Source: Perkinsus chesapeaki ATCC PRA-425 (taxonomy: Eukaryota > Protista > Perkinsozoa). Taken from it: a stretch of 64,000 nucleotides of DNA. A program made the translations under genes and the position numbers. Positions 1-64,000 of this stretch are shown here, piece after piece. The stretch's first letter is position 1; every line of letters starts with the position of its first letter. The stretch covers positions 14,519 to 78,518 of the forward strand of contig JAAPAO010000098.1 in the NCBI GenBank assembly GCA_013115145.1, in the 5' to 3' direction. A model generated the notes under the pieces. That model was given only the letters and a program-made list of their open reading frames with translations, ran no database searches and was not told where the DNA came from.

Positions 1-460
1 GTGGCTCATAGCAGGGAGTCTATTCCCCCTGAGCACTAACTTTCTTGGTGTGACTTGAGGCATAGTCCATGCCGCATAGATAGCGCTGATCTATTTGCTA
101 GCCTTCCATCTGCAGTTGCCCATCCGTCGTGCAGAATCTGGAATTTACTGCCAAACATCCGTGACCCATTCCTCTGCATCCACTGTGCATCCGGTCTCTC
201 TATGATGATGAGACGGTAGGTATGCTGGTATGCAATAGTGGAGCATTGCGAAACAGAGGAGAGCTATAAGTTACTCCAGAGTGCAGCTCTGCGGCTCGTG
301 TATGCGTGGTTTCGTACAAGGGGGCTAGGCGGGAAATAGATTGTGTGTGTGAGAGTTTATAGTCCAACGCCGAAAATTGGCTTAGTTAGACTATCCATTC
401 TCTGTGCAGCTTCAGAGCGAGAATTTAATACCTAAACTGTTAAATAGATTGTATTATTGT

Positions 461-558
461 ACCAATAACGTCTGCTGTGTCGCTGCCCTTATGTGTCGAC
501 CATAGATTACCAATAACGTCTGCTGTGTCGCTGCCCTTATGTGTCAACCATAGATTAC
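461..558. repeat. 48-bp tandem duplication
   Basis: accaataacgtctgctgtgtcgctgcccttatgtgtc(g/a)accatagatt twice, one mismatch. Confidence 0.9.
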
Positions 559-878
559 TTCAGGATAACACACGATGTGCCCCAGAGCGAAACAATTAAT
601 TCCCTCGTCGCTACAGCAGGCTGCCAATACAAAGAGGATGGGTCGTTTACCACTTGCTCGCACTAACGTGACTGACCTTGCACTGTTCGTGGAAGCTATG
701 GAACTTTTTCGAATTTCATGTGAAACTTCGACAATACGCTCAGCATCGGAACCTCCGCTCCGGAAGGTACCATCCAAGTGTAATTAAACCGATGGCCACC
801 GGCAACGTGGCTTGGTAAGCGAGGCTTTCAACGAGACAGTTACAAGTTAATCACTCTTTACATGTCGAGTTTGTCACC

Positions 879-1217
879 TCAGAGTCCGGAGGCCACCAAC
901 ATGGTGCGAACTCTGCACTCGCGTTTTAGTATTCTCATGAAGCCATTGTAATCGCCCTTACTATCAGGGTCGATATGATATGGGTAATCAATAGTATATA
1001 GAGTGTATGTCCGACCACGGACCGTCGCTTCCTCTGTAACAGTTTTAGGGTGATTGATGTCGTTGAATCGCAGCTCAATACACGTCCACGTGTCAATCCC
1101 TGCAAAATATGTCCTTTTCAGGTCGAGGCCCAAACACATAGTGGTGGCCGATACTTGAAAGATGACCAGATTACCAGGGATTTTGAAGACCATGAGGCAA
1201 TTGTAAATAAACTGCAC
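879..1217 (-). CDS. hypothetical protein (probably part of a spliced gene)
   Basis: 112-aa ORF of protein-like composition; no recognised motif. Confidence 0.3.
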   Translation of the reverse strand: MQFIYNCLMVFKIPGNLVIFQVSATTMCLGLDLKRTYFAGIDTWTCIELRFNDINHPKTVTEEATVRGRTYTLYTIDYPYHIDPDSKGDYNGFMRILKRECRVRTMLVASGL

Positions 1218-1840
1218 TGAGCCGATTGATCGTCAGGGTGCTGAAGGGATAATATCGCAAGTTATCTGTAGCTCGACAACAGACCTATAGTGACTGAATG
1301 ACAGAATGGGATATCCAGCATTTCCGCGAGTTCCTTATTGGAGGGTCGGAGAGTGGGTTCGAAGTTCGAACCTAAGTTCCCTGAAACAGCTTCAGCGAAC
1401 CTGCGATTCAGATGGTACGCTGGACTCATATTCAGAGATGCGGGAAGCTCCCTAGTGGGCTTTCAATAAGCACACATATATTCACGATTAACATCACGGT
1501 TGCAACAGAAGTTTCGTTACCGGGGGGTTTGTTATAAAACCCCCGGAATCCTGGGCAAGGATGTCAGCGAAACCTTCCAGTGATAACCAGACTGGAGAAT
1601 AAACCATTCCACTTCAAGAGAATGGGTAATACCCATTGAGTATATCGAAGTTTACTTTGGTTATAACTAGCACTCGGTAGTAACCCCTAGCGGAGGCCTC
1701 CCATGAGCTAATGTGAGTAATGGATTCAGGCATCTCTAACAAACTCAAACCATTCCGAGTCTGACATCTTTAATCTTCAACAAGAATGCGCTGTTAAGCC
1801 TACTGTGAGCGGCCTCCAGTGGAGGCCCTCCACTATATTT

Positions 1841-2962
1841 TCAACTACTCAACCAACCTTGAGCAAGCTCTACGTACTCTCCTATGGTAACCGTTTGCGA
1901 CTTCAAATCGAAAGACGCAAAGTAGTTCGAGAAGAACGGGCACCCAAGTATAACTTCAGGCTCGTCAGAATGAATGATTGCGAGGATGCACCATCCACTA
2001 TCGCATTTGGCCACGTACTTTGAAGGTGGAATGTGTATATTAAAAGGATGTTGTCAATCACCCACTGAGAACGTCAACACTGGCAAGAAGTCCAAGCCCT
2101 TCTCCTCTATGAACCAAGTGTTCCGGGAAGTCTTAACATACACGTCCGAACCATTGTCGGCACTTGTGAAAGTTACAATTTGATTCAACACCGTCTCAAA
2201 TATCGCCTTTGGCAGAGCGACAGAATAAGCTCCTGTGTCGTATACGAGAGACCTTTGGGGTGTTTCACGAGTGAATATATGACCTGTAGAGCTAATAAGA
2301 CCGAACGAGGAAAGGACCGAGTCGAAGAAGGCCCACTTGTGAGGCTCAGTCATCGGAATTGTGGTAAGAGTTGGCTTGACCTTACACAGCCCTTTCCAGT
2401 CACCAAATATCAACGTGCCTTTGAACGAGAGCACATGACCGGGGGAGCAAATCGTCACCGCGTATTGCTTGATGAGCCCGTTGCGGAAGAGTTGTCTTGG
2501 GACAGTCTCGGGACTGGGACCAGTAGGAAAACCGAGACCGAGGAAGTTCTTGGGTTTTCCATTTGGTATTCGGTCGCCAGGAGAGAAGCCGATAATCAAG
2601 CGAAATGTCATGGTCATCTGGGACTTACCAATAGAAGCAGTTCCTTGATGTAAAACTGAAGTTATTTCCGAGCCATCAGAGAATGTGCGGACGTCCCTCT
2701 CCTTATCATAAGGGTCGCATTTCTCAGGACAAGAGTAGCAGCCTGGCTCAAACGTCTTACATGAACCCTTCCCGTACACTTCCTCATACCAATCTTTATA
2801 CACCACAAATGTCCCACTGAGGCCAGTGTCCATGAACATTTTGAGCGGTTCACTGTCTAGGCTCACTCCCGTAACAATACCATCGTCGAAAGGCAATGAT
2901 AACTGGCCGTGAACATGGAGTTGCAAACTAGCGAAGCATATACCGATAGTTGTAGTTCGCAT
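1841..2962 (-). pseudogene. pepsin-like (A1) aspartyl protease, intronless, with in-frame TGA at 2054-2056
   Basis: Signal-like MRTTTIGICFASLQLHVHG; both catalytic motifs FMDTGLS and VYDTGAY; same frame continues past TGA as QHPFNIHIPPSKYVAKC...VILGCPFFSNYFASFDLKSQTVTIG (A1 C-terminal ILG..F..YF..FD motif). Confidence 0.85.
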
Positions 2963-4064
2963 AATAACTACCGCGTGGAAGCTGTGCTGCAAGCGGAGCT
3001 CAGTTGCAGTCGAAAATAGACACCGCACACTGGTGACGTGACACTATCTACTACAGTAGAATTTGTCACCTAACGTTGCTTAACCTGCATTCCTGAAAGC
3101 CCTTTAACTTGGTTAAGTCCCGTCGGCGTACAGGTCTCGGGTGCAATGATGGACACAGATTTCTCCTAGTAGCCGAGCTATTACCATGGCCTCAGGTAAG
3201 ACCAGCATAGCAATAGATGGTGGACCCGCTGATATGGCATGAAGACAGATGCTTTGATAAAGGTAGCTAAACTTGTGTGTATGTAGAGTTCTTTTCAGGC
3301 GGTTACTAAACGACAACTTGTCGACGACAGGGCTCGCTCGACGAGTTTATTTTCGATGCCTTTCTATATTTTCCTCTTACGCATGAACTCGGCACCCGTA
3401 AACAACGTTTATCAATGGGTGCCACCCACTGGGCGGTGCCGTCGGCGGAAAGGGCGGGTGGCAAGATTAGCTTGATGGCTCGAGACTCGAGCTTCAAGTT
3501 TCATATCTGGTTGATCTCGGAACACTCTCTACATTGTAGATCATATTCCTACGGCTACCTTCTTCCGTTGTACCCACGTGCCGTGGCAATCACCGCTCGC
3601 CTCCATGCGTACTTACACACAATCGCCGTCGTGTGCCCTCATTCAATGTGTTGAGGTCGTCGAATATTTTCGGTAGCATCTAACGCCATCGCACAAACGG
3701 AGTATTTGACGAACCGTAATGCCTCAGATCTTGATTCAGAATCTGGCATATAACGTCGAAGCCAACCCTGTTTCTCAACCGTCGGTGACTAGAAGTTCCT
3801 GCAAAAGCTCAGGTTGAGCCGCTCAATCATTGTTAGCAGTTGTGTTTCGAGCGAATGGGTAGAAAGCAAATAAACGGTCAATAATGTTGCAGAACAATGA
3901 GCCTTTGACGCTGATAACAGTTGCTCGCGATGATCTGTTATACAAGTGATCTCTTGCACTGATGCTTGTGTCATTTCACCTCGGATCTCCAGTTCAGGTT
4001 ATGCCTCCCACTACTGGAGGAACAAACAACGTATACATATCCAGAAACAACACATAGAAACATG

Positions 4065-5819
4065 CTAAGATCTCTCCTGTTGAAGGCGAAGCGCAATATC
4101 GTATAAGAGGACGCCACCAGCAATTGAAGCGTTGAGGGAATCAGCTGCCTGAGAAGCAAAGACAGACTGTATGGCTAGTAGCTCGGGCACGCCCCACCAT
4201 GGACATCGGTAAAGTGACTCTGGTGCAGCACTCGAGCAGCTCGGAAGAAGGCCCGTGAGCCTCACTGCCAACGACAACCATCACACCTTTATAACTGAAA
4301 CACACAAAGTCTAGTGGCGGGCGGGTTAACCTAACGGTACGCAACTGAGAAGACCACGAACGATGGAAATTTCAGTATGGCTAGGAGTACGTCAGGAAGA
4401 CCGAGTGTCGAAGAATACCAAGCATGAAGTGAACGAATATCACGCGTTGGGAATATTCCACGAGTGCCGACCGATGTGTAGCTTCTCTCTCGAACGGCAA
4501 GCGCCATACTCACCCAGCGGCTATAGTTTGGAGGCTGCTGACTGTAGGGAGTGGCTCGGTTCCTTGCTTCCCCACCCCGGCGGAAGTTGCCACAACTGGA
4601 AGTAGGTTGCGAGCGGAACAGAACTTGAGGACACGCAGAGAGTCAACGCCCGTATGAATCGGCAACTTGTTCCAGTGCCTGAATATTACAAATTTGAGAA
4701 AACGATAAGTAAACCAGAGCGCCACTGATGGTGGTGATGCGCTCACTTTGCTCCGCTCTCTTCCAGAACCTTCCAATCCCACGGATCACAGGAACCCGGA
4801 GTTAGCACAACTCTGGAAACTCTGATAAAAACGTTAATGCTGCCAAGTATGGCAGCACGAGGAAATACCTCAACGCTGAAGCCGTTTTCAGTAGTCTTCC
4901 GATATTGTCGGTGTACTGGAGTCCGTCCAAGCATAGAACCTAAGCAAAATGTGGCTATGTTAAACTGGACACACTGCTCACAATTTCCGGGTAGCTCTCG
5001 GTCTCTTGCGACTGGTCGAACGAACATGTACCACGTTCCCAGTCCATTTCTCCAAATTTAGGTATTTCAATATCCGCCACACAAAGCCGCTCGTCCGTCA
5101 CTCCGTAAAGATGTGCGTTGAAGTGATGGTTGTAGGTTATGTGCCTACAAGTGATAGGAATGTCACATCTGTGTTATGGAAACTCTTGCAAGAATTGAAC
5201 GTAAGAGAATAGACTTCAGTCTTAGAGGACGAGGCCGAACTGAGGCTGTAAAAAGACAGCAAACGCAAGCACACGGGGGAAAACCGGTTATGGAATGTGT
5301 TGTGAGAACTGTTCACTAGAAAGGCCTTCTAAGAATGCGAACTATCTCCCAAAGTCGCACGAAGAGACGTAATACGATAAGTTGTCGTCGATTGTTGTCG
5401 TCGAGAACAACACTCTTATTACTAGACTCTAGTACTTAGGCGTACTGGGATCTTTATAACTAACAACCTTCAGGTCAACACACTTAAGGGGGTCTTCACA
5501 TAATTCATCAGTAACGTGGAGATTAGGAATCACCAACCAATCGAAACCCTTCCAAATCTGGTGGTAGCCTTATCAGTAAAAGTATCAAGGTTCTTAGTAA
5601 AGTATTTGGTGTCCTTGGCTCAGCGTAAAACGTTTCAAAAAGCAGAACGGAAAGTCCGTCACGGAATCTAGCTTTGAGAACTCGCTTTACTAAAGACACG
5701 GTAGACGAATTTTCGGAAGGAGTAATTGCTGAACGGTTCAAATCTAACCAGTAGATTTCACCTTCTTGGATGCCGAAGATCAAGCTGCTGGTGACTGTAC
5801 CTCGCTCGCGGAGCGACAT
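4065..5819 (-). CDS. SpoU/TrmH-family RNA 2'-O-methyltransferase, multi-exon; 5' end uncertain (may extend to ~7350)
   Basis: Exons encode VLCLDGLQYTDNIGRLLKTASA, VVLTPGSCDPWDWKV, VVVGSEAHGPS, TRVTLPM, ADSLNASIAGGVLLY (SPOUT motifs 1-3). Confidence 0.8.
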
Positions 5820-7385
5820 TTGGGAATTTTGCGAGAGTCATGTGCACGAAGGTATCAGCGATGTCTATGCTAAAGATAGTGTGTCAGAGCGTTTCGTCTG
5901 TAGAACATAAAGTGTCACCCAAGCTACGTGTTCAGTATGGTTGGGTCGATAAATCTGACCCACTAAGCCTGGCTAGTCTAAGGCTTAGACTCTAAGCAAT
6001 AAAATAGACCGGCTAGTCTAAGTGTTGATTCAGCACTGCTGGATCGTCTGCTGACTGATTATTCGCAACTCGCGAACTGCGGGGATACTCCTCGGGGGAT
6101 CTGCATCAGTTATCTTGCATCTTGATCCAAAATATTCATCACTCGCTGAGAGCTCTAGTGTTCGCTAGTATGCCAGCCATACTCTCCAGCTAACGTAGGC
6201 AACTTACACAGCTTCACTAGGCCAAAAGGCTAGTGACTTACTAAGTCACTGCCAAGTGACGCCCTAATAGCACGCCACTATTAATACTAGCAAAGGCACA
6301 GTCTTCAGCAACATGACGATCACTGGCAGTGATTGATTCACTGACGTTGTAGTGCCCTGTAGCAAGAGCTGCTCACATAGGCTACAATAACAAAAGAAAA
6401 GACTTCAAGCGTGGCTAAGAACAGATCATGAGGGACAGAATAGACTTCTAGTGATTTAGTTTGAGGGAAAGAGTATGTCCAGCCTACTCTAAAAGATCCC
6501 TTGGGACTCTGAGAGTCCGATTAGCAAGTATATGATTGTTGCTCATCAGGCCTGGATTCTCGGCCACTACCATAAGCGTATCGAACTGAAAAGAACATAT
6601 GGCTATTTAAGCAGACTTGACTTTCCCGATAGCCTCCACAGTCCCCATTATCGCGGAGGAGTTCTAAGCATCTGGGCTGTCCTCTATTCTCACCTTTTTC
6701 CCGGATGCGGCGATCGCCCGTATTGTGTCAAGTCCCTTAACAAACACTCGATCTTGCTCTTCTCTGAATTTATGACTTTTCCGTAGTCGCACAATGTACT
6801 TAGTAAAACTGAGTGATGAGAATAACACCCAACCGGATATCTTAATCTCACCTGTTGGTCCGAGATACAAAGTCATATTGTATGCCAGGATCGAGACGGA
6901 TTTCTGGAACTGGTTCTGGCTCACCACGCCAGAGAGAGCCTTTCTTATTCAGGCGCAATGATGGCAAACGTCGCCATCGAAACATCAGGAACTTAGTATG
7001 CAAAAACTACTGAGGGTCTTCTTTCTGCTTGTCGTTGTCCCCTCGAGCCCTTTAGTGAACACAACGAGAAAAAAGCGCCATACCGAGATCATGATCTCCT
7101 ACTCGAAGACTAAGCTTAGCAACGGTTGTTTTAGTAGCGTTATTGTGAGATCATAATATTCAATAATGAGTCTACTCCTATCGCACCTTCTTAACATCGT
7201 TGAAGAGATGACATGCCGCGTTATCTAGTGCTTGCACGCCTGAGAGCAAATAGCAACCTCTGATTGCCTCGCGTCTCTCCACATGTGACCGCTTAGACAA
7301 GATATTTCCTGACAGCGTATTCCTCCGGTCACTCTTCAATGGGACTTTCATCAAGCCTAGCGGCGCGTTGCACACTCGTCTACAG

Positions 7386-10153
7386 TCACGTGGAATGCGA
7401 AAGATGCCCCGCATTTTCCTCGCCAAACACGTAGAGACTCGCACACCTACAGACTCCCAAGCGTCCCGCGTCGTAGAACTAACGGCTCACAGACGCTCAC
7501 CAAGGATGTTATGTCGTATGACTGGCAGCCTGGTTATTCCTACGCCTCCACCAACTCCTTCAATAAGTCTTGCCGCCTGTTTGGAACTCTCAAATACCAG
7601 CCTTCTCTGAGTGTCAAGTGCATCTTGAGCCTAAGCAACACTCATGGATTGATATAGCAAGCTATTCATTTTCCATCGAGATTGACGCAAAACGCTGAGG
7701 GTGCGATAGCATCTCGTGTGCACTCATACAAGATCGATCTCCTCCGTGGAAAAGTCACCAAGTCCACCTGTCTTGCTCATCTCCTTCAGCTTGCTCGATG
7801 CCCCCCGATACCTAACACCCCAGCTCAGCAAACGAGGTTATCGAAGCCCTCTCATCGCGATGGCTTAATCTAGCACGAAGAGTATGCTCAGGCAAAAGCC
7901 GCCAGGGAGCTAGAAGGGCTCGCCAGCCGGTCCTGCCCAGTAGACGAATTCGCAAAGTCGTCCGAGACATGACGAAGGTTGGCATCCCTGGCTACATCTC
8001 GATGAGTTTCTCTACATCTGCAGCACTATCAACCAATACCGGCGGCATCTGGTTGATCATGACCTGTTCAATCTTGATACCAGCCAAAGGCAGAGCCTAT
8101 CGGATGAAGTAATTCGAAGAGAGCGCGAATTCTGCACCGACCTCGAGCAGCCTCAGGGACTCGTCGACACCAAGCTGAGTTGGAATTGATACCACGATCT
8201 GAGCATTCACTGAGCGAGCGTCGACGAAATTCTCACAAATCCGGACTCTCCAGCGTTTTGAAGCACTCCGTTTAGGTTGTTAATGCCTTGTTGGAACTCC
8301 TCCACTCTCTCACGGGCCTGCAGCCGATTCAATGGTAACATTTCTGGAACAGCCATCACCTTTTTCAATCTTTCCTGTATTATTTCCGGTGCGTGTTCGG
8401 AGCTCTTGCCAAGAATGGTATCTAACCAGCTGCCAGAGCCCGACGCTAGTTGTGAGCACTGGGCTCACTGTAGGCCGTTTGCAGTGGAGTGAACGCCGAT
8501 AGCGCCGACGATACCCTAGCACATCACGTCAATGTTACAACCGTCAGGTTCGGCTGAACGACGCTACTTGTCGTAGACCTGCGTGCTTGTCGTGAGCGCT
8601 GCTTGAATAAATGTCGGAAGTGTTAATAGCCTCAACGTGTGGCCTGTAGGGGCGGTATCGATTACTATTCTATCGAACTCGGCATACCTACAAAGGTGCA
8701 GTGAGATTTCTACACCACGAAATCGGTCGAAGTGTGGTTTGTTATACGAATCACACTTCGGCCGATGTGCCATAGTGTGTAACTTCGACCGATAGTAGTT
8801 CATGCGAGTTTCGAATAAGTCCCCCATGAGCTCGCGCGCACATAGAAGTCACTGTAGACGGATGTATAACGGCAAAGCATCGAGTCTCACAAGGCGACTG
8901 GGAAGAAGTGACTTTGGTGAATGCCTGGCTAGTTGCTCACTGTGAACTGTGCAGGAGCTGCATCAGCCTGGCAATGGCAACCACTTCGTCCATGCCAGGA
9001 GGAGCAGTGGAGGCCTTGGTTATGCTGTCAACAATACCGCCAATCTCGCGTTCTATCGGAGTGGTATCGATGCCAACCTTGGACGCTATTGACCTGTCGA
9101 CAGCGGCTATCGTCTCGCTCGAGCAGAAGTGGGGGACCTCATATCAAGACCGGTCACCTTTTGAACGTTATCGATTGAGACCGCCTCAGCAAAGTCCTTA
9201 AGAGCTCCTTCTGCATCAATCTCTAAACCGTACAAGGATTCCTGAACCAACTCTGCCACCAAGGAAGCAGTCTCTTTGACTAATTGAATAAAATTGAGAG
9301 TCCTACAAAGGGTATCTATGCAGTATATCGTGAAAGTATCAAGTGACTGATCAACGGTGTCTCGTGGTAGACAATGGGGTCGGACGTTTGGAATAACTGC
9401 TGTCCAAAGACGAGTGGCGATATGAAAGTCGGAAAACAGGATAACATTATCACGAGTAGATACTTCGACAACCGATGGTCATCGACCGCCGCACATGCTA
9501 GCTGGGTAAGTGCTATATCAATTCCGAAAGATGACCCTCTAAATGAGGCTCCTAGAGGGTTGAGAGCACTTGGTTATGTAAGAAAATTCAATTTGAAATG
9601 TCCTAGGCGTCGAATAGGCAGGTAATAAGGAATACACACTTCTATTAGTGTAGGCTCTCCCTTCAATTTAACTTCTAATGCATCCGAAAGACTATGTGCA
9701 GGATCAGTAGATACACACAGTGTACCTAATGCATATATAAAACGACAAACCCAATCAACTGGGCTTACGCAAACCACTTCGACCGAAGCGCACCGCCAGA
9801 GCGGCTGCCCAGGTTGTCTTGCCAACGCCTCCCTTACCTCCTGAAGAAACGGGTTTTTCTAACATGGCCGTTGTGACGAGTACTTCCACGATTTCGTATG
9901 TTCAATATCCAGCGACTATATAGACTGTTCACAAAACATAATAAGGATTTCGCCGAATTCAATGGCAATAAGTCGATGAACGACTTGGGGAAAACTCACC
10001 AACGAAAAGATACTTCGGAGCTTCTTTATCAAGCAGGCGATCTAAGTAGATATCTGGCTGCTTTCCGGATGGTGTCGAATAACGACGAAGAGTAGAGGAA
10101 AGCACTCGAGGGAGCCCGAAAGAGCCACAGCGCCTCATTATCATCGCTGTCAT
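7386..10153 (-). CDS. GET3: ArsA/GET3-family ATPase with N-terminal mitochondrial-type presequence, multi-exon
   Basis: KYLFVG|GKGGVGKTT P-loop, STDPAHSLSD, PPGMDEVVA, IVIDTAPTGHTLRLL, VSIPTQLGVDESLRLL; N-terminus MTAMIMRRCGSFGLPRVLSSTLRRYST. 3' exons less certain. Confidence 0.9.
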
Positions 10154-10409
10154 TATAAAGATGATATCAACACAGGAAAGACTAGTCTTTGCGGTAGACC
10201 GGCAACCGTGGCTATTATAATTTTTAACCCAATCAATTTCCTCGAGATGACTGATCTGGTGCAACTGCTACGTCCCTGAAACTGTATCGAGCCTCTAAGC
10301 TTGAGAGTCTAAGGCTTGTATTGAATACAACTCAACGCTAACAACATATTAAAAGAAAACAATTAAACAGTAATGGTAACGGACACGATACGAACAGAGA
10401 TACTTTACT

Positions 10410-13400
10410 TCAACTGTCACATTCCTCCAGAATCATCTCCGCCATTTTCCCAGCCAAATCACCGATCTCTTCTGCGTGCTCGCTGAGGAGCGCTTGAAGC
10501 CTCTAAAAATGCACGCCGATGCGACCATAGACCAACTCGCGAGGAAGTCAAAATGTGCCAATCGATTCTATCGAAAAACGAAAATCTTCACCAAATTGCG
10601 CAGCGAGCGGAGCGTAAACTTTCACGTCACACTTTGGTGCATGCGTGCAAACAGAGCGATCTAGGGAGGCTACGACTACATGCTTTATATCGTCTGATAA
10701 CTCTTAGGTCTGGGGATCGAACCCGCGAACCTCCTACAGAATTTAATGAGGACTCGCCGAGATCAGTGCCTCAAGTGGCAAGACTTGACAAAACGATCAC
10801 GAAGAAGGTTTGTAACATTACAGTACGTTCTACACGTAGCGCTCCCAAGTTCGAAGGGTGGAACCTCGGTTCTCGAAAACATCCGTGAAAAGTGTATCCT
10901 GCATATCTAACTGATTCATCTTTCCTCACCTTGTCCTCGAATGAGCCTTCCAACAACCATCTGTGAATGCCGTGAAGACTTTGTTGTATGAGCCGTGCCG
11001 TTGGCTCATCCTCCCCGCTTAAAGTTGGTAGATCATTCCACTGAAAGGAAAGACGAAAAGCTGAGCACACTTGAACGGCTCTTAGAGCGAATTTAAAATT
11101 CGTTCCAGCCGAGTTCTCGAGTCCCATATTGTGACATGCTTCGCTATTCAAGGTCCCCCCTCAAATTGAGAAAAACGCTTGGGGAAATAATCCGCATTTT
11201 ATTCACTTTCGTCTATACACACAATCGAGGGAAATGAGAGAGTGGTACGATCACTCTAACAGTCGCGTAAACATAATCGAAGACAACTTGACAATCTCAC
11301 CTTCTCCTTCTCCATTGAAACAAATCGTTCGATAAGCGGCCAATACATGGAGTCAGTGAAGTAAGCCATAGCAGTCGAGTTCTTGGACAAGTAACTTGTA
11401 CCAGCAACAATGTCACTGCGCCACGATATTCCTTCTCACCTCGTTCGAGTGGTACTCTCGTTTTCGATGAGGTCTATTAAAGTCGAGCCCAGAGAGTTAA
11501 ATGCCGTTCGCGTCTCATCAGGTGCCCATGGATTCTCCACCTATGTAGGATCGTCATTTCTGATTGAAAAAGCGTAAAGAAGCTCCAACCTGCTCCAACG
11601 ACGATGTGCATGCGGCCAGATCAGCGGCAGCCCAAGCTTGCAAAAGTACAGGCGACGCCGTCAAGCTTCGTATCTACCCACGAAACTTCCCAAACGCTTC
11701 GCCATGCCATCTCGGCTACCAGTTCATCCGAGGCGTCCTCACCAGCAGAGACCTCAACGTCGCTGACAGCCGCTAGATACTGGGAGAGATGATGAGCAAA
11801 CAGCTGGGGGGAATCCAGTACGATCGGCCACCGACTTTCCCAGAAATAACTAAATTGAAGATAATAATCGGTAACCAGGACGGGAGCTTCTTACTCTCCT
11901 AATTTTTTGGCAAAGTTGAAATCGAGCTTTCTCCGAAGTTCGCTAGCGTTCTCCTGGCCAGCTTCGGCCAGCCATCGATCGAACACCGTCTGGCAATGCT
12001 TCCAGATATCCACAAACCTCGCAATCGCCCACTCTGGCCGATCCAAGCGATTCGTACCTTCACAAAGATAACTGTAAACTCTACGGCGCGAAGAGATCCG
12101 CCGCAAACATCGAGGTTCTAGGAATACGTATAGTTCCCGCAATCTAGAGGTCGAAACTGTTCAGTGCAAGGGCCCTCGACTATGGCGAGTTTTGAGGTGA
12201 GATTTGGAATGTAAAAACCTATAACTATATTATTTTGGAAAGCTGGTTGCGCAGGCCGAACTCTCGGAAAGTCTCTAACGTAACGAAAATGAGTCGAAAT
12301 CGAATAATAATCGACACGGGAGGTAGAATTAATTTCGAAATGCCAAAAAATTCTGCACCGAAATTCATTTAAGATGATGTAGGAATACTCCACAATATGA
12401 AACTGCTAAACTAGGAGCGTTTACAGATGCGTGACAGAAGTCCCCGAATTCCCGCTGCGCCACAAAACTGCCCCACGAAACTGCCCAGTCTTACTTGCCC
12501 CTTCCCTCGCAAAATGATAGAGGAATCTTTGCTGCAATAATTTCTTCGTCAGAGCTTCAAACGACCAACAGCCGCCGTCGGAGGAGGGGGATCCTGAGCA
12601 TTCAGATGGTCGAGTGATGGTGATGATAAAACGCAGGATCGTACGAGGACTTTTCCAGAACCGACAGTCGACTATTCTCTTCCTACCAATAAGTAGAAAC
12701 CAACGCATCCCAAATCGCCATTCCTAGGACATTTAAATCAGATTTTTCCCGCCAGCCGAGACGACACAAACAAGCCGCACGAATCCTTCTACCGAGGGGC
12801 TCCTCACCTGTCTTTAACACTTCACTATATACCTCCTGCAGCTGGTCTAATATAACCACCAAGCCAATAACATCTTTTCCTGTAACTGGTGGGGATCTAG
12901 GCCGACTCAGGGACTCCACTGTAACCGTTGACATCATCCATTCCCATGAACTCGTCACCAAATCCTGTCAGCAAGCAACGCCCCAAATACGTTCATAATT
13001 CCGCCGCTCTCGATAAGCACAGCTAACCACTCAAACGTGAATCCTATCGTACGCATGCGCACTGACAGTCTTTTCGGTGAAAACCGAAAAAATACCGGAA
13101 TTTTCGGTAAATTTAGTCAGTAGTGTTGGAGTACGAATATGTTACCGAGGGAAGGAATTCTTGATGAAATTTTACTCTGTTGGATTTTTGCATCTCCGAC
13201 CATTGAAGACTGTCTCATATATGTCGATTCCGCGAGGTAGAGCCCAACCGAGAGAGGCAGCCGACGACACTGTTAGTCACAATTTCCTTACCCTGGCAAC
13301 TAATGCAGAAATGCTTGGACATACATTCCCTTCTATTTTCCGTATAATAGGCGGGAGCTTCGCGCTTCTCTCGCAGGGAACCCTTCAAGCTTCTAGCTTA

Positions 13401-14560
13401 CCTCCAATTGACTATATGTGATATCTTTGCATTCAACTATCAAAATATCCACTCGCTTCGACACAACTGCTTCTATTCGAGGAGCCACACTTGCCGCTTG
13501 AGCAAGACATGGACGAGCTTGTGCCTGATAGTTGAATAATAGTCTATTACCCATGTCACGTAAGAACAGCTATGTCGAGATCAGACTGTTATTGCTACTA
13601 ATGCTACTCGACTCTCCATAGGCTATAACATTTGTACTTATTAATCTCAACAACGTATAATAAACCTTATGTCGAGTGATATTTCAATAATTTATAATTA
13701 CGATTCTATAACCATTAGTTTCATCAATAAATTAACAGTTGTTCGATAGTCTATAACAGCTATTCACCCTACAGTCTTCAGAATTCTCCCGCTATTTCCA
13801 GGAAAACTTTTAATAAAAGTTGCTTCGCTCCGCCCTGCTTCCCCCTACAATAAATGCGTCAATAATGCTCCTTTCCCTCTCAACACTCTCAGGCGCCTTC
13901 AGCTGCTTCGGCACTTTCCTCATATCATCTGTTTTCGCTATTAATTTGGATGCCTATGAACTCCAAAATACTGTTTTTCCATCAGTTTCTCCCCCTTACA
14001 GTATCAGTATAATCCACAGTTGCTATTGCCGAATCCATCGCCCGTCTAAGGCCGCTATCAGCTTGGATCCTCTCCGCCCTAGCTGCTGTCTTCTCCTCCA
14101 CTTCCTGCCAATACCTAGATGCCATACCCGTATACTTCACCCGCCACCCACCATTTGCACATCTAACAAAGTCTTTCCCCTGAAAGTTAATCCAGAAATT
14201 TTCCAAAAATTACCCGAAATTTCGTAAAATTTTCCGGAACTTCCCACAGTGTTCACGGAATGCCGAGGAATCCCAAAAACACATCCGAATTCTATGACCT
14301 ACTACCTCTGCAAGGCTTGACTAGCCGGCCCGATATCCTCATCGATAATTCTCGTAACGGTTTGGTATTCTCCTCCAGCATCCTTCTTGGCTCTACTTGT
14401 CATCTCATCCAGCTGCTCTTGAGCATCTTCGAGCTCAGATCTCTTTGCCGCAAGCTGATCTTCTAACGAAGCCTCTGATGGTGATGTCGAGGCCGATAAC
14501 AAAGACAATCTGAGGATTAATACACCATCTCACCATCCACCTGGACGAAGAATATTCCCT
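10410..14560 (-). CDS. RINT1: RINT1/TIP20-family Dsl1 tethering-complex subunit, multi-exon; ends approximate
   Basis: QRFLYHF... and TNRLDRPEWAIARF match the family RF.YHF...TN.LD(K/R)PEW signature; N-terminal coiled coil LEDQLAAKRSELEDAQEQL. Confidence 0.7.
10694..10737 (-). other. 44-nt predicted intron containing tRNA V-loop/T-arm (B box)
   Basis: GTAGGAGGTTCGCGGGTTCGATCCCCAGACCTAAGAGTTATCAG; splicing gives LIKF|YDIKHVVVASLDR. Confidence 0.65.
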
Positions 14561-14569
14561 AAAGACATG

Positions 14570-15700
14570 GCAGAGAGTTAGAAAGAAGGATATGTCCCAA
14601 ATGCAACACATTCCTCTCAGTCCGGGAGGTCCCACAATTCTTCACCATCATGGTTCATTCTATCTCGGGAGTCTCCTCGATTTAGAACAACCGCTGTGAA
14701 ATCTTCTAATGCTCGGTAGAATTTCCAGAATCTACCGCAACAGAAATTTTCAAAAGATTTTCCTTCCATATTCAGAATTTCTACTGTAAATTTTTCCCGA
14801 ATGCACAACCTCCACACTCCCTCCTAGGAAAAACTAGTCCGCTCGAACACAATCTGACTGTCCCATTTCTACATCTCAATAAATCCTCACAGGATTCCAC
14901 CAGCGCTACAAGCGTCAATATCTGCTCTATTTCTATTATTGCAATTATTGTATAGGTTGCTGGAAATTTGATTATCTTATATCCAGCAAGCCCTCTCCGC
15001 TGCTCGTCATCTTGACAATGTCGATCCCCCAAGACCCGTAGTAGTTGTGGTAGTCATCACACAAATACACTATCGCCGAAAAGTCTCCAAATCCACATAT
15101 TAATATATCAATTATTCAAATTGATTGATTCCCGCATCCCAGTTTTCCCCGACCCTCCCTCTCTTCAGTACACATCATCCTGATAATGCCTAGTCCCTCT
15201 AATAACAGCCTTCTCTCTCATCCAGTTCCTTTTGCCTCCTTCAATCGCAGCGAATTTCGAACCAAGTTGCTCGGCTACCGCTGCTTTATTGGATTCGAAT
15301 CTTTCACGGCTGTGAATGCGCCAGTCGACCTCCTCAGGAGAGGGCCTGAGAGCGAACTCGAATCAAAATCTGAAACTTGTTACCCGCAGTGGTGGAATAT
15401 TTCTCAGTCCTGCTCGGTCGTTCAGTTGGCCTCCATTTTAGCCCATCGTTTAACAGCTCTCCTCTGAAAATTTCGTCGATTTTCCCCAAATTTTTCCGAT
15501 TTTTCCAAAACTTTCCCCGTTTTTCCCAAGCTCATCACCTCGTCGGCAACCACGCCTCCAGAAACTCCTTAACAGTTTTATTAGATTGAACACGCGATTG
15601 CACCGCCGGCTTGGCCTTCTCTCCCCCTATATTCGTATGAGAGTCAAGGTACCGTGCCACAAACATAACCCGACTTGACAGGAAAAAAACTGACAATGGT
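14570..15700 (-). CDS. hypothetical protein, multi-exon (possibly 5' part of the RINT1 gene)
   Basis: Open exon-like segments KTVKEFLEAWLPT, EELLNDGLKWRPTERP, PSPEEVDWRIHSRERFESNKAAVAEQLG between GT/AG signals. Confidence 0.4.
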
Positions 15701-16059
15701 CCATAAGATATTAATTCTATATATCAATATATAGCTTTTGCTATATAATATAATAACATCAACATACATAACATAGTCACACGTAAGCCCTCTTTATAAA
15801 GTACTAAAGGTGTGTATTTCACGCATTCCTATAAACATGTACTGCATGATCTCATCGGGGTCCTCGAGAGACCGCATTCAACTGTAAGTCACCTTGCGTC
15901 GAATCCTAGGTAATACGTAACGCCTCCCAGTCACGAGGGTAATACAGAGGAGCAATGCCGGCTTGGGTGACTTCCAGACCGAATCACTACTGCTGACTCA
16001 AACACCAAACTGAAGAACACTGTGAAACTTGATAAGGAACTATACCGCAGAAATGATAC

Positions 16060-16573
16060 ATGCCGAGATCACAACGGACGAACGCTTCCTTTAAGCTGGT
16101 GGAAACCTGGAAGAAATGGAGGCTTAACAAGATGGAAAGCTCCGATGCCGGGGGAATAATAAATGGTGAGCCACCCAAAGGGGATGTCCTTAGCAGTTTC
16201 GGCTGCTGGAAATCCTCAAGATCAAAATTCGTATTGTTCGTTCCGCGGTCGAAACGGTTTCCACCTTGCCCTTGCCGATGACGAAATTGAGATGTCGAGG
16301 ACCATTGCAGAGGAGCTAGGAACGTTTAGCAGGATTACAGAGAGACAGTCCCAGAGGCTGCCACCATTTACTACCATCGAGATCCATGCCGAATTTCCTG
16401 AATTTCTTGTCATAGTAGGTGACATCATCCAACAGAGACACCTGAGGAGCACCTCACATGAGCCGTATTCCCCACAGACCAACCCCTCCGTGTCGAACAG
16501 CATGGCGGAATATCTTCATTATTTCCTTGCCCTTCTGAAGCGGCACCTGACATCAGCTTTGACCAGCGAATGA
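16060..16573 (+). mobile_element. possible degenerate retroviral-type integrase remnant
   Basis: Two frames: W..MESSDAGG...SRSKFVLFVP and ...EF...HLRSTSHEPYSPQTNP, resembling rve W....D..GP..D.FSK and T.PY.PQ.NG motifs; catalytic acids not conserved. Confidence 0.3.
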
Positions 16574-18183
16574 AGACGCTCTGACTACTTCCTGTCCCTC
16601 TCGACATTGCGGAAGGGGCTGAGGCTCCCTATTGGACGGGCAATGTGCCATTTGGACCAGAAGATGCTCTAGCCTGGTGTTCGGTATGTCATGGACGAAT
16701 CTAAGTAAGCGAATTCAGACAAGTGGCCAACGGTATCCGACTAGCAGTTGGATATGACCGAGCGACTGGTAGATAAACGTAAATCACCGGTAGGAAGTAC
16801 TTCATACTTGTACTGGATACTTCTTTCAGTTTGAAAAGTCTTCCATCTTTCCTTCCCTATATTACATCCATTTAAGCATGATAGCTCCCCTCCTCACAAT
16901 GCCATCCGGCCACCTTAAAGATACACTCTCATTGACTCCTATTAACTGGCACATCTGATACCAACATTTCTCCACAAAACTGCCATACCTACCCCTAGAA
17001 ACATCCCCGAGCCCGAGACCGAGAAAAATATATAAACTGGGGGAGACTCGGTGTCCGCTGCCGCACACGATGGATGGCCCATTAGGGCTTTTTTAAGCTG
17101 CGAGAGAAACTCCAGCGATGACGGGGACCAAACGCCGAACCTGACCAGATCGTATTGAGCGGCTTATTGAGGTGTTCGGGGCGCGAGATGAACTTGCTGG
17201 AAATTATCCTAGTATTTGGAAACCACTTAAATTGGTTTTTTACACAGACTTATCTGTACTTGCTGGTAAGAATGTTTCCAGGGAAATCTTTAAATGGTTC
17301 CACAGTGGAAGCATTTACCATTTACAGGATCCACTGGAACTTATTATTTATTAGTATTATAGATGCCTACAGTGGAACTTCCAGTTTAAGGGCCTACTTT
17401 CATTGCTCTGGCGGATGATTTGACGAGTCACCCGACTACTATGGAGAATGCTATAACCTTATAACATACGCTAGTAGAATCATAGATTGTCTTAAACAGC
17501 TGATATATTGCAAAACGACATAAGAGGAAGGAGGAAGACTCCCGTTAGAGCTCATGCCCCATGCCACGGCCCTCCAATCCATCTATTACCGTAATGCTAT
17601 ATAGACGTTCTCCTCGCAGTTTGATTTGCACACGAAAAACTTAGCAGCCTTCGGGTTAGCGTCGAACAGGTATGAATTGACGTATGAGAACTCCTCGGCA
17701 ACAGTACTTGGCACAATCAATGAGACATCGCATCGACCAGAAGGCGAGCCGGAGCCGGTGGACGCCAGTGGTAATAAGGATTCCCGGAGCCGTTGGAGTC
17801 TAAGATACCGGAACCCTACCTGAATTCGACAGTAGAATGGAACGAGACAGAAGCTGCTACTCGACTAAGTCTCATTGTTGGAGCGGTCCCTTTACTGTCG
17901 GACTTCCCTGGTGATGTGTCGTCAGGTATCATCTACGATGGTTGGGATGTCGACAGGTTATAAGATGAAGGACGAAAAGACCCTGCATTATGGTTTGTAA
18001 ATTCGACACGCTAAATACTGCTAGTGAGGGAATACGTTAAAACGCAACCGACAAGTGCTCCGAGAAACAGCATTAGGTAATGATATGGAAATATTACTAC
18101 TCAAGCACGGACTGCCGAAGCGATTGAATACATTCACCATGACAGTTGAAGATGGCTCTGAGACGCCACTAAGTGGTGCAATA

Positions 18184-18430
18184 CAGTGGGTACTGTGCTA
18201 ATGTACCACTGGACCGTCAGAGATGAGAACCTCTCGACGAGAGGCTCTCGTCGATCGAGCTGTGGTTGATGAACCGAGGGGGTAGGCTACCCCCTCGGTT
18301 AATCCCCGGGTAGCCAGGCCCTCCGGTAGGAGCATACCGCGCGTATATGGAAAATTCCCGCTCGAAAGCAGGCGTGCGCGGGACATTGTTCCGCGACCGC
18401 AGCAAGGGAACTGCCATAACCGGCAAAATG
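18184..18430. other. cluster of palindromes/hairpins of unknown identity
   Basis: 10-bp (18234-18254) and 14-bp (18272-18300) perfect inverted repeats, each with a 1-nt spacer and centre AGGCT, plus several smaller stems. Confidence 0.7.
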
Positions 18431-18498
18431 TATTGAGATGCTTTAAGAAATCTTTTGTCGACTGTGTCTGTTTCAGTATTGAATCTCTATTTCGAGAA

Positions 18499-18875
18499 AT
18501 GATGCCGATTTTCATCATGATGATTGCTGCCCTACTGACAGCTTGCAACGAAGGCCTGGTAGCTCCCACTCCTCCAGACTACTCCCGCAACACAAAGGCG
18601 GTCGAGGAAATGTCTAGGATGGAATTGGTGTGGGAGCTAATGCAGAAGCAGTTGGAACTGGATGAACTGCGGGAGAAATTCGAGGCCCTTGCTGGCTCTC
18701 GTAGTTCTCCAGAGGACAGTCCAGTTTCCTCTACGACTGCTTCTGCACCAGGCGCAGACGGCATGGAGCTCCGAGGAAGGTACTCTAGGTTGTGTTAGCG
18801 AGTTCTTGTCATCTATGGTATTCAGGTATTGCTCGTCGGCTTGGCCTGCTGCCGGAGCTCCAGTGGTCGCCATTG
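18499..18875 (+). CDS. small secreted coiled-coil hypothetical protein
   Basis: MMPIFIMMIAALLTACNEG signal peptide; MELVWELMQKQLELDELREKFEAL heptads; 3' end inferred. Confidence 0.55.
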
Positions 18876-19442
18876 TGATGATATTGGCGCTCATTTAATA
18901 TTATAATTAAGTTATTATTGCATGATGAGATTTTTTGTATATAATTAGACTCGAGTAGGCAGCGTTGTGTTACAGTGCTTCTATAGGTGGGCGGCCCACC
19001 GTGGGCCATAGACAAACGGCGATGTTAGTAGTCGAATGAAGACCCAGGCCCCAGGTCACCTTGGCCAGGTGTGAAATATACTGCCTCTACCGGCCATGGA
19101 CCATCTATACGGCGAAACTATGTTCGATAGGCCGAACTATCGCGAGTAATTTCTTGGACGTCCACGGAGCCTCTACAACATGTTACTTTCGAGCAATGAT
19201 CGCTTATCACGAAAAACCTAACTCGCAAGGAAATGGAGCAAATGATAAAGGTGACGGAGCTTCCGTGAAACCCAAACACATGCAGAACATCCTTCCACTT
19301 TTGTGAACCAAAGCTTAATATCGTAATATACTAGAAACTTTCGATTGTATCTTTAGGGAGACCATGTCTTCCCACAATTCAGATAACAACAGTACATAAA
19401 CACAGTGAACATTAACAAGGATACACTTTAAATTACACAACT

Positions 19443-20484
19443 TTACTCAGCCTTGGAATCGTGACCTCTCTTGGCCATACCTTCCTCAACAGCCTTCCTA
19501 ATTACTCCAATCACCGACTCGGGATCGTTGGTCCTAGAAAATGAATTTCAAATAGAATACCACAAAGCGACCAACTCTACCTGAACACGGCACTTCCAGC
19601 AACAATAACATTGGCACCAGCGTCACCGGCTACCACGGACGTTGTGGAATTGAGGCCACCATCAACCGTGATGTCTGAAGGGGACTCGAATGCTACTTAA
19701 AAGAAGTTCTCAAAGCTACCTAGGGAATGACCGTATCGGTCACGAGCTTCCTCGACCTTCCCCATCATATCAGGCATGAACTTTTGGCCACCGAATCCAG
19801 GCTCGACGGTCATAACCTGAAATAAAAAATAGCAAGACGTAGAAAGGCGCTAAAATCTCACGAGAAGATCATCAATCATAATCTCTTTGGCGTCATCTTT
19901 TCGTCCAATGTCAAGCACAGCCTGTACAGCGCTGAATGGCGTCTTCGGTTTAATAGCAATACCGACACGCATGCCTAAGGATTAACAATGAAAGGCAAAC
20001 AATGGTGAGAACGCAACCTACCGTGCGCGCGGATGGCCTGGCAAACCTTCACGCATTCCTCGTGATCCTTGACAGCTTCAATATGGAAATCAACCTATCG
20101 TGAAGGCATTACAGCGAGGAAAGGAGCCTTACTATCGCACCTGGTTGCAGCCACACTTCTTCAGGTCTTCGATCCATTCCATGGGATTCGTCACCATTAT
20201 GTGAGCGTCGAAAAACGGATGAGCATGGCCTGTCTGGGACTCTGAAAAATTGCAATATAAAAGTCGATATTTCCATCTATGTTACCTTGTTTCTTATAGT
20301 ACTTATCGAGGCTCTCAACAACAGGGAAGCCGAACGACAGGTTCGGAACAAAGTGGCCGTCCATGAAATCTAGATGGAGCCAGTCTGCACCACCTTTAAC
20401 GACCTCATCACAGTCCTTAGCGAGATTAGCAAAGTCAGCAGCGAGGACGCTGGGAGCAACAATAGCCTTGCAAGTTGATGACAT
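19443..20484 (-). CDS. RPE: ribulose-phosphate 3-epimerase, multi-exon
   Basis: [75 protein letters not shown]. Confidence 0.97.
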
Positions 20485-21076
20485 TTTGGTAAATGATCTT
20501 TTCATACACTAATTTGAGGATCTAGCGACTGTGACAGAAATCACACAATAATGAGACAGTTAAGTCACATCGGAATGTCTACGCCAAGATACGTCCGCTT
20601 AGCACTTCCTAGCGGACCGGAGAAGTTCGGTTTATGAGGTAATGGTTAAGAGCTTAGGATAATCATTGGGGTTTTGTTGACCAAACCGACTAAGATTGGC
20701 ATTTCGGAATATTAGGAAAATGCTAGAATTGATAAGAGTTCAAGAATCAGCGCCAGCATGCGAAATTGGCCGGGATTGGACGGTGGTAGAAAGAGTTTGG
20801 AATAGACCATAAAGAGTCGGGCTATTATTGTTGGTATGCAGTTTATTATTACCTTGTAGTAGTAGCCTTCGCCGCCCTGTCATCCTACTCGACGGATATA
20901 GCTAGAGGTGTCAGAAAGATACACCGTCCTGTGATAGTATGTAAAGACGCCACTGTTGGTCACAATTCGACATTTGATCCTATCAAGTATACTAGCGAGA
21001 TTGAGAAGGTCGTCTTTGAGGCTCTTGGGGAGAGTAATACCACTTCACACTAGCTAGGTTGGAGTCATTCCGAATT

Positions 21077-21327
21077 GATTCTACCTTACATCTATTCCGG
21101 GTCGATTTTACCTTACATCTATTCCGGGTCGATTTTACCTTATCTATTCCGGGTCGATTTTACCTTATCTATTCCGGGTCGATTTTACCTTAATAAATCT
21201 ATTCCGGGTCGATTTTACCTTAATAAATCTATTCCAGGTCGATTTTACCTTAATGAACCTATTCCGGGTCGATTTTACCTTAATGAACCTATTCCGGGTC
21301 GATTTTACCTTAATAAATCCATTCCGG
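21077..21327. repeat. minisatellite, ~9 copies of a 25-30 bp unit
   Basis: gattttacctt(a/aca/aataa/aatga)...tattccgggtc repeated head to tail. Confidence 0.95.
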
Positions 21328-21535
21328 TATATATTATTTATTATATAATATTATTTCACTTTGCTCAGTTTCGAATAGATTTAATCTTGTTAAATCATTC
21401 TCGAGTAGATTTCACCTTATTGAATAACTCAGTTTCGCATTGACTTTTCATCGTTAAATAAACCAGCCTAAAGTCCTAGTGTCGCATTCTGGAACCAATT
21501 GGCTGAACGTCGAGACTCTCTGACCAACCCATTAC

Positions 21536-22835
21536 ATGTCAAATGCTTTGTCTGCTCTTAAGGTAAGCCTTCGAGTCCCGGTACCATATCACCGTATATT
21601 GACGGCAGCAGCCAAGTTGACTCCCTATTCGCATCTAGCTCATCATTGGCGACACTCAGCAGCAACGGCAGCAGTACAGTCAGGAACTGCCTTGGTGTTT
21701 ATATACTTACCAGTCATCTGGAAGACCAAGAAGATAGAAAGATACTCTTGAAGGTCGAATGAGCACCTCTATTCGGCGCATCATTTCAGATAGTTTAGGT
21801 TGTCCGAGCTCCCGACTATGAAGTTGATACCATTACGGCCACCGCTGAGGTCTACCCGAAGTTGCTGACCGATCCTCGATGCACGGTACCATGGTGCATT
21901 ATCGATGTTATATGTGATGATTATGACTGTCATGATGATGTGGAGGATGATGACGATGAAGATGTGACGGCACCTGTGACAGCGTTTCATATACATGTAT
22001 CGAGGTGATAGAGGGAGGGGCTTGGGTAGCTTTGAAGAAGGGGAAGAACACTCTTCAGGAAGTGCAAAGTATCAATAAAGCACTGAGAAATCTTAGTCGG
22101 GTAATTCGTCTTTTTGGTTAGGATCTTTCAACTTTGGTGTGATCCATTAATGCTCCTCACTAATGGAATCTAGGTCAAATCCTCGCGAAAGGATACGCGC
22201 ATTTCGAAACTGCTGGTAGGAAAGTCTATCTCGAAAGAGAATACAAAGTAACCAGACTTTGGCGGACTAGTGGAGACCGAATTATTAGTTTGGTAGTCGA
22301 CGGTATCTGCCTGAGCAGCGTTGTTTCTATGCAACGCGCGCTTCAATGACAGTCCCCAATGGAGACCCCCATGCGTTCGCGTAAACGCAAGTACCCCCAT
22401 GCGGGTTCCGTAAAATCATTTTTGTTGTACGCAACTGTGAAATCGCCGTTGTGCCCATCTGTAAGTGTCATGCACTGCGATGGTACAAGTAAATTTTTCA
22501 TGTGTTCTTCCACGGTAGGGGTAGAGCGGTTCAGTGTGTTTTCGGTATTACTCAATCCGCACAGGTTCGAATCCCAGTGCAGCGTACCTATGTCTGATCT
22601 TCTGATGAAGTGGTGGTTCCATACATCAGCCTTGGCGGACATAGCCCAGCTATGTGAAGTATTCGGTGCTTTCCTGGCAGCCTTCCACCATGATTATCCC
22701 AATCTAAATCACGGCGATATGAACCCTTCAAACGTTCTCGTTGGCGCTGCTACTGCTGCTGCTGCTTCGAAATCGGAGATGGTAGTCACGTGGGTGGGCT
22801 TTGGATCAAAGCCTTGGATACGCCCGATTCCGTAG
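21536..22835 (+). CDS. protein kinase-like/phosphotransferase-fold protein, multi-exon; structure uncertain
   Basis: GAFLAAFHHDYPNLNHGDMNPSNVLV catalytic-loop-like motif and VTWVGFG; upstream exon AEVYPKLLTDPR. Confidence 0.5.
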
Positions 22836-23139
22836 ACGTTTTAGGAAGTCTGATTCGCTTTACATTCGCACGGCTACTTTAATATGCAATATTTTTAACA
22901 ACGATGAAGTGACCAATTTCGTTGTTGCTGAAGCTTCGAAGTAGTTCTTACTGTAAGGTGGACTCAACGCTGGTCGAGTAGTGTGGAATATGAATATCGT
23001 ATCAGTCCGAGAGGGACATCGAGCATTCGCAGAAGAATGCATCTCACCCATTTTTTTTCACCTGGGAAGATTTTTTTGGGGAAAAAATTAAATGAAAAAT
23101 TTCATCATATCCTCTCAATGTTGTATTCCCATTCCATGC

Positions 23140-23767
23140 TCGAAAAAAGCGATTCCCCTTCGAGGAAGGCTGAAGCCCGGCGCCTATACTGAAATCTGGG
23201 CATGGTACATGAGTATTAGTGATGTACCATAGATGTCAACTTCAACGCTTAACCCATACGGTGCTACCGTACAAACGCTGGCCGAGCTGATCGGAATGAG
23301 TGACGAAACTGTAATGATACTATCATCATAGACTTTAATTTCAATCGATACAGTCATGCTATTTTGCAAGTCTAATGTTATTATTCGTAAAATTCAATAA
23401 ATTATATAAAGAGCAAACTTGCACAACGGTTTGGTTCACACTGTATGGGCCATTTAACGATTATTAATATTATTATAAGTAATGTAATATCAGTAGTGAT
23501 GCCTATCATTATTAGTGTAGATCTATCGAGTCGTTTTAGTGCCTTCTCTTTCTTATGCAGGCCCAATCGTCGAGTGTTGGATATGAATTTGTACTAGTAG
23601 ATTGTGGAGGTATGGACACCGATGAAAGTTCGGGAGGATGGGCAGGTGATGCTGACACATTTAGAAGATCATTGAAGGAAATGGGCATCTTGTATGGCAA
23701 TCAATTTATCGCTTTAACGTGGGGATCATTTATGAAGGGATATCAGCAACAGCAGCAGCGACGTTAA
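23140..23767 (+). CDS. hypothetical protein, multi-exon
   Basis: Exon-like frames RGRLKPGAYTEIWAW, TLNPYGATVQTLAELIG, YEFVLVDCGG. Confidence 0.3.
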
Positions 23768-23907
23768 TGCATGGTATGATGGTGACAAGCGGAAGCTGGT
23801 CACTGGGTTTACTCCTTGCAAGCGTTGTGTTATAAGTGCTACGTGATTCTACAAAGGACAGGAAATGTCGGATGGTCATAGTAGTATTCTTTTTAATGGG
23901 GCCGACA

Positions 23908-24894
23908 ATGAATGCAGATGATATGTTACTAGATGGGATGCTTTGTCCGATAAGTCAGCTGGTGATGAGGGATCCTGTCTGTAATAATAATAAGGGGATT
24001 TCGTTATACCACACTAGTGCATCTATAACGATCGTCCTCTGCTTCCTATGTCCCTTAACGATCTCCGAGGCTCCGTATGTTCCTGAGCAATCTCGAAGGG
24101 TCTATGATCTGGGTGTCAATAACTGCTCAACATACCAGAAAGTGTATGGTATGTCGAGCAGTAGAGTATATGACATCTACATAAATATAGTTTTTCGACT
24201 GCTAGATTATTACAGTCTGTCAATCCAATCTCAACGTATCTTTCTCTACAGTAAATTCTACATAGTGCGCTTACGCTCCACTGTACCGATTTTAGCAATT
24301 AGGGATGTCTCATCTTGGGAGGGAATCACACGTTCACTTGGCACTCTCGAGTAGTGCTTGAAGTAGCTTGAAGGCTTAGCGCCGCCGCCGATGATGATAC
24401 AAACGGGCGGTCGAGCTGGTGGACTTAAAACACTGTGCGTCTAATGAGGAATGCGTATTGCTGCCATTTGTAGACATGTGGTTGCAGATGAAATAAGTCT
24501 CCAAATTGGAGACTCCAATACGTGCAATGAATACGTACTTACTTTCGGAATTAGCATTCGTTCATTCACATATAGTAGGATGGTATACACCGTAGGTACA
24601 GTGGATGGTCATTCGTATGAGAGGTCAGCAATCGAAGCATGGTTTAATAATCAACATGCAGCTGGTTTAAGATACTCAAGTCCGATGACAGGGGAAGCAT
24701 TGCCCACACCGACTCTTATACCTAATATCACTCTAAAACGTAATGGGTATCTTTGCGCACTAGAAATATTTCTGCTGCGGTCCTCAGGGGTAATTGATGA
24801 TTTTTTGGATAAAAATCCGGAAGTTGAAAGGCTGATGGACTCGACTGCATCAGCGCCCCCAATGTACATGCAGGATGTAAAACGGACTGGATAA
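23908..24894 (+). CDS. U-box domain protein, multi-exon
   Basis: MLCPISQLVMRDPV joined to TVDGHSYERSAIEAWF...SPMTGEALPTPTLIPNITLK. Confidence 0.85.
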
Positions 24895-25777
24895 TTTTGA
24901 GGCGCGTGAGAAATGTGTTTAGGCATTACCGGCAGCCGTAAGCAGTCACCCGGCCTCAGTATCATATCCTCATATCTCCCGGCGAACCAGTGGCTTTCTA
25001 TACGGTAAGTTGGCAGAGTACTGGTAGATGCAAAAATTTGCGGAAAATCCCCAATGTGCGGCCTGGACCGAACCGCTTAGGCAGCCTTCGTTGGAGGGGA
25101 GTCTAGGTGTCCTCCGACCTTCTTTGGAGATCTCCTAACCTTTCAGATATGCGTACATTATCCTTTGCCGACGTCCCTCTAGGAAATCTAATTGAACTAT
25201 ATAACAATAAGAAGACTGCTAGGCGATGTGGGACATCAGTTTTAAATGATTGGTTGGAATCAGTAAGAGAAGGGGATATGATTCAGTCTATTATGTTCAA
25301 ATTTTGTGCCACAAATATTAATATACTACTTCAAAGCACTTTACGCACCGCTGCCAATTGGAGTTTTGGTAAAGCGTGCGCTTTGCTCGTAATGAGCGGC
25401 TGATGTCTCCGGGGCCTTTCCCAACGAATCGATGGTAGCGAGACTGATTGTCTGAGCAGCACCGATACACGGAGTCTTCGGTCGATCCCGGTAGAATTGA
25501 CAACGCAAATCAGGCGCTTTCGTAGAAAATACTCGTTCAACGATCATTTGCAGTATCGGGGCATCCATAATAGAACGAAGAGATCATAGCAGGCTTTGAT
25601 ATCTACGGTTTAAGAACCCATAGGTGACCGAGAGTCTCTACGAGGAGGTCCCGCTGACTGGAGATTATTGAAGTACAGATTATTTATTCCAGGAAAAACA
25701 GCATAATAAGTAGCCAAAAAGTACCGCTTTACCAGAATTGGATATCGCCAGAAAAAGATCTTTCGAACTACTCGCTC

Positions 25778-25984
25778 TCAACAGTTACATCTGAACTGGT
25801 TGACGCATCTTGCGACAAGCTGATAGCAGTATCCGTAGTAGCAGTCGCACCAAGCATTCCCCTTGTTGCAATTCTCGTGGGCTTTCTGGGTACAGTACTG
25901 ATCAGCTTTGGCTTGTCTACCGCCTCCTTCCGCTAACCAGACCATAATAGTCATCAAGATAAGGATCGGACGGAATACCATCAT
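25778..25984 (-). CDS. small secreted 8-cysteine peptide (family member 1)
   Basis: MMVFRPILILMTIMVWLAEG signal; C-x7-C-x6-C-x-C-x4-C-x6-C-x5-C-x-C. Confidence 0.8.
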   Translation of the reverse strand: MMVFRPILILMTIMVWLAEGGGRQAKADQYCTQKAHENCNKGNAWCDCYYGYCYQLVARCVNQFRCNC

Positions 25985-27069
25985 TAACGTTTGTCGATTG
26001 TTGGTATGGGTGACAGAGCCCGAATGCGACAGCAAAGGGTTTCACGCCGGTCACGTCTCGGTGGGTGACCTATTCTGGATCAGGTCTTCCGAGCGGCGGC
26101 GAGTGTCGGAAAATCGTGTGTATATCAGTTATACCATTCTGCCAGCTCGACGGCGCCGGTATGAGCGGAGGTTGCAACGCGAGACGAACCAAGGGCGTGT
26201 CGCACAAGGCGTCGAGCAGCAAATAAAGTGTTGTGTATGGCTGCTGCCTTGACAAGGGAGACACGTGATTTTCGCATTCTCAAGTCTGTAAAGTACAAGA
26301 GTAATTGATTGGAGATTGCTGACAATAACAGACAGCATTTGACGGTGCTAGTCGATAGTTGGTCTGTGCATTCCCACTTCATGGGCTCCTGTCCGGACTA
26401 GATCAGTTCATGGAAAGGAGAGTTCAGCGGAGGCAGACTCTTACTAGCAGTACGTCAGCCCAAATCTAATCATGACTAATCATAAAGCTTCAACGCTGCT
26501 ACTACGAATCAGACCAACGGCTTAATATGGCATCTCACTTCAACGCGGTCAATTCCGAAGGAGATGGTATATGTACAAGCGCAGAGACAGCGCATTCGAG
26601 TTGTTTTGTCTTAGTGCGACGCTTGCGATCTTTTCAATTATTGGTATGTGAATTATTAGCATACCTTGGGCGGGCAGTAGACTCCATATGATACGTAGCC
26701 CACGTACGCCAATGGTTCCCTGCACGCAGGGCCGGGGTGCGCTCCCTCGGGAACCCCTCACCTTGAACACCAGGAGGCTTGGTAGCCTAGTCTATAGGTT
26801 TTGGCAAAGCAGCCAGTCGGGCTCTAGGTGGGTCTTGACTGGCCACCACTGAACTCGGACTTGAAGGTTTCAGAATACAGAGCGTGGCTAATCTAATGCA
26901 GCTGTAACATTGCGGTTTATTTTTCTCGTCTCCAGATGTGCCCGTTCGACAGCACGCACAATACGATTGCTGTACAGTGATCGAATATAATCAGTCAACT
27001 GCAGGTGTGTGGTGAAGTTTCCTAAGGCTCAGCCAAGGCAGAGTAGAGTTGAATCTGATATCTCAAAAG

Positions 27070-28420
27070 ACGTTGTTCAGCACGGCCAAAAGCACGGATG
27101 AAAACGTCGTCCAGTTAACATACTTGAATAGTGTATCCGCCGCGTGATCGGTGTTTGAGCAAACCGCTCCGGCTTCATGGGAGATATTGTTGCACAACCT
27201 GTGCAAGTCTGAGCTACTCTCATTTCAGAGTTACTTCCATCATCCAGGAGCGCACAAGTTGTGCGGCACAACAGAAGGGACACTTTTTGTGTCTTCTTCT
27301 TTAATCTCGTTCTGACGAAAGCCCAGAGTTCCTTCGCATACTGCACTGAACGGGTCAACAGTCGAGAAAGCTGTTACCTAGGAAATCCTCAAGTTTTGGG
27401 AACAAGACATCTCATTTTCAGGCTTACCGAACATTATGTAAAATCTGAACACATCATCCGGGGTGTGGTATGATAGCTCGCGCTCCTCTCGTACATTGAT
27501 AAATGTCGTCATACCTCGTCCAGTGTTGCGTATGCATTCGCATGCTCGATATCTCGAGTCTCGCATTAACGACTGGATCTTCTAGACTTTCTAAGACTTC
27601 GAAGCAGAACATCAATGAAACTCATTTGGTTCTTGATAGTTATGCAAGTGGACCTAGTTTCAGCTACTCTTTTTCTCAGAAGATTTTTCGCGCCGCCACA
27701 AGTGGCCACATTTTCGTGCCTTTTCAGATTGTGTTTTGTTCGTTTCCGTTGAGCATTAACGGTTATAATAGGAGTGTAGAATATCGCATCGACAAGACCA
27801 TAACAGGATGGGGAGGTACCGCACTCCGTCACCAGTATGTCGCTCCGGTGACTACTCTCTCAACCTTCTGATTTGATTTCTTACCAATTCTCTATTCGAC
27901 ATAGTTTTTCCATATCCTTCCTTTACCCTTTTACTCTTGGAATTGATTCCAGATCATTCTCTAAATTCTTCTTCATCCACCGTCATCGACCTTTCACCTT
28001 ACCTCTCTGACAGACGCCGTTAATACTATTCGGTTTATCACCTGTGGATAACGTAGTTCGTCGGCCTATGCACCAGATGACATGCGTCAGCTGGGCTCTT
28101 AAAAAGAATTGGAGGATCTTGTATAATATGCTATCGTGTTAAGTTATGTTCCCTTCGAAGTTTTGCTCTCACGCTCCTAAGGCTTTTCCGACTTGCCTTT
28201 ATTCGGATTGTTGCCGCCGTTGCTGTTGTATCGTTGCAGCGATCCTATAGTGGACAAGCTTAGCATCTTACAAATGCGCGTATGTCCTTTACCAGGGATC
28301 GAACCTGCGCCATATATTTGCCCGCTTCAGGCATTCACATCGGCGTTACACCAGATGACCCTAAGCTCCTCGCCAAGTCATCTAACTTGAGCACTTATCT
28401 CGAGGAGCATTCGTGGTAGG
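27070..28420 (+). CDS. hypothetical protein, multi-exon; ends approximate
   Basis: Exon-like frames EILKFWEQDISF, LTEHYVKSEHIIRGV, RIHIGVTPDDPKLLAKSSNLSTYLEEH bounded by GT/AG. Confidence 0.4.
28280..28330 (+). other. 51-nt predicted intron with antisense tRNA T-arm
   Basis: GTATGTCCTTTACCAGGGATCGAACCTGCGCC...CTTCAG; reverse strand reads GCGCAGGTTCGATCCCTGG. Confidence 0.6.
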
Positions 28421-29884
28421 CTTCGACATTCCACGGCAGCAATCAATCCCTCGCTTGAAATATCTAGCCTGTTGTGAAATCTCGGTCTACTCCGTTTGGC
28501 CTCTGGTTGATATTCTGTCTAACTCAATGCCGATGCTCTATTGTTGGTATTATCCATTCTTGGTGGTGTCGTAACTGGCTCCCTCACCCACGTACGCGTT
28601 CATTATCATCCAGGCTTTTGGAATTTACTTTAGCCACATTATGTGATTGAACCAAAACTCGGAAGCCGGTGAGCCACGTGACATGATCGGCCCTTGGTGG
28701 CCTAGTACTCCACTACAGTTGTAGTAGTGAGGTTGCTGTGAGCAGTGACGCAGTATACAAGTTCGCAGCAGTGTTCATGGTTATAAGATTGGTATTTGGA
28801 AATTGCTTCCAAGACGGCCTTCATTCTTAAGTGCTTCAGGTGGGTGGACTCCAGCGGTTGGTTACACATTCCCGATGAAGGCGCCAGTTTGTGCGGTTGG
28901 TCATCGGGTGACCTTAAGGCTGGAGACTTGGTAAGGTCCGCGGATCTTCCATCACCGTCAGTCTTCATCCGCAGGTAGCTTTAACCTGCCCAGAAGATGG
29001 CACGCTATGTGTTTACGTAAACGGTCGAAGAAAGGTCCAGGTAAGCCTGGTTGGCGTGAGATGGTCCTCTTTTACGGTCCAAACGTCGGAAAGTTTGTTT
29101 CGGTCGGCGGTGATGGTTGTCGTACAAACTGCCGGGTACGGAAATGGTACAAGCTCTCGTCTTTGCCGATCTTTGTATAGCGTAAAATAGATTCTAGTTG
29201 ATATACTGTATCTTGTCGAATGGAAGTATACTTTGTGAATCAGTAAAATACGATGTGTGTTACATATTGTTAAGAAGGCGCAACATATAAACATATTACT
29301 ATCGCCGTGCTCTGCACTGTCTCGTTAGGGATAGCGTAGTCGTCGTAAGGCAACAATTATGGGTTGGGCGCATAGTTAGTCAGAGAGGGTAGGGCAGTGT
29401 TATTAATGAATAAAATATCACGAGTAGAGAAAGCTAGCAATACGATGGTACGACAATTGTGGGATACACAGGAATTGTGTGAGTTATATAATGCGCCTCT
29501 CCTTGATGTAAATGTGCCAGCGCACTGAGCTTTGCACGTTGATATGGATCTGCAGTTCCTAGGCATCACTAGCCTTTGTAGCGCGTCCGGCCGGGGGGGG
29601 GTAATCAGAAGTCGCGCCACACATGATTGGCATGAGGATCAGAGACTCTCGGCTCATCTCCAGATGTGTCTCTCGTGGCTCAGGGCCGAGAAGCTCGGAT
29701 ACCGTCCGGCAAGAAATCTAAACCTCTTTATGGCTTCATCGCCCTTACAGGCAACGTGACGGAGGTGTCGCTGGTGGAGGGGTCTATGGCTCGAGACTAT
29801 CTATGATTTCATAATCTACTGTTTGGTTCAATAACCTTTTTCTGGTGAGCTCTTTGCAGTTTTTGCCCTTTTAACCGAACGATT

Positions 29885-32800
29885 ATGTTGAATCTTCAAG
29901 AAGCCGAGCGAGCGTCTTTAATACGAATGTTGAACCTGTCCGTTGGACCGAATGACACCGGTAAGGAAGTCTTCCGCGATACTCGCAAAACTAGTGGCTC
30001 CCACTCGTTTGCCAGGCGAGATTATTGAAGATATTTTATGAAACATGTGCATTCGTATGCGCACATTCAACATCCCCGTATTTCTCTCTTTGTTTTTCTG
30101 TCGTTCTCTGGACGCGTGTGTCTCAGGACGAGGAGCCGAGCCGCTGTCGGAGGCCAGTACACAGTGGAAGGTTCTGGTATATGACAAAAGCGGGAAGAAT
30201 ATCATTGCACCGCTTCTTAAAATAGGCAAGCGAGAGCCCAGGGAAATGTTAGGTTTTTCATGCCGTTTTAGGAGCTCTTCGTCACCACGGTGTCACCCTT
30301 TATCTCCAGTTGGAAGACAACCGGCAGGCAGTGCCGAATGTGAGCCGACGGGGAGCCTTGCTGGTCTACACGTCTTGAAGGAAGTTTTGGATGACTGTGT
30401 TCCACGCAACATTATCAGTCTTGTGAAATGCTTATAGGGAAATTTTCCGGATCGTCGCTCTAGGAACGCTCTGGGGACTCTGTAGTCTATAAGTAGCTTC
30501 TATCTAGGTCGTGCATTAGTTACTTTACTTTCTTGGGTTTTGGGATTGAATTTCGAAAGTTTCGAGCGAAAATGCCCGTCTCAGTGGCACTGAGAATTTT
30601 CGGCCAACAGTGATACAAGTTGCAATCATCTTTGCCCCAAGGAATTTCCGACGTCGCTGGAAAGACTGTTGTAGGTACCAGTGGTGTACTTTATGGATCC
30701 AACGAGGGAGAACATCGACCGTGTAGCTGTGGATTGCTGCGACAGGAAGCTTTATGATCAGGTAGGCTTCAACGCACCCGGGTTCAATTCCTGGTTACGG
30801 TATTTTAGGTTTATATCAATTTCACTTCGCGAGTCTCGGACGAATTGTTGCAGTACATGGCGAAATGTATGGTCGAGAAGTCCAAGGGAAAGTAAGCTCG
30901 TCATAGGAAGTTTTTCCACTCGAAAATTCCATTACGAGTGTCATGCAGCAGGGAATCTAGGAACCATAGTCGTTTGGTTCGTTCTATTTAGTCCCACTAA
31001 CATAAGCCGAGTTGCAAAGGTCGTCGACCGTTACTGCGCATTCATCGCCCTTTCACCCTCAACCTTCTCGCTTAACATGCCGGGGGTAAGAAGCTAACCT
31101 ATTTTGTATCTTTAGATTGAACCTTTGTGATACTTTGCAGGTTTATACGCAACTTCATTCTCGCCGTGTAACCGATGCAGCAATTGAAGGATGCGTCGAT
31201 CATATAGTTAACGGTCTACTGAGCATGCTAGTGACAATTAGACAGGCAAGTTAGCCTAGAGGTCAGGTTCCTCATTCTCTATCGAAAGGTCGTTGGTTCT
31301 AACCCCACCACGGCTATTTACAGATACCAATTATCAGAGCACCACCGGAGTCTCAATCAGGCCCGAGCACCATGGTGGCTGAGAGGCTTCACGCTCGGCT
31401 CATGGAAATGCTGCGAAACGGCAACGCTCAGGTAGCCTTTTTGCGCTCCTTCATCTCGACTTACTCCCCGCCTTCCCAGACACAGGAGCTCTTCAGCAAT
31501 GCCACTGGAGTTGAGAGGCCCCTCCTCATTATATTAGATAGAGATATGGACCTGGCAACTATGCTGCATCACACATGGACCTATCAGGTGGGGACTGTTG
31601 CTGTCTTTGGTCTCTATCAGGAATGATCAGGCGTTGGCACATGACCTCTTTGACCTCAACCTCAATACTGTTAAGATTCCCGCTGATGATGATGCCAGTC
31701 AGAGCAGCGGAGCGCAAGGAGTAGGATGTCAGCGTGGGTTTGTCGGTTTGATAGTTGCATGCTTCGCTCCGCCCTATTCTAGTTTTTTGTAGGTCGGTGG
31801 AGCGCACAAGACTTATGATCTGGACTCGTCTGATACCTTCTTCGTGGACCATGCTAGCATGCCGTTCCCCGCAGTGGCAAGTGACGTCAGCACACAGGTA
31901 GGAATATCCTAATCGATCGCGTGATCGATATATCACTCTTCTCAGTTGCAAGAGTATAATAAGAAATTGCAGGATATGCGGTCAAAAGACGGAGGGACTG
32001 GGTTAGGCGGAGCGAAGCGTGTCATGTTTTACGGATTTCGCCCTCTCTCAGGAAGCTTTCGTCCGCCATCAATGCCTTGCCTCAAATGACCGAGATGAAG
32101 CGATCGTTGGATGAGCATACAAACATTGCCAGTGCGATGTTGAAGGAGATACAGCAGAGGGAAATAAACAAGTAGACAGATAATTATGATCACCCGAGAC
32201 TTGAGGATTCAGATACTACGAGACGGAGTCTGAGTTCGGGTCGCAGGGCAGAACGGCAGGAATGACGGCACTGATGGAGAGGCTGAGCCCCGATAGCAAA
32301 GGCACACCTACCGGTAAGGAGTGTCCCGAATCTGGCCGCGGACCTATCGATTGGTTTTGTTAGATAAACTGCGAGCGGCTTTAGTTTTTGTGCTGAGGAA
32401 ACCAACTTTGACGTCCGATCAGGTCGATGGCATTTGTCACCGTCTTACGGAAGTCGGAGCTGACCCCGCAGCGATACAGTTCATTCGGGTAACATTTGTG
32501 GAGAACTCACTCTCTCTCCCAGTTGTCCTATTCAGAATCTGCAATCGATGCGTCAGCTGACACTGGATACAACCGTGCTAGGCGACGGGCAGGGAGATAA
32601 GCAACAGAGCGACTATCAGCAGCAGCAGGCTTCGTCAACTGAGTGAGCGTGTGATTCCCGCGGGCATTCACGTTTGTCACTTTCAGCGTCACCAGCGGCT
32701 TCGCCATGTTTGCCAATAAGTTCGCTAGTCAAATGCAACAGCATGGAGAGGGTCTGCTCACAGGTATCTCAATGATTGTTAGTATTGCTGATTTCTTACG

Positions 32801-33273
32801 TTGTAGGACTGAAGAATTTGAAGAACCTTTTGCCGATGGGAGAAGATACACTCATAACGAAGATCGTGTCAGAGCTGATGGAGCAGAACGAGAGCTCTAC
32901 CAACAAGCTGACCGAAAGTTACGAATACTTCGATCCACGTGCCAGCACTGTAAGTCATTAAAGTAAGTTTGAATGCATCTTTTCATCAGCTTGCCGGCGA
33001 GTCTCGAAGCCATCGTATTCCTCGTGTTAGAGGATCATTCCACCAAGCCATAGTGTTTATGGTTGGTGGGGGCAACTATGTAGAGCAACACACTCTTACC
33101 GAGTGGGCAAGCTCTAACAAATCACGGGATACTGCTGGCCATACGAAGTAGGCTAATCAACTGTTATGCATCACAGAGTTCGGTATCGCAGGTCTGTAAT
33201 GTATGGAGCGACAGACTTCGTGTCACCATCTGCCTTTTGCGGAGAGCTTGAGACCCTGGGAAACGAGAAGTAG
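29885..33273 (+). CDS. SLY1: Sec1/Munc18-family protein SLY1 (SCFD1), multi-exon
   Basis: LIRMLNL, WKVLVYDK, LRHHGVTL, VYFMDPTRENID, LYDQ|VYINF, RPLLIILDRDMDLATMLHHTWTYQ, LPQMTEMKRSLDEHTNIA, AIVFMVGGGNYVE, YGATDFVSP. Confidence 0.95.
30762..30808 (+). other. 47-nt SLY1 intron made largely of a tRNA 3' half plus T-run
   Basis: GTAGGCTTCAACGCACCCGGGTTCAATTCCTGGTTACGGTATTTTAG; flanking exons give conserved LYDQVYINF. Confidence 0.8.
31246..31323 (+). other. 78-nt GC-AG SLY1 intron with full tRNA geometry (degenerate)
   Basis: TA-GCCT AGAGGTC AGGT D arm, 17-nt anticodon-arm-length segment, AGGTC, GTTGG TTCTAAC CCCAC, CACGGCTA, TTT; exons join VTIRQ|IPIIRAP. Confidence 0.7.
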
Positions 33274-33656
33274 CTCTGTGCTAGTAGTTTTACCATCGAA
33301 AGATGTTGCGTTATTACTACTGATATTATCCACTTGCTTCAATTTCAATAAAGTGGTGTCTTGCGTACATAGTTATATTGTGGACGTAACCGTACGAGGG
33401 TAAGGTTACCTTATTATCACTAACGATGATGAAACTCGGGTAACGCCAAGGCGCCAAGGTCTCAACGTGTATACGTCCAAGTGGTAAGTGCTACGATCCT
33501 GCACAATACTAAAAGTAACACAGTCCAGAGGAGCCTGTTTTATTAACCTACTCTAAACGAGCCTACCTCGGACAAGGACGGAATACAATGTAACCGTAGA
33601 CGCTTCCATAAGAGAGTGCGATAATCACTTGAGATTTATCAATGCAAGCTAGGCCC

Positions 33657-33773
33657 GGGCCCTGGTCGTAGCGGGTCGACTGGGGAGGGTAGCTCACCTC
33701 CTGTCAACTCGCAACTCCCGTCATATGATTCCTTAGGTCACAGGGAGTCATACCGTGAGATCAGATGTGGCCC
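33657..33773. ncRNA. candidate structured RNA/DNA element (three-way junction)
   Basis: Outer stems GGGCC/GGCCC and CTGGTC/GATCAG enclose GCGGGTCGAC..GTCAACTCGC and ACTCCC..GGGAGT hairpins; no family recognised. Confidence 0.3.
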
Positions 33774-34212
33774 AGGACAAATGCATTCGATCCACAAACA
33801 TATGTTGTAGTTCAAAATTTGCGACTCGGCATAAGAAGCATTTTTTCATCCCCGAGCAACACGTTTCTACAAGGCTAGATGAGTCCTCGGCCACGCCATG
33901 CATCTACCTCATAGAAATGCTGTTGATGAACAAAGATTTACATTCTAAAATAGTCGAGACCACACAGAGCTTCTTCTCGGACTTTTCAACTCAACTCCGG
34001 CGCCTTTGTAGAAAAGGGTGCTCTGAGCACCGCGCTCAACGATTGGCAAGAACATCGGAGCATTCAATGTGTATCTCAAAAGTTTCGAGTCAAAACTCGT
34101 ATGGAACCAGAACTAGTAGGGAGTTGAGGCCATGAGGCTGGCTAGCCTTACCAAAGGAATGTTGATAATCAGCCACTGATTGAATACTGTTCAGCATCCC
34201 CCGATGAGAATA

Positions 34213-34446
34213 TTAGGCCCGCCTTCCCTCACAGTCACACGGCAATTGCTCGACGCAGGAGTTTTTGTAAAAGTACTGATAACACCTCTTGGTGACGCAG
34301 TTACATCTCGCTGGCTTCACGGAACAAGTAGCCCAAGACGATTTGGTACAGACGAAATTAGCTTCACCTTGCTTATCGTTCCCTTCAGCCGACCAAATCA
34401 TAATCGTGATTAAGGTAAAGATGAAATGAAATAATATCATGGGCAT
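34213..34446 (-). CDS. small secreted 8-cysteine peptide (family member 2)
   Basis: MILFHFIFTLITIMIWSAEG signal; C-x7-C-x6-C-x-C-x4-C-x8-C-x5-C-x-C. Confidence 0.8.
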   Translation of the reverse strand: MPMILFHFIFTLITIMIWSAEGNDKQGEANFVCTKSSWATCSVKPARCNCVTKRCYQYFYKNSCVEQLPCDCEGRRA

Positions 34447-34799
34447 TGTCTCAACTGTTGATAGAGGTGAAACTAAACCATCGAAAGGGTCCAGGAGCGG
34501 TCACGTGACGGCGTGACGGTCACGAGCAAATGTTGGACCGAGTTGGACACGGGTCAGGTGAGCAAAGCCGGTCCTGGTTGATAATACAAACTAGTGTATA
34601 AATCCCAGTGGTGAGGGTCTAGGGAAATACAACTGATACGAGTTTTAAGGATGGGTAGGAATTCCGGAGCAGTTATTGACTGCCAGTTAAATCTGATCAC
34701 CCGGAGTCAGGGAAGTCCAGGACTCGCAGACGAATGTGTTCTGCTCGCTCCTACGTCGAGCTACTGAGCAATGTGATAGAGTCAGACTGGAAGATTCTA

Positions 34800-35751
34800 C
34801 AAAGGTAGGATTTAGAAGCTACAGCAGCAGCCATTCTGGGAAAACGTGAATAATCGAACAACCAGCAGAGCCCGGGAGACTCGAAGGCTCAGTGGATCCT
34901 CTAAAGTGTGAAGATCCGCACTGTCTCTCCTGGTGACTTGCCGGGAGAGCGTCAGTGGGAGTTGCAAGGTCAAACAGGGAAACTAAAACCGATAAACTGG
35001 ATTGGGGGCGAAATCCTGCGTGGGTTAATTGAGCCTTTCTGGCCTGCGGGCTGCAGACTACAGCCTACGGACGTGAGAACCTCCAGCTCGCTATTATCTA
35101 TATGAGCTCAACGGGAGGGTGCACCGTGGAACACTTTTCCCGTCATTTTGTAATTCTATCATGTAAACTCACCATCTACTATTTTCCTGCAGGGATGTCG
35201 CAGACGGAGATATCTAGCTGAACATATACTTCAGAATGTTGAGCGTCAAGCTTCGAAGGCTGTGAGTCTGGTCCCCCGACTACATACATTGGGGCCCGTG
35301 TTCGTTACCATTGTTACAAATAATGTTATGTTGATAAGCCCCAGTATCGACTGGGCCCATCGATTGAGTTGTGTCTCCACTAATTTTCTTCTATCTGCTC
35401 CATTATGAAGCCCTCAAACCAATCTTGGAATGATGGGTATTGAAGGTCAATAACCCTGATAATCAGGGCCTGATCGGGCGCGTATGGTACGATGGTACTT
35501 TGACCGGCAAGTTGCCGGCGGCAACTGCGCATTGTAATATAAAGATAACGCGTTCTGAATATACTAGTTTCGGCAAGACTGCTTCTGCAAAGCCGACGAG
35601 AGTCGAAGGTATAATTCAGATACCAAAGGGTGCACTCTATTCGGAGCAGCCTGCTTCGGACAGAATCTGCCCTGCTTCAAGCGGGGCCCACTCATACTCC
35701 CATCACTGGTATCTTCCTTACTCGAAGGGCCTTGGTCCTGGTTGCGAATAG
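34800..35751 (+). CDS. hypothetical protein, multi-exon; start unknown
   Basis: Long open frames KIRTVSPGDLPGERQWELQG and KVNNPDNQGLIGRVWYDG...KGLGPGCE*. Confidence 0.4.
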
Positions 35752-37132
35752 AAGAAGAAGATTGTGGCATCAGTAGGCCTCTATGAATCAGTCCTGCCTA
35801 CCAATGAATTTGCACGATTGCAATGCAGAGCAGCAGTGGAATGCATGCTGCATATAGCGCTACGCCCTTGTGAGACATTTTCTGATTTCTCGCGTAATGC
35901 ACCTACGAAATTCAAAACACCTCACTACGGCGTAGCGACTATGCAACGGGTCTAAACTACGCAATAGTGTTTTTTTATTCACAGTGTGAGTCTCACACAA
36001 ATGCACGAGGTGCAGTGAAAGTATCGCACAACGCTCGATCCACATCTTTTACTGCGTAGATTGCTGCACTGCTCGCATTGCGGGCATATTTTCAATTTTA
36101 TGGCAAAATTTTTCTCCGTTAGGGGTGGCGAATAGTAGCTTTCGTCGGAAGTTTCCCGGTAAAACAGTAGCGAATAGAGTTAGTGGAGTTACTCCACTTG
36201 AGTAGTATGAATTCGCAACCACAGACATCACAAGCTAGTTTGTGTCCCCCCTGAACCCCCCTGTCAACTGAAACTTCAAACCCAGATCCACCCTAGTGGT
36301 TTCAGCTACCAGTAACTAGAGTGGCAATAGGAATAACCAGGTTCAAGAGTCTCTACCATAGTCGTTCAACAATATCACGTTGTTGATCGGGAGTGTTGGG
36401 TGAGGACTATCCACCCGCCCGCTTGCGGCCAGCAGTGCAACGCACTCTCGGTGAAGGCTATGAATGGATAATCACATTATCCTCCCTCACAGTTCATCTC
36501 AGGAGGTAATGTCTCCCCATCAACAACAAAAAAAACAAACACGCGAGACCGTGGTAGAACGAATGTCCCGAGGCGATTCGGGCCTGCGATGCTACCACAG
36601 GGCGACGGTTTCGTGTGAAATCCCGCGCGCCACACTCCCTCGCGACGATGACCGCTCCCTTGAACTTGTTCTCAATTCTTGATAACTACCCTCTTGAAAA
36701 CCCAGTGGTACCCGACTATTTATATCCATATGACATGGCAGAGTGGTGACCGAGCATGCCTCGCCGTAATACAATACATTGTGTTGTGACTCATTGCCGA
36801 TGAGACGTCTTCATGGTCGCACAAAGAGGTAACCTGTCTTACAATCTGAGGTTCCAGCAACAGTGTTGCATCATCAGTACCAAACAAAAGAAGAAACAGA
36901 CGTAGCCCCGCGACCTACGGACGACATTTATTTACAACTGGTGGAACTACTAAAGGCAGTCTTCAGTAAAACCTTCACTTTGTAATAGCAAGTTACACAG
37001 GCCGGTGAAACTATCTATGTGGTAGACAGTTCCCGGCGCGTCGCTGCACCGCTCCATGTGAGCGATACCGGCGCTGTCATAGCGCGGGCCTTGTACTATA
37101 GTTTATCGAATAGTACTTAGTTAACCCTAATA

Positions 37133-37306
37133 ATGTTCAAAGGCAGCACTCTCATCATTTGTACTATTATCGCACTCATCGCGTCTGATGGTATCCCAGA
37201 TGAACCATCTTCTCTGAGGAAGCTAGCTAACCCGTGTTCAGGTTGTAAACAAACTTGCCAGTGTTATCCTAGTCCTCGATCGATTCCCTATTGTTGGTGC
37301 CCCTGA
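37133..37306 (+). CDS. 57-aa secreted 6-cysteine peptide (below ORF-track cutoff)
   Basis: MFKGSTLIICTIIALIASDG IPDEPSSLRKLANPCSGCKQTCQCYPSPRSIPYCWCP*. Confidence 0.7.
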   Translation: MFKGSTLIICTIIALIASDGIPDEPSSLRKLANPCSGCKQTCQCYPSPRSIPYCWCP

Positions 37307-38213
37307 CTGATAGTGGTGACTACAATATATAAAGCAGGTGCTACTCCTCTGCATTCAGAATGATCATTCTGATTCCATCTATTAAACCAGTAGCTACCAA
37401 TACCTCTATTGTTGCTGTTTTTCAGACCAGCTAGCATAGTGTCGACTGTTTAAAACCCACATGAGAGGCGGTGCTCTTCTAAATTAGAAGTTATAATGCT
37501 TGGCTGAGCCAGCTGGCTCGCAGTGGGCTTTTAGTTCGAATCTCATTGTTGCGTTGTCCTTTCGGTTGACTAACATACACGACGAATAGAGCAATACCCG
37601 TTCTCCTGACTTTAGAATCTGGTGCCAGCATGGCTCAGAACTCACATTAGCTCTTATCCTGTGGCGGTTAACAAGCCCAGAGAGAGCTAACAATACTCAT
37701 CATTCGTTTGTCGAATTCCTCCGAGACTTGAGGTTAGTCTCATCTCGAGAAATCTCATTAATGTACTTAATAGTGTCTCCATCCTTCCATTGACATTCCT
37801 GCCATTCGCCTGCGGAAGGAATCGGCTACTTCCGTACCATGGCCCGATCGGAGAAAGAGGTTTGGAAGTCAAACTTGCAAAGGCCGTCGTAGGCGCTACT
37901 TTGGTGATAAGCTAGTCGACGGTCAGCTCGCAGGTCGGTGAGTGCGCTAATGCTAATGCGCATCCATCCATCTTCTCGAGGAACCGTCGGAGCTTTGCGG
38001 TGAGTAGTACTGCGCTTGAAGGGAGACGTTGGAGCCGCGAACCGTAACAGTATTTCCTTTAATATCTCGAATTGACTCGAGCGCAACACACTGATCGCAT
38101 ACTGAATACGGTGGTGATGATGATGAAGTAGCGCAGCCATACAAACACACTTCAGGAGTGTGGCAATCAAAAAATACAGAGGGCCGAGCACCCTTCCACG
38201 GTCGACCCCAGCT

Positions 38214-39650
38214 TCACGCCAAGAGATCATCGTCGTTGAAGCCCTCCAAAGCCGGGTTTAGATTGCTGATAAGGCCGCAATCCCACACCATTTTGCGGAG
38301 GAGTATTAGGCTGCTGATGCTGCTGCCAGCGAGCCTGCTGCTGCTGAGGAGCTGAGTAAACCTGCTGTGCTGGTCGAGCACCCCATCCTTGTTGTTGGGT
38401 ATTTCTAGGGCCTCCAATACTAGTAGGATAAGGGGAGTTATGCTGTGGTGCAGGGAAACTGCCACCGCTGCTGCTGCTTGTATACGGTGATTGCTGTTGC
38501 TGAGGCTGCTGCTGCTGTTCAACATAGTTCCACGAACTGCTGCTCTTTGCCCAACTTCCTCGCGAATTCGCAGCACTCGAGTATCCGCTGCTCTGAGCTG
38601 ATCGACCGCCGTATGCCGGTGCACTGCTGCCACCAGGTTGCGGCTGCGAAGGTTGTCCTTGGACGTTCCCAACCTGTCCCGCGCTATACTGCTTATCCGC
38701 AGCAGGCCGTGGCGCACCAGGGAAGGGACTCGAAGGTTCGGAATTGAGGATGCTGTCAAAGTCCAAAGCTTCCCCATTTGCATTTCCGCCGAAGATCGCC
38801 GCTGTGCTGATCTCATCATCCTCGAATAGAGTTGCCACTCCGGTGGCCCGTCGAGTGAAACTCGTATCGCCGGCATCAGCGGTGCCCTTGTTTTGCTTCG
38901 CTCCGCTTTTGATTGAATCTGACCGGCCTTCTTTACCACCTGCTGTCACCGGTGAGAAGCTCACGGACGATCCCTGAAAGAACGGAGCCTGGCACAAGTG
39001 CGGGATGACCGAGCTTCAAGTAGAGCTCAGAAGTGAATCCATATGATTCGAAATAGTACATTTCGAAAACACACAAATGCATTTTATCAACGACGAATAG
39101 CATATCCTACCTGAGCGTTCTTGGGATGAGAGCTATCTGCATCAGGAGTGCTGATGGCAAAAACCGCGGCATTCCCCGTATTCGAAATACCGTGTCCCGT
39201 CACCGGTGATGCTGCAGCGTCACCCTGATCAACGTTCAACTGTCGGCCGACGACGGAAAACTGTGACCTACCCAAAAATCATCGGGAGGGGTTTGGCGCC
39301 CCGCAACGTCTGGCTTCTGCCCTGCAATCGGTGACGCTTCGGCTGACTTCGACGCCTAAAAGATTCAATCACTTTCAATTAAAACGAATGAGTTCTGTTA
39401 GCCTTTATTCTCGAAGATCAACTTACGAGGTCGGACCGACTCATAGACCAGCTAGCGAGGAAAATTGGTACCCAAAGCCGGACGCGATGAAGGGTGATAT
39501 ACCGCTAAGTGAGACTCGAATCAAAGCGAAGCAGCTTGAGTCCAGAAGGAACCTCTCCTTGTATTTCCCCTCTCACTCGGAACTTAGTTCCTTTCGAGCT
39601 TTACTTTTAAAGCTTTTTTCAAAGTTCACAAGAAAATCAAGTGTGACACT
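38214..39650 (-). CDS. hypothetical protein with Q/S/G-rich low-complexity region, multi-exon
   Basis: Long ORF with QQQQ tracts; upstream exons such as VEVSRSVTDCRAEARRCGAPNPPDDFW; boundaries approximate. Confidence 0.5.
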
Positions 39651-39859
39651 TAAGTTTCCCTCAGGAACACATTTAGCTGCTGAATGTGTTCCGCCGTTTC
39701 CGTGAGGATGAACGAGTCTCCGCCCAGCGGTGAGTTAACAAAACTATCAGCGATTTGGTCGGCAAGATTCATTTGCTATACCTTTCAAAAATCTATTTCC
39801 CGAAAACGACTTCCTTATTAGCTAAATTGATGGCCTTAAGCGGGAGACAGATTTCTGGA

Positions 39860-42800
39860 AGGTATTATACCATCATCAACGCACTATTTACCACACAAAC
39901 CACTCCCAAGCCTACAGAGATTCCGACCCACTAACAAACCTACGGCAGCTAGCTTGGCTTCGCTTGAATGCTTTTTCAAAGTATCCTCGTTCGACACCTC
40001 TGCTGTTCTAACGTCATCTGTGATGCCTTCATCGGCGACTTCGCAACTGTCACTAGAGAAATTGGACGGCTTGCGAGGAGCTGCGAGCAAGGAAGAAGTC
40101 TGAAAACCAAGCAACGAGTCCAAAATCGAGATTCCTGAGCTCGCCACCTCCAGTGACTCGGATGCCACGGTGGGAGCCGGTGCAGGCAGCGACGCTTCTG
40201 GCGGCTCGGGGGTACGAACTGTGACAGTAGAGGAAGGTGGAAGAGGCGGTCGGTCTGAAAGGACCATAAGTTGCTCATAGCGCAGCTTTGGGATATTTCT
40301 TAATGGACACACGACCAGGAAATCAACGGCATCCATTACCGATATCCGCTCCAGCATAGCGTCTGTAAGTCTACAGCGTTCCTAGTCGAGGAACTTTTGG
40401 GGAATTTGAAAATCGCAGGTGGTACGAGAATGAGCCGCTGGAAGCCACGGACCCCTCTCCCGTCCCCCTTTCTTTGTGAACTAGAGCAAGCACGGACAGT
40501 TCGATTTACATCTCGCACCATAGCAATTCGGGTCCCCTACGATCTTGCTCGGCCGACAACCAATCCGGACTTCAGTGAAAATATGAAGTAATATTAGTAA
40601 TTAATAGTAGTAGTATAAAGTGATATAATTTATAATATAAATATAAAATATGGTTGTCCGCTCAATTTTCGTTGATGACCAAGATTGATGCAAGCAGCGT
40701 GGCGGAGGTTCATTCTCACCAATCGAAAAATGCCGATAAACCAGCCGATCAGCGTCCCGTTCCCGCAGTCGCGTTATTCACCCACCAGCATTAATCTTCT
40801 CCATCTCCGCCAGCTTCTGGCTCTTCTCGGCGATCTCCTGCTCCTGCGCCGCCGACCGAGACTTGGCATCCTCCAGCGCCTTGTCGGCTTGCTCTGACCG
40901 TTGCTGCTCCCTCGAAAGATTCTCAGTCAGCTCCGTCCTACACAACGACTACCCAAATAGCAGAGGAGGAGTTAATCACCTTTCGTTTCGGAGAGCAACA
41001 ACTTCCTGCCGTAGCTGCTGGAGTTCTTGTGCCAGTCCCGAACTTTTATTTTTCTCAACCTCCAGCTCGGAACGGAGATCTGGATCTGATGGAAAAGCGC
41101 GCCCAATGGAGCTCATCGATAGACCGCGATGGTGATTAGACAGTCCGAGGTATGTTTCGCCAGGAACACGGGGCGACCCGTGACTTTCTATTACACTATT
41201 TCGTACCGCTTCGACCTTGAATCACGAGTGCAGTAAAGTGGAGAGCTACGGTATGATACGCCTTAGAGGACCAAGAATACGTCAGCAGATCTGCTCCCAC
41301 GCCAGAGGTTGAAAAATAAGACGCTTTTGTGATCCCCTGGAGAAACAAGCACAAAGTGTACCAAATTGTAGCTAGCAGGAAGTCCCCAAAAAAATTTTTA
41401 CTGGCCACCGAAGAGAAAAATCTTTACTGCACGATTATGGCTTAAATCTGATTATGATCTTACAGTCGGGAGCTCTTGGCGACCTCGGCGAATCCGATGA
41501 TACCGATCTTGGTGAGAGCGGAGATGACTTAAGATGGTCCAACTCGAAGTTGAGCGCATTCCTGAACAGGGAATACAAAACCTTCCGATACTCGACCCGG
41601 CGATTTCAAAATTAGAAATCACTTGACTGAGAACTTCTCAATGAGATAGATCTGAGCTTGGAACTTCTCAGATTGTTCGAGTTCCAGTGAATTTATATCG
41701 GTACAAGCTAACATTGGGACGCGTCCGATAGCCAAATCAGGAACAACAATCACGGAACACCCAAAATCATAAAGAATCTTCCGCTCTAGTGTGGTGCATG
41801 GTTCAAGCTCGCCGGCATTATCTTACTTCTGGGCCTTAAGCTCTCTCACTTCAGCTCTTAGTCGGAATATAGTTTGCTCAGCATTTCTCAGACTGTCACT
41901 CAGTTCCTGTTCCCGCTCCTCAAACATAGACTGGTCAGGCTCGGCTCGCTCCTAATAAAATCCATCGCTCCGCTCCGCCTTCCAGTTTTTAGATTATACC
42001 ATCTCTTGCATTTCGATGCGCATTCTGTCCCGATCCTCCTCCGCTGCTCTTAGCTTTCCCGTCATGTCCGCCAGAAGAGCCTCCGATTCCCTGACGAGCG
42101 CCATTCATCCCAGAGAAGGTCCCGGGTTCGATCCCCGCTCGGCGCTTTTTGCTATTTATATTTCACTCCACAGTCAATACTTATTCAATACCCGAAACAA
42201 CCCTCATTCCCCTGCAACAGCAGCGGAGCGAAGCAACTCACTCATTCCGTTTTCGTTTCTCGCTGGCATCATTCTCAGCCTCCTCCAGACGTTTCTCCAA
42301 TCCCTCATAATCCTCCTGATCAACCCATCACTCCTCCACCTCCCTCCTCCTCCCTACATCTGTGTGCTTTGCCGTTTTTTCAAAGACCGGCTCCGTCTGA
42401 GTTTTCCTGCTTATTAAATCCAGCTCGTCAGTCTGCGCTGACTCCGGCCGACTCTCGGGTACCTTCCACGAAGCATTCCGCACTTCCGGAACAACTCCAA
42501 AGCTGACCTCCGTTTCCGTGCCCGCGTCCACACCGCTCGGCTTGTCTTCATCCCGCAAAGTTCCTCCGATCGAGTCTCTCGGAGTTCCCCGAGGACTTGG
42601 AGCAACCGGAGGCTTTCCCGCTGCAGCGTTTTGACGAGAAAGAAGGTCAACCTACTTAAGGTCGTGAGTTCGATCACGATCTCGGACGTTTTTACCCGTG
42701 CTAAAAACTCCCTTCGCTGTCGCAATCGAGCTATCTGTTCCTTCTTCGCCTGAAAACAGCCAGATCTCTATCAGCGATATCTGAGATTTCCTCATCGAGT

Positions 42801-43448
42801 CGTTGCAATAAAGTCGCGAACTTCCGGGGAGCCAAAAACCCACTCCATTTTTTTGCGATCCATTTTCTGATGGAAACCCTCTCAACGCCTACTCACACTG
42901 GTGGCGACCTACCTAAAGGCCGGCCCTGAGAGATAACAGTAGACAGTAAATATAATCAATAATAATCTTTTCCACTGCGCAAAATATCTTGCACTATACT
43001 GGTACTACGATACGGTGACGTATTGACCAATAATACCAACTAACTGTACAATGTCTCTTCTTTCTACCATCTTCTATTACCGCTGCCGAAAATGACGATG
43101 CCGAGATACTGTGTGTGCTGCTATTAAGTCTATCATGCCTCCCCGTCATGCCACTCGGACTCGCTCCCATCATTCCAGTCGACATGCCTCCAGGGGAGGT
43201 ATCTCCTGGTCGAGGCATCAAATGGTCGTTTCGAGCAGGTGTTGTGCTCGAAGGAACGTACATGTCGGGTCAATAAAAAATATCCGACTGCCAACAAATT
43301 TTACTCCCAATTTCACCGTGGGAACTTCAGCTATAAGAATTTTACCCACCTCCCTCGACGACAAGTTAAATTTTATTTTACTCTGTAAATGAAATAATAA
43401 CCAAATATACTGAAGATAGATAACGTTACACTGCGGAAGCATTACCAC
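39860..43448 (-). CDS. large coiled-coil hypothetical protein, multi-exon (may be two genes)
   Basis: E/K/L-rich heptad exons (EDYEGLEKRLEEAEN, ESEALLADMTGKLRAAEEDRDRMRIEMQEM). Confidence 0.55.
42108..42150 (+). other. tRNA 3' half with oligo-T, antisense within a predicted intron of the coiled-coil gene
   Basis: GAGAAGGTCCCGGGTTCGATCCCCGCTCGGCGCTTTTT; no matching 5' half nearby. Confidence 0.75.
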
Positions 43449-44305
43449 AGGCGACCGGCGCCGCCGGGAGCGGGACCGAGGCGGAAATCTTCGAGATTCA
43501 ATCCGCTATTTAAAAAAGTGGGAGTATAGACAGGGTGTTAAATTGACAAAACTTATTTTCCCTCCACCGTAAAGCAGTTCCAAAGTATGCTGTCATTGAA
43601 AGGTATACGTGTTCCAGTTGGCGAATCGACCGACGACATATCGATCAACCGTTTCAGGGTCAACACATGTGGCATGATCCGATTTTAGCCGACAGCGTCC
43701 TACGCTCCTCCACGGTGGGAGGAACCTAAGAATTTCACCCACTTTGCACAAAGAGTCGTAACACCCAATAAACATACTGCCTATGAAACCCAAATTACAA
43801 AGCAGTCTATTTACGCAATATATATAATAATTATAACACTTCCATAGAAGCAGCGGAAAATCTTGAACCTGACCCCCCCCCAGATCCACAACTTAACTCC
43901 CGGAAAATAAATGTGATGAAACTTTGTCAGTTTGAAACTCTCAATGGAAAAATAACAATGGTTACAGAGAATTGCAACGTCCTCGTCAATTCTGCATTTT
44001 CTCGCGCGCCACTAAATTCTTCATCATTTCGCATTCGACGCTGATGATATCGATGACGGTGTTCTCTTGAATGCCGTAACGCCCTCCTCCGGCGAGGCAT
44101 GCTCGTCCTGGGTCAACCGACCGAGGCACCAATCTCTCTGGGCACACGCTACGTCATGATTATGAATAGCAGTTTGATACCTGACACGCAAGAAAATTTA
44201 CCGAAAAAATATGAAATATATTTTTCCTGCCAATGTCTGTTATTTTCCAATAACGCTGATTACAACCAGTCTGGCTGTAATCAGTACAAAAATCAAAACC
44301 ATTGA

Positions 44306-44409
44306 ACGGGCACCTGAATCAGTGCCGTGGATGACCTGGCTGAGCCATAGTACCGATTTGAAATCAGTACCATGGCTCAGCCAGTGAAATCTGAAATCAG
44401 TGATTTCAC
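44306..44409. repeat. three consecutive hairpins sharing a TGA(A)ATCAGT motif
   Basis: Stems acggcac/gtgccgt, 13-bp ctggctgagccat/atggctcagccag, gtgaaatc/gatttcac. Confidence 0.75.
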
Positions 44410-44674
44410 GACCTATAAAGAATCATCCTTGAACACCTCATCACAGGCAAGCAACTCCAAACATTATTTGGAATTCGGGATACGACTTACTATAATTTAT
44501 TATACAGATAATTAGCACCCGAACCCCGCCTCACACGTGACATACCACCACCTATCTCTTACAAGTTCTGCACTACATTAAAACCTGTCATCACCCCCAG
44601 CGCTTAGACATTTCACTGCGCCACAAAATTATTCGAAAAACTCCACCCCCGCGTACATGCTATCCAGAGCTGCG

Positions 44675-47600
44675 TTATGCATCCGCAAATTGTCGATCTC
44701 CCGCTTCAATCGAGCCGATTCCTTCAGCTGCGCCGTTCGAGTACTCGCCTGCCCAAACACATTCATCATAGTCTATCACAGTTGGCAAAGTAAGGGTAAA
44801 GGATATGATATTAACTACAACTAGATAACTGAGATTCGGTAATTTGCACACGCTGCACATAACAAATAGCAACTGATGACTTTTGTCAAATAATATTTGC
44901 CCGGGTTGAATTTGTGTATTCGACAAATAAACTAAATTTGCATTACCGAGCCACTTCCGACGGTTTCATAGAGACTCGCCGGGCGAACCAAATATGCATT
45001 AGTACTGGTAGTACTAAGATTTTTCAGAGACTTAACTTACATGACTGTGGAGCTCGTAATATTGGAACAGTTATCGAGAAAACATAACAAGTGACAATGA
45101 TTTGTGAAGGGGTTAATCATATCTACTCCACACTTCCACACTGCTACCATAATAAAAATCTGGTAGAATCAAAATGGAATGATTCACTGATCTAAAATAA
45201 GCTCACTATAAATATTTCAGATGAGAAGATCCATGCAAATATCATCTACATGTACGACTATCAAACACGTAGCATCATCTCTGCCAGAGATTTGAATCCA
45301 GAATCGAGGAATAGAAGGGCGGCAGAGATTCTCTGCCACCCTCTTATTTCCTTACCAACTCGTCATTCACCAGCCCCTTCAGCATCCTCGTATTGGTAGT
45401 CTCATCCTCTCTTTCATCCATCAATTCTCGGAGGACCATCTCCAAATGGGAACACTTCTTCTGTAAAACTCGCACCATCACGTCCAGATCAACCGCACCT
45501 GACGCAAACTCAAATCTCTCGGAAAAGTGTCTCGAGGATTTTCCCGGAAAAATCGGGAAATTGTCCTCCAGAATTGCACGCGCGATCGCCTCGTTCCCTC
45601 CAAAACCAGTAAGACGCATGGCGTCTGGTTTGGCAGGCCATCCAGCCAGAATGTGGCCAAAGGGTCTACTTCATCGCTAATCTCATTTCCATCCACGCCC
45701 CACATGAAAATTCATTCCCCTACAACTGTCCCTTTAATACTGCTAACATTTCTACAGCAGAAAAGGCAGAGAATCGCTCCGAAAGTTTTCTCCTGAGGTT
45801 CATGATCTCCTCACACCGACCGTTTAAGAGCACCTCCTGGTCCTCCCAACTTCAGTTCCGAATTTTCCCTCAGCGAACCACTATGATAAATGTACTCTAC
45901 AGTGCCCGCATATGCGACAGTCCTCCGAAATTTCACAAAATTTCCTCAAAAATTTTTCTTCCTCGCAGTTGTGTGGATCCCCCCTCAACACCCTGTAGAC
46001 CCAGACAACGTCGAAACTCCCAATTGAGCTCACCAGAGCTCATATCTTCCTCCGATACTTCGCTATCTCCGCTGGAGCTAGCCGGCAGTCCTTTACTATT
46101 ATTGGCCAACAACGTCCTCTCTCCCCCCGATGATGTATGATGGTGCGGTTTGGTTGTGTTGATGCCGCTCATCAAAGTGCTTAGCTTAACCTTCTTCCCC
46201 TTCCGAGATTTATGTGTCCCCGACGCTCCACCACCAACACTGCCTCCGTCTAAAACCAAAAATCACTTCACAACATCAACTTCCCGAAGATGAATTCCGG
46301 CCTTCTCGGCAACGTGTTGGAAACAACCACTCACCGATACCAATTTCAAATTTATCGACTCATTCGTAAAAGTCCAGCGCGCCAGAAAATGACAGGGGCT
46401 GTAGCGAAAAAATCGCACGGAAAAACCTTCAAGGCAAAATTTTACACACAGTTGCGGATCTAGATGTGCACGCCAAAGCTTGTACCTGCACGTCCAGCCG
46501 GAGCCATTTCTTCTACAGAGCGACAGCAAGCATTGAATAACAAGGCAGAGGCGATTCACCTCATGCAGAGACTTAATACTAAGGGATGTCATATTATCAT
46601 TCATTAATGTGGATATTATATCGATATTCAGTCATCGAGGCTCGACAACTGAGTTATACAGTTACTAAGGTACACTAGTAGGCAACTCAGTTATACAGTC
46701 ACTAAGGTACACTAGTAGGCAACTCAGTTATACAGTCNNNNNNNNNNNNNNNNNNNNNNNNNNNNNNNNNNNNNNNNNNNNNNNNNNNNNNNNNNNNNNN
46801 NNNNNNNNNNNNNNNNNNNNNNNNNNNNNNNNNNNNAGTCACTAAGGTACACTAGTAGGCAACTGAGTTATACAGTCACTAAGGTACACTAGTAGGCAAC
46901 TGAGTTATATTTTCCCAACGACTATATAACTTTATCATCATCTCTCTCCGAATATCTTTCCCCCTTCACTTACTCGTAGTTCCAATCGTAGCCACAGATA
47001 TATCGCTTCGAGGCGCTCCTGCTGCCGGCATCGCTATCTCTTGCAGCCACGCATCCTTCAATTGCATTTGCAGTTGTTCACATTCATGCCGAGATGCTTC
47101 GAACCTGAACTTACTATATAATCAAACCTCCAGTCGACGATCGGCCCGTCCGAGTCTCCCTAGTGCTCTACGCCACGGAGCCACCGAGGGGCATCAAAAG
47201 TTCCCAGTAGGACTCAGGGGCACCCCCCGCCGGCCCCCCCCCCCCCTACAGCCGCCCCTGGTAGGAATGTGTTCCAGTTTCATGTCCTCAGAGCATACTT
47301 TATGAAAAACATTCCGTCACATCTCCGCACTACGAACTCTCATCGGTATAGATTCCCAAGAGGCAAGATGATTCCATAGTCTACACCCCGCTATAAAAAA
47401 CCGCGCGCCAAGAAATGCCGGCCCCTCCCGCTAGTTCGACTCTACCACCGATTCCCTTGTATAAGAACTGGATAAGTCTATTCTACCGCAAGACATCACT
47501 TGATAAAAAGGTAATGCCCCACAAAGACATCGGCCTCCCTACCGGCAGAACTCCCGGCTTCATTGACCGCCACATTAAGTAACCCAAATTCTGCGAGTGA

Positions 47601-50600
47601 CTTCGTCAAATTTTCAAGTGCGAACGCATTGGCCTCGACCAGTGCCACGGAACAGTTCTTGGAAGTCTCCATCATGTTTAACGACACTCGCGCACCACTT
47701 CTCCAGCCGGGGAGGTTCGAGTGGCTTCAACACCTCCCCCGACCGCCGCCGGCTGTCCCCATGACACAATCCTTTACCTTTGAGTCACTTGCTTCAATTG
47801 GCTCTTCAATTCCGCTACTTCTAATTTCTGCTGCATCATCTCTTGGAATTCATCTCGAGACACCAACAAAGATTCCTCCGTCACACTTGGTGAGTACCTG
47901 ACAAGTGCCACTTCAGCAGCAGCAGCAGCATGAACGAAAGACATGCCCCCCTACCGGTGACAGGGAGCTCACCACTGCACCATATCAATATTCATATACA
48001 CGCTAAATAGTAACTCAGTATTGCTANNNNNNNNNNNNNNNNNNNNNNNNNNNNNNNNNNNNNNNNNNNNNNNNNNNNNNNNNNNNNNNNNNNNNNNNNN
48101 NNNNNNNNNNNNNNNNNNNNNCCCTACCTAGACTTGTGCTATATAGTAACTCAGTATTGCTACCTAGACTTGTGCTATATAGTAACTCAGTATTGCTACC
48201 TAGACTTGTGCTATATAGTAACTCAGTATTGCTACCTAGACTTGTGCTATGGTCTCCTAGACCGGAAGTGTATAACTAACTAAGCTACTAAGGAGTATTA
48301 TATTTCCATAAACCAATAGATACTGTCATTACACGACGACACTAAGATCAGATAGTAAAGGGAGTTCCAAAACTTCCTTAACAACTTTAAGCTTTCTCAT
48401 TTCCTCAACAAATGAACATGCCAGAATGAATCTTTGTGAGATTGTTACCTATAACGTGAAGAAGACGATCAGTTGTCCACGAAGTTTTGAAACTCTCTTT
48501 ACAATAACTAATATATCAATTACATTAATTATATAACATAACACTACAGCATTTCCTCGTCATGTTTCCGACATGCGCACTGTTATTTCCTAGAACTAGA
48601 ACTAGTTCTAATAGGCGTCCTTGTAATAGTTACCTCCAGGCTCTAGACGACAAGATGGTCCTCTCCAAAACTTCTTTCCCTTCAAACATAATCCGCCCGG
48701 GCAACATGCTACTAGTGGCATTGGTGACAGTTGATGAACCTGCCAGGGATCGAACCAAGGTGCACTGATGACAAGTCCAACACCCTAACCAACTAAGCTA
48801 CCTCCCTTCGCTTCAGCGTTATAAACGCCTCCAATAAGCCATGGCTGGTTGGCCGCCTCCTGTCCACATACACACCCTTGAAAGCCTTGATCTATCTCCA
48901 ATTGCAATGAGTTGTTCCTCGACATCGATGTCATCGTCGTAGTCGCCGCGGAGCCCTTTCTCCTCGAACTCGTAGCAGTATAATGACAGTCCGGCACCTG
49001 ACAGGTGGAACAGAATATACTATATAATAGAGTAAGACTTTACAACTACTATTTATAGTTTACTATTACAGTATATATATACATTTCTCTATGTAACGAT
49101 TTTTTGTTCAACCATTACTCAGAGCCTAATTCGAATATCACAATGGTTGATGAGGCATTAGAAAGAGCTCACTAAGAGCTTCAAGTTCGCACCTTACTTC
49201 ACTCGTAACTTTCACGCGCCAAGAAAATATGAGGCATGGGCCATTTTTTCGCATCACCCTGTATGTAATCACACTTTTTTAATAGTGCAGCACTTCTCTG
49301 CCTTCGACCAGGCAGCAGCAAGCGAGTGGCAGTATAGGAGTATTGCTGCGGGCTGAGCAGCCTTAAACGACACAGGTAGTCTGCTATATTCACTAAGCCG
49401 AGAAGGCCTATTGTTATACTAATATTATATTGATATATATTACTAAATATATTATACTATATTATATATGTAAATATATTATATTATAATAGTAATTAAT
49501 TATTAATGTGAACATCACAATGGTATAATATAACCAACTTATAGTATCAATCTGGTACATCACACCACTGCATACGATACAGCGTCACCTTAGGAAAATG
49601 TGTGTTGGCATCTTGCCAGTCAAATTAATAATCCCATGAAAATTGGCCTGCGGAATAATTTTCGGATTAGGATATAAATAGGGGTTTATATATGAGGGGT
49701 TTATTTATCGACCAGTATTCCTGAGCTATGCTACTGTGCTGCATTGCCATAAGACCCAATTCAACCCGTAGACATGCGGATCAAAGAATGCACCGCAAGC
49801 CTTATTCTTCGTCTTCTAGTGGAGCTATTTCTCACTATTGTCACATTTATAATAATACAATATTCCACCTTATATATGCGTAATATTTTCCTATCACATC
49901 TCCGCTTTTCTGGCAACACTACTCGACCCTCCTCGAAGCTGGCTCCACGCCTCCCTCTTACTCCTGCTAGCATCGGTAGCTGCGCCATTATATCAAACAC
50001 CGATCCCGGCGGTATTGCTTTCGTCACCAATGCATTAGGAACTGCTATTCGCCAGGAGCCATCAGACATACTAAGACGCACCAAGGTTCGATCCTCGCCA
50101 GCGGCATTTTTACCTCAATAAAGTGTCTCGCATACACAGCCTCATTCGCCATTCCGGCTCCACCGCATCGACCCCATCGCTGAGCGCCGAGGCCGCTGTC
50201 GGGGAGAGCACCCCACCGTCATGCAGGAGACCTTCCTCGGCCTTCTCAGGGACCTGCCCTACTCCTTGCATTAGACCGTCTGAGCAAATATAAAATATAA
50301 TAAGATCTTGTAATATATGAATAAAATCATTTTACAATGAAGATGAAGTAATAATTCCATAAACAATAGGTATCATGACATGAGCAATAGTAAGTACACT
50401 TATAATAATATAGTACTTAATATAACGTAAACACTACAGGCCACTTTATAGGGAGAATAAGATCAAGTAGTTCGAGCAGCATATTAAGCGAAAAGTATGG
50501 TAAGAACAAGCACAAGCAGTAAGTCTACTAAATAGCGAGCATACTAACCTCAGAGTATCTTCTCTCCCCTCCCAACCCCTTACTTATCAAACCAGTCACC

Positions 50601-53600
50601 TTCCCCCATTCAGCATCGCCATTAAACGATAAACCATGGAAGCAGCCCTCCAACGGTCGTGCCTGTTGAACTAAGTGATTACCCAGACTCATATAGATGA
50701 TGATAAGGCTCACGTAGCTGGCCTCAAATTGAGGGTCTCCAGGTTTAGCGTCATTCTTTCCCGTGCCTTTGTTGCTCTCTGTACACGCCAGTAGCCGCGC
50801 AGGCACCTGCACAGTTGGAAACTGCTTACATTCATCAACATGCGGAAGAAATAAAATTCCGCTGAAAAAATTTAAAAAATTTAGAAAAAAATTTTTCCCC
50901 TCAAACTAAAGCCACCGGTGAAAAAGAGTTCAAAATCTTCGGAATACTTCTACTCAACTGAGTACAACAAACAACCACTTCCGCCCTGCCGATGAATCCT
51001 CAGCGCCCGCAGAGCCGGATCGGTAAAATAGTACTTATTAGAATTCCCCTATTGCATTTTATATTGACGAATGCGATGACAATATCCAATCCTGCACCAC
51101 TATCTCATTCCACTCGTTACCTGATTCTTCGATCGCCACTTAATCGTTAAACCCTTCCATTTCCGCCTGGCAACTTCATCTTCAGCCTCGGTAGCCTCCC
51201 GAGCTGCCCCCGGATGATGACCAGGCAGCCTGCTCCTCAACACCCATCGAGAGCCTCTCTCTAATAGTAACTGAAAAAATACACTCCACCGACGGAGCGA
51301 ACCGCAACAACTTCGGTGAACAGACAAACGGTTGTTGGAACATATAGGCAAGAGCCAGTGTACGCGACATCCCCAGCTGACCAGCAAACACAGTAGTTGA
51401 AAAGGCGCGCAGAGGGTCCAAAAACGCATAACAAACATCTTATATAGTTATGGATTCGGCTGCATGCAATTACTCTACATTGCATTGTGATTAAGTTCGG
51501 TCTCGGCTGGTCTTGAATCATCATAAGGAGTATTCTCGAAGTAGGAGTGAATTATAGTGGACACAAATCATCAAAGTATTCAGCCGATATGGCCGAGGTA
51601 TATAGCAAATGGGAATGCCGCCGTTGCACTTGAAAAATAAATGTATTGTCAACAAGCGCGCGTTTTGGACGACACGAACTGCATTATATATAGCAAACGG
51701 AAATAAAGACGACCACCACACATGCAGCAGGCAGGGCCGTAGGTGACGAAATACTCCTGGAATTTCATCGTACCACCCTTAGTCTCACCTGGCCATTAGT
51801 AATAATACTGGTAGAGGCAACCGGTTCGAAAGGGCAGAGTACTCGACTGCACAGCGACTTGGCAATCTGACAAACCAACAGCCATCTGCGCAAGTGTACG
51901 CATGCATGAGAAGTAGACAAGTACCATAAACCTAGGCCATTCTACTAACCCTGACAAACCAGCAGTCACCATCTTGACCGAGCGCCACGACCCTTGCCCA
52001 AGATGAGATATGCAAAACGATCCCCATCCCAGGGCTCCCATCACTCACCTGTAAAAATTTCTCCGACTGATTGGCAAAACATGCCACCATCACCAACTGC
52101 GGTCTGCCGTATGCATTCTCGTTCTGCGAGGTCTGGTCATATTCCCGAAACACAAACCGTGTTGTCGGGCCAGCCGTACCGCCTACCCCGCAATAATTTC
52201 GTGGCGCAGCGGTCATTTCCCACCTTCGTTGTCCTCCTCTATCTCAACTATGAACTCATTTATATGATAATGATTGAATCTCACTTCGCATACTTTATCT
52301 AGAATCCGCAGCTCTGACATCCTGATAGCGTCCGCACCTGAAAAAAATACATTAAAATGACATCTGTGGGATTCGAACCTGCGCACCTTTCATTTCATCC
52401 TCATCAGTCCATAATGCAAATCCTTCCACATCATCTGACTCTCTCTTTGCCCCTGCATTAGCCCCCTTCCCTCGCTCATCGTATGAAGCATACCGCTCGG
52501 CAGCTTCCTTATCTGCTACTATAATACCAGTAAGAAATGCTATGTACCAGCTACATCTCTCTAATATATGTATCATCACTACCGATATGAAGTACTATTG
52601 CGGTGACGAGTACATCACCCTCGCATGAGGATGATGAATCCTGTAGCGCTCCTTCAGGCGGCCCATGCAATAATCCGCTAGCGAACTATATATAAGGCGT
52701 TCTTTCCACCGAAAGGTCCCCGGTTCAATTCCATGCACCGGAAGATATTGTAATGCGAACTATTTAAGATTAATTTAATACGTGAGAGGACTATTTACCA
52801 GCCCATACATTCGTGGATGCTAGTCTATAATACCAATCGGAAGGTCCCCGGTTCAATTCCCAGGCCTACCATCTTCATCCTCATCCCCAGAGCCCTCATG
52901 ATCGCTAAAAGCGTCCTGGAATGATCCTCCAGACGAGGAAGACCTCCTCCGTCTTTCATCACCAGATGAGGCGTCACTGAAGCTTGAAGTGGCTCTTAAC
53001 ACTAAATACCAAAAATTTTAAACAAAAAACGCTTCGCTCCGCTCAAGTACAATGAACTTCAACGACTACGCTGTCGAGCCCACAACAAAAAGCCCCCTTG
53101 CCTCTCCATCACGGACCCGGTCCGCTAACTCGAAAACGAATACGTCGGATTGCTGTTATTCCTCCACTAGAAGATTCCACGTATTCCCAACAAAAATGCG
53201 AATCATGAATCGCTTCGCTCCGCCCTCCTCCTACATTGCTCTTCATCATCATCAGGTGAGTTCCCCTCTTTAACCACTATAATTTCATCATCTCCCTCCG
53301 CTGTGGTGCTGCTGCCCTCCTGGTCCTCTGCCGGGGGTGCCGGTCGATTCCCCTCCTCCTCCCGCTTCCCCGTCGTCGACTCTTCCCTTTTACTTTCCTC
53401 TGACTCTACTCTAGTATGATGACTGCTACGCCTTCTAGACTGACTTGGTGTCTGATTGGCCATCATGGCCTAAAATAAAGATATCACCACTACTTGGTCC
53501 CATCACTCGTAACGAGCAGGAGAGGTTTATGAGCATTAATCATCGTAGCATAAATCATGATTTTTATTGACATCTGCGAAACTTGATTCTCTTTTCTAAG

Positions 53601-56600
53601 ATTTACCGACTTATTCATAACTTCCAATAAAGCGGATCCTGGCTCATGATTTTTAATTTCTAAATTCTATAACCGTCCAGTAGGATACCATAAGATCGTC
53701 GGCCACTACTTCTCGATAACATTGACGCAGATCCATAAACCTCACTGGCCATAGCTTCATAACTTTTCTGACACCTCTAGCCACCCCTTATGACCTTAGT
53801 CGCCTTATGCAGTGTCTTTTGGCTTTTATTAGCATTCTTCAGTACTTGCCCCATCATAGCATTTCCCATCTTCTTTGATTCCTTAAACATCTTCTTACTA
53901 TAATGTGATGCACTCTTCATAACCTGACAAAAGCACTTCATCCCCGCCTGGACTCACAATCACTTTTCCTCATTGAATGCCTTTCATCACCACAGGGCGG
54001 GCCTATCATTACCAGCAACAGCAAATATCGCATTCGCAAAAGCAGATCGTTCTAAAACGATCCGTCTCCAAAGCCATTCTAGCTTACTCAGCAGGCCTGC
54101 TACCACACCCTAATTCAAGGCGCGTAAGTATTCTATCTCAACGAGGCAGTTCTGCGCGCGCGGAAAATTTCGGGCGGCGCCGGTATCTTTGCACCCAGGC
54201 ATGAAACGGTTGATCGATTTACATATTCTTCCTTGCTGTGTCTTCTAGTACTAAGCTACAGAGTTTTAAGGTCGTACACTCAATAGCAGACGAGATATCG
54301 TTAAAAAACGAAATATTCTATTTCATTGGGGAGGGCTGTATAACAAATCAGCATGAAGGAGAATGAATGCTTTGAAGAACCTATTCCCCCTCATTTACAC
54401 CGTCTCCTATCGGAAGTCACTCTTCACAATCCCCCCTTGCCCGAAGACTTCTACCTCATTTGGATTGGACGGATGCTTATAGTCATGCTTATATGGTCGG
54501 ACTACAGACTCGTACTCTGGTACCTGAACAAGCCCAGTCACTCTCCTGATAATTTCCCGTACATACGCGCGGCAGGTCGCCGCAACCAGTGGTTTATCAA
54601 GCAAAAATGTTACACATGCCGTACACTTGCTTCGCCTAGCAGTTTCAGTTGATGCTCATAACATCATTTTAGCCGATCTCATCCCCTCGACCGCCGTGTT
54701 ATATGATAAGAATTTGTGGAGAGGTTTGGGCGCGCTGTGTTCAGTCCTCAGGGTTGGGCTGGAATCGACATTAATTACCTTTGCTGTAACATCTGCAGGG
54801 CTAAGGATAGTATAATACTCGAAAATTAGGACTTGATTTGCCTCTGAACTCGAGTTATGCGCAGAACACCGTTTATGATAAGGATGTGTGGAGCAGTGTA
54901 TTTCCAATAAGCTTGCGATAGGATAGAATAGGGTATAATATTATATACTCACACCCGTCCCTTGTCATTTTATATAATAATAAGAATACAGCTATAGCCC
55001 TTGAAGAGCAAGCTACCACATGAAAGGATTAAATAAAAGGGGATATGATAGTTCTATATAATTATATGTATGATGATAAGTCCTATACAACAGATATCAA
55101 TTGAAGGCATCCCCTGCCCTCATTCTACCTTCGGTAAGCTGCTCGCTACGTTATCCTTAAGTGAACCTCCATAAGCTGACAATAATAATCATCATGAATG
55201 TCCAGATCACCCCAAAATCCACATCACACAAAACCCGAATAACGCCTACGCTATTCATCCTACAGCTCTCTTACAAAGGGAAATTTATCAGCTCCGATGC
55301 CCTAGAAGAGTTGACAGGATTGGACGACATATAGCTTAAGAACAGCACATGTGGACTAATCTGCTAAGTAAGTAATCTACTAAGTCTCAGTTAATTCCTA
55401 TGACAGGTACATTTTAGTAAGCTCGTGCAGATCCCCAATTGACGGACATTTGGTCCCCCTATCAACTCCCTCTATCCTCAGTCCCCCTATCAACTCCCTC
55501 TATCCTCAGTCCCCCTACAGCAACTCCCTCTATCCTCAGTCCCCCTATCAACTCCCTCTATCCTCAGTCCCCCTATCAACTCCCTCTATCCTCAGTCCCC
55601 CTATCACCTCCCTCTATCTTCAGTCCCCCTATCAACTCCCTCTATCTTCAGTCCCCCTATCAACTCCCTCTATCTTCAGTATAGTACCTTCATCCTCCGC
55701 ATCAACCTTATCATGCTTATCAACTCTCTTCGATCGTTCCTGCTGTTGTTGTTTCTTTATTTCCATCGCCATATTCTTGAATGCATTGCCGTCCACCCAA
55801 GAGTAATGAAGATGCCTAAAAATAATTAATTAAATACTTTCTTCAACCATTCCAAAACGTGGCCCTAACCAACTGCCAGACGAACTAGCCAAAGTCACCT
55901 TCGTACGATATTCCGTAAGATAGGGAACCTTGTGCTCAGAATCAAGTAGTAGGGCATCATCGATTAATAGCAGACCCAGCACGATCTCTCCGAATATATA
56001 CATTCACTCTAGGGCAGCGCCTGGCTGGCAAATGGCCCCCTGATCCGAGCAGACTAGCAAGGTGAAGCAGTATGGCTACTATTTATAGCGACTCCAAAGT
56101 GTAACAACAACTATCTCCGTTGAGTGTGGGAATATTAATATTACCTGGCATTCTTGGGGAGGTTATCAATGGGGATATAAGTCGGCTGTGTGAGGTCGTT
56201 TAAAATATTATAAAGCTTGCCAACAGTCGACTAAAATGACACAGCCAGGGATCGAACCCACGACCTCTTGGTTAGCAGAACTCACCTTTTCGCCCTTGAT
56301 CTTTAACTCATCTAACCATATAGAGAGTCCTCCTCCACAAGTAAACGGCAGCTTAGACCACCTGACACAGCGTCAATTATAACCGAAACCAATTCCCATC
56401 CTTTTAAACAATCGGTGAGATTGTCCCTCCACGCATCTACGGTATCTCCTGTCCCGTGGTTGGCCGTTTAGTTCCCCTTCTACCTTTTCCCGTGTGTCCC
56501 TTTTTCCATAGCGATACTTTCTGACCGATGCTTTATTCGAATCCCACCGGTGTGCTCCACAAGAGACTCACCAGTAATGGCGCATATCACTGATAAACTG

Positions 56601-59045
56601 TCTGAAAAGAATTGCCGTCGCCGAGGATCGAACCTGGGACCCCCTACTTATAGTGTATAGACGCATCGTTCTAAGGAAGTTCCTCTCTTTATTGAACTGA
56701 AAAGCCTCCTGTGGCGAGTCCACATAGGATAAACCACTCCACTCTTCAGAAGAGCTAGGCTCCAAAAACTGATAGAAAAACCATAAAATCGAATCATCAA
56801 GCTCATCTATCTCGCAGCGTTAAAGCAACGACAACACTGATCTCTCCGCCACAGAACTTCAAACTGCACACCGATTGCACCGATGTGCACTCTTCCATTA
56901 TTATATAATAACAAAGTGAACTATTTTACTGTCTGAAAAACAACTGTAGCCGATAATATCATAATAGTAAGCAGAACCAGTCGCGTTGAGTTTAATAAGC
57001 AATCCTTTTACCCATTGTACGTATACAGCCCGTTGCGGTAGCATGCATCACTTAATAGTAATAATTGTGGAGTAGGAACGCAGTGGAATTACTAGTACTA
57101 GGGTCACTATAAGCCCGTCCAGATCTAGATCTGCCGTTTCGGTCAGCTTTATTTGCATGAAGCCTAGAATCGGCACACCACCCCTATCGGAGAAAAGTAT
57201 CTTTTCTTATAACAGATTACTCAATTACGCATCCTCCCCCTGAAATATGCCAAACCCGCCAGCCTTAACTGAGCAGCCTTAAAGACAACCCAACGAAAGT
57301 GGAGAGAGATGGAATTATTCTACCCCTGTGGCCCTACCGAGATACTTCTCAAATAACTTGCGTATTCTAAATAAGTCCATCACCGATTCCCGGCCCCCAG
57401 TGCACACTCCTCCCTCATATTACCGGTCCCTGCTGAATGCACGGTGCCATGAACAGCCCCTGCAAAAAAATCTTAAAAGCTCTCGTTGGGCTCTTCAACG
57501 GCGGAGCGCTGTCATCCATCCCACTGATACGCGACGGCGACTGGGTGAATCTAACCACCAAAAGTCACCGAAAAAAGGTTGCTTCGCTCCGCCTTTTTAT
57601 TACAGATTAATTGATATACTTTCAATCCTGAGCTGCAGGCCGGCCATTATGAAATCCCACCATCCTAGCTCGAGATTCCGCCGAAGCGATCGCTTAGATT
57701 CCGCATCGACATTGCTGACTGCCGAGTTGATATGCTGCTCCAGCAGTGCCTCTCGCTGCGCTAATGCAACCTAATAATAACCAAGCCTTCCATGCCACAA
57801 TAAGGAACAAATAGAATCGTTTAATACTAATACAGATAATTATTCAGCCGTCTCCCCATTACCCCAGAGCTCTTGAGGACTACTGGAGGGGATGTTCCCA
57901 TGCAGCTGCCTGTATGTTACTACATGCTCTACGGTTAGTATCGATTGCGGAATGTGTCGCAGCCTATTCGCACCATCAACCCAAAATCGAAAGAAACCTC
58001 AAGCAATCAAAGACTCGTCCCTATCCCCGACTGCCAATATATAACGCATTCATTTCTATGTATCATCTGCCGCTATAGGTAGCCGCCTGTTTGCCCTCCA
58101 ATAGAGGAAGATTCAAAATAGGTTACCTTGCAGTTCCATTCGACATCACCATACATATCATGTACAGTACAATCAAGCTCCAGAGATGGTATTGTAATAC
58201 AAACCTTGCACAGCAGTTACATTATATCGATTACAACAGCGACCATCAACTCACCGGTTTATACCGTAACTGGGTCCACGGGATCTTAACCACTGCCATA
58301 CTGCAATACGCTCGAGTGATCTGAGGAGGCATCGTCGAATACGAAGTTACAATCGATACGATGGCCGCCGGAGTGTGAGAGAATAGATCACATTTCAAGA
58401 GGCCGACCGAGGGTCTCGACATCCCAGTGCTTTAAATGACACCGTTTATGACCTTGTTCGTTTGACAAAGATGCCTTTTCGAAAGCTTTAAGAAGCTCGA
58501 AGCACGGAATCGAAGGCCAGCGAGGAAGATTTGATACGAACTGGTAATATCAAAGTTGCGAGATTGTTCTTCCCTATTGTGGTTTTCCGTCATCGAACCC
58601 TCCAATCAACGTATTCCGACTTCCCCATTATTAATACTAGCTAATAAAGGTAAGTGATAGATGCTTAATCGCTTAGCTACCTCGGTCGTGTAGGGCAGAA
58701 TGGTGTCAACCCACTCCTTAATGGCGTCAATTTCAAGCTCGAAGGCATGTAAGGTGATCTCGCCCGACATCAGAGACCTGCAAGAGGGCTCGCTGGGGTG
58801 GGGACGGGTATAGGTTATTACGCAGAGACTTGGTCATATTCCAATCCACGGATGTACTTTTTCAAGTACCCCATAATGGTGCTTTTGTAAAGGTAAGATG
58901 TCATATTTATACATGCAGCAACAGCACCGTCGTCGACAAAAGCTCAAATACTGAAAAATGAAGATTCGCCCAAGGTCACTCAGCTGACCTCAAAAATATC
59001 TTTTATGAGACATATTCTACAATAGAGTCGCGTAAATTCGATCAT
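44675..59045 (-). CDS. very large Chorein-N (VPS13/ATG2/BLTP-like) gene; N-terminal assignment good, 3' extent speculative (may be 2-3 genes)
   Basis: 5' exons SLMSGEITLHAFELEIDAIKEWVDTILPYTTE|ITRAYCSMAVVKIPWTQLRYKP and WDFIMAGLQLRIESISINL match Chorein_N; contiguous minus-strand exons continue to ~44.7 kb. Confidence 0.55.
46647..46908. repeat. 37-bp tandem array spanning an N gap (46738-46836)
   Basis: aact(g/c)agttatacagtcactaaggtacactagtaggc on both sides of the gap. Confidence 0.95.
48007..48250. repeat. 36-bp tandem array spanning an N gap (48027-48121)
   Basis: atatagtaactcagtattgctacctagacttgtgct repeated. Confidence 0.95.
48740..48801 (-). other. 62-nt predicted intron that is a near-complete tRNA body (A box, Thr-UGU-like loop, B box)
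   Basis: GTAGCTTAGTTGGTTAGGGTGTTGGACTTGTCATCAGTGCACCTTGGTTCGATCCCTGGCAG; removal joins NAEAKG|GSSTVTNATSSMLPGRIMF in frame. Confidence 0.75.
50071..50113 (-). other. 43-nt predicted intron = antisense tRNA 3' end with oligo-T
   Basis: Plus strand CCAAGGTTCGATCCTCGCCAGCGGCATTTTT; splicing joins MRDTLL|SMSDGSWRIAVP. Confidence 0.75.
52338..52386 (-). other. 49-nt predicted intron = sense tRNA 3' end plus T-run
   Basis: GTGCGCAGGTTCGAATCCCACAGATGTCATTTT...TTTCAG; joins DEDEMK|GADAIRMSEL. Confidence 0.75.
52702..52738 (-). other. 37-nt predicted intron with antisense tRNA T-arm
   Basis: GTGCATGGAATTGAACCGGGGACCTTTCGGTGGAAAG; joins VRITISS|ERLIYSSLADYCMG. Confidence 0.65.
52820..52869 (-). other. 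50-nt predicted intron with antisense tRNA T-arm
   Basis: GTAGGCCTGGGAATTGAACCGGGGACCTTCCG...ACTAG; joins DEDED|ASTNVWA. Confidence 0.65.
55453..55680. repeat. 28-bp minisatellite, ~8 copies
   Basis: gtccccctatcaactccctctatc(c/t)tca repeated. Confidence 0.95.
56231..56285 (-). other. 55-nt predicted intron = sense tRNA 3' half plus TTTT
   Basis: GTGAGT...CAAGAGGTCGTGGGTTCGATCCCTGGCTGTGTCATTTTAG; joins IKGEK|STVGKLYNIL. Confidence 0.75.
56602..56647 (-). other. 46-nt predicted intron = sense tRNA 3' half plus T-run
   Basis: GTAGGGGGTCCCAGGTTCGATCCTCGGCGACGGCAATTCTTTTCAG; joins DASIHYK|QFISDMRHY. Confidence 0.7.
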
Positions 59046-59229
59046 GGATTATGCCTTCGGCATCACAGGAACTGGCGAAGTCGCGGCATATTTTTATTTC
59101 TGGGCGCGCGCTAATGCTGGAGAAAGTGTAGACTTGCAGATCTTACTAAATCTTGCAACTCCTTAGCGTGATCGATATTGCTTGATAACTCTTCGTTCGG
59201 CGACTATATCGAACCCCATATCCCAAGAG

Positions 59230-60554
59230 ATGGCTGACCGATATCTTCTTGCTTCCAACCTCCCCACTGAGGGTGCTCGCATCCCTGAACGTAGCGCCAA
59301 GAAGGTCGAGGCACAGGCTGAGCTCAAGCAGCAGAAGCTTGCCGCTGTTGCCGCCAACAAGAAGGCCAACCGCGCCTCCAGGTAACCCCAATCAACCTCA
59401 GCTGGGAAGGATTCTCATCTTGATTTGTTTCAGGAACGCTTTGAAGCTCCGCACTTTGAAGTACCAGAAGGAGTACAAGGCCGAGGAGAGTCGTCTTGTC
59501 GGTCTTCGTCGCGAGGCCAAGAAGTTCGGCAACTACTTCGTCGAGCCCGAGGAGAAGCTCGTACGCTTACTCCCTATTTTTCATCGTGGGATTGTTCTTT
59601 TGTAGGTCTTCGTTGTCCGTCTTGCTGGTATCAACAAGCTCGCCCCCAAGCCCCGCAAGATCTTGCAACTTTTGCGTCTTCGCCAGTTGAACAACGGTGT
59701 CTTCGTTAAGGTCAACGGACCTATGATGCAGGTACAAACCTGAGCTCCCAATGAGCACATCAGGTATTCGGTCATTAGCCGCTATCAGGCATCCACGGAT
59801 GTGGACCTGATAGTTGGTGATAGCCGATGGTCAATGAATCTCCGTAATGGGGAGGAGGCCTTTCCGTACATGAACGTGTGGACATGTCCCACTTGAGTAC
59901 GATGCCTGGATCACCATGTCCTCACCTGATGATCGTGCTCATGTCTCATCTCTGTCCTATTGTGATTGTGTCTCAGATGCTCCGTACCGTCGCTCCCTAT
60001 GTTGCCTTCGGTTACCCCAGCGTCGCCACTGTCCGCCAGCTCATCTACAAGAGAGGTTACGGCAAGATCAACAAGTCTCGCATTCCTCTTAACGATAACA
60101 AGCTTATCGATGAGCACCTCGGCCAGTTCGGCATCCACGGTAAGCTTGGGTTTGTCGTTACCGTTCGTTCGCGTATCTCTCTGGGCAAGAGCCTCCCGTA
60201 TCCCGTAGGGAAGGACTCTAATCGGATGCGCGTATATAAAACGTGGAGTAATCACCCCTTCGCCACTATGGTGTTGAGGGCTTCATGATCCTCGGACATT
60301 TCACCTCAGTTCTCGTCTACCTTTTCGTGGTTAGGATTTATATTTTTCCTATTCCAGGTATGGAGGATCTCACCCACGAGATCTACACCGTCGGTCCCCA
60401 CTTCAAGGAGGCCAACAACTTCCTCTGGCCCTTCAAGCTCTCCTCCCCTAAGGGTGGCTTCATCCGCAAGCGTCACGGCTTCAACGAGCTCCGCGGCGGT
60501 GACTGGGGTAACCGTGAGCAGTTCATGAACAACCTCATCAGGAGGATGAACTAA
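59230..60554 (+). CDS. RPL7: 60S ribosomal protein L7 (uL30); exons 59230-59381, 59434-59560, 59606-59731, 59977-60139, 60358-60554
   Basis: [81 protein letters not shown]. Confidence 0.98.
60170..60301 (+). ncRNA. H/ACA box snoRNA, copy 1 (RPL7 intron 4)
   Basis: Hairpin-ATATAA (H box)-hairpin-ACAnnn; pockets CTGGGCA/AATCG and TAATC/TTCATG complementary to conserved LSU rRNA. Confidence 0.85.
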
Positions 60555-60730
60555 GATGGTCACCAATACGATCAAGCAAGTCGTTATCAGCATTGAGGGA
60601 CGTTGTTATTCACCATTTAATGGCGAGTGACGATGTTGTTAGATATGGAGGTTTCGACTGAGGCTTCTCGAGTAGCCGCTTGGGATAAATACGACTGTGG
60701 TGTTTATTATTAATGATGCGGGGTAGTTAT

Positions 60731-60862
60731 TGCGTATCTCTCTGGGCAAGAGCCTCTCGTATCCCGTAGGGAAGGACTCTAATCGGATGCGCATATATAA
60801 ACCGTGGAGTAATCACCCCTTCGCCACTATGGTGTTGAGGGCTTCATGATCCTCGGACAAGC
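60731..60862 (+). ncRNA. H/ACA box snoRNA, copy 2 (downstream of RPL7)
   Basis: Near-identical to 60170-60301; H box, ACA and both pockets conserved. Confidence 0.8.
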
Positions 60863-61439
60863 ATATGCTTATTTATCATTTTGTTGTCAATCTTGCGAAG
60901 GCGTCGCATAGAACACAACCTGAGGAGAGGTTAACTGAATACCCAGCAAGTGCACGTCGTTGACCTTTCATCATCAACCGTGACATCAATTTAGTGTTAC
61001 TTGCAGAGTGGTCGAAAAAGATTCCAGCGCCGATTAAAAGACACTTGATCGAATATAAGAGTAAACCATTTTCTCCGGTTACCTAAAGAGGTTGATAAGT
61101 GTTATTGTTACCAAGGTATTGAATTGGGTGAATAACAGTCGTGTAGTTGAGGGATTATTCATTGCAACGACTTCACCATAAACGTGCGTATGTGATATCG
61201 GTATACCACCATCGTGGATACCGTATGATGTAGCGTACCGGTACAACTCCAGTGATACCGCATAAGTCGAAGGCAGTTGTTTGAGCGATGAATTTGCCGT
61301 GCTCGGTATCTAAAACATATATCTTGACCTAATTGGTGAGATATATGACTTATGACTCAATTGTTACATTGAGTCTAGGATGATATTCAATTGGCAAGCG
61401 AAAGACTTTTAACTCAACTACATTGAACCTATTATAAAA

Positions 61440-63290
61440 TTATTCATCATCATTGAGCCGTCTAAGTCGTCTTCGGTTCTGCGATTGAAGGCGTTTAGAA
61501 AACGACTTTAAATTGTTCCTTGCCTGTACGGGAGCGTTTCTAATGTCATAAGAGGCCCTTAGAAGCTCCATCGGTAATATGAATTCCGACCCTTCCAAGA
61601 ACTCCAATACTTCCAGTAGATCCTTCACCTGTTGATCAAGAGGCGCCAACGATTGCTCTTCAATAGTCTCGACCATCGTCAGGGCCCCCTCGACCTCCTC
61701 TTCGCTCGGCGTGCTGTTGAGCTTCTCGCGGAGCGACCCGAAGGCATACTCGATACCTCTTGCTTTGGTTTCGGCGTCATTCTTAAGGTCAATGAGGACG
61801 CCTTGTTTGGTTTGCTCGACTATACTTATCAGCTTTTCCGTTAAATTGCCGGTATCGACTATGAACAGCGTAGACTGAACGCCACCAGGGCAGACTCTAT
61901 TAATCGCATCTTTGGTCTCCCCTGACCATTCTACAGCTCGGAGGGCCGCGCTGAGATCATCCTGAGAGTTACTCAGTTCCGCGGCAACTTCGCGAATAGT
62001 TTCAAAGGGCTGGTAATCGGCCAAAAGCTTCAAGGCAGGCCGGAGGTCGTTCAGCAAGGCGGACCGCAGACGGGCTTTGAGTATCGTGATCAACTCCGAG
62101 TCGACGGTTCCGAGGGGTTTCGAGGGAATTTGACAATGCGTGAAGAGCTCCGGTTCCAACGTAGGCAACTCGGTAGCGGCAAAATAGACGTTTTCGAGGA
62201 CCTCCTCAAATACCTCTTGAATCTCTTCTACACTTGGTGAAAGAACAACTTGTCCGGTTTCTGACAAGTCGAGCTCGATCTTGATCAACGGAAAGGAACT
62301 CGGGTTCTCGATGAGCTCCACCCAAGCGGTTACACACTTCTCCATCCACTGTGAAACAACATCGCCGATTATATTGTCGATTACAGCACAGATCCTATGC
62401 TGCGGGGACTTTAAGTGGCTGGCGGTATCGTCGCGTAGAAAGTTAAGTCCACCTGCTAGCTTGTCCACAATAACACGTACCGCACATTCTCGCCAGTGCC
62501 GCTGCACAATAACTGTCACCTCTTCCGCATGGACCTTCGAACGTGCTGCGAATTCTGGGAGGGTTAAAGGGAGTAAGGGGACAGCGTGACCTGATCTGCG
62601 CCGCAAGAGCTTCTCGTTAGCCAATCGGTCGTCCCAGCCTTTGGACGCAGCACCGAGGCGGGATCGGCCGCTGAATAGAAATGGCTTTGGGTCCTCCTCC
62701 GGACGAGATCGACCCCAATCGGTATCAAGTATCTTGAGGCCAGCTACCTCCTCGAATTTCCCGCGACAAAGAACTACTGTGTCCAAAAACTCCATTGAGA
62801 AGCGGCTCCTCCGAGACATTTTCTTACACTGGCTGGATACGGATACGCTCGGATGGGTGCATGCTAAGCTTGGAAGAATCTTTGGCGCACGGACTCCCAT
62901 GGAGTGCTTGGTGAGTGTCATCTTGTAGTCTGTCTCGACTTCTTCGAAAAGTTGATTGAGCATTTCCTCACATAGGCTTTGGAGCACACTTTTGTCTTCC
63001 TGTTTCCTTACTAGTTTCTTCAACGACCGAATGCATATGTCACCAAGTCGTTTCTTAGCCTGTAAGGGCATGGAGATGCCGAACTCATGACAGTATTTTC
63101 GCAGACGACATCCAGCTTCGAGCTTGAACATGGCTGCATCGCGGGACCTTCTAGCCGATTCGAGACGTGCTGTGAATTTTGCAGCGTCTTCGCATCGAAA
63201 CCGCAGATGAAGTCTTTTCACACGCTTGCACATAAACGATTCACTCGGTACACATACGAGAAATCTCTTGTCCAGGTATAATCTAAGTAT
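61440..63290 (-). pseudogene. axonemal dynein heavy chain N-terminal fragment, intronless, truncated
   Basis: RLHLRFRCEDAAKFTARLESARRSR, VQRHWRE, PLIKIELDL...VVLSPSVEEIQE resemble inner-arm DHC N-terminus; no linker/motor sequence recognisable before RPL7. Confidence 0.65.
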
Positions 63291-63433
63291 CAACACAATA
63301 CTTAAGATAAAGGAGATAGGATCTCGATTATACATCGAATACATCAAACATCATGACTTTAGCCTAGCTTTAGCTATAACACAGAATCATCTTTGTCGGG
63401 GCGCGCGCCAACATTGTGCGCTCCACGACAACA
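63270..63433 (-). mobile_element. putative 3' LTR (starts TGTTG; distal end uncertain)
   Basis: Directly follows the polypurine tract downstream of the integrase stop. Confidence 0.45.
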
Positions 63434-63446
63434 TCTCCCTCCCTTT
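63434..63446 (-). promoter_or_regulatory. polypurine tract (PPT)
   Basis: AAAGGGAGGGAGA immediately before TG. Confidence 0.7.
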
Positions 63447-63486
63447 AAAGAGAAAAAACCACACTTAATCGATAGAACACTCTGCA

Positions 63487-64000
63487 TCAACTTGGAACAT
63501 CACTAACAACATCATCATCGTCAGCTACACTATCATCATCAGTACCAAGATCTTCACAATGTTGTAAAACCTTCAAATCCTTAGAGTGCACAATGTTACC
63601 ATTTGTTAATCTAATACGATTAGGACCCAAAATCTCTTTAACTGTAACAGGCTCAAATCGAGGAGCAAGTTTAGGAGCATGGTCATTACATTTCAGGTAT
63701 ACTAGTTGTCCTGGACGGATCTCACGAGGTTGAACGTTAATAGCAGCAACAGAACGTTCCATACACTTTTGACGATAATCATTCCATATCTTCACCACAT
63801 TTGCAGGTAAACCACGTGAAACACCAGTAAGTAAATCAGTTGCTGGGAATTGTAATAACACATCCACAGCCGATAGACCAGAAGCCTTTGAAATTGGAGC
63901 ATTATTAAGTTCACCAGTAATTTTATCCAGCATATCTTGCCATTCACGATCAGTAGAAGGCTTAACACCCTGTAAATGTAAACGACGTAGTTTAGTATTA
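63487..64000 (-). mobile_element. LTR retrotransposon (Ty3/Gypsy-like) integrase C-terminus, open to window edge
   Basis: KLRRL...EWQDMLDKITGELNNAP, then GQLVYLK...KLAPRFEPVTVKEILGPNRIRL...IVHSKDLK (GPY/F/SH3-like); AT-richer than flanking genes. Confidence 0.8.

Follow-up and report, generated by a model that had tools for sequence, protein, structure and literature searches.

Fragments resembling tRNA-gene 3' ends as the content of short introns in Perkinsus chesapeaki

tRNA-like modules in the window

Perkinsus chesapeaki is a parasite of oysters and clams. The DNA analysed here (the window) is the terminal 64 kb of its contig JAAPAO010000098.1 and includes a SLY1 (Sec1-family) gene and a VPS13-like gene. 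A preliminary description had listed twelve places, all taken to be introns, at which a Pol III B box lies within a tRNA-like V loop and T arm. All twelve boxes are present, nine of them exact and three with one mismatch, at 31295 (GGTTCTAACCC), 50085 and 56624 (GGTTCGATCCT). A tenth exact box, at 22564, was additional. The ten exact matches to GGTTCRANYCC in the window compare with 0.43 expected and were reached in none of 100 shuffles, so the excess that had been claimed is real within the window, and chance occurrence of the motif was ruled out on this ground. Two decayed modules with two-mismatch boxes were found via their flanks, not via the box, giving mismatch classes of 10 exact, 3 with one and about 2 with two.

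Alignment of 13 modules (alignment A1) showed V loop, T arm, acceptor strand and T-run in the order and spacing of a tRNA 3' end. The T-run begins at one fixed column in seven of them (30781, 31295, 42125, 50085, 52369, 56248 and 56624); these are the seven places for which an acceptor-like strand and oligo-T had been reported, and, as reported, none carries CCA. Upstream of the exact boxes GGTC was found at 4/10, and a T-run was found downstream at 4/10, against about 0.01-0.1 per hit in shuffles in each case. The correct spacing of V loop, T arm, acceptor strand and terminator, together with the lack of CCA, upholds the proposed derivation from tRNA genes or primary transcripts.

The A box, by contrast with the B box, is not enriched (31 matches in the window, 21.7 expected), and an A-box-like site was seen in only 2 of the 13 modules. 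The retained portions are thus 3' parts, and they occur in both orientations: six sense and six antisense to the host at the twelve listed places, not seven and five as first counted, or seven and six when 22564 is included. The outer T-stem forms 19 of 39 pairs across the 13 modules with no covariation, which implies that the RNA fold has been lost; in the ten exact-box modules 15 of 30 pairs are formed. A working tRNA or T-arm RNA was ruled out, since the stems are not kept. ARAGORN found no intact tRNA gene in the window, in agreement with the preliminary description. The Rfam tRNA model aligned at full length to its best copy (48735-48804) with 14.2 bits, compared with a gathering score of 29, and gave no match to the short modules, whose tRNA origin therefore rests on motif order and spacing.

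The modules fall into several sequence types. Mean column identity in alignment A1 is 61%, box included, and the longest stretch common to two modules is 23 nt, both copies lying within one intron. This heterogeneity, the missing A box and the failure to find long repeats tell against the single introner or SINE family that had been suggested.

The candidate introns

The modules occur about once every 5-6 kb and account for most or all of the sequence of some 14 introns, the majority of them very short, spread over at least five host genes:

10692-10739, plus strand: candidate 48-nt intron; antisense module, exact B box 10713-10723 on the minus strand, no T-run; plus frame open across it, minus frames closed
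22515-22577, plus strand: candidate 63-nt intron, outside the preliminary list; sense module, exact B box 22564-22574, AG 3 nt after the box; in frame without a stop and might equally be exonic
28280-28330, plus strand: candidate 51-nt intron, GTATGT to CTTCAG; antisense module, exact B box 28295-28305 on the minus strand; good splice signals, still a candidate
30762-30808, plus strand: 47-nt intron of SLY1, nearly all sense tRNA 3' module; exact B box 30781-30791, T-stem fully paired, acceptor strand, T-run directly followed by AG
31246-31323, plus strand: 78-nt GC-AG intron of SLY1, a decayed sense tRNA copy of nearly full length; donor CAG/GCAAGT (cut at the slash), A-box-like site 31252-31262, one-mismatch B box 31295-31305, T-run just before AG
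42091-42198, minus strand: intron of about 100-110 nt; antisense module, exact B box 42125-42135 on the plus strand, acceptor strand, TTTTT; acceptor CGTCAG at 42091, then an open glycine-rich frame; donor (5' end) uncertain
42652-42695, minus strand: 44-nt mini-intron missed by the preliminary description; antisense, two-mismatch B box 42667-42677 on the plus strand, V loop AAGGTC and terminator; begins GTAAAAAC, the complement of the T-run; found via flanks, with a build that matches 50071-50113
48740-48801, minus strand: 62-nt intron (50 nt possible), a decayed whole tRNA copy in sense; A-box-like site 48790-48800, exact B box 48746-48756, donor GT at tRNA positions 7-8
50071-50113, minus strand: 43-nt intron; antisense tRNA 3' module, one-mismatch B box 50085-50095 on the plus strand; begins GTAAAAAT, the complement of the terminator
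51274-51779, minus strand: intron of about 506 nt; decayed sense module at its 3' end, two-mismatch B box 51293-51303 on the minus strand, then T-run and CAG
52338-52386, minus strand: 49-nt intron; sense module, exact B box 52369-52379 on the minus strand, T-runs before CAG
52520-52869, minus strand: 350-nt intron; three antisense fragments, all of one tRNA type, two with exact B boxes (52850-52860 and 52722-52732, plus strand); the third fragment (52519-52536) spans the anticodon-loop region
56231-56285, minus strand: 55-nt intron, GTGAGT to TTTTAG, within the annotated VPS13-like gene; sense module from anticodon loop to terminator, exact B box 56248-56258 on the minus strand; phase 0, 29 open codons on either side
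56602-56647, minus strand: 46-nt intron, GTAGGG to TTTTCAG; sense module of a type identical to that at 50085, one-mismatch B box 56624-56634 on the minus strand

Six of these introns were anchored, the two in SLY1 by homology to Sly1, three by a protein of P. olseni and one (48740) by the variant pattern of a second copy. In SLY1, homology to Sly1/SCFD1 continues across both junctions. The exon upstream of 30762 ends ...LYDQ and the next begins VYINFTSRVS, in agreement with SCFD1 LYESYYLNFISAIS. The exon downstream of 31323 opens exactly at IPIIRA, aligned to Sly1 residues 218-223; upstream, the frame ...LSMLVTIRQ runs to the GC donor, and this 5' junction is the probable one. In the VPS13-like gene, homology to the P. 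olseni fragment P0005, the sole member of its cluster, continues across 50071, 52338 and 52520-52869. The model anchored in this way makes the two places at 52702 and 52820, previously listed as two introns, parts of the one 350-nt intron, although its first 45 nt (52825-52869) would alone form a typical mini-intron.

The claim that removal restores the reading frame was borne out at 30762, 31246 (as GC-AG), 48740, 50071, 52338, 56231 and 56602; GT-AG removal likewise joins open frames at 52520-52869 and 42652. At 10692-10739, 22515-22577 and 28280-28330 the frame is uninformative, since these are multiples of three without stops and might be exonic. Donor sites in the window carry little information beyond GTR. 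Spliced reads were not obtained: the region is absent from both small RNA runs labelled with this species, and runs X3-X7 are DNA.

In six introns the terminator end of the module lies 0-3 nt from a splice site (30808, 56231, 31323, 56602, 50113 and 42695). Sense copies have the T-run followed by AG as the 3' splice site, in line with the earlier proposal that a sense T-run doubles as the polypyrimidine tract, and antisense copies have GT followed by an A-run as the 5' splice site. The introns with the two longest sense copies begin near tRNA position 8, the GT donor at 48801 being G7-U8 of the tRNA and the GC donor GCAAGT at 31246 directly preceding an A-box-like TAGCC. The coincidence of terminator end and splice site, and the start of the longest copies at about position 8, suggest that inserts either created introns or re-made them.

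The presence of the modules in introns is in part to be expected of any non-coding relic, as intronic DNA far exceeds intergenic DNA in the annotated 12.5-kb part. A window-wide count of introns was precluded by the open-frame test, which covers 59% of the window and is non-discriminating. A gene finder based on codon usage and GT-AG chaining was set aside; it chained either nothing or the whole window, codon bias being weak and splice signals poor. Pfam analysis of flanking ORFs named only Sec1 and U-box, and RINT1 was not confirmed.

Identical contigs of the region's DNA were recovered in independent DNA runs, which rules out an assembly artefact. The assembly gaps at 46738-46836 and 48027-48121 hit no intron, the nearest (48740) being 619 nt away. 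Whether 42-48 kb and 48-59 kb form one gene is the only question that depends on continuity across the gaps.

P. olseni introns and diverged second copies

Three of the approximately 14 intron positions could be compared with P. olseni, and all three are common to both species, which leaves the recent intron gain that had been envisaged unsupported. A clear tRNA-like module is present at just one of the three in P. olseni. This is the position of 50071-50113, across which P0005 joins ...CMRDTLL to SMSDGSW; the P. olseni intron is 47 nt long, is also tRNA-like and resembles its orthologue (similarity z 4.7, P 0.003), with 3 of 11 B-box positions different. Across 52338-52386, P0005 continues from ...DEDEMKG into the next exon (...IRMSELRILDK...), and the P. 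olseni intron is 164 nt long with no similarity. At the 52520-52869 position it is 53 nt long; its first 25 nt match at 17/25 (P 0.053) and the B box is broken. The box is therefore broken or gone at two of the three orthologous introns, and the 17 kb of P. olseni loci contained no exact B box. Between P. chesapeaki and P. olseni, change in ordinary introns has reached saturation, so that very tRNA-like modules at shared positions need constraint, refreshment or re-insertion.

Other comparisons were less productive. The P. olseni relatives of a 636-aa ORF are only 39-41% identical, and one of them, P0003, has different neighbours at its locus. A Logan contig found with a 262-aa ORF has nothing in common with the window beyond this gene and one neighbouring ORF. 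The SLY1 exon had no match in the protein database searched; in metagenomes its only relatives were 41-45% identical and, judged from their sequence, probably animal, with the nearest intron 2 codons from the 31246 intron. tRNA genes, sought in the fetched loci as an isotype reference set, were not found there.

An 88%-identical second copy of the 48740 region was found in DNA runs X4-X6. Of its 22 exon variants, 20 affect the third position of a codon, and the codon phase differs by 2 between the two sides of the intron, consistent with splicing. Variant density is 11/62 in the intron compared with 22/255 in the exons, and 2 of 11 B-box positions are changed, which is the neutral rate given by the whole intron. 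The 56602 intron has a second haplotype in run X4 with 4 intron changes, none of them in the B box. Matches of other contigs to 56231-56285 begin at the B box and extend only in the direction of the anticodon arm. Contig depth is raised at several modules, which implies that similar sequence is present elsewhere in the genome. The DNA runs showed no difference in intron presence or absence over 49135-54171.

Origin of the modules and alternative readings

The origin and content of introns is an old open question, and the recognisable intron sources are, to our knowledge, transposon-like introners. In P. chesapeaki, a parasite whose introns are very short and whose splice signals are weak, the recognisable source would be the tail of a tRNA gene, with a terminator end that also supplies a splice signal whichever way the copy is oriented. 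Where tRNA pseudogenes or nested tRNA genes occur in introns of protein-coding genes of other eukaryotes, the introns are long and the tRNA sequence is a separate unit; here the relic appears to be the whole of an intron of 43-78 nt, and its terminator end also acts as a splice site.

At the level of sequence, an origin of the modules from tRNA genes is well supported. That they are relics of tRNA-gene 3' ends of several tRNA types, filling most or all of the 14 or so introns in at least five host genes, is the reading we favour, with a probability of roughly 0.55. Each relic would span the variable loop, T arm with B box, 3' acceptor strand and Pol III terminator, and would have entered as a 5'-truncated copy ending at the terminator, in either orientation, with tRNA genes or unprocessed Pol III transcripts as the source. 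The inserts would have given rise to introns or re-made what was inside introns already present, at the three comparable positions before P. chesapeaki and P. olseni split. Their tRNA fold is gone and they appear to be decaying; the abundance of intact B boxes may reflect partial protection by TFIIIC binding or refreshment from very numerous tRNA genes. Hundreds of copies of some tRNA genes have been reported in P. marinus (PMC3706591), which would make a plentiful source of modules. As to how insertion took place, there were no clear target-site duplications, no nearby reverse transcriptase and no empty site in P. olseni.

Recruitment of the introns as TFIIIC sites was raised in the preliminary description. 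That TFIIIC docks at these B boxes, as functional sites of the ETC/COC type kept by selection inside introns while the rest of the relic decays, is worth entertaining, if doubtful. Such a role would be exerted at the DNA level and independently of orientation, for example at chromatin boundaries or as loading sites for SMC complexes, and the modules do occur in both orientations. The box has outlasted the adjoining T-stem: with half of the outer T-stem pairs lost beside exact boxes, nine unchanged box positions in ten modules would be unlikely under equal rates. The skew of the mismatch classes towards perfect boxes and the similarity of the 50071 intron to its P. olseni partner, which ordinary introns do not show, point the same way. 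The broken or missing boxes at two of three P. olseni orthologues, the differences at the third, the neutral rate of box change in the second copy and the absence of an exact box from the P. olseni loci all speak against selection. In addition, the modules picked by their flanks mostly have an imperfect box, and the stem breaks may stem from truncation or overlapping splice sites rather than age.

ETC sites in budding yeast and COC sites in fission yeast consist of a B-box consensus with no A box or working Pol III gene; in yeast the ETC sites are small in number, lie mostly between genes and are conserved in closely related species (PMC3395662). In sequence the modules have this same make-up, and orientation would be immaterial to a DNA-level role. 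They differ in lying within introns at about one per 5-6 kb and in being visibly tRNA-derived and patchily conserved. tRNA-derived SINEs include ones that are bound by TFIIIC in mammals (PMC3744447). Like the modules, SINEs are dispersed tRNA-derived B-box sequences common in introns; they are able to bind TFIIIC, as the modules may be. SINEs form families with a 5' head carrying A and B boxes, a body and a tail, whereas the modules are 3' ends that stop at the Pol III terminator.

A recently or currently mobile introner-like element, such as a tRNA-derived SINE or a MITE, that makes introns in exons seems improbable. It would account for the at least seven introns in which the module reaches both splice sites with one intron end at the terminator end, for a 350-nt intron containing three pieces of a single tRNA type at a position where the P. 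olseni intron is 53 nt long, and for the extra contig depth. Against it stand the low identity between copies, the A box missing from 11 of 13 modules, the absence of terminal repeats and clear target duplications, the sharing of all three testable positions with P. olseni and the uniformity of the DNA runs over 49135-54171. Introners and introner-like elements, described in Micromonas, Aureococcus, dinoflagellates and fungi, are families of near-identical copies with lineage-specific presence and often with terminal repeats and target duplications (PMC9860276, PMC3609843), and invasive intronic elements are found in Amoebophrya (PMC7789003). The modules share with these that the inserted sequence is the whole intron in unrelated genes, with splice sites at or next to the insert ends; they differ from introners in being heterogeneous tRNA 3' ends of several types at positions that, where testable, are common to two species. 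Neither Perkinsus nor tRNA is mentioned in the main text of one introner paper (PMC9860276), and no published description of introns made of tRNA-gene 3' ends was found in the literature.

It is very improbable that the near-palindromic motif core acts in pre-mRNA, as a branch-site region or as a small hairpin defining very short introns with weak signals, for although the core GGTTCGAACC is identical on both strands, its A residues in most mini-introns are some 16-30 nt away from the 3' splice site and donors are poor in information, the stem is lost without covariation, the motif is unlike the usual branch-site consensus, most introns lack it, and in the 350-nt and ~506-nt introns it is far from the expected place.

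If the relics of tRNA-gene 3' ends are merely decaying, they would still be a useful marker of intron turnover in the lineage. A bolder proposition, which we put forward as speculative, is that copies of tRNA ends have been a major, long-running source of introns in Perkinsus, making or re-making a sizeable share of its mini-introns, with the B boxes serving as dense, orientation-free intragenic TFIIIC sites. The Pol III machinery and Pol II gene architecture would then be linked. Were the B boxes to bind TFIIIC, thousands of sites for a Pol III factor would lie inside Perkinsus Pol II genes.

In P. marinus, Dada DNA transposons of 4.7-11 kb insert into tRNA genes, which are heavily rearranged there (PMC3706591). 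Although neither Dada ends nor a transposase was seen at the modules, the Dada target TAGCTC is situated at the A box, near the start of the two longest modules, in a species of the same genus, and this link is offered as a lead only.

B boxes and the structure of the modules

Ten exact matches to GGTTCRANYCC were found in the window, against 0.43 expected, and no shuffle reached ten. The preliminary description placed a B box in 12 introns: in nine of these the box is exact and in the other three it has one mismatch, while the tenth exact match, at 22564, is additional. The boxes at 50085 and 56624 have an identical one-mismatch variant and similar flanks, so this 'mismatch' was probably inherited from the source tRNA.

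Gap-free alignment of 13 modules, all oriented to the tRNA sense, gave the column order V loop (RGGTC), T-stem, B box, 3' T-stem, seven acceptor-strand positions and discriminator A. A T-run begins at one fixed column in 7/13 modules and CCA is absent from all 13. The T-run is at the right distance from four of the ten exact boxes (about 10% of box-like matches in shuffles), as is GGTC (4/10, compared with 1-2% in shuffles). A search based on the flanks revealed two further decayed modules:

42667: within a 44-nt mini-intron, two box mismatches
51293: at the 3' end of a long intron, two box mismatches

Just two of the modules (48746 and 31295) extend as far as the D arm, and no A-box enrichment was found (31 matches with up to one mismatch, 21.7 expected). 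The Rfam tRNA model spans 48735-48804 end to end, with a score of 14.2 bits that is well below the gathering score of 29; the short modules gave no match to this model. At the three outer pairs of the T-stem, 19 of 39 cells are paired, and T-stem covariation does not exceed that of shuffles. The order and spacing of the features, the enrichment in the flanks and the broken stems together indicate that the modules are 3' ends of tRNA genes, of several sequence types, which have lost their fold. Intact tRNA genes were previously said to be absent, and this was borne out over the whole window by ARAGORN (none) and by Rfam (no tRNA at E <= 10).

Host genes and evidence for the introns

The contig JAAPAO010000098.1 (GCA_013115145.1) and the window share the same end. 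Annotation places a ribosomal L7/L30 gene next to the VPS13-like gene, and the following features were located:

24448-24891, plus strand: ORF with a U-box domain (Pfam PF04564, 24.8 bits)
about 30.5-33 kb, plus strand: Sec1-family (SLY1) gene
from about 58.9 kb to beyond 51.4 kb, minus strand: VPS13-like gene, 1370 aa (contig annotation)
61443-63350: 636-aa ORF, 100% identical to a P. chesapeaki protein encoded on this contig

Most Perkinsus introns are shorter than 100 bp (PMC3101222). The intron calls made here rest on SLY1 homology, a P. olseni protein and a diverged second copy, and otherwise on open frames and typical ends; no intron is touched by the assembly gaps at 46738-46836 and 48027-48121. 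In SLY1 the exon upstream of 30762 has LYDQ as its last residues and the following exon opens with VYINFTSRVS, in agreement with SCFD1 LYESYYLNFISAIS. The frame upstream of the next predicted intron, 31246-31323, is open as far as a perfect GC-donor site at 31246, and the exon after 31323 opens exactly at IPIIRA, residues 218-223 of Sly1 in the alignment. This predicted intron is of the GC-AG type with the textbook donor context CAG/GCAAGT. The SCFD1/SLY1 genes on metagenome contigs L005-L015 (41-45% identity), which from the look of the sequence are probably of animal origin, have an intron two codons upstream of this position.

The P. olseni protein P0005 (a fragment of 377 aa from a 3973-bp contig, with about 80% identity over the best-matching stretch) maps piecewise onto 53.0-50.0 kb and joins exons across 50071-50113, 52338-52386 and a 350-nt intron, 52520-52869. 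Modules 52722 and 52850, previously assigned to separate introns at 52702 and 52820, are indeed intronic but both lie within this single 350-nt intron. In the 2.9 kb anchored by P0005, three of nine introns contain a box with at most one mismatch, and another contains a two-mismatch relic. The additional DNA in this intron lies between the two copies of an 18-nt direct repeat (52519-52536 and 52825-52842, 306 nt apart), which resembles the outcome of a duplication or of an insertion into the anticodon-loop region of the relic. The acceptor, TATTATAG, is the complement of the anticodon loop of the relic.

The sequencing runs X4-X6 (2022) contain, alongside the reference form, a further version of 48626-48942 with 88% identity that is absent from run X3, and this second copy is a strongly diverged haplotype or else a paralogue. 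Third codon positions take 20 of the 22 exon differences, the codon phase moves by two across 48740-48801, and the density of differences is twofold in this intron (11/62 vs 22/255 in exon). The candidate introns at 10692, 22515 and 28280 are in frame and have no stops. Contig depth within the gene region is 20-40x baseline at 49080-49263 and 48400-48600, where numerous diverged contigs and one opposite-strand joint were seen; these features suggest a repeat present in many copies, which may be a small transposon.

Intron ends and the origin of the modules

In the sense copies the AG follows the terminator T-run by 0-3 nt (30808, 56231, 31323 and 56602), and two antisense mini-introns (50113 and 42695) start with GTAAAAA, the complement of the terminator. 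Among sense copies, the two longest have their intron start at about tRNA position 8: for 48801 the GT donor is G7-U8 of the tRNA itself, and at 31246 the donor GCAAGT is immediately 5' of an A-box-like TAGCC. Taken together, these starts and ends indicate that one intron end corresponds to the end of a Pol III transcription unit while the opposite end is variable. With one end fixed and the other not, the inserts are probably 5'-truncated copies terminating at the Pol III terminator, with either DNA or unprocessed transcripts as their source. In P. marinus some tRNA genes are present in hundreds of copies and Dada transposons target tRNA genes (PMC3706591). No description of introns derived from tRNA, or of B boxes within introns, was found for Perkinsus in the literature covered, mostly that outside subscription journals.

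Comparison with P. olseni and possible selection on the B box

All three comparable intron positions are common to P. chesapeaki and P. olseni. Ordinary orthologous introns have no residual similarity (z -0.6 to 1.2), which indicates that neutral sequence in introns is saturated between the two species. The antisense module 50071 has retained similarity to its P. olseni partner (z 4.7, P 0.003); 3/11 box positions differ, each species being one step from the consensus, and the partner scores 11 to its orthologue and 8-9 to unrelated modules, which is only a slight edge. Over its first 25 nt the 350-nt intron agrees with the 53-nt P. olseni intron at 17/25 positions (P 0.053) with the box broken, and there is no similarity between the 49-nt intron 52338 and its partner of 164 nt. 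The P. olseni introns at the locus bear decayed tRNA-like pieces of their own at other positions. The intron positions are ancient and their content is patchy, which is more consistent with turnover or lineage-specific retention than with a box conserved uniformly over the long term. The P. olseni orthologue (L004) has about 1.7 kb (704-2393) opposite the P. chesapeaki intron of about 69 nt at 52163-52231, which would be a large insertion specific to one lineage unless the region is mis-modelled.

Half of the stem pairs beside perfect boxes are broken and the box mismatch classes are skewed towards perfect, so the B box may be under selection within the introns. However, stem breakage may result from truncation or splice-site overlap, and modules selected by their flanks mostly have an imperfect box. 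In the second copy of 48626-48942 the box has changed at 2/11 positions, which is the rate of the whole intron, and in P. olseni there is no exact box in 17 kb of the loci, the box being broken or different at orthologous introns. Other contigs in run X3 align to the 56248 module from the box in the direction of the anticodon arm and break off at the box; exchange with tRNA genes would be consistent with this pattern.

An H/ACA-snoRNA-like unit is present twice by the ribosomal L7/L30 gene, on the plus strand (60168-60301 and 60736-60862, about 568 nt apart), with Rfam ceN84 scores of 35 and 33.8 bits, both under the gathering score of 80. DNA contigs here have a joint stepping back 529, which suggests a tandem repeat of varying copy number.

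Follow-up and report, generated by a model that had tools for sequence, protein, structure and literature searches.

Several described systems bear on the element reported here. The extended signals that snRNAs read in introns, such as the U12-type branch site and the fused branch-point and 3' splice-site motif of Giardia and Trichomonas, occur in the sense direction only and are paired with an snRNA. In other eukaryotes TFIIIC binds DNA at B boxes, and the stability of the d(GCGNAGC) heptamer is well established. Introners and introner-like elements have been described in Micromonas, Aureococcus, fungi, dinoflagellates and Amoebophrya (PMC7789003). Here we analysed a 64-kb stretch of a Perkinsus genome (the window), in which a 12-mer recurs in small introns and faces in both directions. 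In our preferred reading, to which we give a probability of about 0.45, the 12-mer and the purine before it form a 13-bp functional recognition site, R-GCGGAGCGAAGC, which is under purifying selection and whose most likely reader is a sequence-specific protein that recognises double-stranded DNA.

Copies of the 12-mer in the window and the genome

The eight exact copies that the original prediction had reported in the window were all recovered at their positions, against 0.02 expected from dinucleotide shuffles, none of which reached eight. Two variants had also been proposed. The one near 41965 is real and sits at 41967 on the minus strand with one mismatch (GCGGAGCGGAGC); the one near 10604 has three mismatches (GCGGAGCGTAAA at 10607) and is not convincing. 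The copies and the one identified host gene are as follows:

13822..13833, minus strand: exact 12-mer, sense to a minus-strand host; candidate intron 13792-13848 (57 nt)
29885..33270, plus strand: SLY1 gene (Sec1 family), which hosts two copies and is the basis of the cross-species test
31761..31772, minus strand: exact 12-mer, antisense to SLY1; SLY1 intron 31721-31792 (72 nt)
32007..32018, plus strand: exact 12-mer, sense to SLY1; class I intron (defined below) 32002-32051 (50 nt)
38895..38906, minus strand: exact 12-mer, sense; candidate intron 38887-38936 (50 nt), with the 3' splice site 8 nt from the motif
41967..41978, minus strand: copy with one mismatch, sense; candidate intron 41952-41999 (48 nt)
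42223..42234, plus strand: exact 12-mer, antisense to a minus-strand host, 7 nt past a GTGAGT 5' splice site at 42241
53031..53042, minus strand: exact 12-mer, sense, with class I tail; candidate intron 53002-53050 (49 nt), borders tentative
53212..53223, minus strand: exact 12-mer, sense, with class I tail; candidate intron 53167-53234 (68 nt), borders tentative
57581..57592, minus strand: exact 12-mer, sense; candidate intron 57551-57603 (53 nt)

The genome-wide count that the prediction had called for gave 880 exact copies in 41.7 Mb, compared with three for the reversed control, and 1622 copies compared with 152 when up to one mismatch was allowed. In round figures there are some 900 exact sites and ~600 near-exact ones. 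From the one-mismatch count, identity per site within the core was estimated at ~95%. The copies cluster in neighbouring introns, and a single gene can carry the motif in several of them (L071 has three such introns, and there are two at 53 kb, where the 53212 copy lies 181 nt from the 53031 copy in the same direction). Pairs of copies were found in the same direction five times and in opposite directions six times. No copy lies within 4 kb of the two assembly gaps (46738-46836 and 48027-48121), which affect only the spacing between the copies that flank them. Outside Perkinsus, a scan of metagenome contigs with a 20-mer returned one match, in a non-intron context and at chance level.

Intron position and retention in SLY1

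The copies had been said to lie always in introns, and this holds in part. For the two SLY1 copies an alignment of three species, together with the orthologous protein, proves it (introns 31721-31792 and 32002-32051). Those at 38895, 57581 and 13822 and the variant at 41967 lie in GT..AG introns of 48-57 nt whose removal joins open frames: 56 and 223 codons for intron 38887-38936, 55 and 44 codons for 57551-57603 (GTAAT..GTTAG), 35 and 19 codons for 13792-13848 (GTAGG..ATAG, with a T-rich stretch after the motif) and 35 and 42 codons for 41952-41999. The copies at 42223, 53031 and 53212 are in non-coding stretches, where the intron borders are not fixed; for 42223 the candidate intron measures 30, 86 or 104 nt, depending on the choice of the 3' border. 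A search for homologues of the long exon 38217-38945 found none, and in the 36 ORF pieces around the copies Pfam recognised nothing but SLY1.

The earlier tally of six sense and two antisense copies agrees with our inference of the host strands. SLY1 runs on the plus strand, which makes 32007 a sense copy and 31761 an antisense one; ORF joining and GC skew place the other hosts on the minus strand, so that 42223 is antisense. A 5' splice-site pentamer was present 2-20 nt upstream of 27% of the copies read in sense and of 19% of those read in antisense, compared with 9% of random positions, and both sets yielded GT..AG introns of 43-51 nt. The bias between the two directions is ~2:1 (30 sense, 13 antisense). 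In the absence of gene models, about half of the sampled copies could not be sorted into intronic, exonic or intergenic DNA; the ORF-joining and spanning-ORF tests, applied to intron versus exon genome-wide, did not discriminate in the Perkinsus genome studied. The motif sits in the middle of the intron and faces either way: antisense copies occupy the mid-slot of equally small introns and do so without the class I tail, which accompanies sense-located copies only.

Conservation in orthologous introns had also been proposed as a check, and SLY1 allowed it. The gene was identified by Pfam (Sec1, on three exon ORFs) and by a tblastn search of the window with P0182, the SLY1 protein of P. olseni. 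Both motif introns occupy positions common to the window lineage, P. olseni and P. marinus. P. olseni keeps the sense copy 32007 at 12/12 in the same intron, place and direction, with the tail partly conserved, and a second P. olseni assembly agrees. It also keeps the antisense copy 31761 at 11/12, again in the same intron, place and direction, the remainder of this intron being unalignable. In P. marinus SLY1 both introns are present and the motif is absent from both, which makes single sites dispensable; elsewhere the P. marinus genome does have the motif (L096:23362). Protein identity (87.7% between P. olseni and P. marinus, ~55% of either to the window lineage) makes the window lineage the outgroup of the other two. 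The motif was retained at two orthologous introns, both in one gene, across the deepest split of the three Perkinsus lineages, and was lost in one lineage.

Two copies at matching places in a distant species probably mark a docking site for a putative protein. The binding element at the DNA level that had been suggested at first is the reading we favour: the motif is found both in sense and in antisense to the host gene, all of its 12 (13) positions are constrained, and it is kept in both directions at the orthologous introns of a distant species. Its reader would be a DNA-binding protein. Purifying selection would keep the 13-bp word as an orientation-free recognition site, lodged in what would be the sole free slot of introns of 30-55 nt, between the 5' splice site and the branch-point/pyrimidine region, and in this slot of a compact, intron-rich Perkinsus genome it can face either way. 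Chromatin or architectural marking like that of extra-TFIIIC sites, intragenic regulation and origin specification are candidate roles. Against this reading, the 2:1 sense bias and the conserved, sense-specific tail in one third of the copies suggest a component that acts in RNA or that comes from intron copying.

The first of these components, taken as a full explanation, would have a splicing factor or regulator bind the sense 12-mer in the pre-mRNA, a short way upstream of the branch-point region of minimal introns. Such binding would define a set of co-regulated introns, and the antisense copies would be by-products or serve another use. The fixed location of the motif between the 5' splice site and the TTCAY/T-run/YAG tail, the sense bias and the genes with several motif introns are consistent with this idea. 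We nevertheless consider it unlikely, since antisense-located copies are centred in tiny introns as neatly as the sense ones, the antisense SLY1 copy persists in P. olseni in an otherwise unalignable intron, and the motif introns share no common RNA fold. Nor is it a signal read by the snRNAs examined: an antisense copy is conserved, and neither the U2 5' end nor U6 nor the SL RNA of the host genome is complementary to the motif.

Several other candidates were tried and rejected. A conserved RNA hairpin or acceptor-like stem gave z-scores of -0.9 to +1.0, with stems at the level of shuffles. The Sm-like ATTTTTG had hinted at the intron half of a spliced-leader RNA, and the SL RNA gene (L084) lacks the motif. 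A copy of the U6 3' end, or a sequence that pairs with the 5' end of U2, was discarded because the U6 and U2 of the host genome do not match. The divergent pairs 31761/32007 and 41967/42223 had hinted at a core or bidirectional promoter, and both SLY1 copies are in mid-gene introns, while pairs in opposite directions are about as common as pairs in the same one; a core promoter or 5'-UTR element also fails on the start-codon signal downstream of the motif, ORFs past the first downstream ATG being no longer than at random positions.

A 13-bp core and a looser tail

The true core of the element measures 13 bp, the 12-mer preceded by a purine (A or G at position -1 in 89 of 91 copies). All copies start at the same base and no 5' truncation was seen. 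Homology between copies ends ~40 nt past the first base of the motif and does not extend upstream of -1. Because the flanks are unrelated beyond about 40 nt, these are not transposon copies; terminal or direct repeats and an inverted partner of the element were not found, target-site duplications being checked by eye only.

In ~37% of the copies (34/91), which we call class I, the core is followed by a looser tail (~20 nt), then by a T run and the 3' splice site. The tail reads GATTCAYG, TTTAC, T run and YAG, and its positions carry merely 0.2-0.5 bits each, against the far stricter core. The T run starts mostly 14-16 nt past the core, and 8 nt past it in a minority. With a GTARG 4-19 nt upstream of the motif and the YAG past the T run, a whole intron of 45-55 nt is complete; SLY1 intron 32002-32051 has this layout (GTTAG, motif, tail, CAG). 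Class I copies are alike over ~40 nt at 83-92% identity, a stretch that is essentially the whole intron. That the tail consists merely of generic intron signals was rejected, as no such fixed tail exists in 47 annotated introns of P. olseni and P. marinus. It may serve host splicing or reflect the copying of whole introns.

The whole-intron likeness of class I and the clustering in neighbouring introns could be read as the remains of a self-copying mini-intron family, either introner-like or made of introns copied by reverse splicing, in which the 12-mer would be the best-kept part and functionless itself. This is decidedly unlikely as an account of the element. The positions of both SLY1 introns are common to three species, so these introns are not recent gains (one gene compared); the core is far better preserved than the tail, and it occurs on its own in antisense introns that have no family tail. 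The terminal repeats and upstream homology that would go with such a family were not found, and neutral intron sequence is saturated at the divergence compared, identity between P. olseni and P. marinus introns being already at the shuffled level. Of the second intron-forming family that had been proposed, what stands is that ~37% of the copies are near-identical whole mini-introns; what does not is that such a family explains the core, which is found without the tail, while the class I intron of SLY1 is ancient.

The same tail raises a possible link with Pol III. The element might derive from an abundant small RNA or a Pol III gene, of which it would be a snippet or a shrunken remnant, in parallel with the tRNA T-arm relics found in tiny introns. 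P. marinus has real tRNA genes in introns, with T-run terminators that run into the 3' splice site, and the class I tail ends in the same way, its T run standing at a fixed distance from the element body. Moreover, tRNA B-box relics are enriched near the motif: 21 lie no more than 400 nt from a copy, compared with 6.5 expected (one, at 42125, is 98 nt from the 42223 copy), and these relics occupy the same tiny-intron niche as the 12-mer in the host genome. We hold this origin to be highly unlikely all the same. No source RNA was found among the SL RNA gene, U6, U2, 5S and LSU positions 2310-3399, and the common start of all copies shows no 5' truncation. Rfam gave no family at E<=1 in the motif sequences, ARAGORN gave no tRNA, no B box lies at tRNA spacing (20-70 nt) downstream of the motif, and no acceptor-like stem exceeded chance. 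The B-box consensus GGTTCGANTCC has no match in the core and reaches 7/11 in the tail (GAAGCGATTCA), without the TT. An rRNA snippet in particular found no support in the parts covered, the 12-mer being absent from 5S and from LSU positions 2310-3399 (SSU and the rest of LSU are unassembled).

The composition of the core bears on one further explanation. The 12-mer contains the overlapping heptamers GCGGAGC and GCGAAGC, and two overlapping d(GCGNAGC) mini-hairpins might form in single-stranded DNA during transcription or replication and act by shape rather than by sequence; such a structure would function in either direction. With the loop-N positions left free, however, GCGNAGCGNAGC gave 1037 matches against 880 exact copies (control 70). 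Freeing both thus added about 90 copies above the control, or ~45 per position, compared with the average of ~49 per position given by the one-mismatch count. Loop positions as constrained as the rest do not support a plain GNA mini-hairpin. The two hairpins also share a GC and cannot form together, and the flanking purine at -1 is fixed too. We therefore give this possibility very little credence, and the structural element of two GNA mini-hairpins that had been proposed is not supported, the motif introns having no unusual folding either.

Comparison with known systems

If the 13-mer is a recognition site, there would be, across the genus, a set of ~1,000-1,500 non-coding sites under selection, in a parasite of oysters and clams that is of commercial importance. 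To our knowledge, almost nothing is known about gene regulation in Perkinsus. The motif would provide a handle for finding its factor, and could improve Perkinsus expression vectors and intron prediction. It also touches on the persistence of introns: those of 30-55 nt appear to be kept partly for housing a functional DNA word, and a subset of the motif introns resembles a copied mini-intron family. A wider proposal, which we find doubtful as a whole, is that Perkinsus keeps, and perhaps builds, minimal introns as carriers of strictly conserved short elements (the 13-mer and tRNA B-box relics). A putative factor, for example an architectural, origin-marking or Pol III-associated protein, would dock on the 13-mer, its need for intragenic sites would explain why introns persist, and class I would be the smallest self-propagating intron family known (~45-50 nt).

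The element shares features with each of the systems described at the outset. Like the d(GCGAAGC)/d(GCGNAGC) GNA-triloop hairpins, the 12-mer holds two such heptamers, but its loop-N positions are as constrained as the others. With the extended intron signals read by snRNAs it has in common a long conserved word, very short introns and a fixed place relative to the splice signals; in contrast to them, it is conserved in antisense too and matches neither the U2 nor the U6 of the host genome. Class I alone resembles introners, in that unrelated genes carry many near-identical sequences, each of which is a complete intron (34/91). Unlike introners, the shared part is ~40 nt with a hard core of 12 nt that also occurs alone and in antisense, no terminal or direct repeats were found, there is no information upstream of -1 or beyond ~+40, and the SLY1 introns, class I and antisense, are at ancient positions, the motif being kept across species and not freshly inserted. 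As with extra-TFIIIC (ETC) sites and B-box relics, it is a short, strict DNA word in hundreds to thousands of dispersed copies, found in either direction and conserved between species, although the 12-mer is not itself a B box, its best likeness being the 7/11 in the tail, and does not lie in a tRNA-like fold.

Abundance and placement of the 12-mer

The 12-mer GCGGAGCGAAGC occurs exactly at eight sites of the window, six on the minus and two on the plus strand, where dinucleotide shuffles predict 0.02. All eight had been correctly located in the original prediction; the variant it placed near 41965 proved to be a family member at 41967 with one mismatch, and the one near 10604 carries three mismatches and lies outside the family. 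With up to two mismatches, the window contains 16 matches versus 3.8 expected. The genome-wide count that had been proposed as a check (41.7 Mb, 3544 contigs) returned 880 exact copies versus 3 for the reversed control, and 1622 versus 152 when one mismatch was allowed. Contigs C1 and C139 share an identical start of 73 nt (positions 1-73; loci L001 and L036), motif copy included, probably the result of overlap in the assembly or of the edge of a haplotype. The N gaps of the window (46738-46836 and 48027-48121) are each more than 4 kb from the nearest copy and therefore have no bearing on the motif finding.

Window copies of the 12-mer, their setting and the basis for it
31761, exact: antisense, in intron 31721-31792 of the plus-strand Sec1-family gene SLY1; Pfam, tblastn with the P. 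olseni protein, alignment
32007, exact: sense, in SLY1 intron 32002-32051; same basis
13822, 38895 and 57581, exact, and variant 41967: in GT..AG introns of 48-57 nt; joining of open frames
42223, exact: antisense, 7 nt past a GTGAGT of the minus strand, in a putative intron
53031 and 53212, exact: within non-coding stretches, in putative introns

The two SLY1 introns are proven. Copy 42223 is called antisense because of the GTGAGT that precedes it, and the split of six sense and two antisense copies agrees with that reported before. For each antisense window copy there is a sense copy in the same gene at a distance of about 250 nt (31761/32007 and 41967/42223); within the pre-mRNA the two members would be able to base-pair, with a G.U in one of the two cases. 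Across the genome sample, pairs in direct and in inverted arrangement did not differ in frequency (5 and 6).

Anatomy of the element and its intron slot

We analyzed 91 copies, and retrieved 80 loci around listed copies. The flanks are mutually unrelated, and upstream information is confined to position -1, where 89 of the 91 have A or G, so that the word is in fact 13 bp long. Judging by the ratio of exact to one-mismatch copies, per-site identity in the core amounts to about 95%. The idea that the core represents a plain GNA mini-hairpin was not supported: freeing both loop-N positions added only about 90 copies above control, and these positions tolerate change just as any other motif position does. 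A structural mini-hairpin is accordingly very improbable, and no conserved RNA hairpin or tRNA-like fold was found.

In 34 of the 91 copies (class I) the core is followed by a looser tail, in the order G, A/T, TTCAY, G, a TTTAC-like stretch, a T run and YAG. The T run begins mostly 14-16 nt past the core, and 8 nt past it in a minority. Pairwise homology between copies starts with the motif and ends at about +40 (83-92% identity), so the suggested flanking alignment revealed no larger repeat.

Of the copies, 27% have a 5' splice-site pentamer 2-20 nt upstream, and 19% when read on the other strand, versus 9% of random positions. In either orientation the resulting GT..AG introns are neat and measure about 43-51 nt; the 12-mer separates their 5' splice site from a stretch that is branch-point-like or rich in T. 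SLY1 introns of the window are mostly 30-50 nt long, and most of the 47 introns whose borders were placed exactly with the help of annotated proteins of P. olseni and P. marinus measure 45-53 nt; the class I tail differs from the general appearance of these 47. The composition test classified 30 copies as sense-like and 13 as antisense-like (nonsense configurations, 2 and 4), so that sense prevails by about 2:1. The tail was never found with antisense-located copies, and therefore follows the host strand, unlike the core. Sense bias and sense-only tail show a second layer, consisting either of splicing constraints on that side or of whole mini-introns having been copied. As an explanation of the motif, we consider an RNA-level splicing element unlikely; a functionless family of mobile mini-introns, to which the homology up to +40 could be ascribed, seems somewhat less likely still, given the orthologous retention described below. 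A promoter or 5'-UTR element was rejected, the SLY1 copies and the downstream start-codon and pair-orientation tests all being against it.

SLY1 in three Perkinsus lineages

By sequence, the window lineage is neither P. olseni nor P. marinus; its SLY1 is collinear with theirs. The SLY1 proteins of these two species are 87.7% identical, whereas the window exons, as aligned, show about 55% identity to either, and the P. olseni-P. marinus pair has twice as much aligned DNA as either has with the window; the window lineage is thus the outgroup of the three. P. olseni (assemblies L093, L095 and L099) keeps the motif in both SLY1 introns, in the same place and direction: the sense copy matches at 12/12 positions with its tail partly conserved, and the antisense copy at 11/12 within an otherwise unalignable intron (46 nt versus 72 nt in the window). 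In P. marinus both introns are present and the motif is gone from both, one exact copy being carried elsewhere. Conservation in orthologous introns, the check proposed originally, therefore held for one species and failed for the other, in SLY1. Given the outgroup position, both copies were already present in the ancestor of all three. On the evidence of two sites in one gene, selection then retained them in two of the lineages, and the third lost them. Most SLY1 introns of P. olseni and P. marinus, the more closely related pair, resemble each other only at the level of shuffled sequence.

Other SLY1 introns have features of their own. A palindromic ATCGATCG..GATCGAT block is common to the three lineages in intron 31898-31945 (L095:11762-11811; L096:12112-12163), and GCACGCATGCGCA, a GCATGC-type palindrome, is common to P. 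olseni and P. marinus in the third intron (L095:10360-10411; L096:10698-10745); neither the 8-mer ATCGATCG nor GCACGCATGCGCA is enriched in the window. The second P. marinus intron is filled by a 406-nt tandem array (L096:10224-10629), and the window has arrays at 21090-21310 (units of 27-30 nt) and 55453-55665 (28 nt).

Since the core is constrained throughout, works both ways and is retained at orthologous places amid randomised surroundings, our tentative reading (probability about 0.45) is that of a recognition site under selection and read in double-stranded DNA. It sits where a compact genome can spare the space, in the unoccupied central part of minimal introns.

Small RNAs and tRNA relics

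Neither Rfam nor comparison with SL RNA, U6, U2, 5S and LSU rRNA (its assembled part) gave a match to the motif, and its descent from an abundant small RNA is improbable, despite the tRNA relics nearby. Metagenome contigs, scanned with a 20-mer, contained one match, at chance level, and full-text search found no description of the motif. The rDNA is barely assembled (LSU from about 2310 to 3399, plus a weak fragment of SSU; C2713, C3219, C1632; L101-L105). The Perkinsus spliced-leader exon occurs exactly 16 times in the genome; copies followed directly by an apparent 5' UTR and start codon (L081, L082, L085-L088; C8, C476, C553, C1068, C1631) resemble leader remnants of retroposed mRNAs, and L084 has the appearance of a genuine SL RNA gene.

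B-box-like tRNA relics (T-arm remnants, GGTTCRANYC) in the window, 13 in all
5735, 10714, 22564, 28296, 30781, 42125, 48747
50085, 52370, 52722, 52850, 56249, 56625

Genome-wide these relics number 4062 versus 1628 in the control, and up to 400 nt from copies of the 12-mer they are three times as frequent as expected (21 versus 6.5). Bona fide tRNA genes lie within a protein-coding gene range of P. marinus (L096:19868-22629), on the same strand:

L096:20461-20534, tRNA-Arg(TCG)
L096:22189-22262, tRNA-Ile(AAT)

The T-run terminators of both abut CAG or GTTAG, which are 3' splice-site-like. Class I tails end in the manner of these intragenic tRNA genes, a T run leading directly into a 3' splice site.
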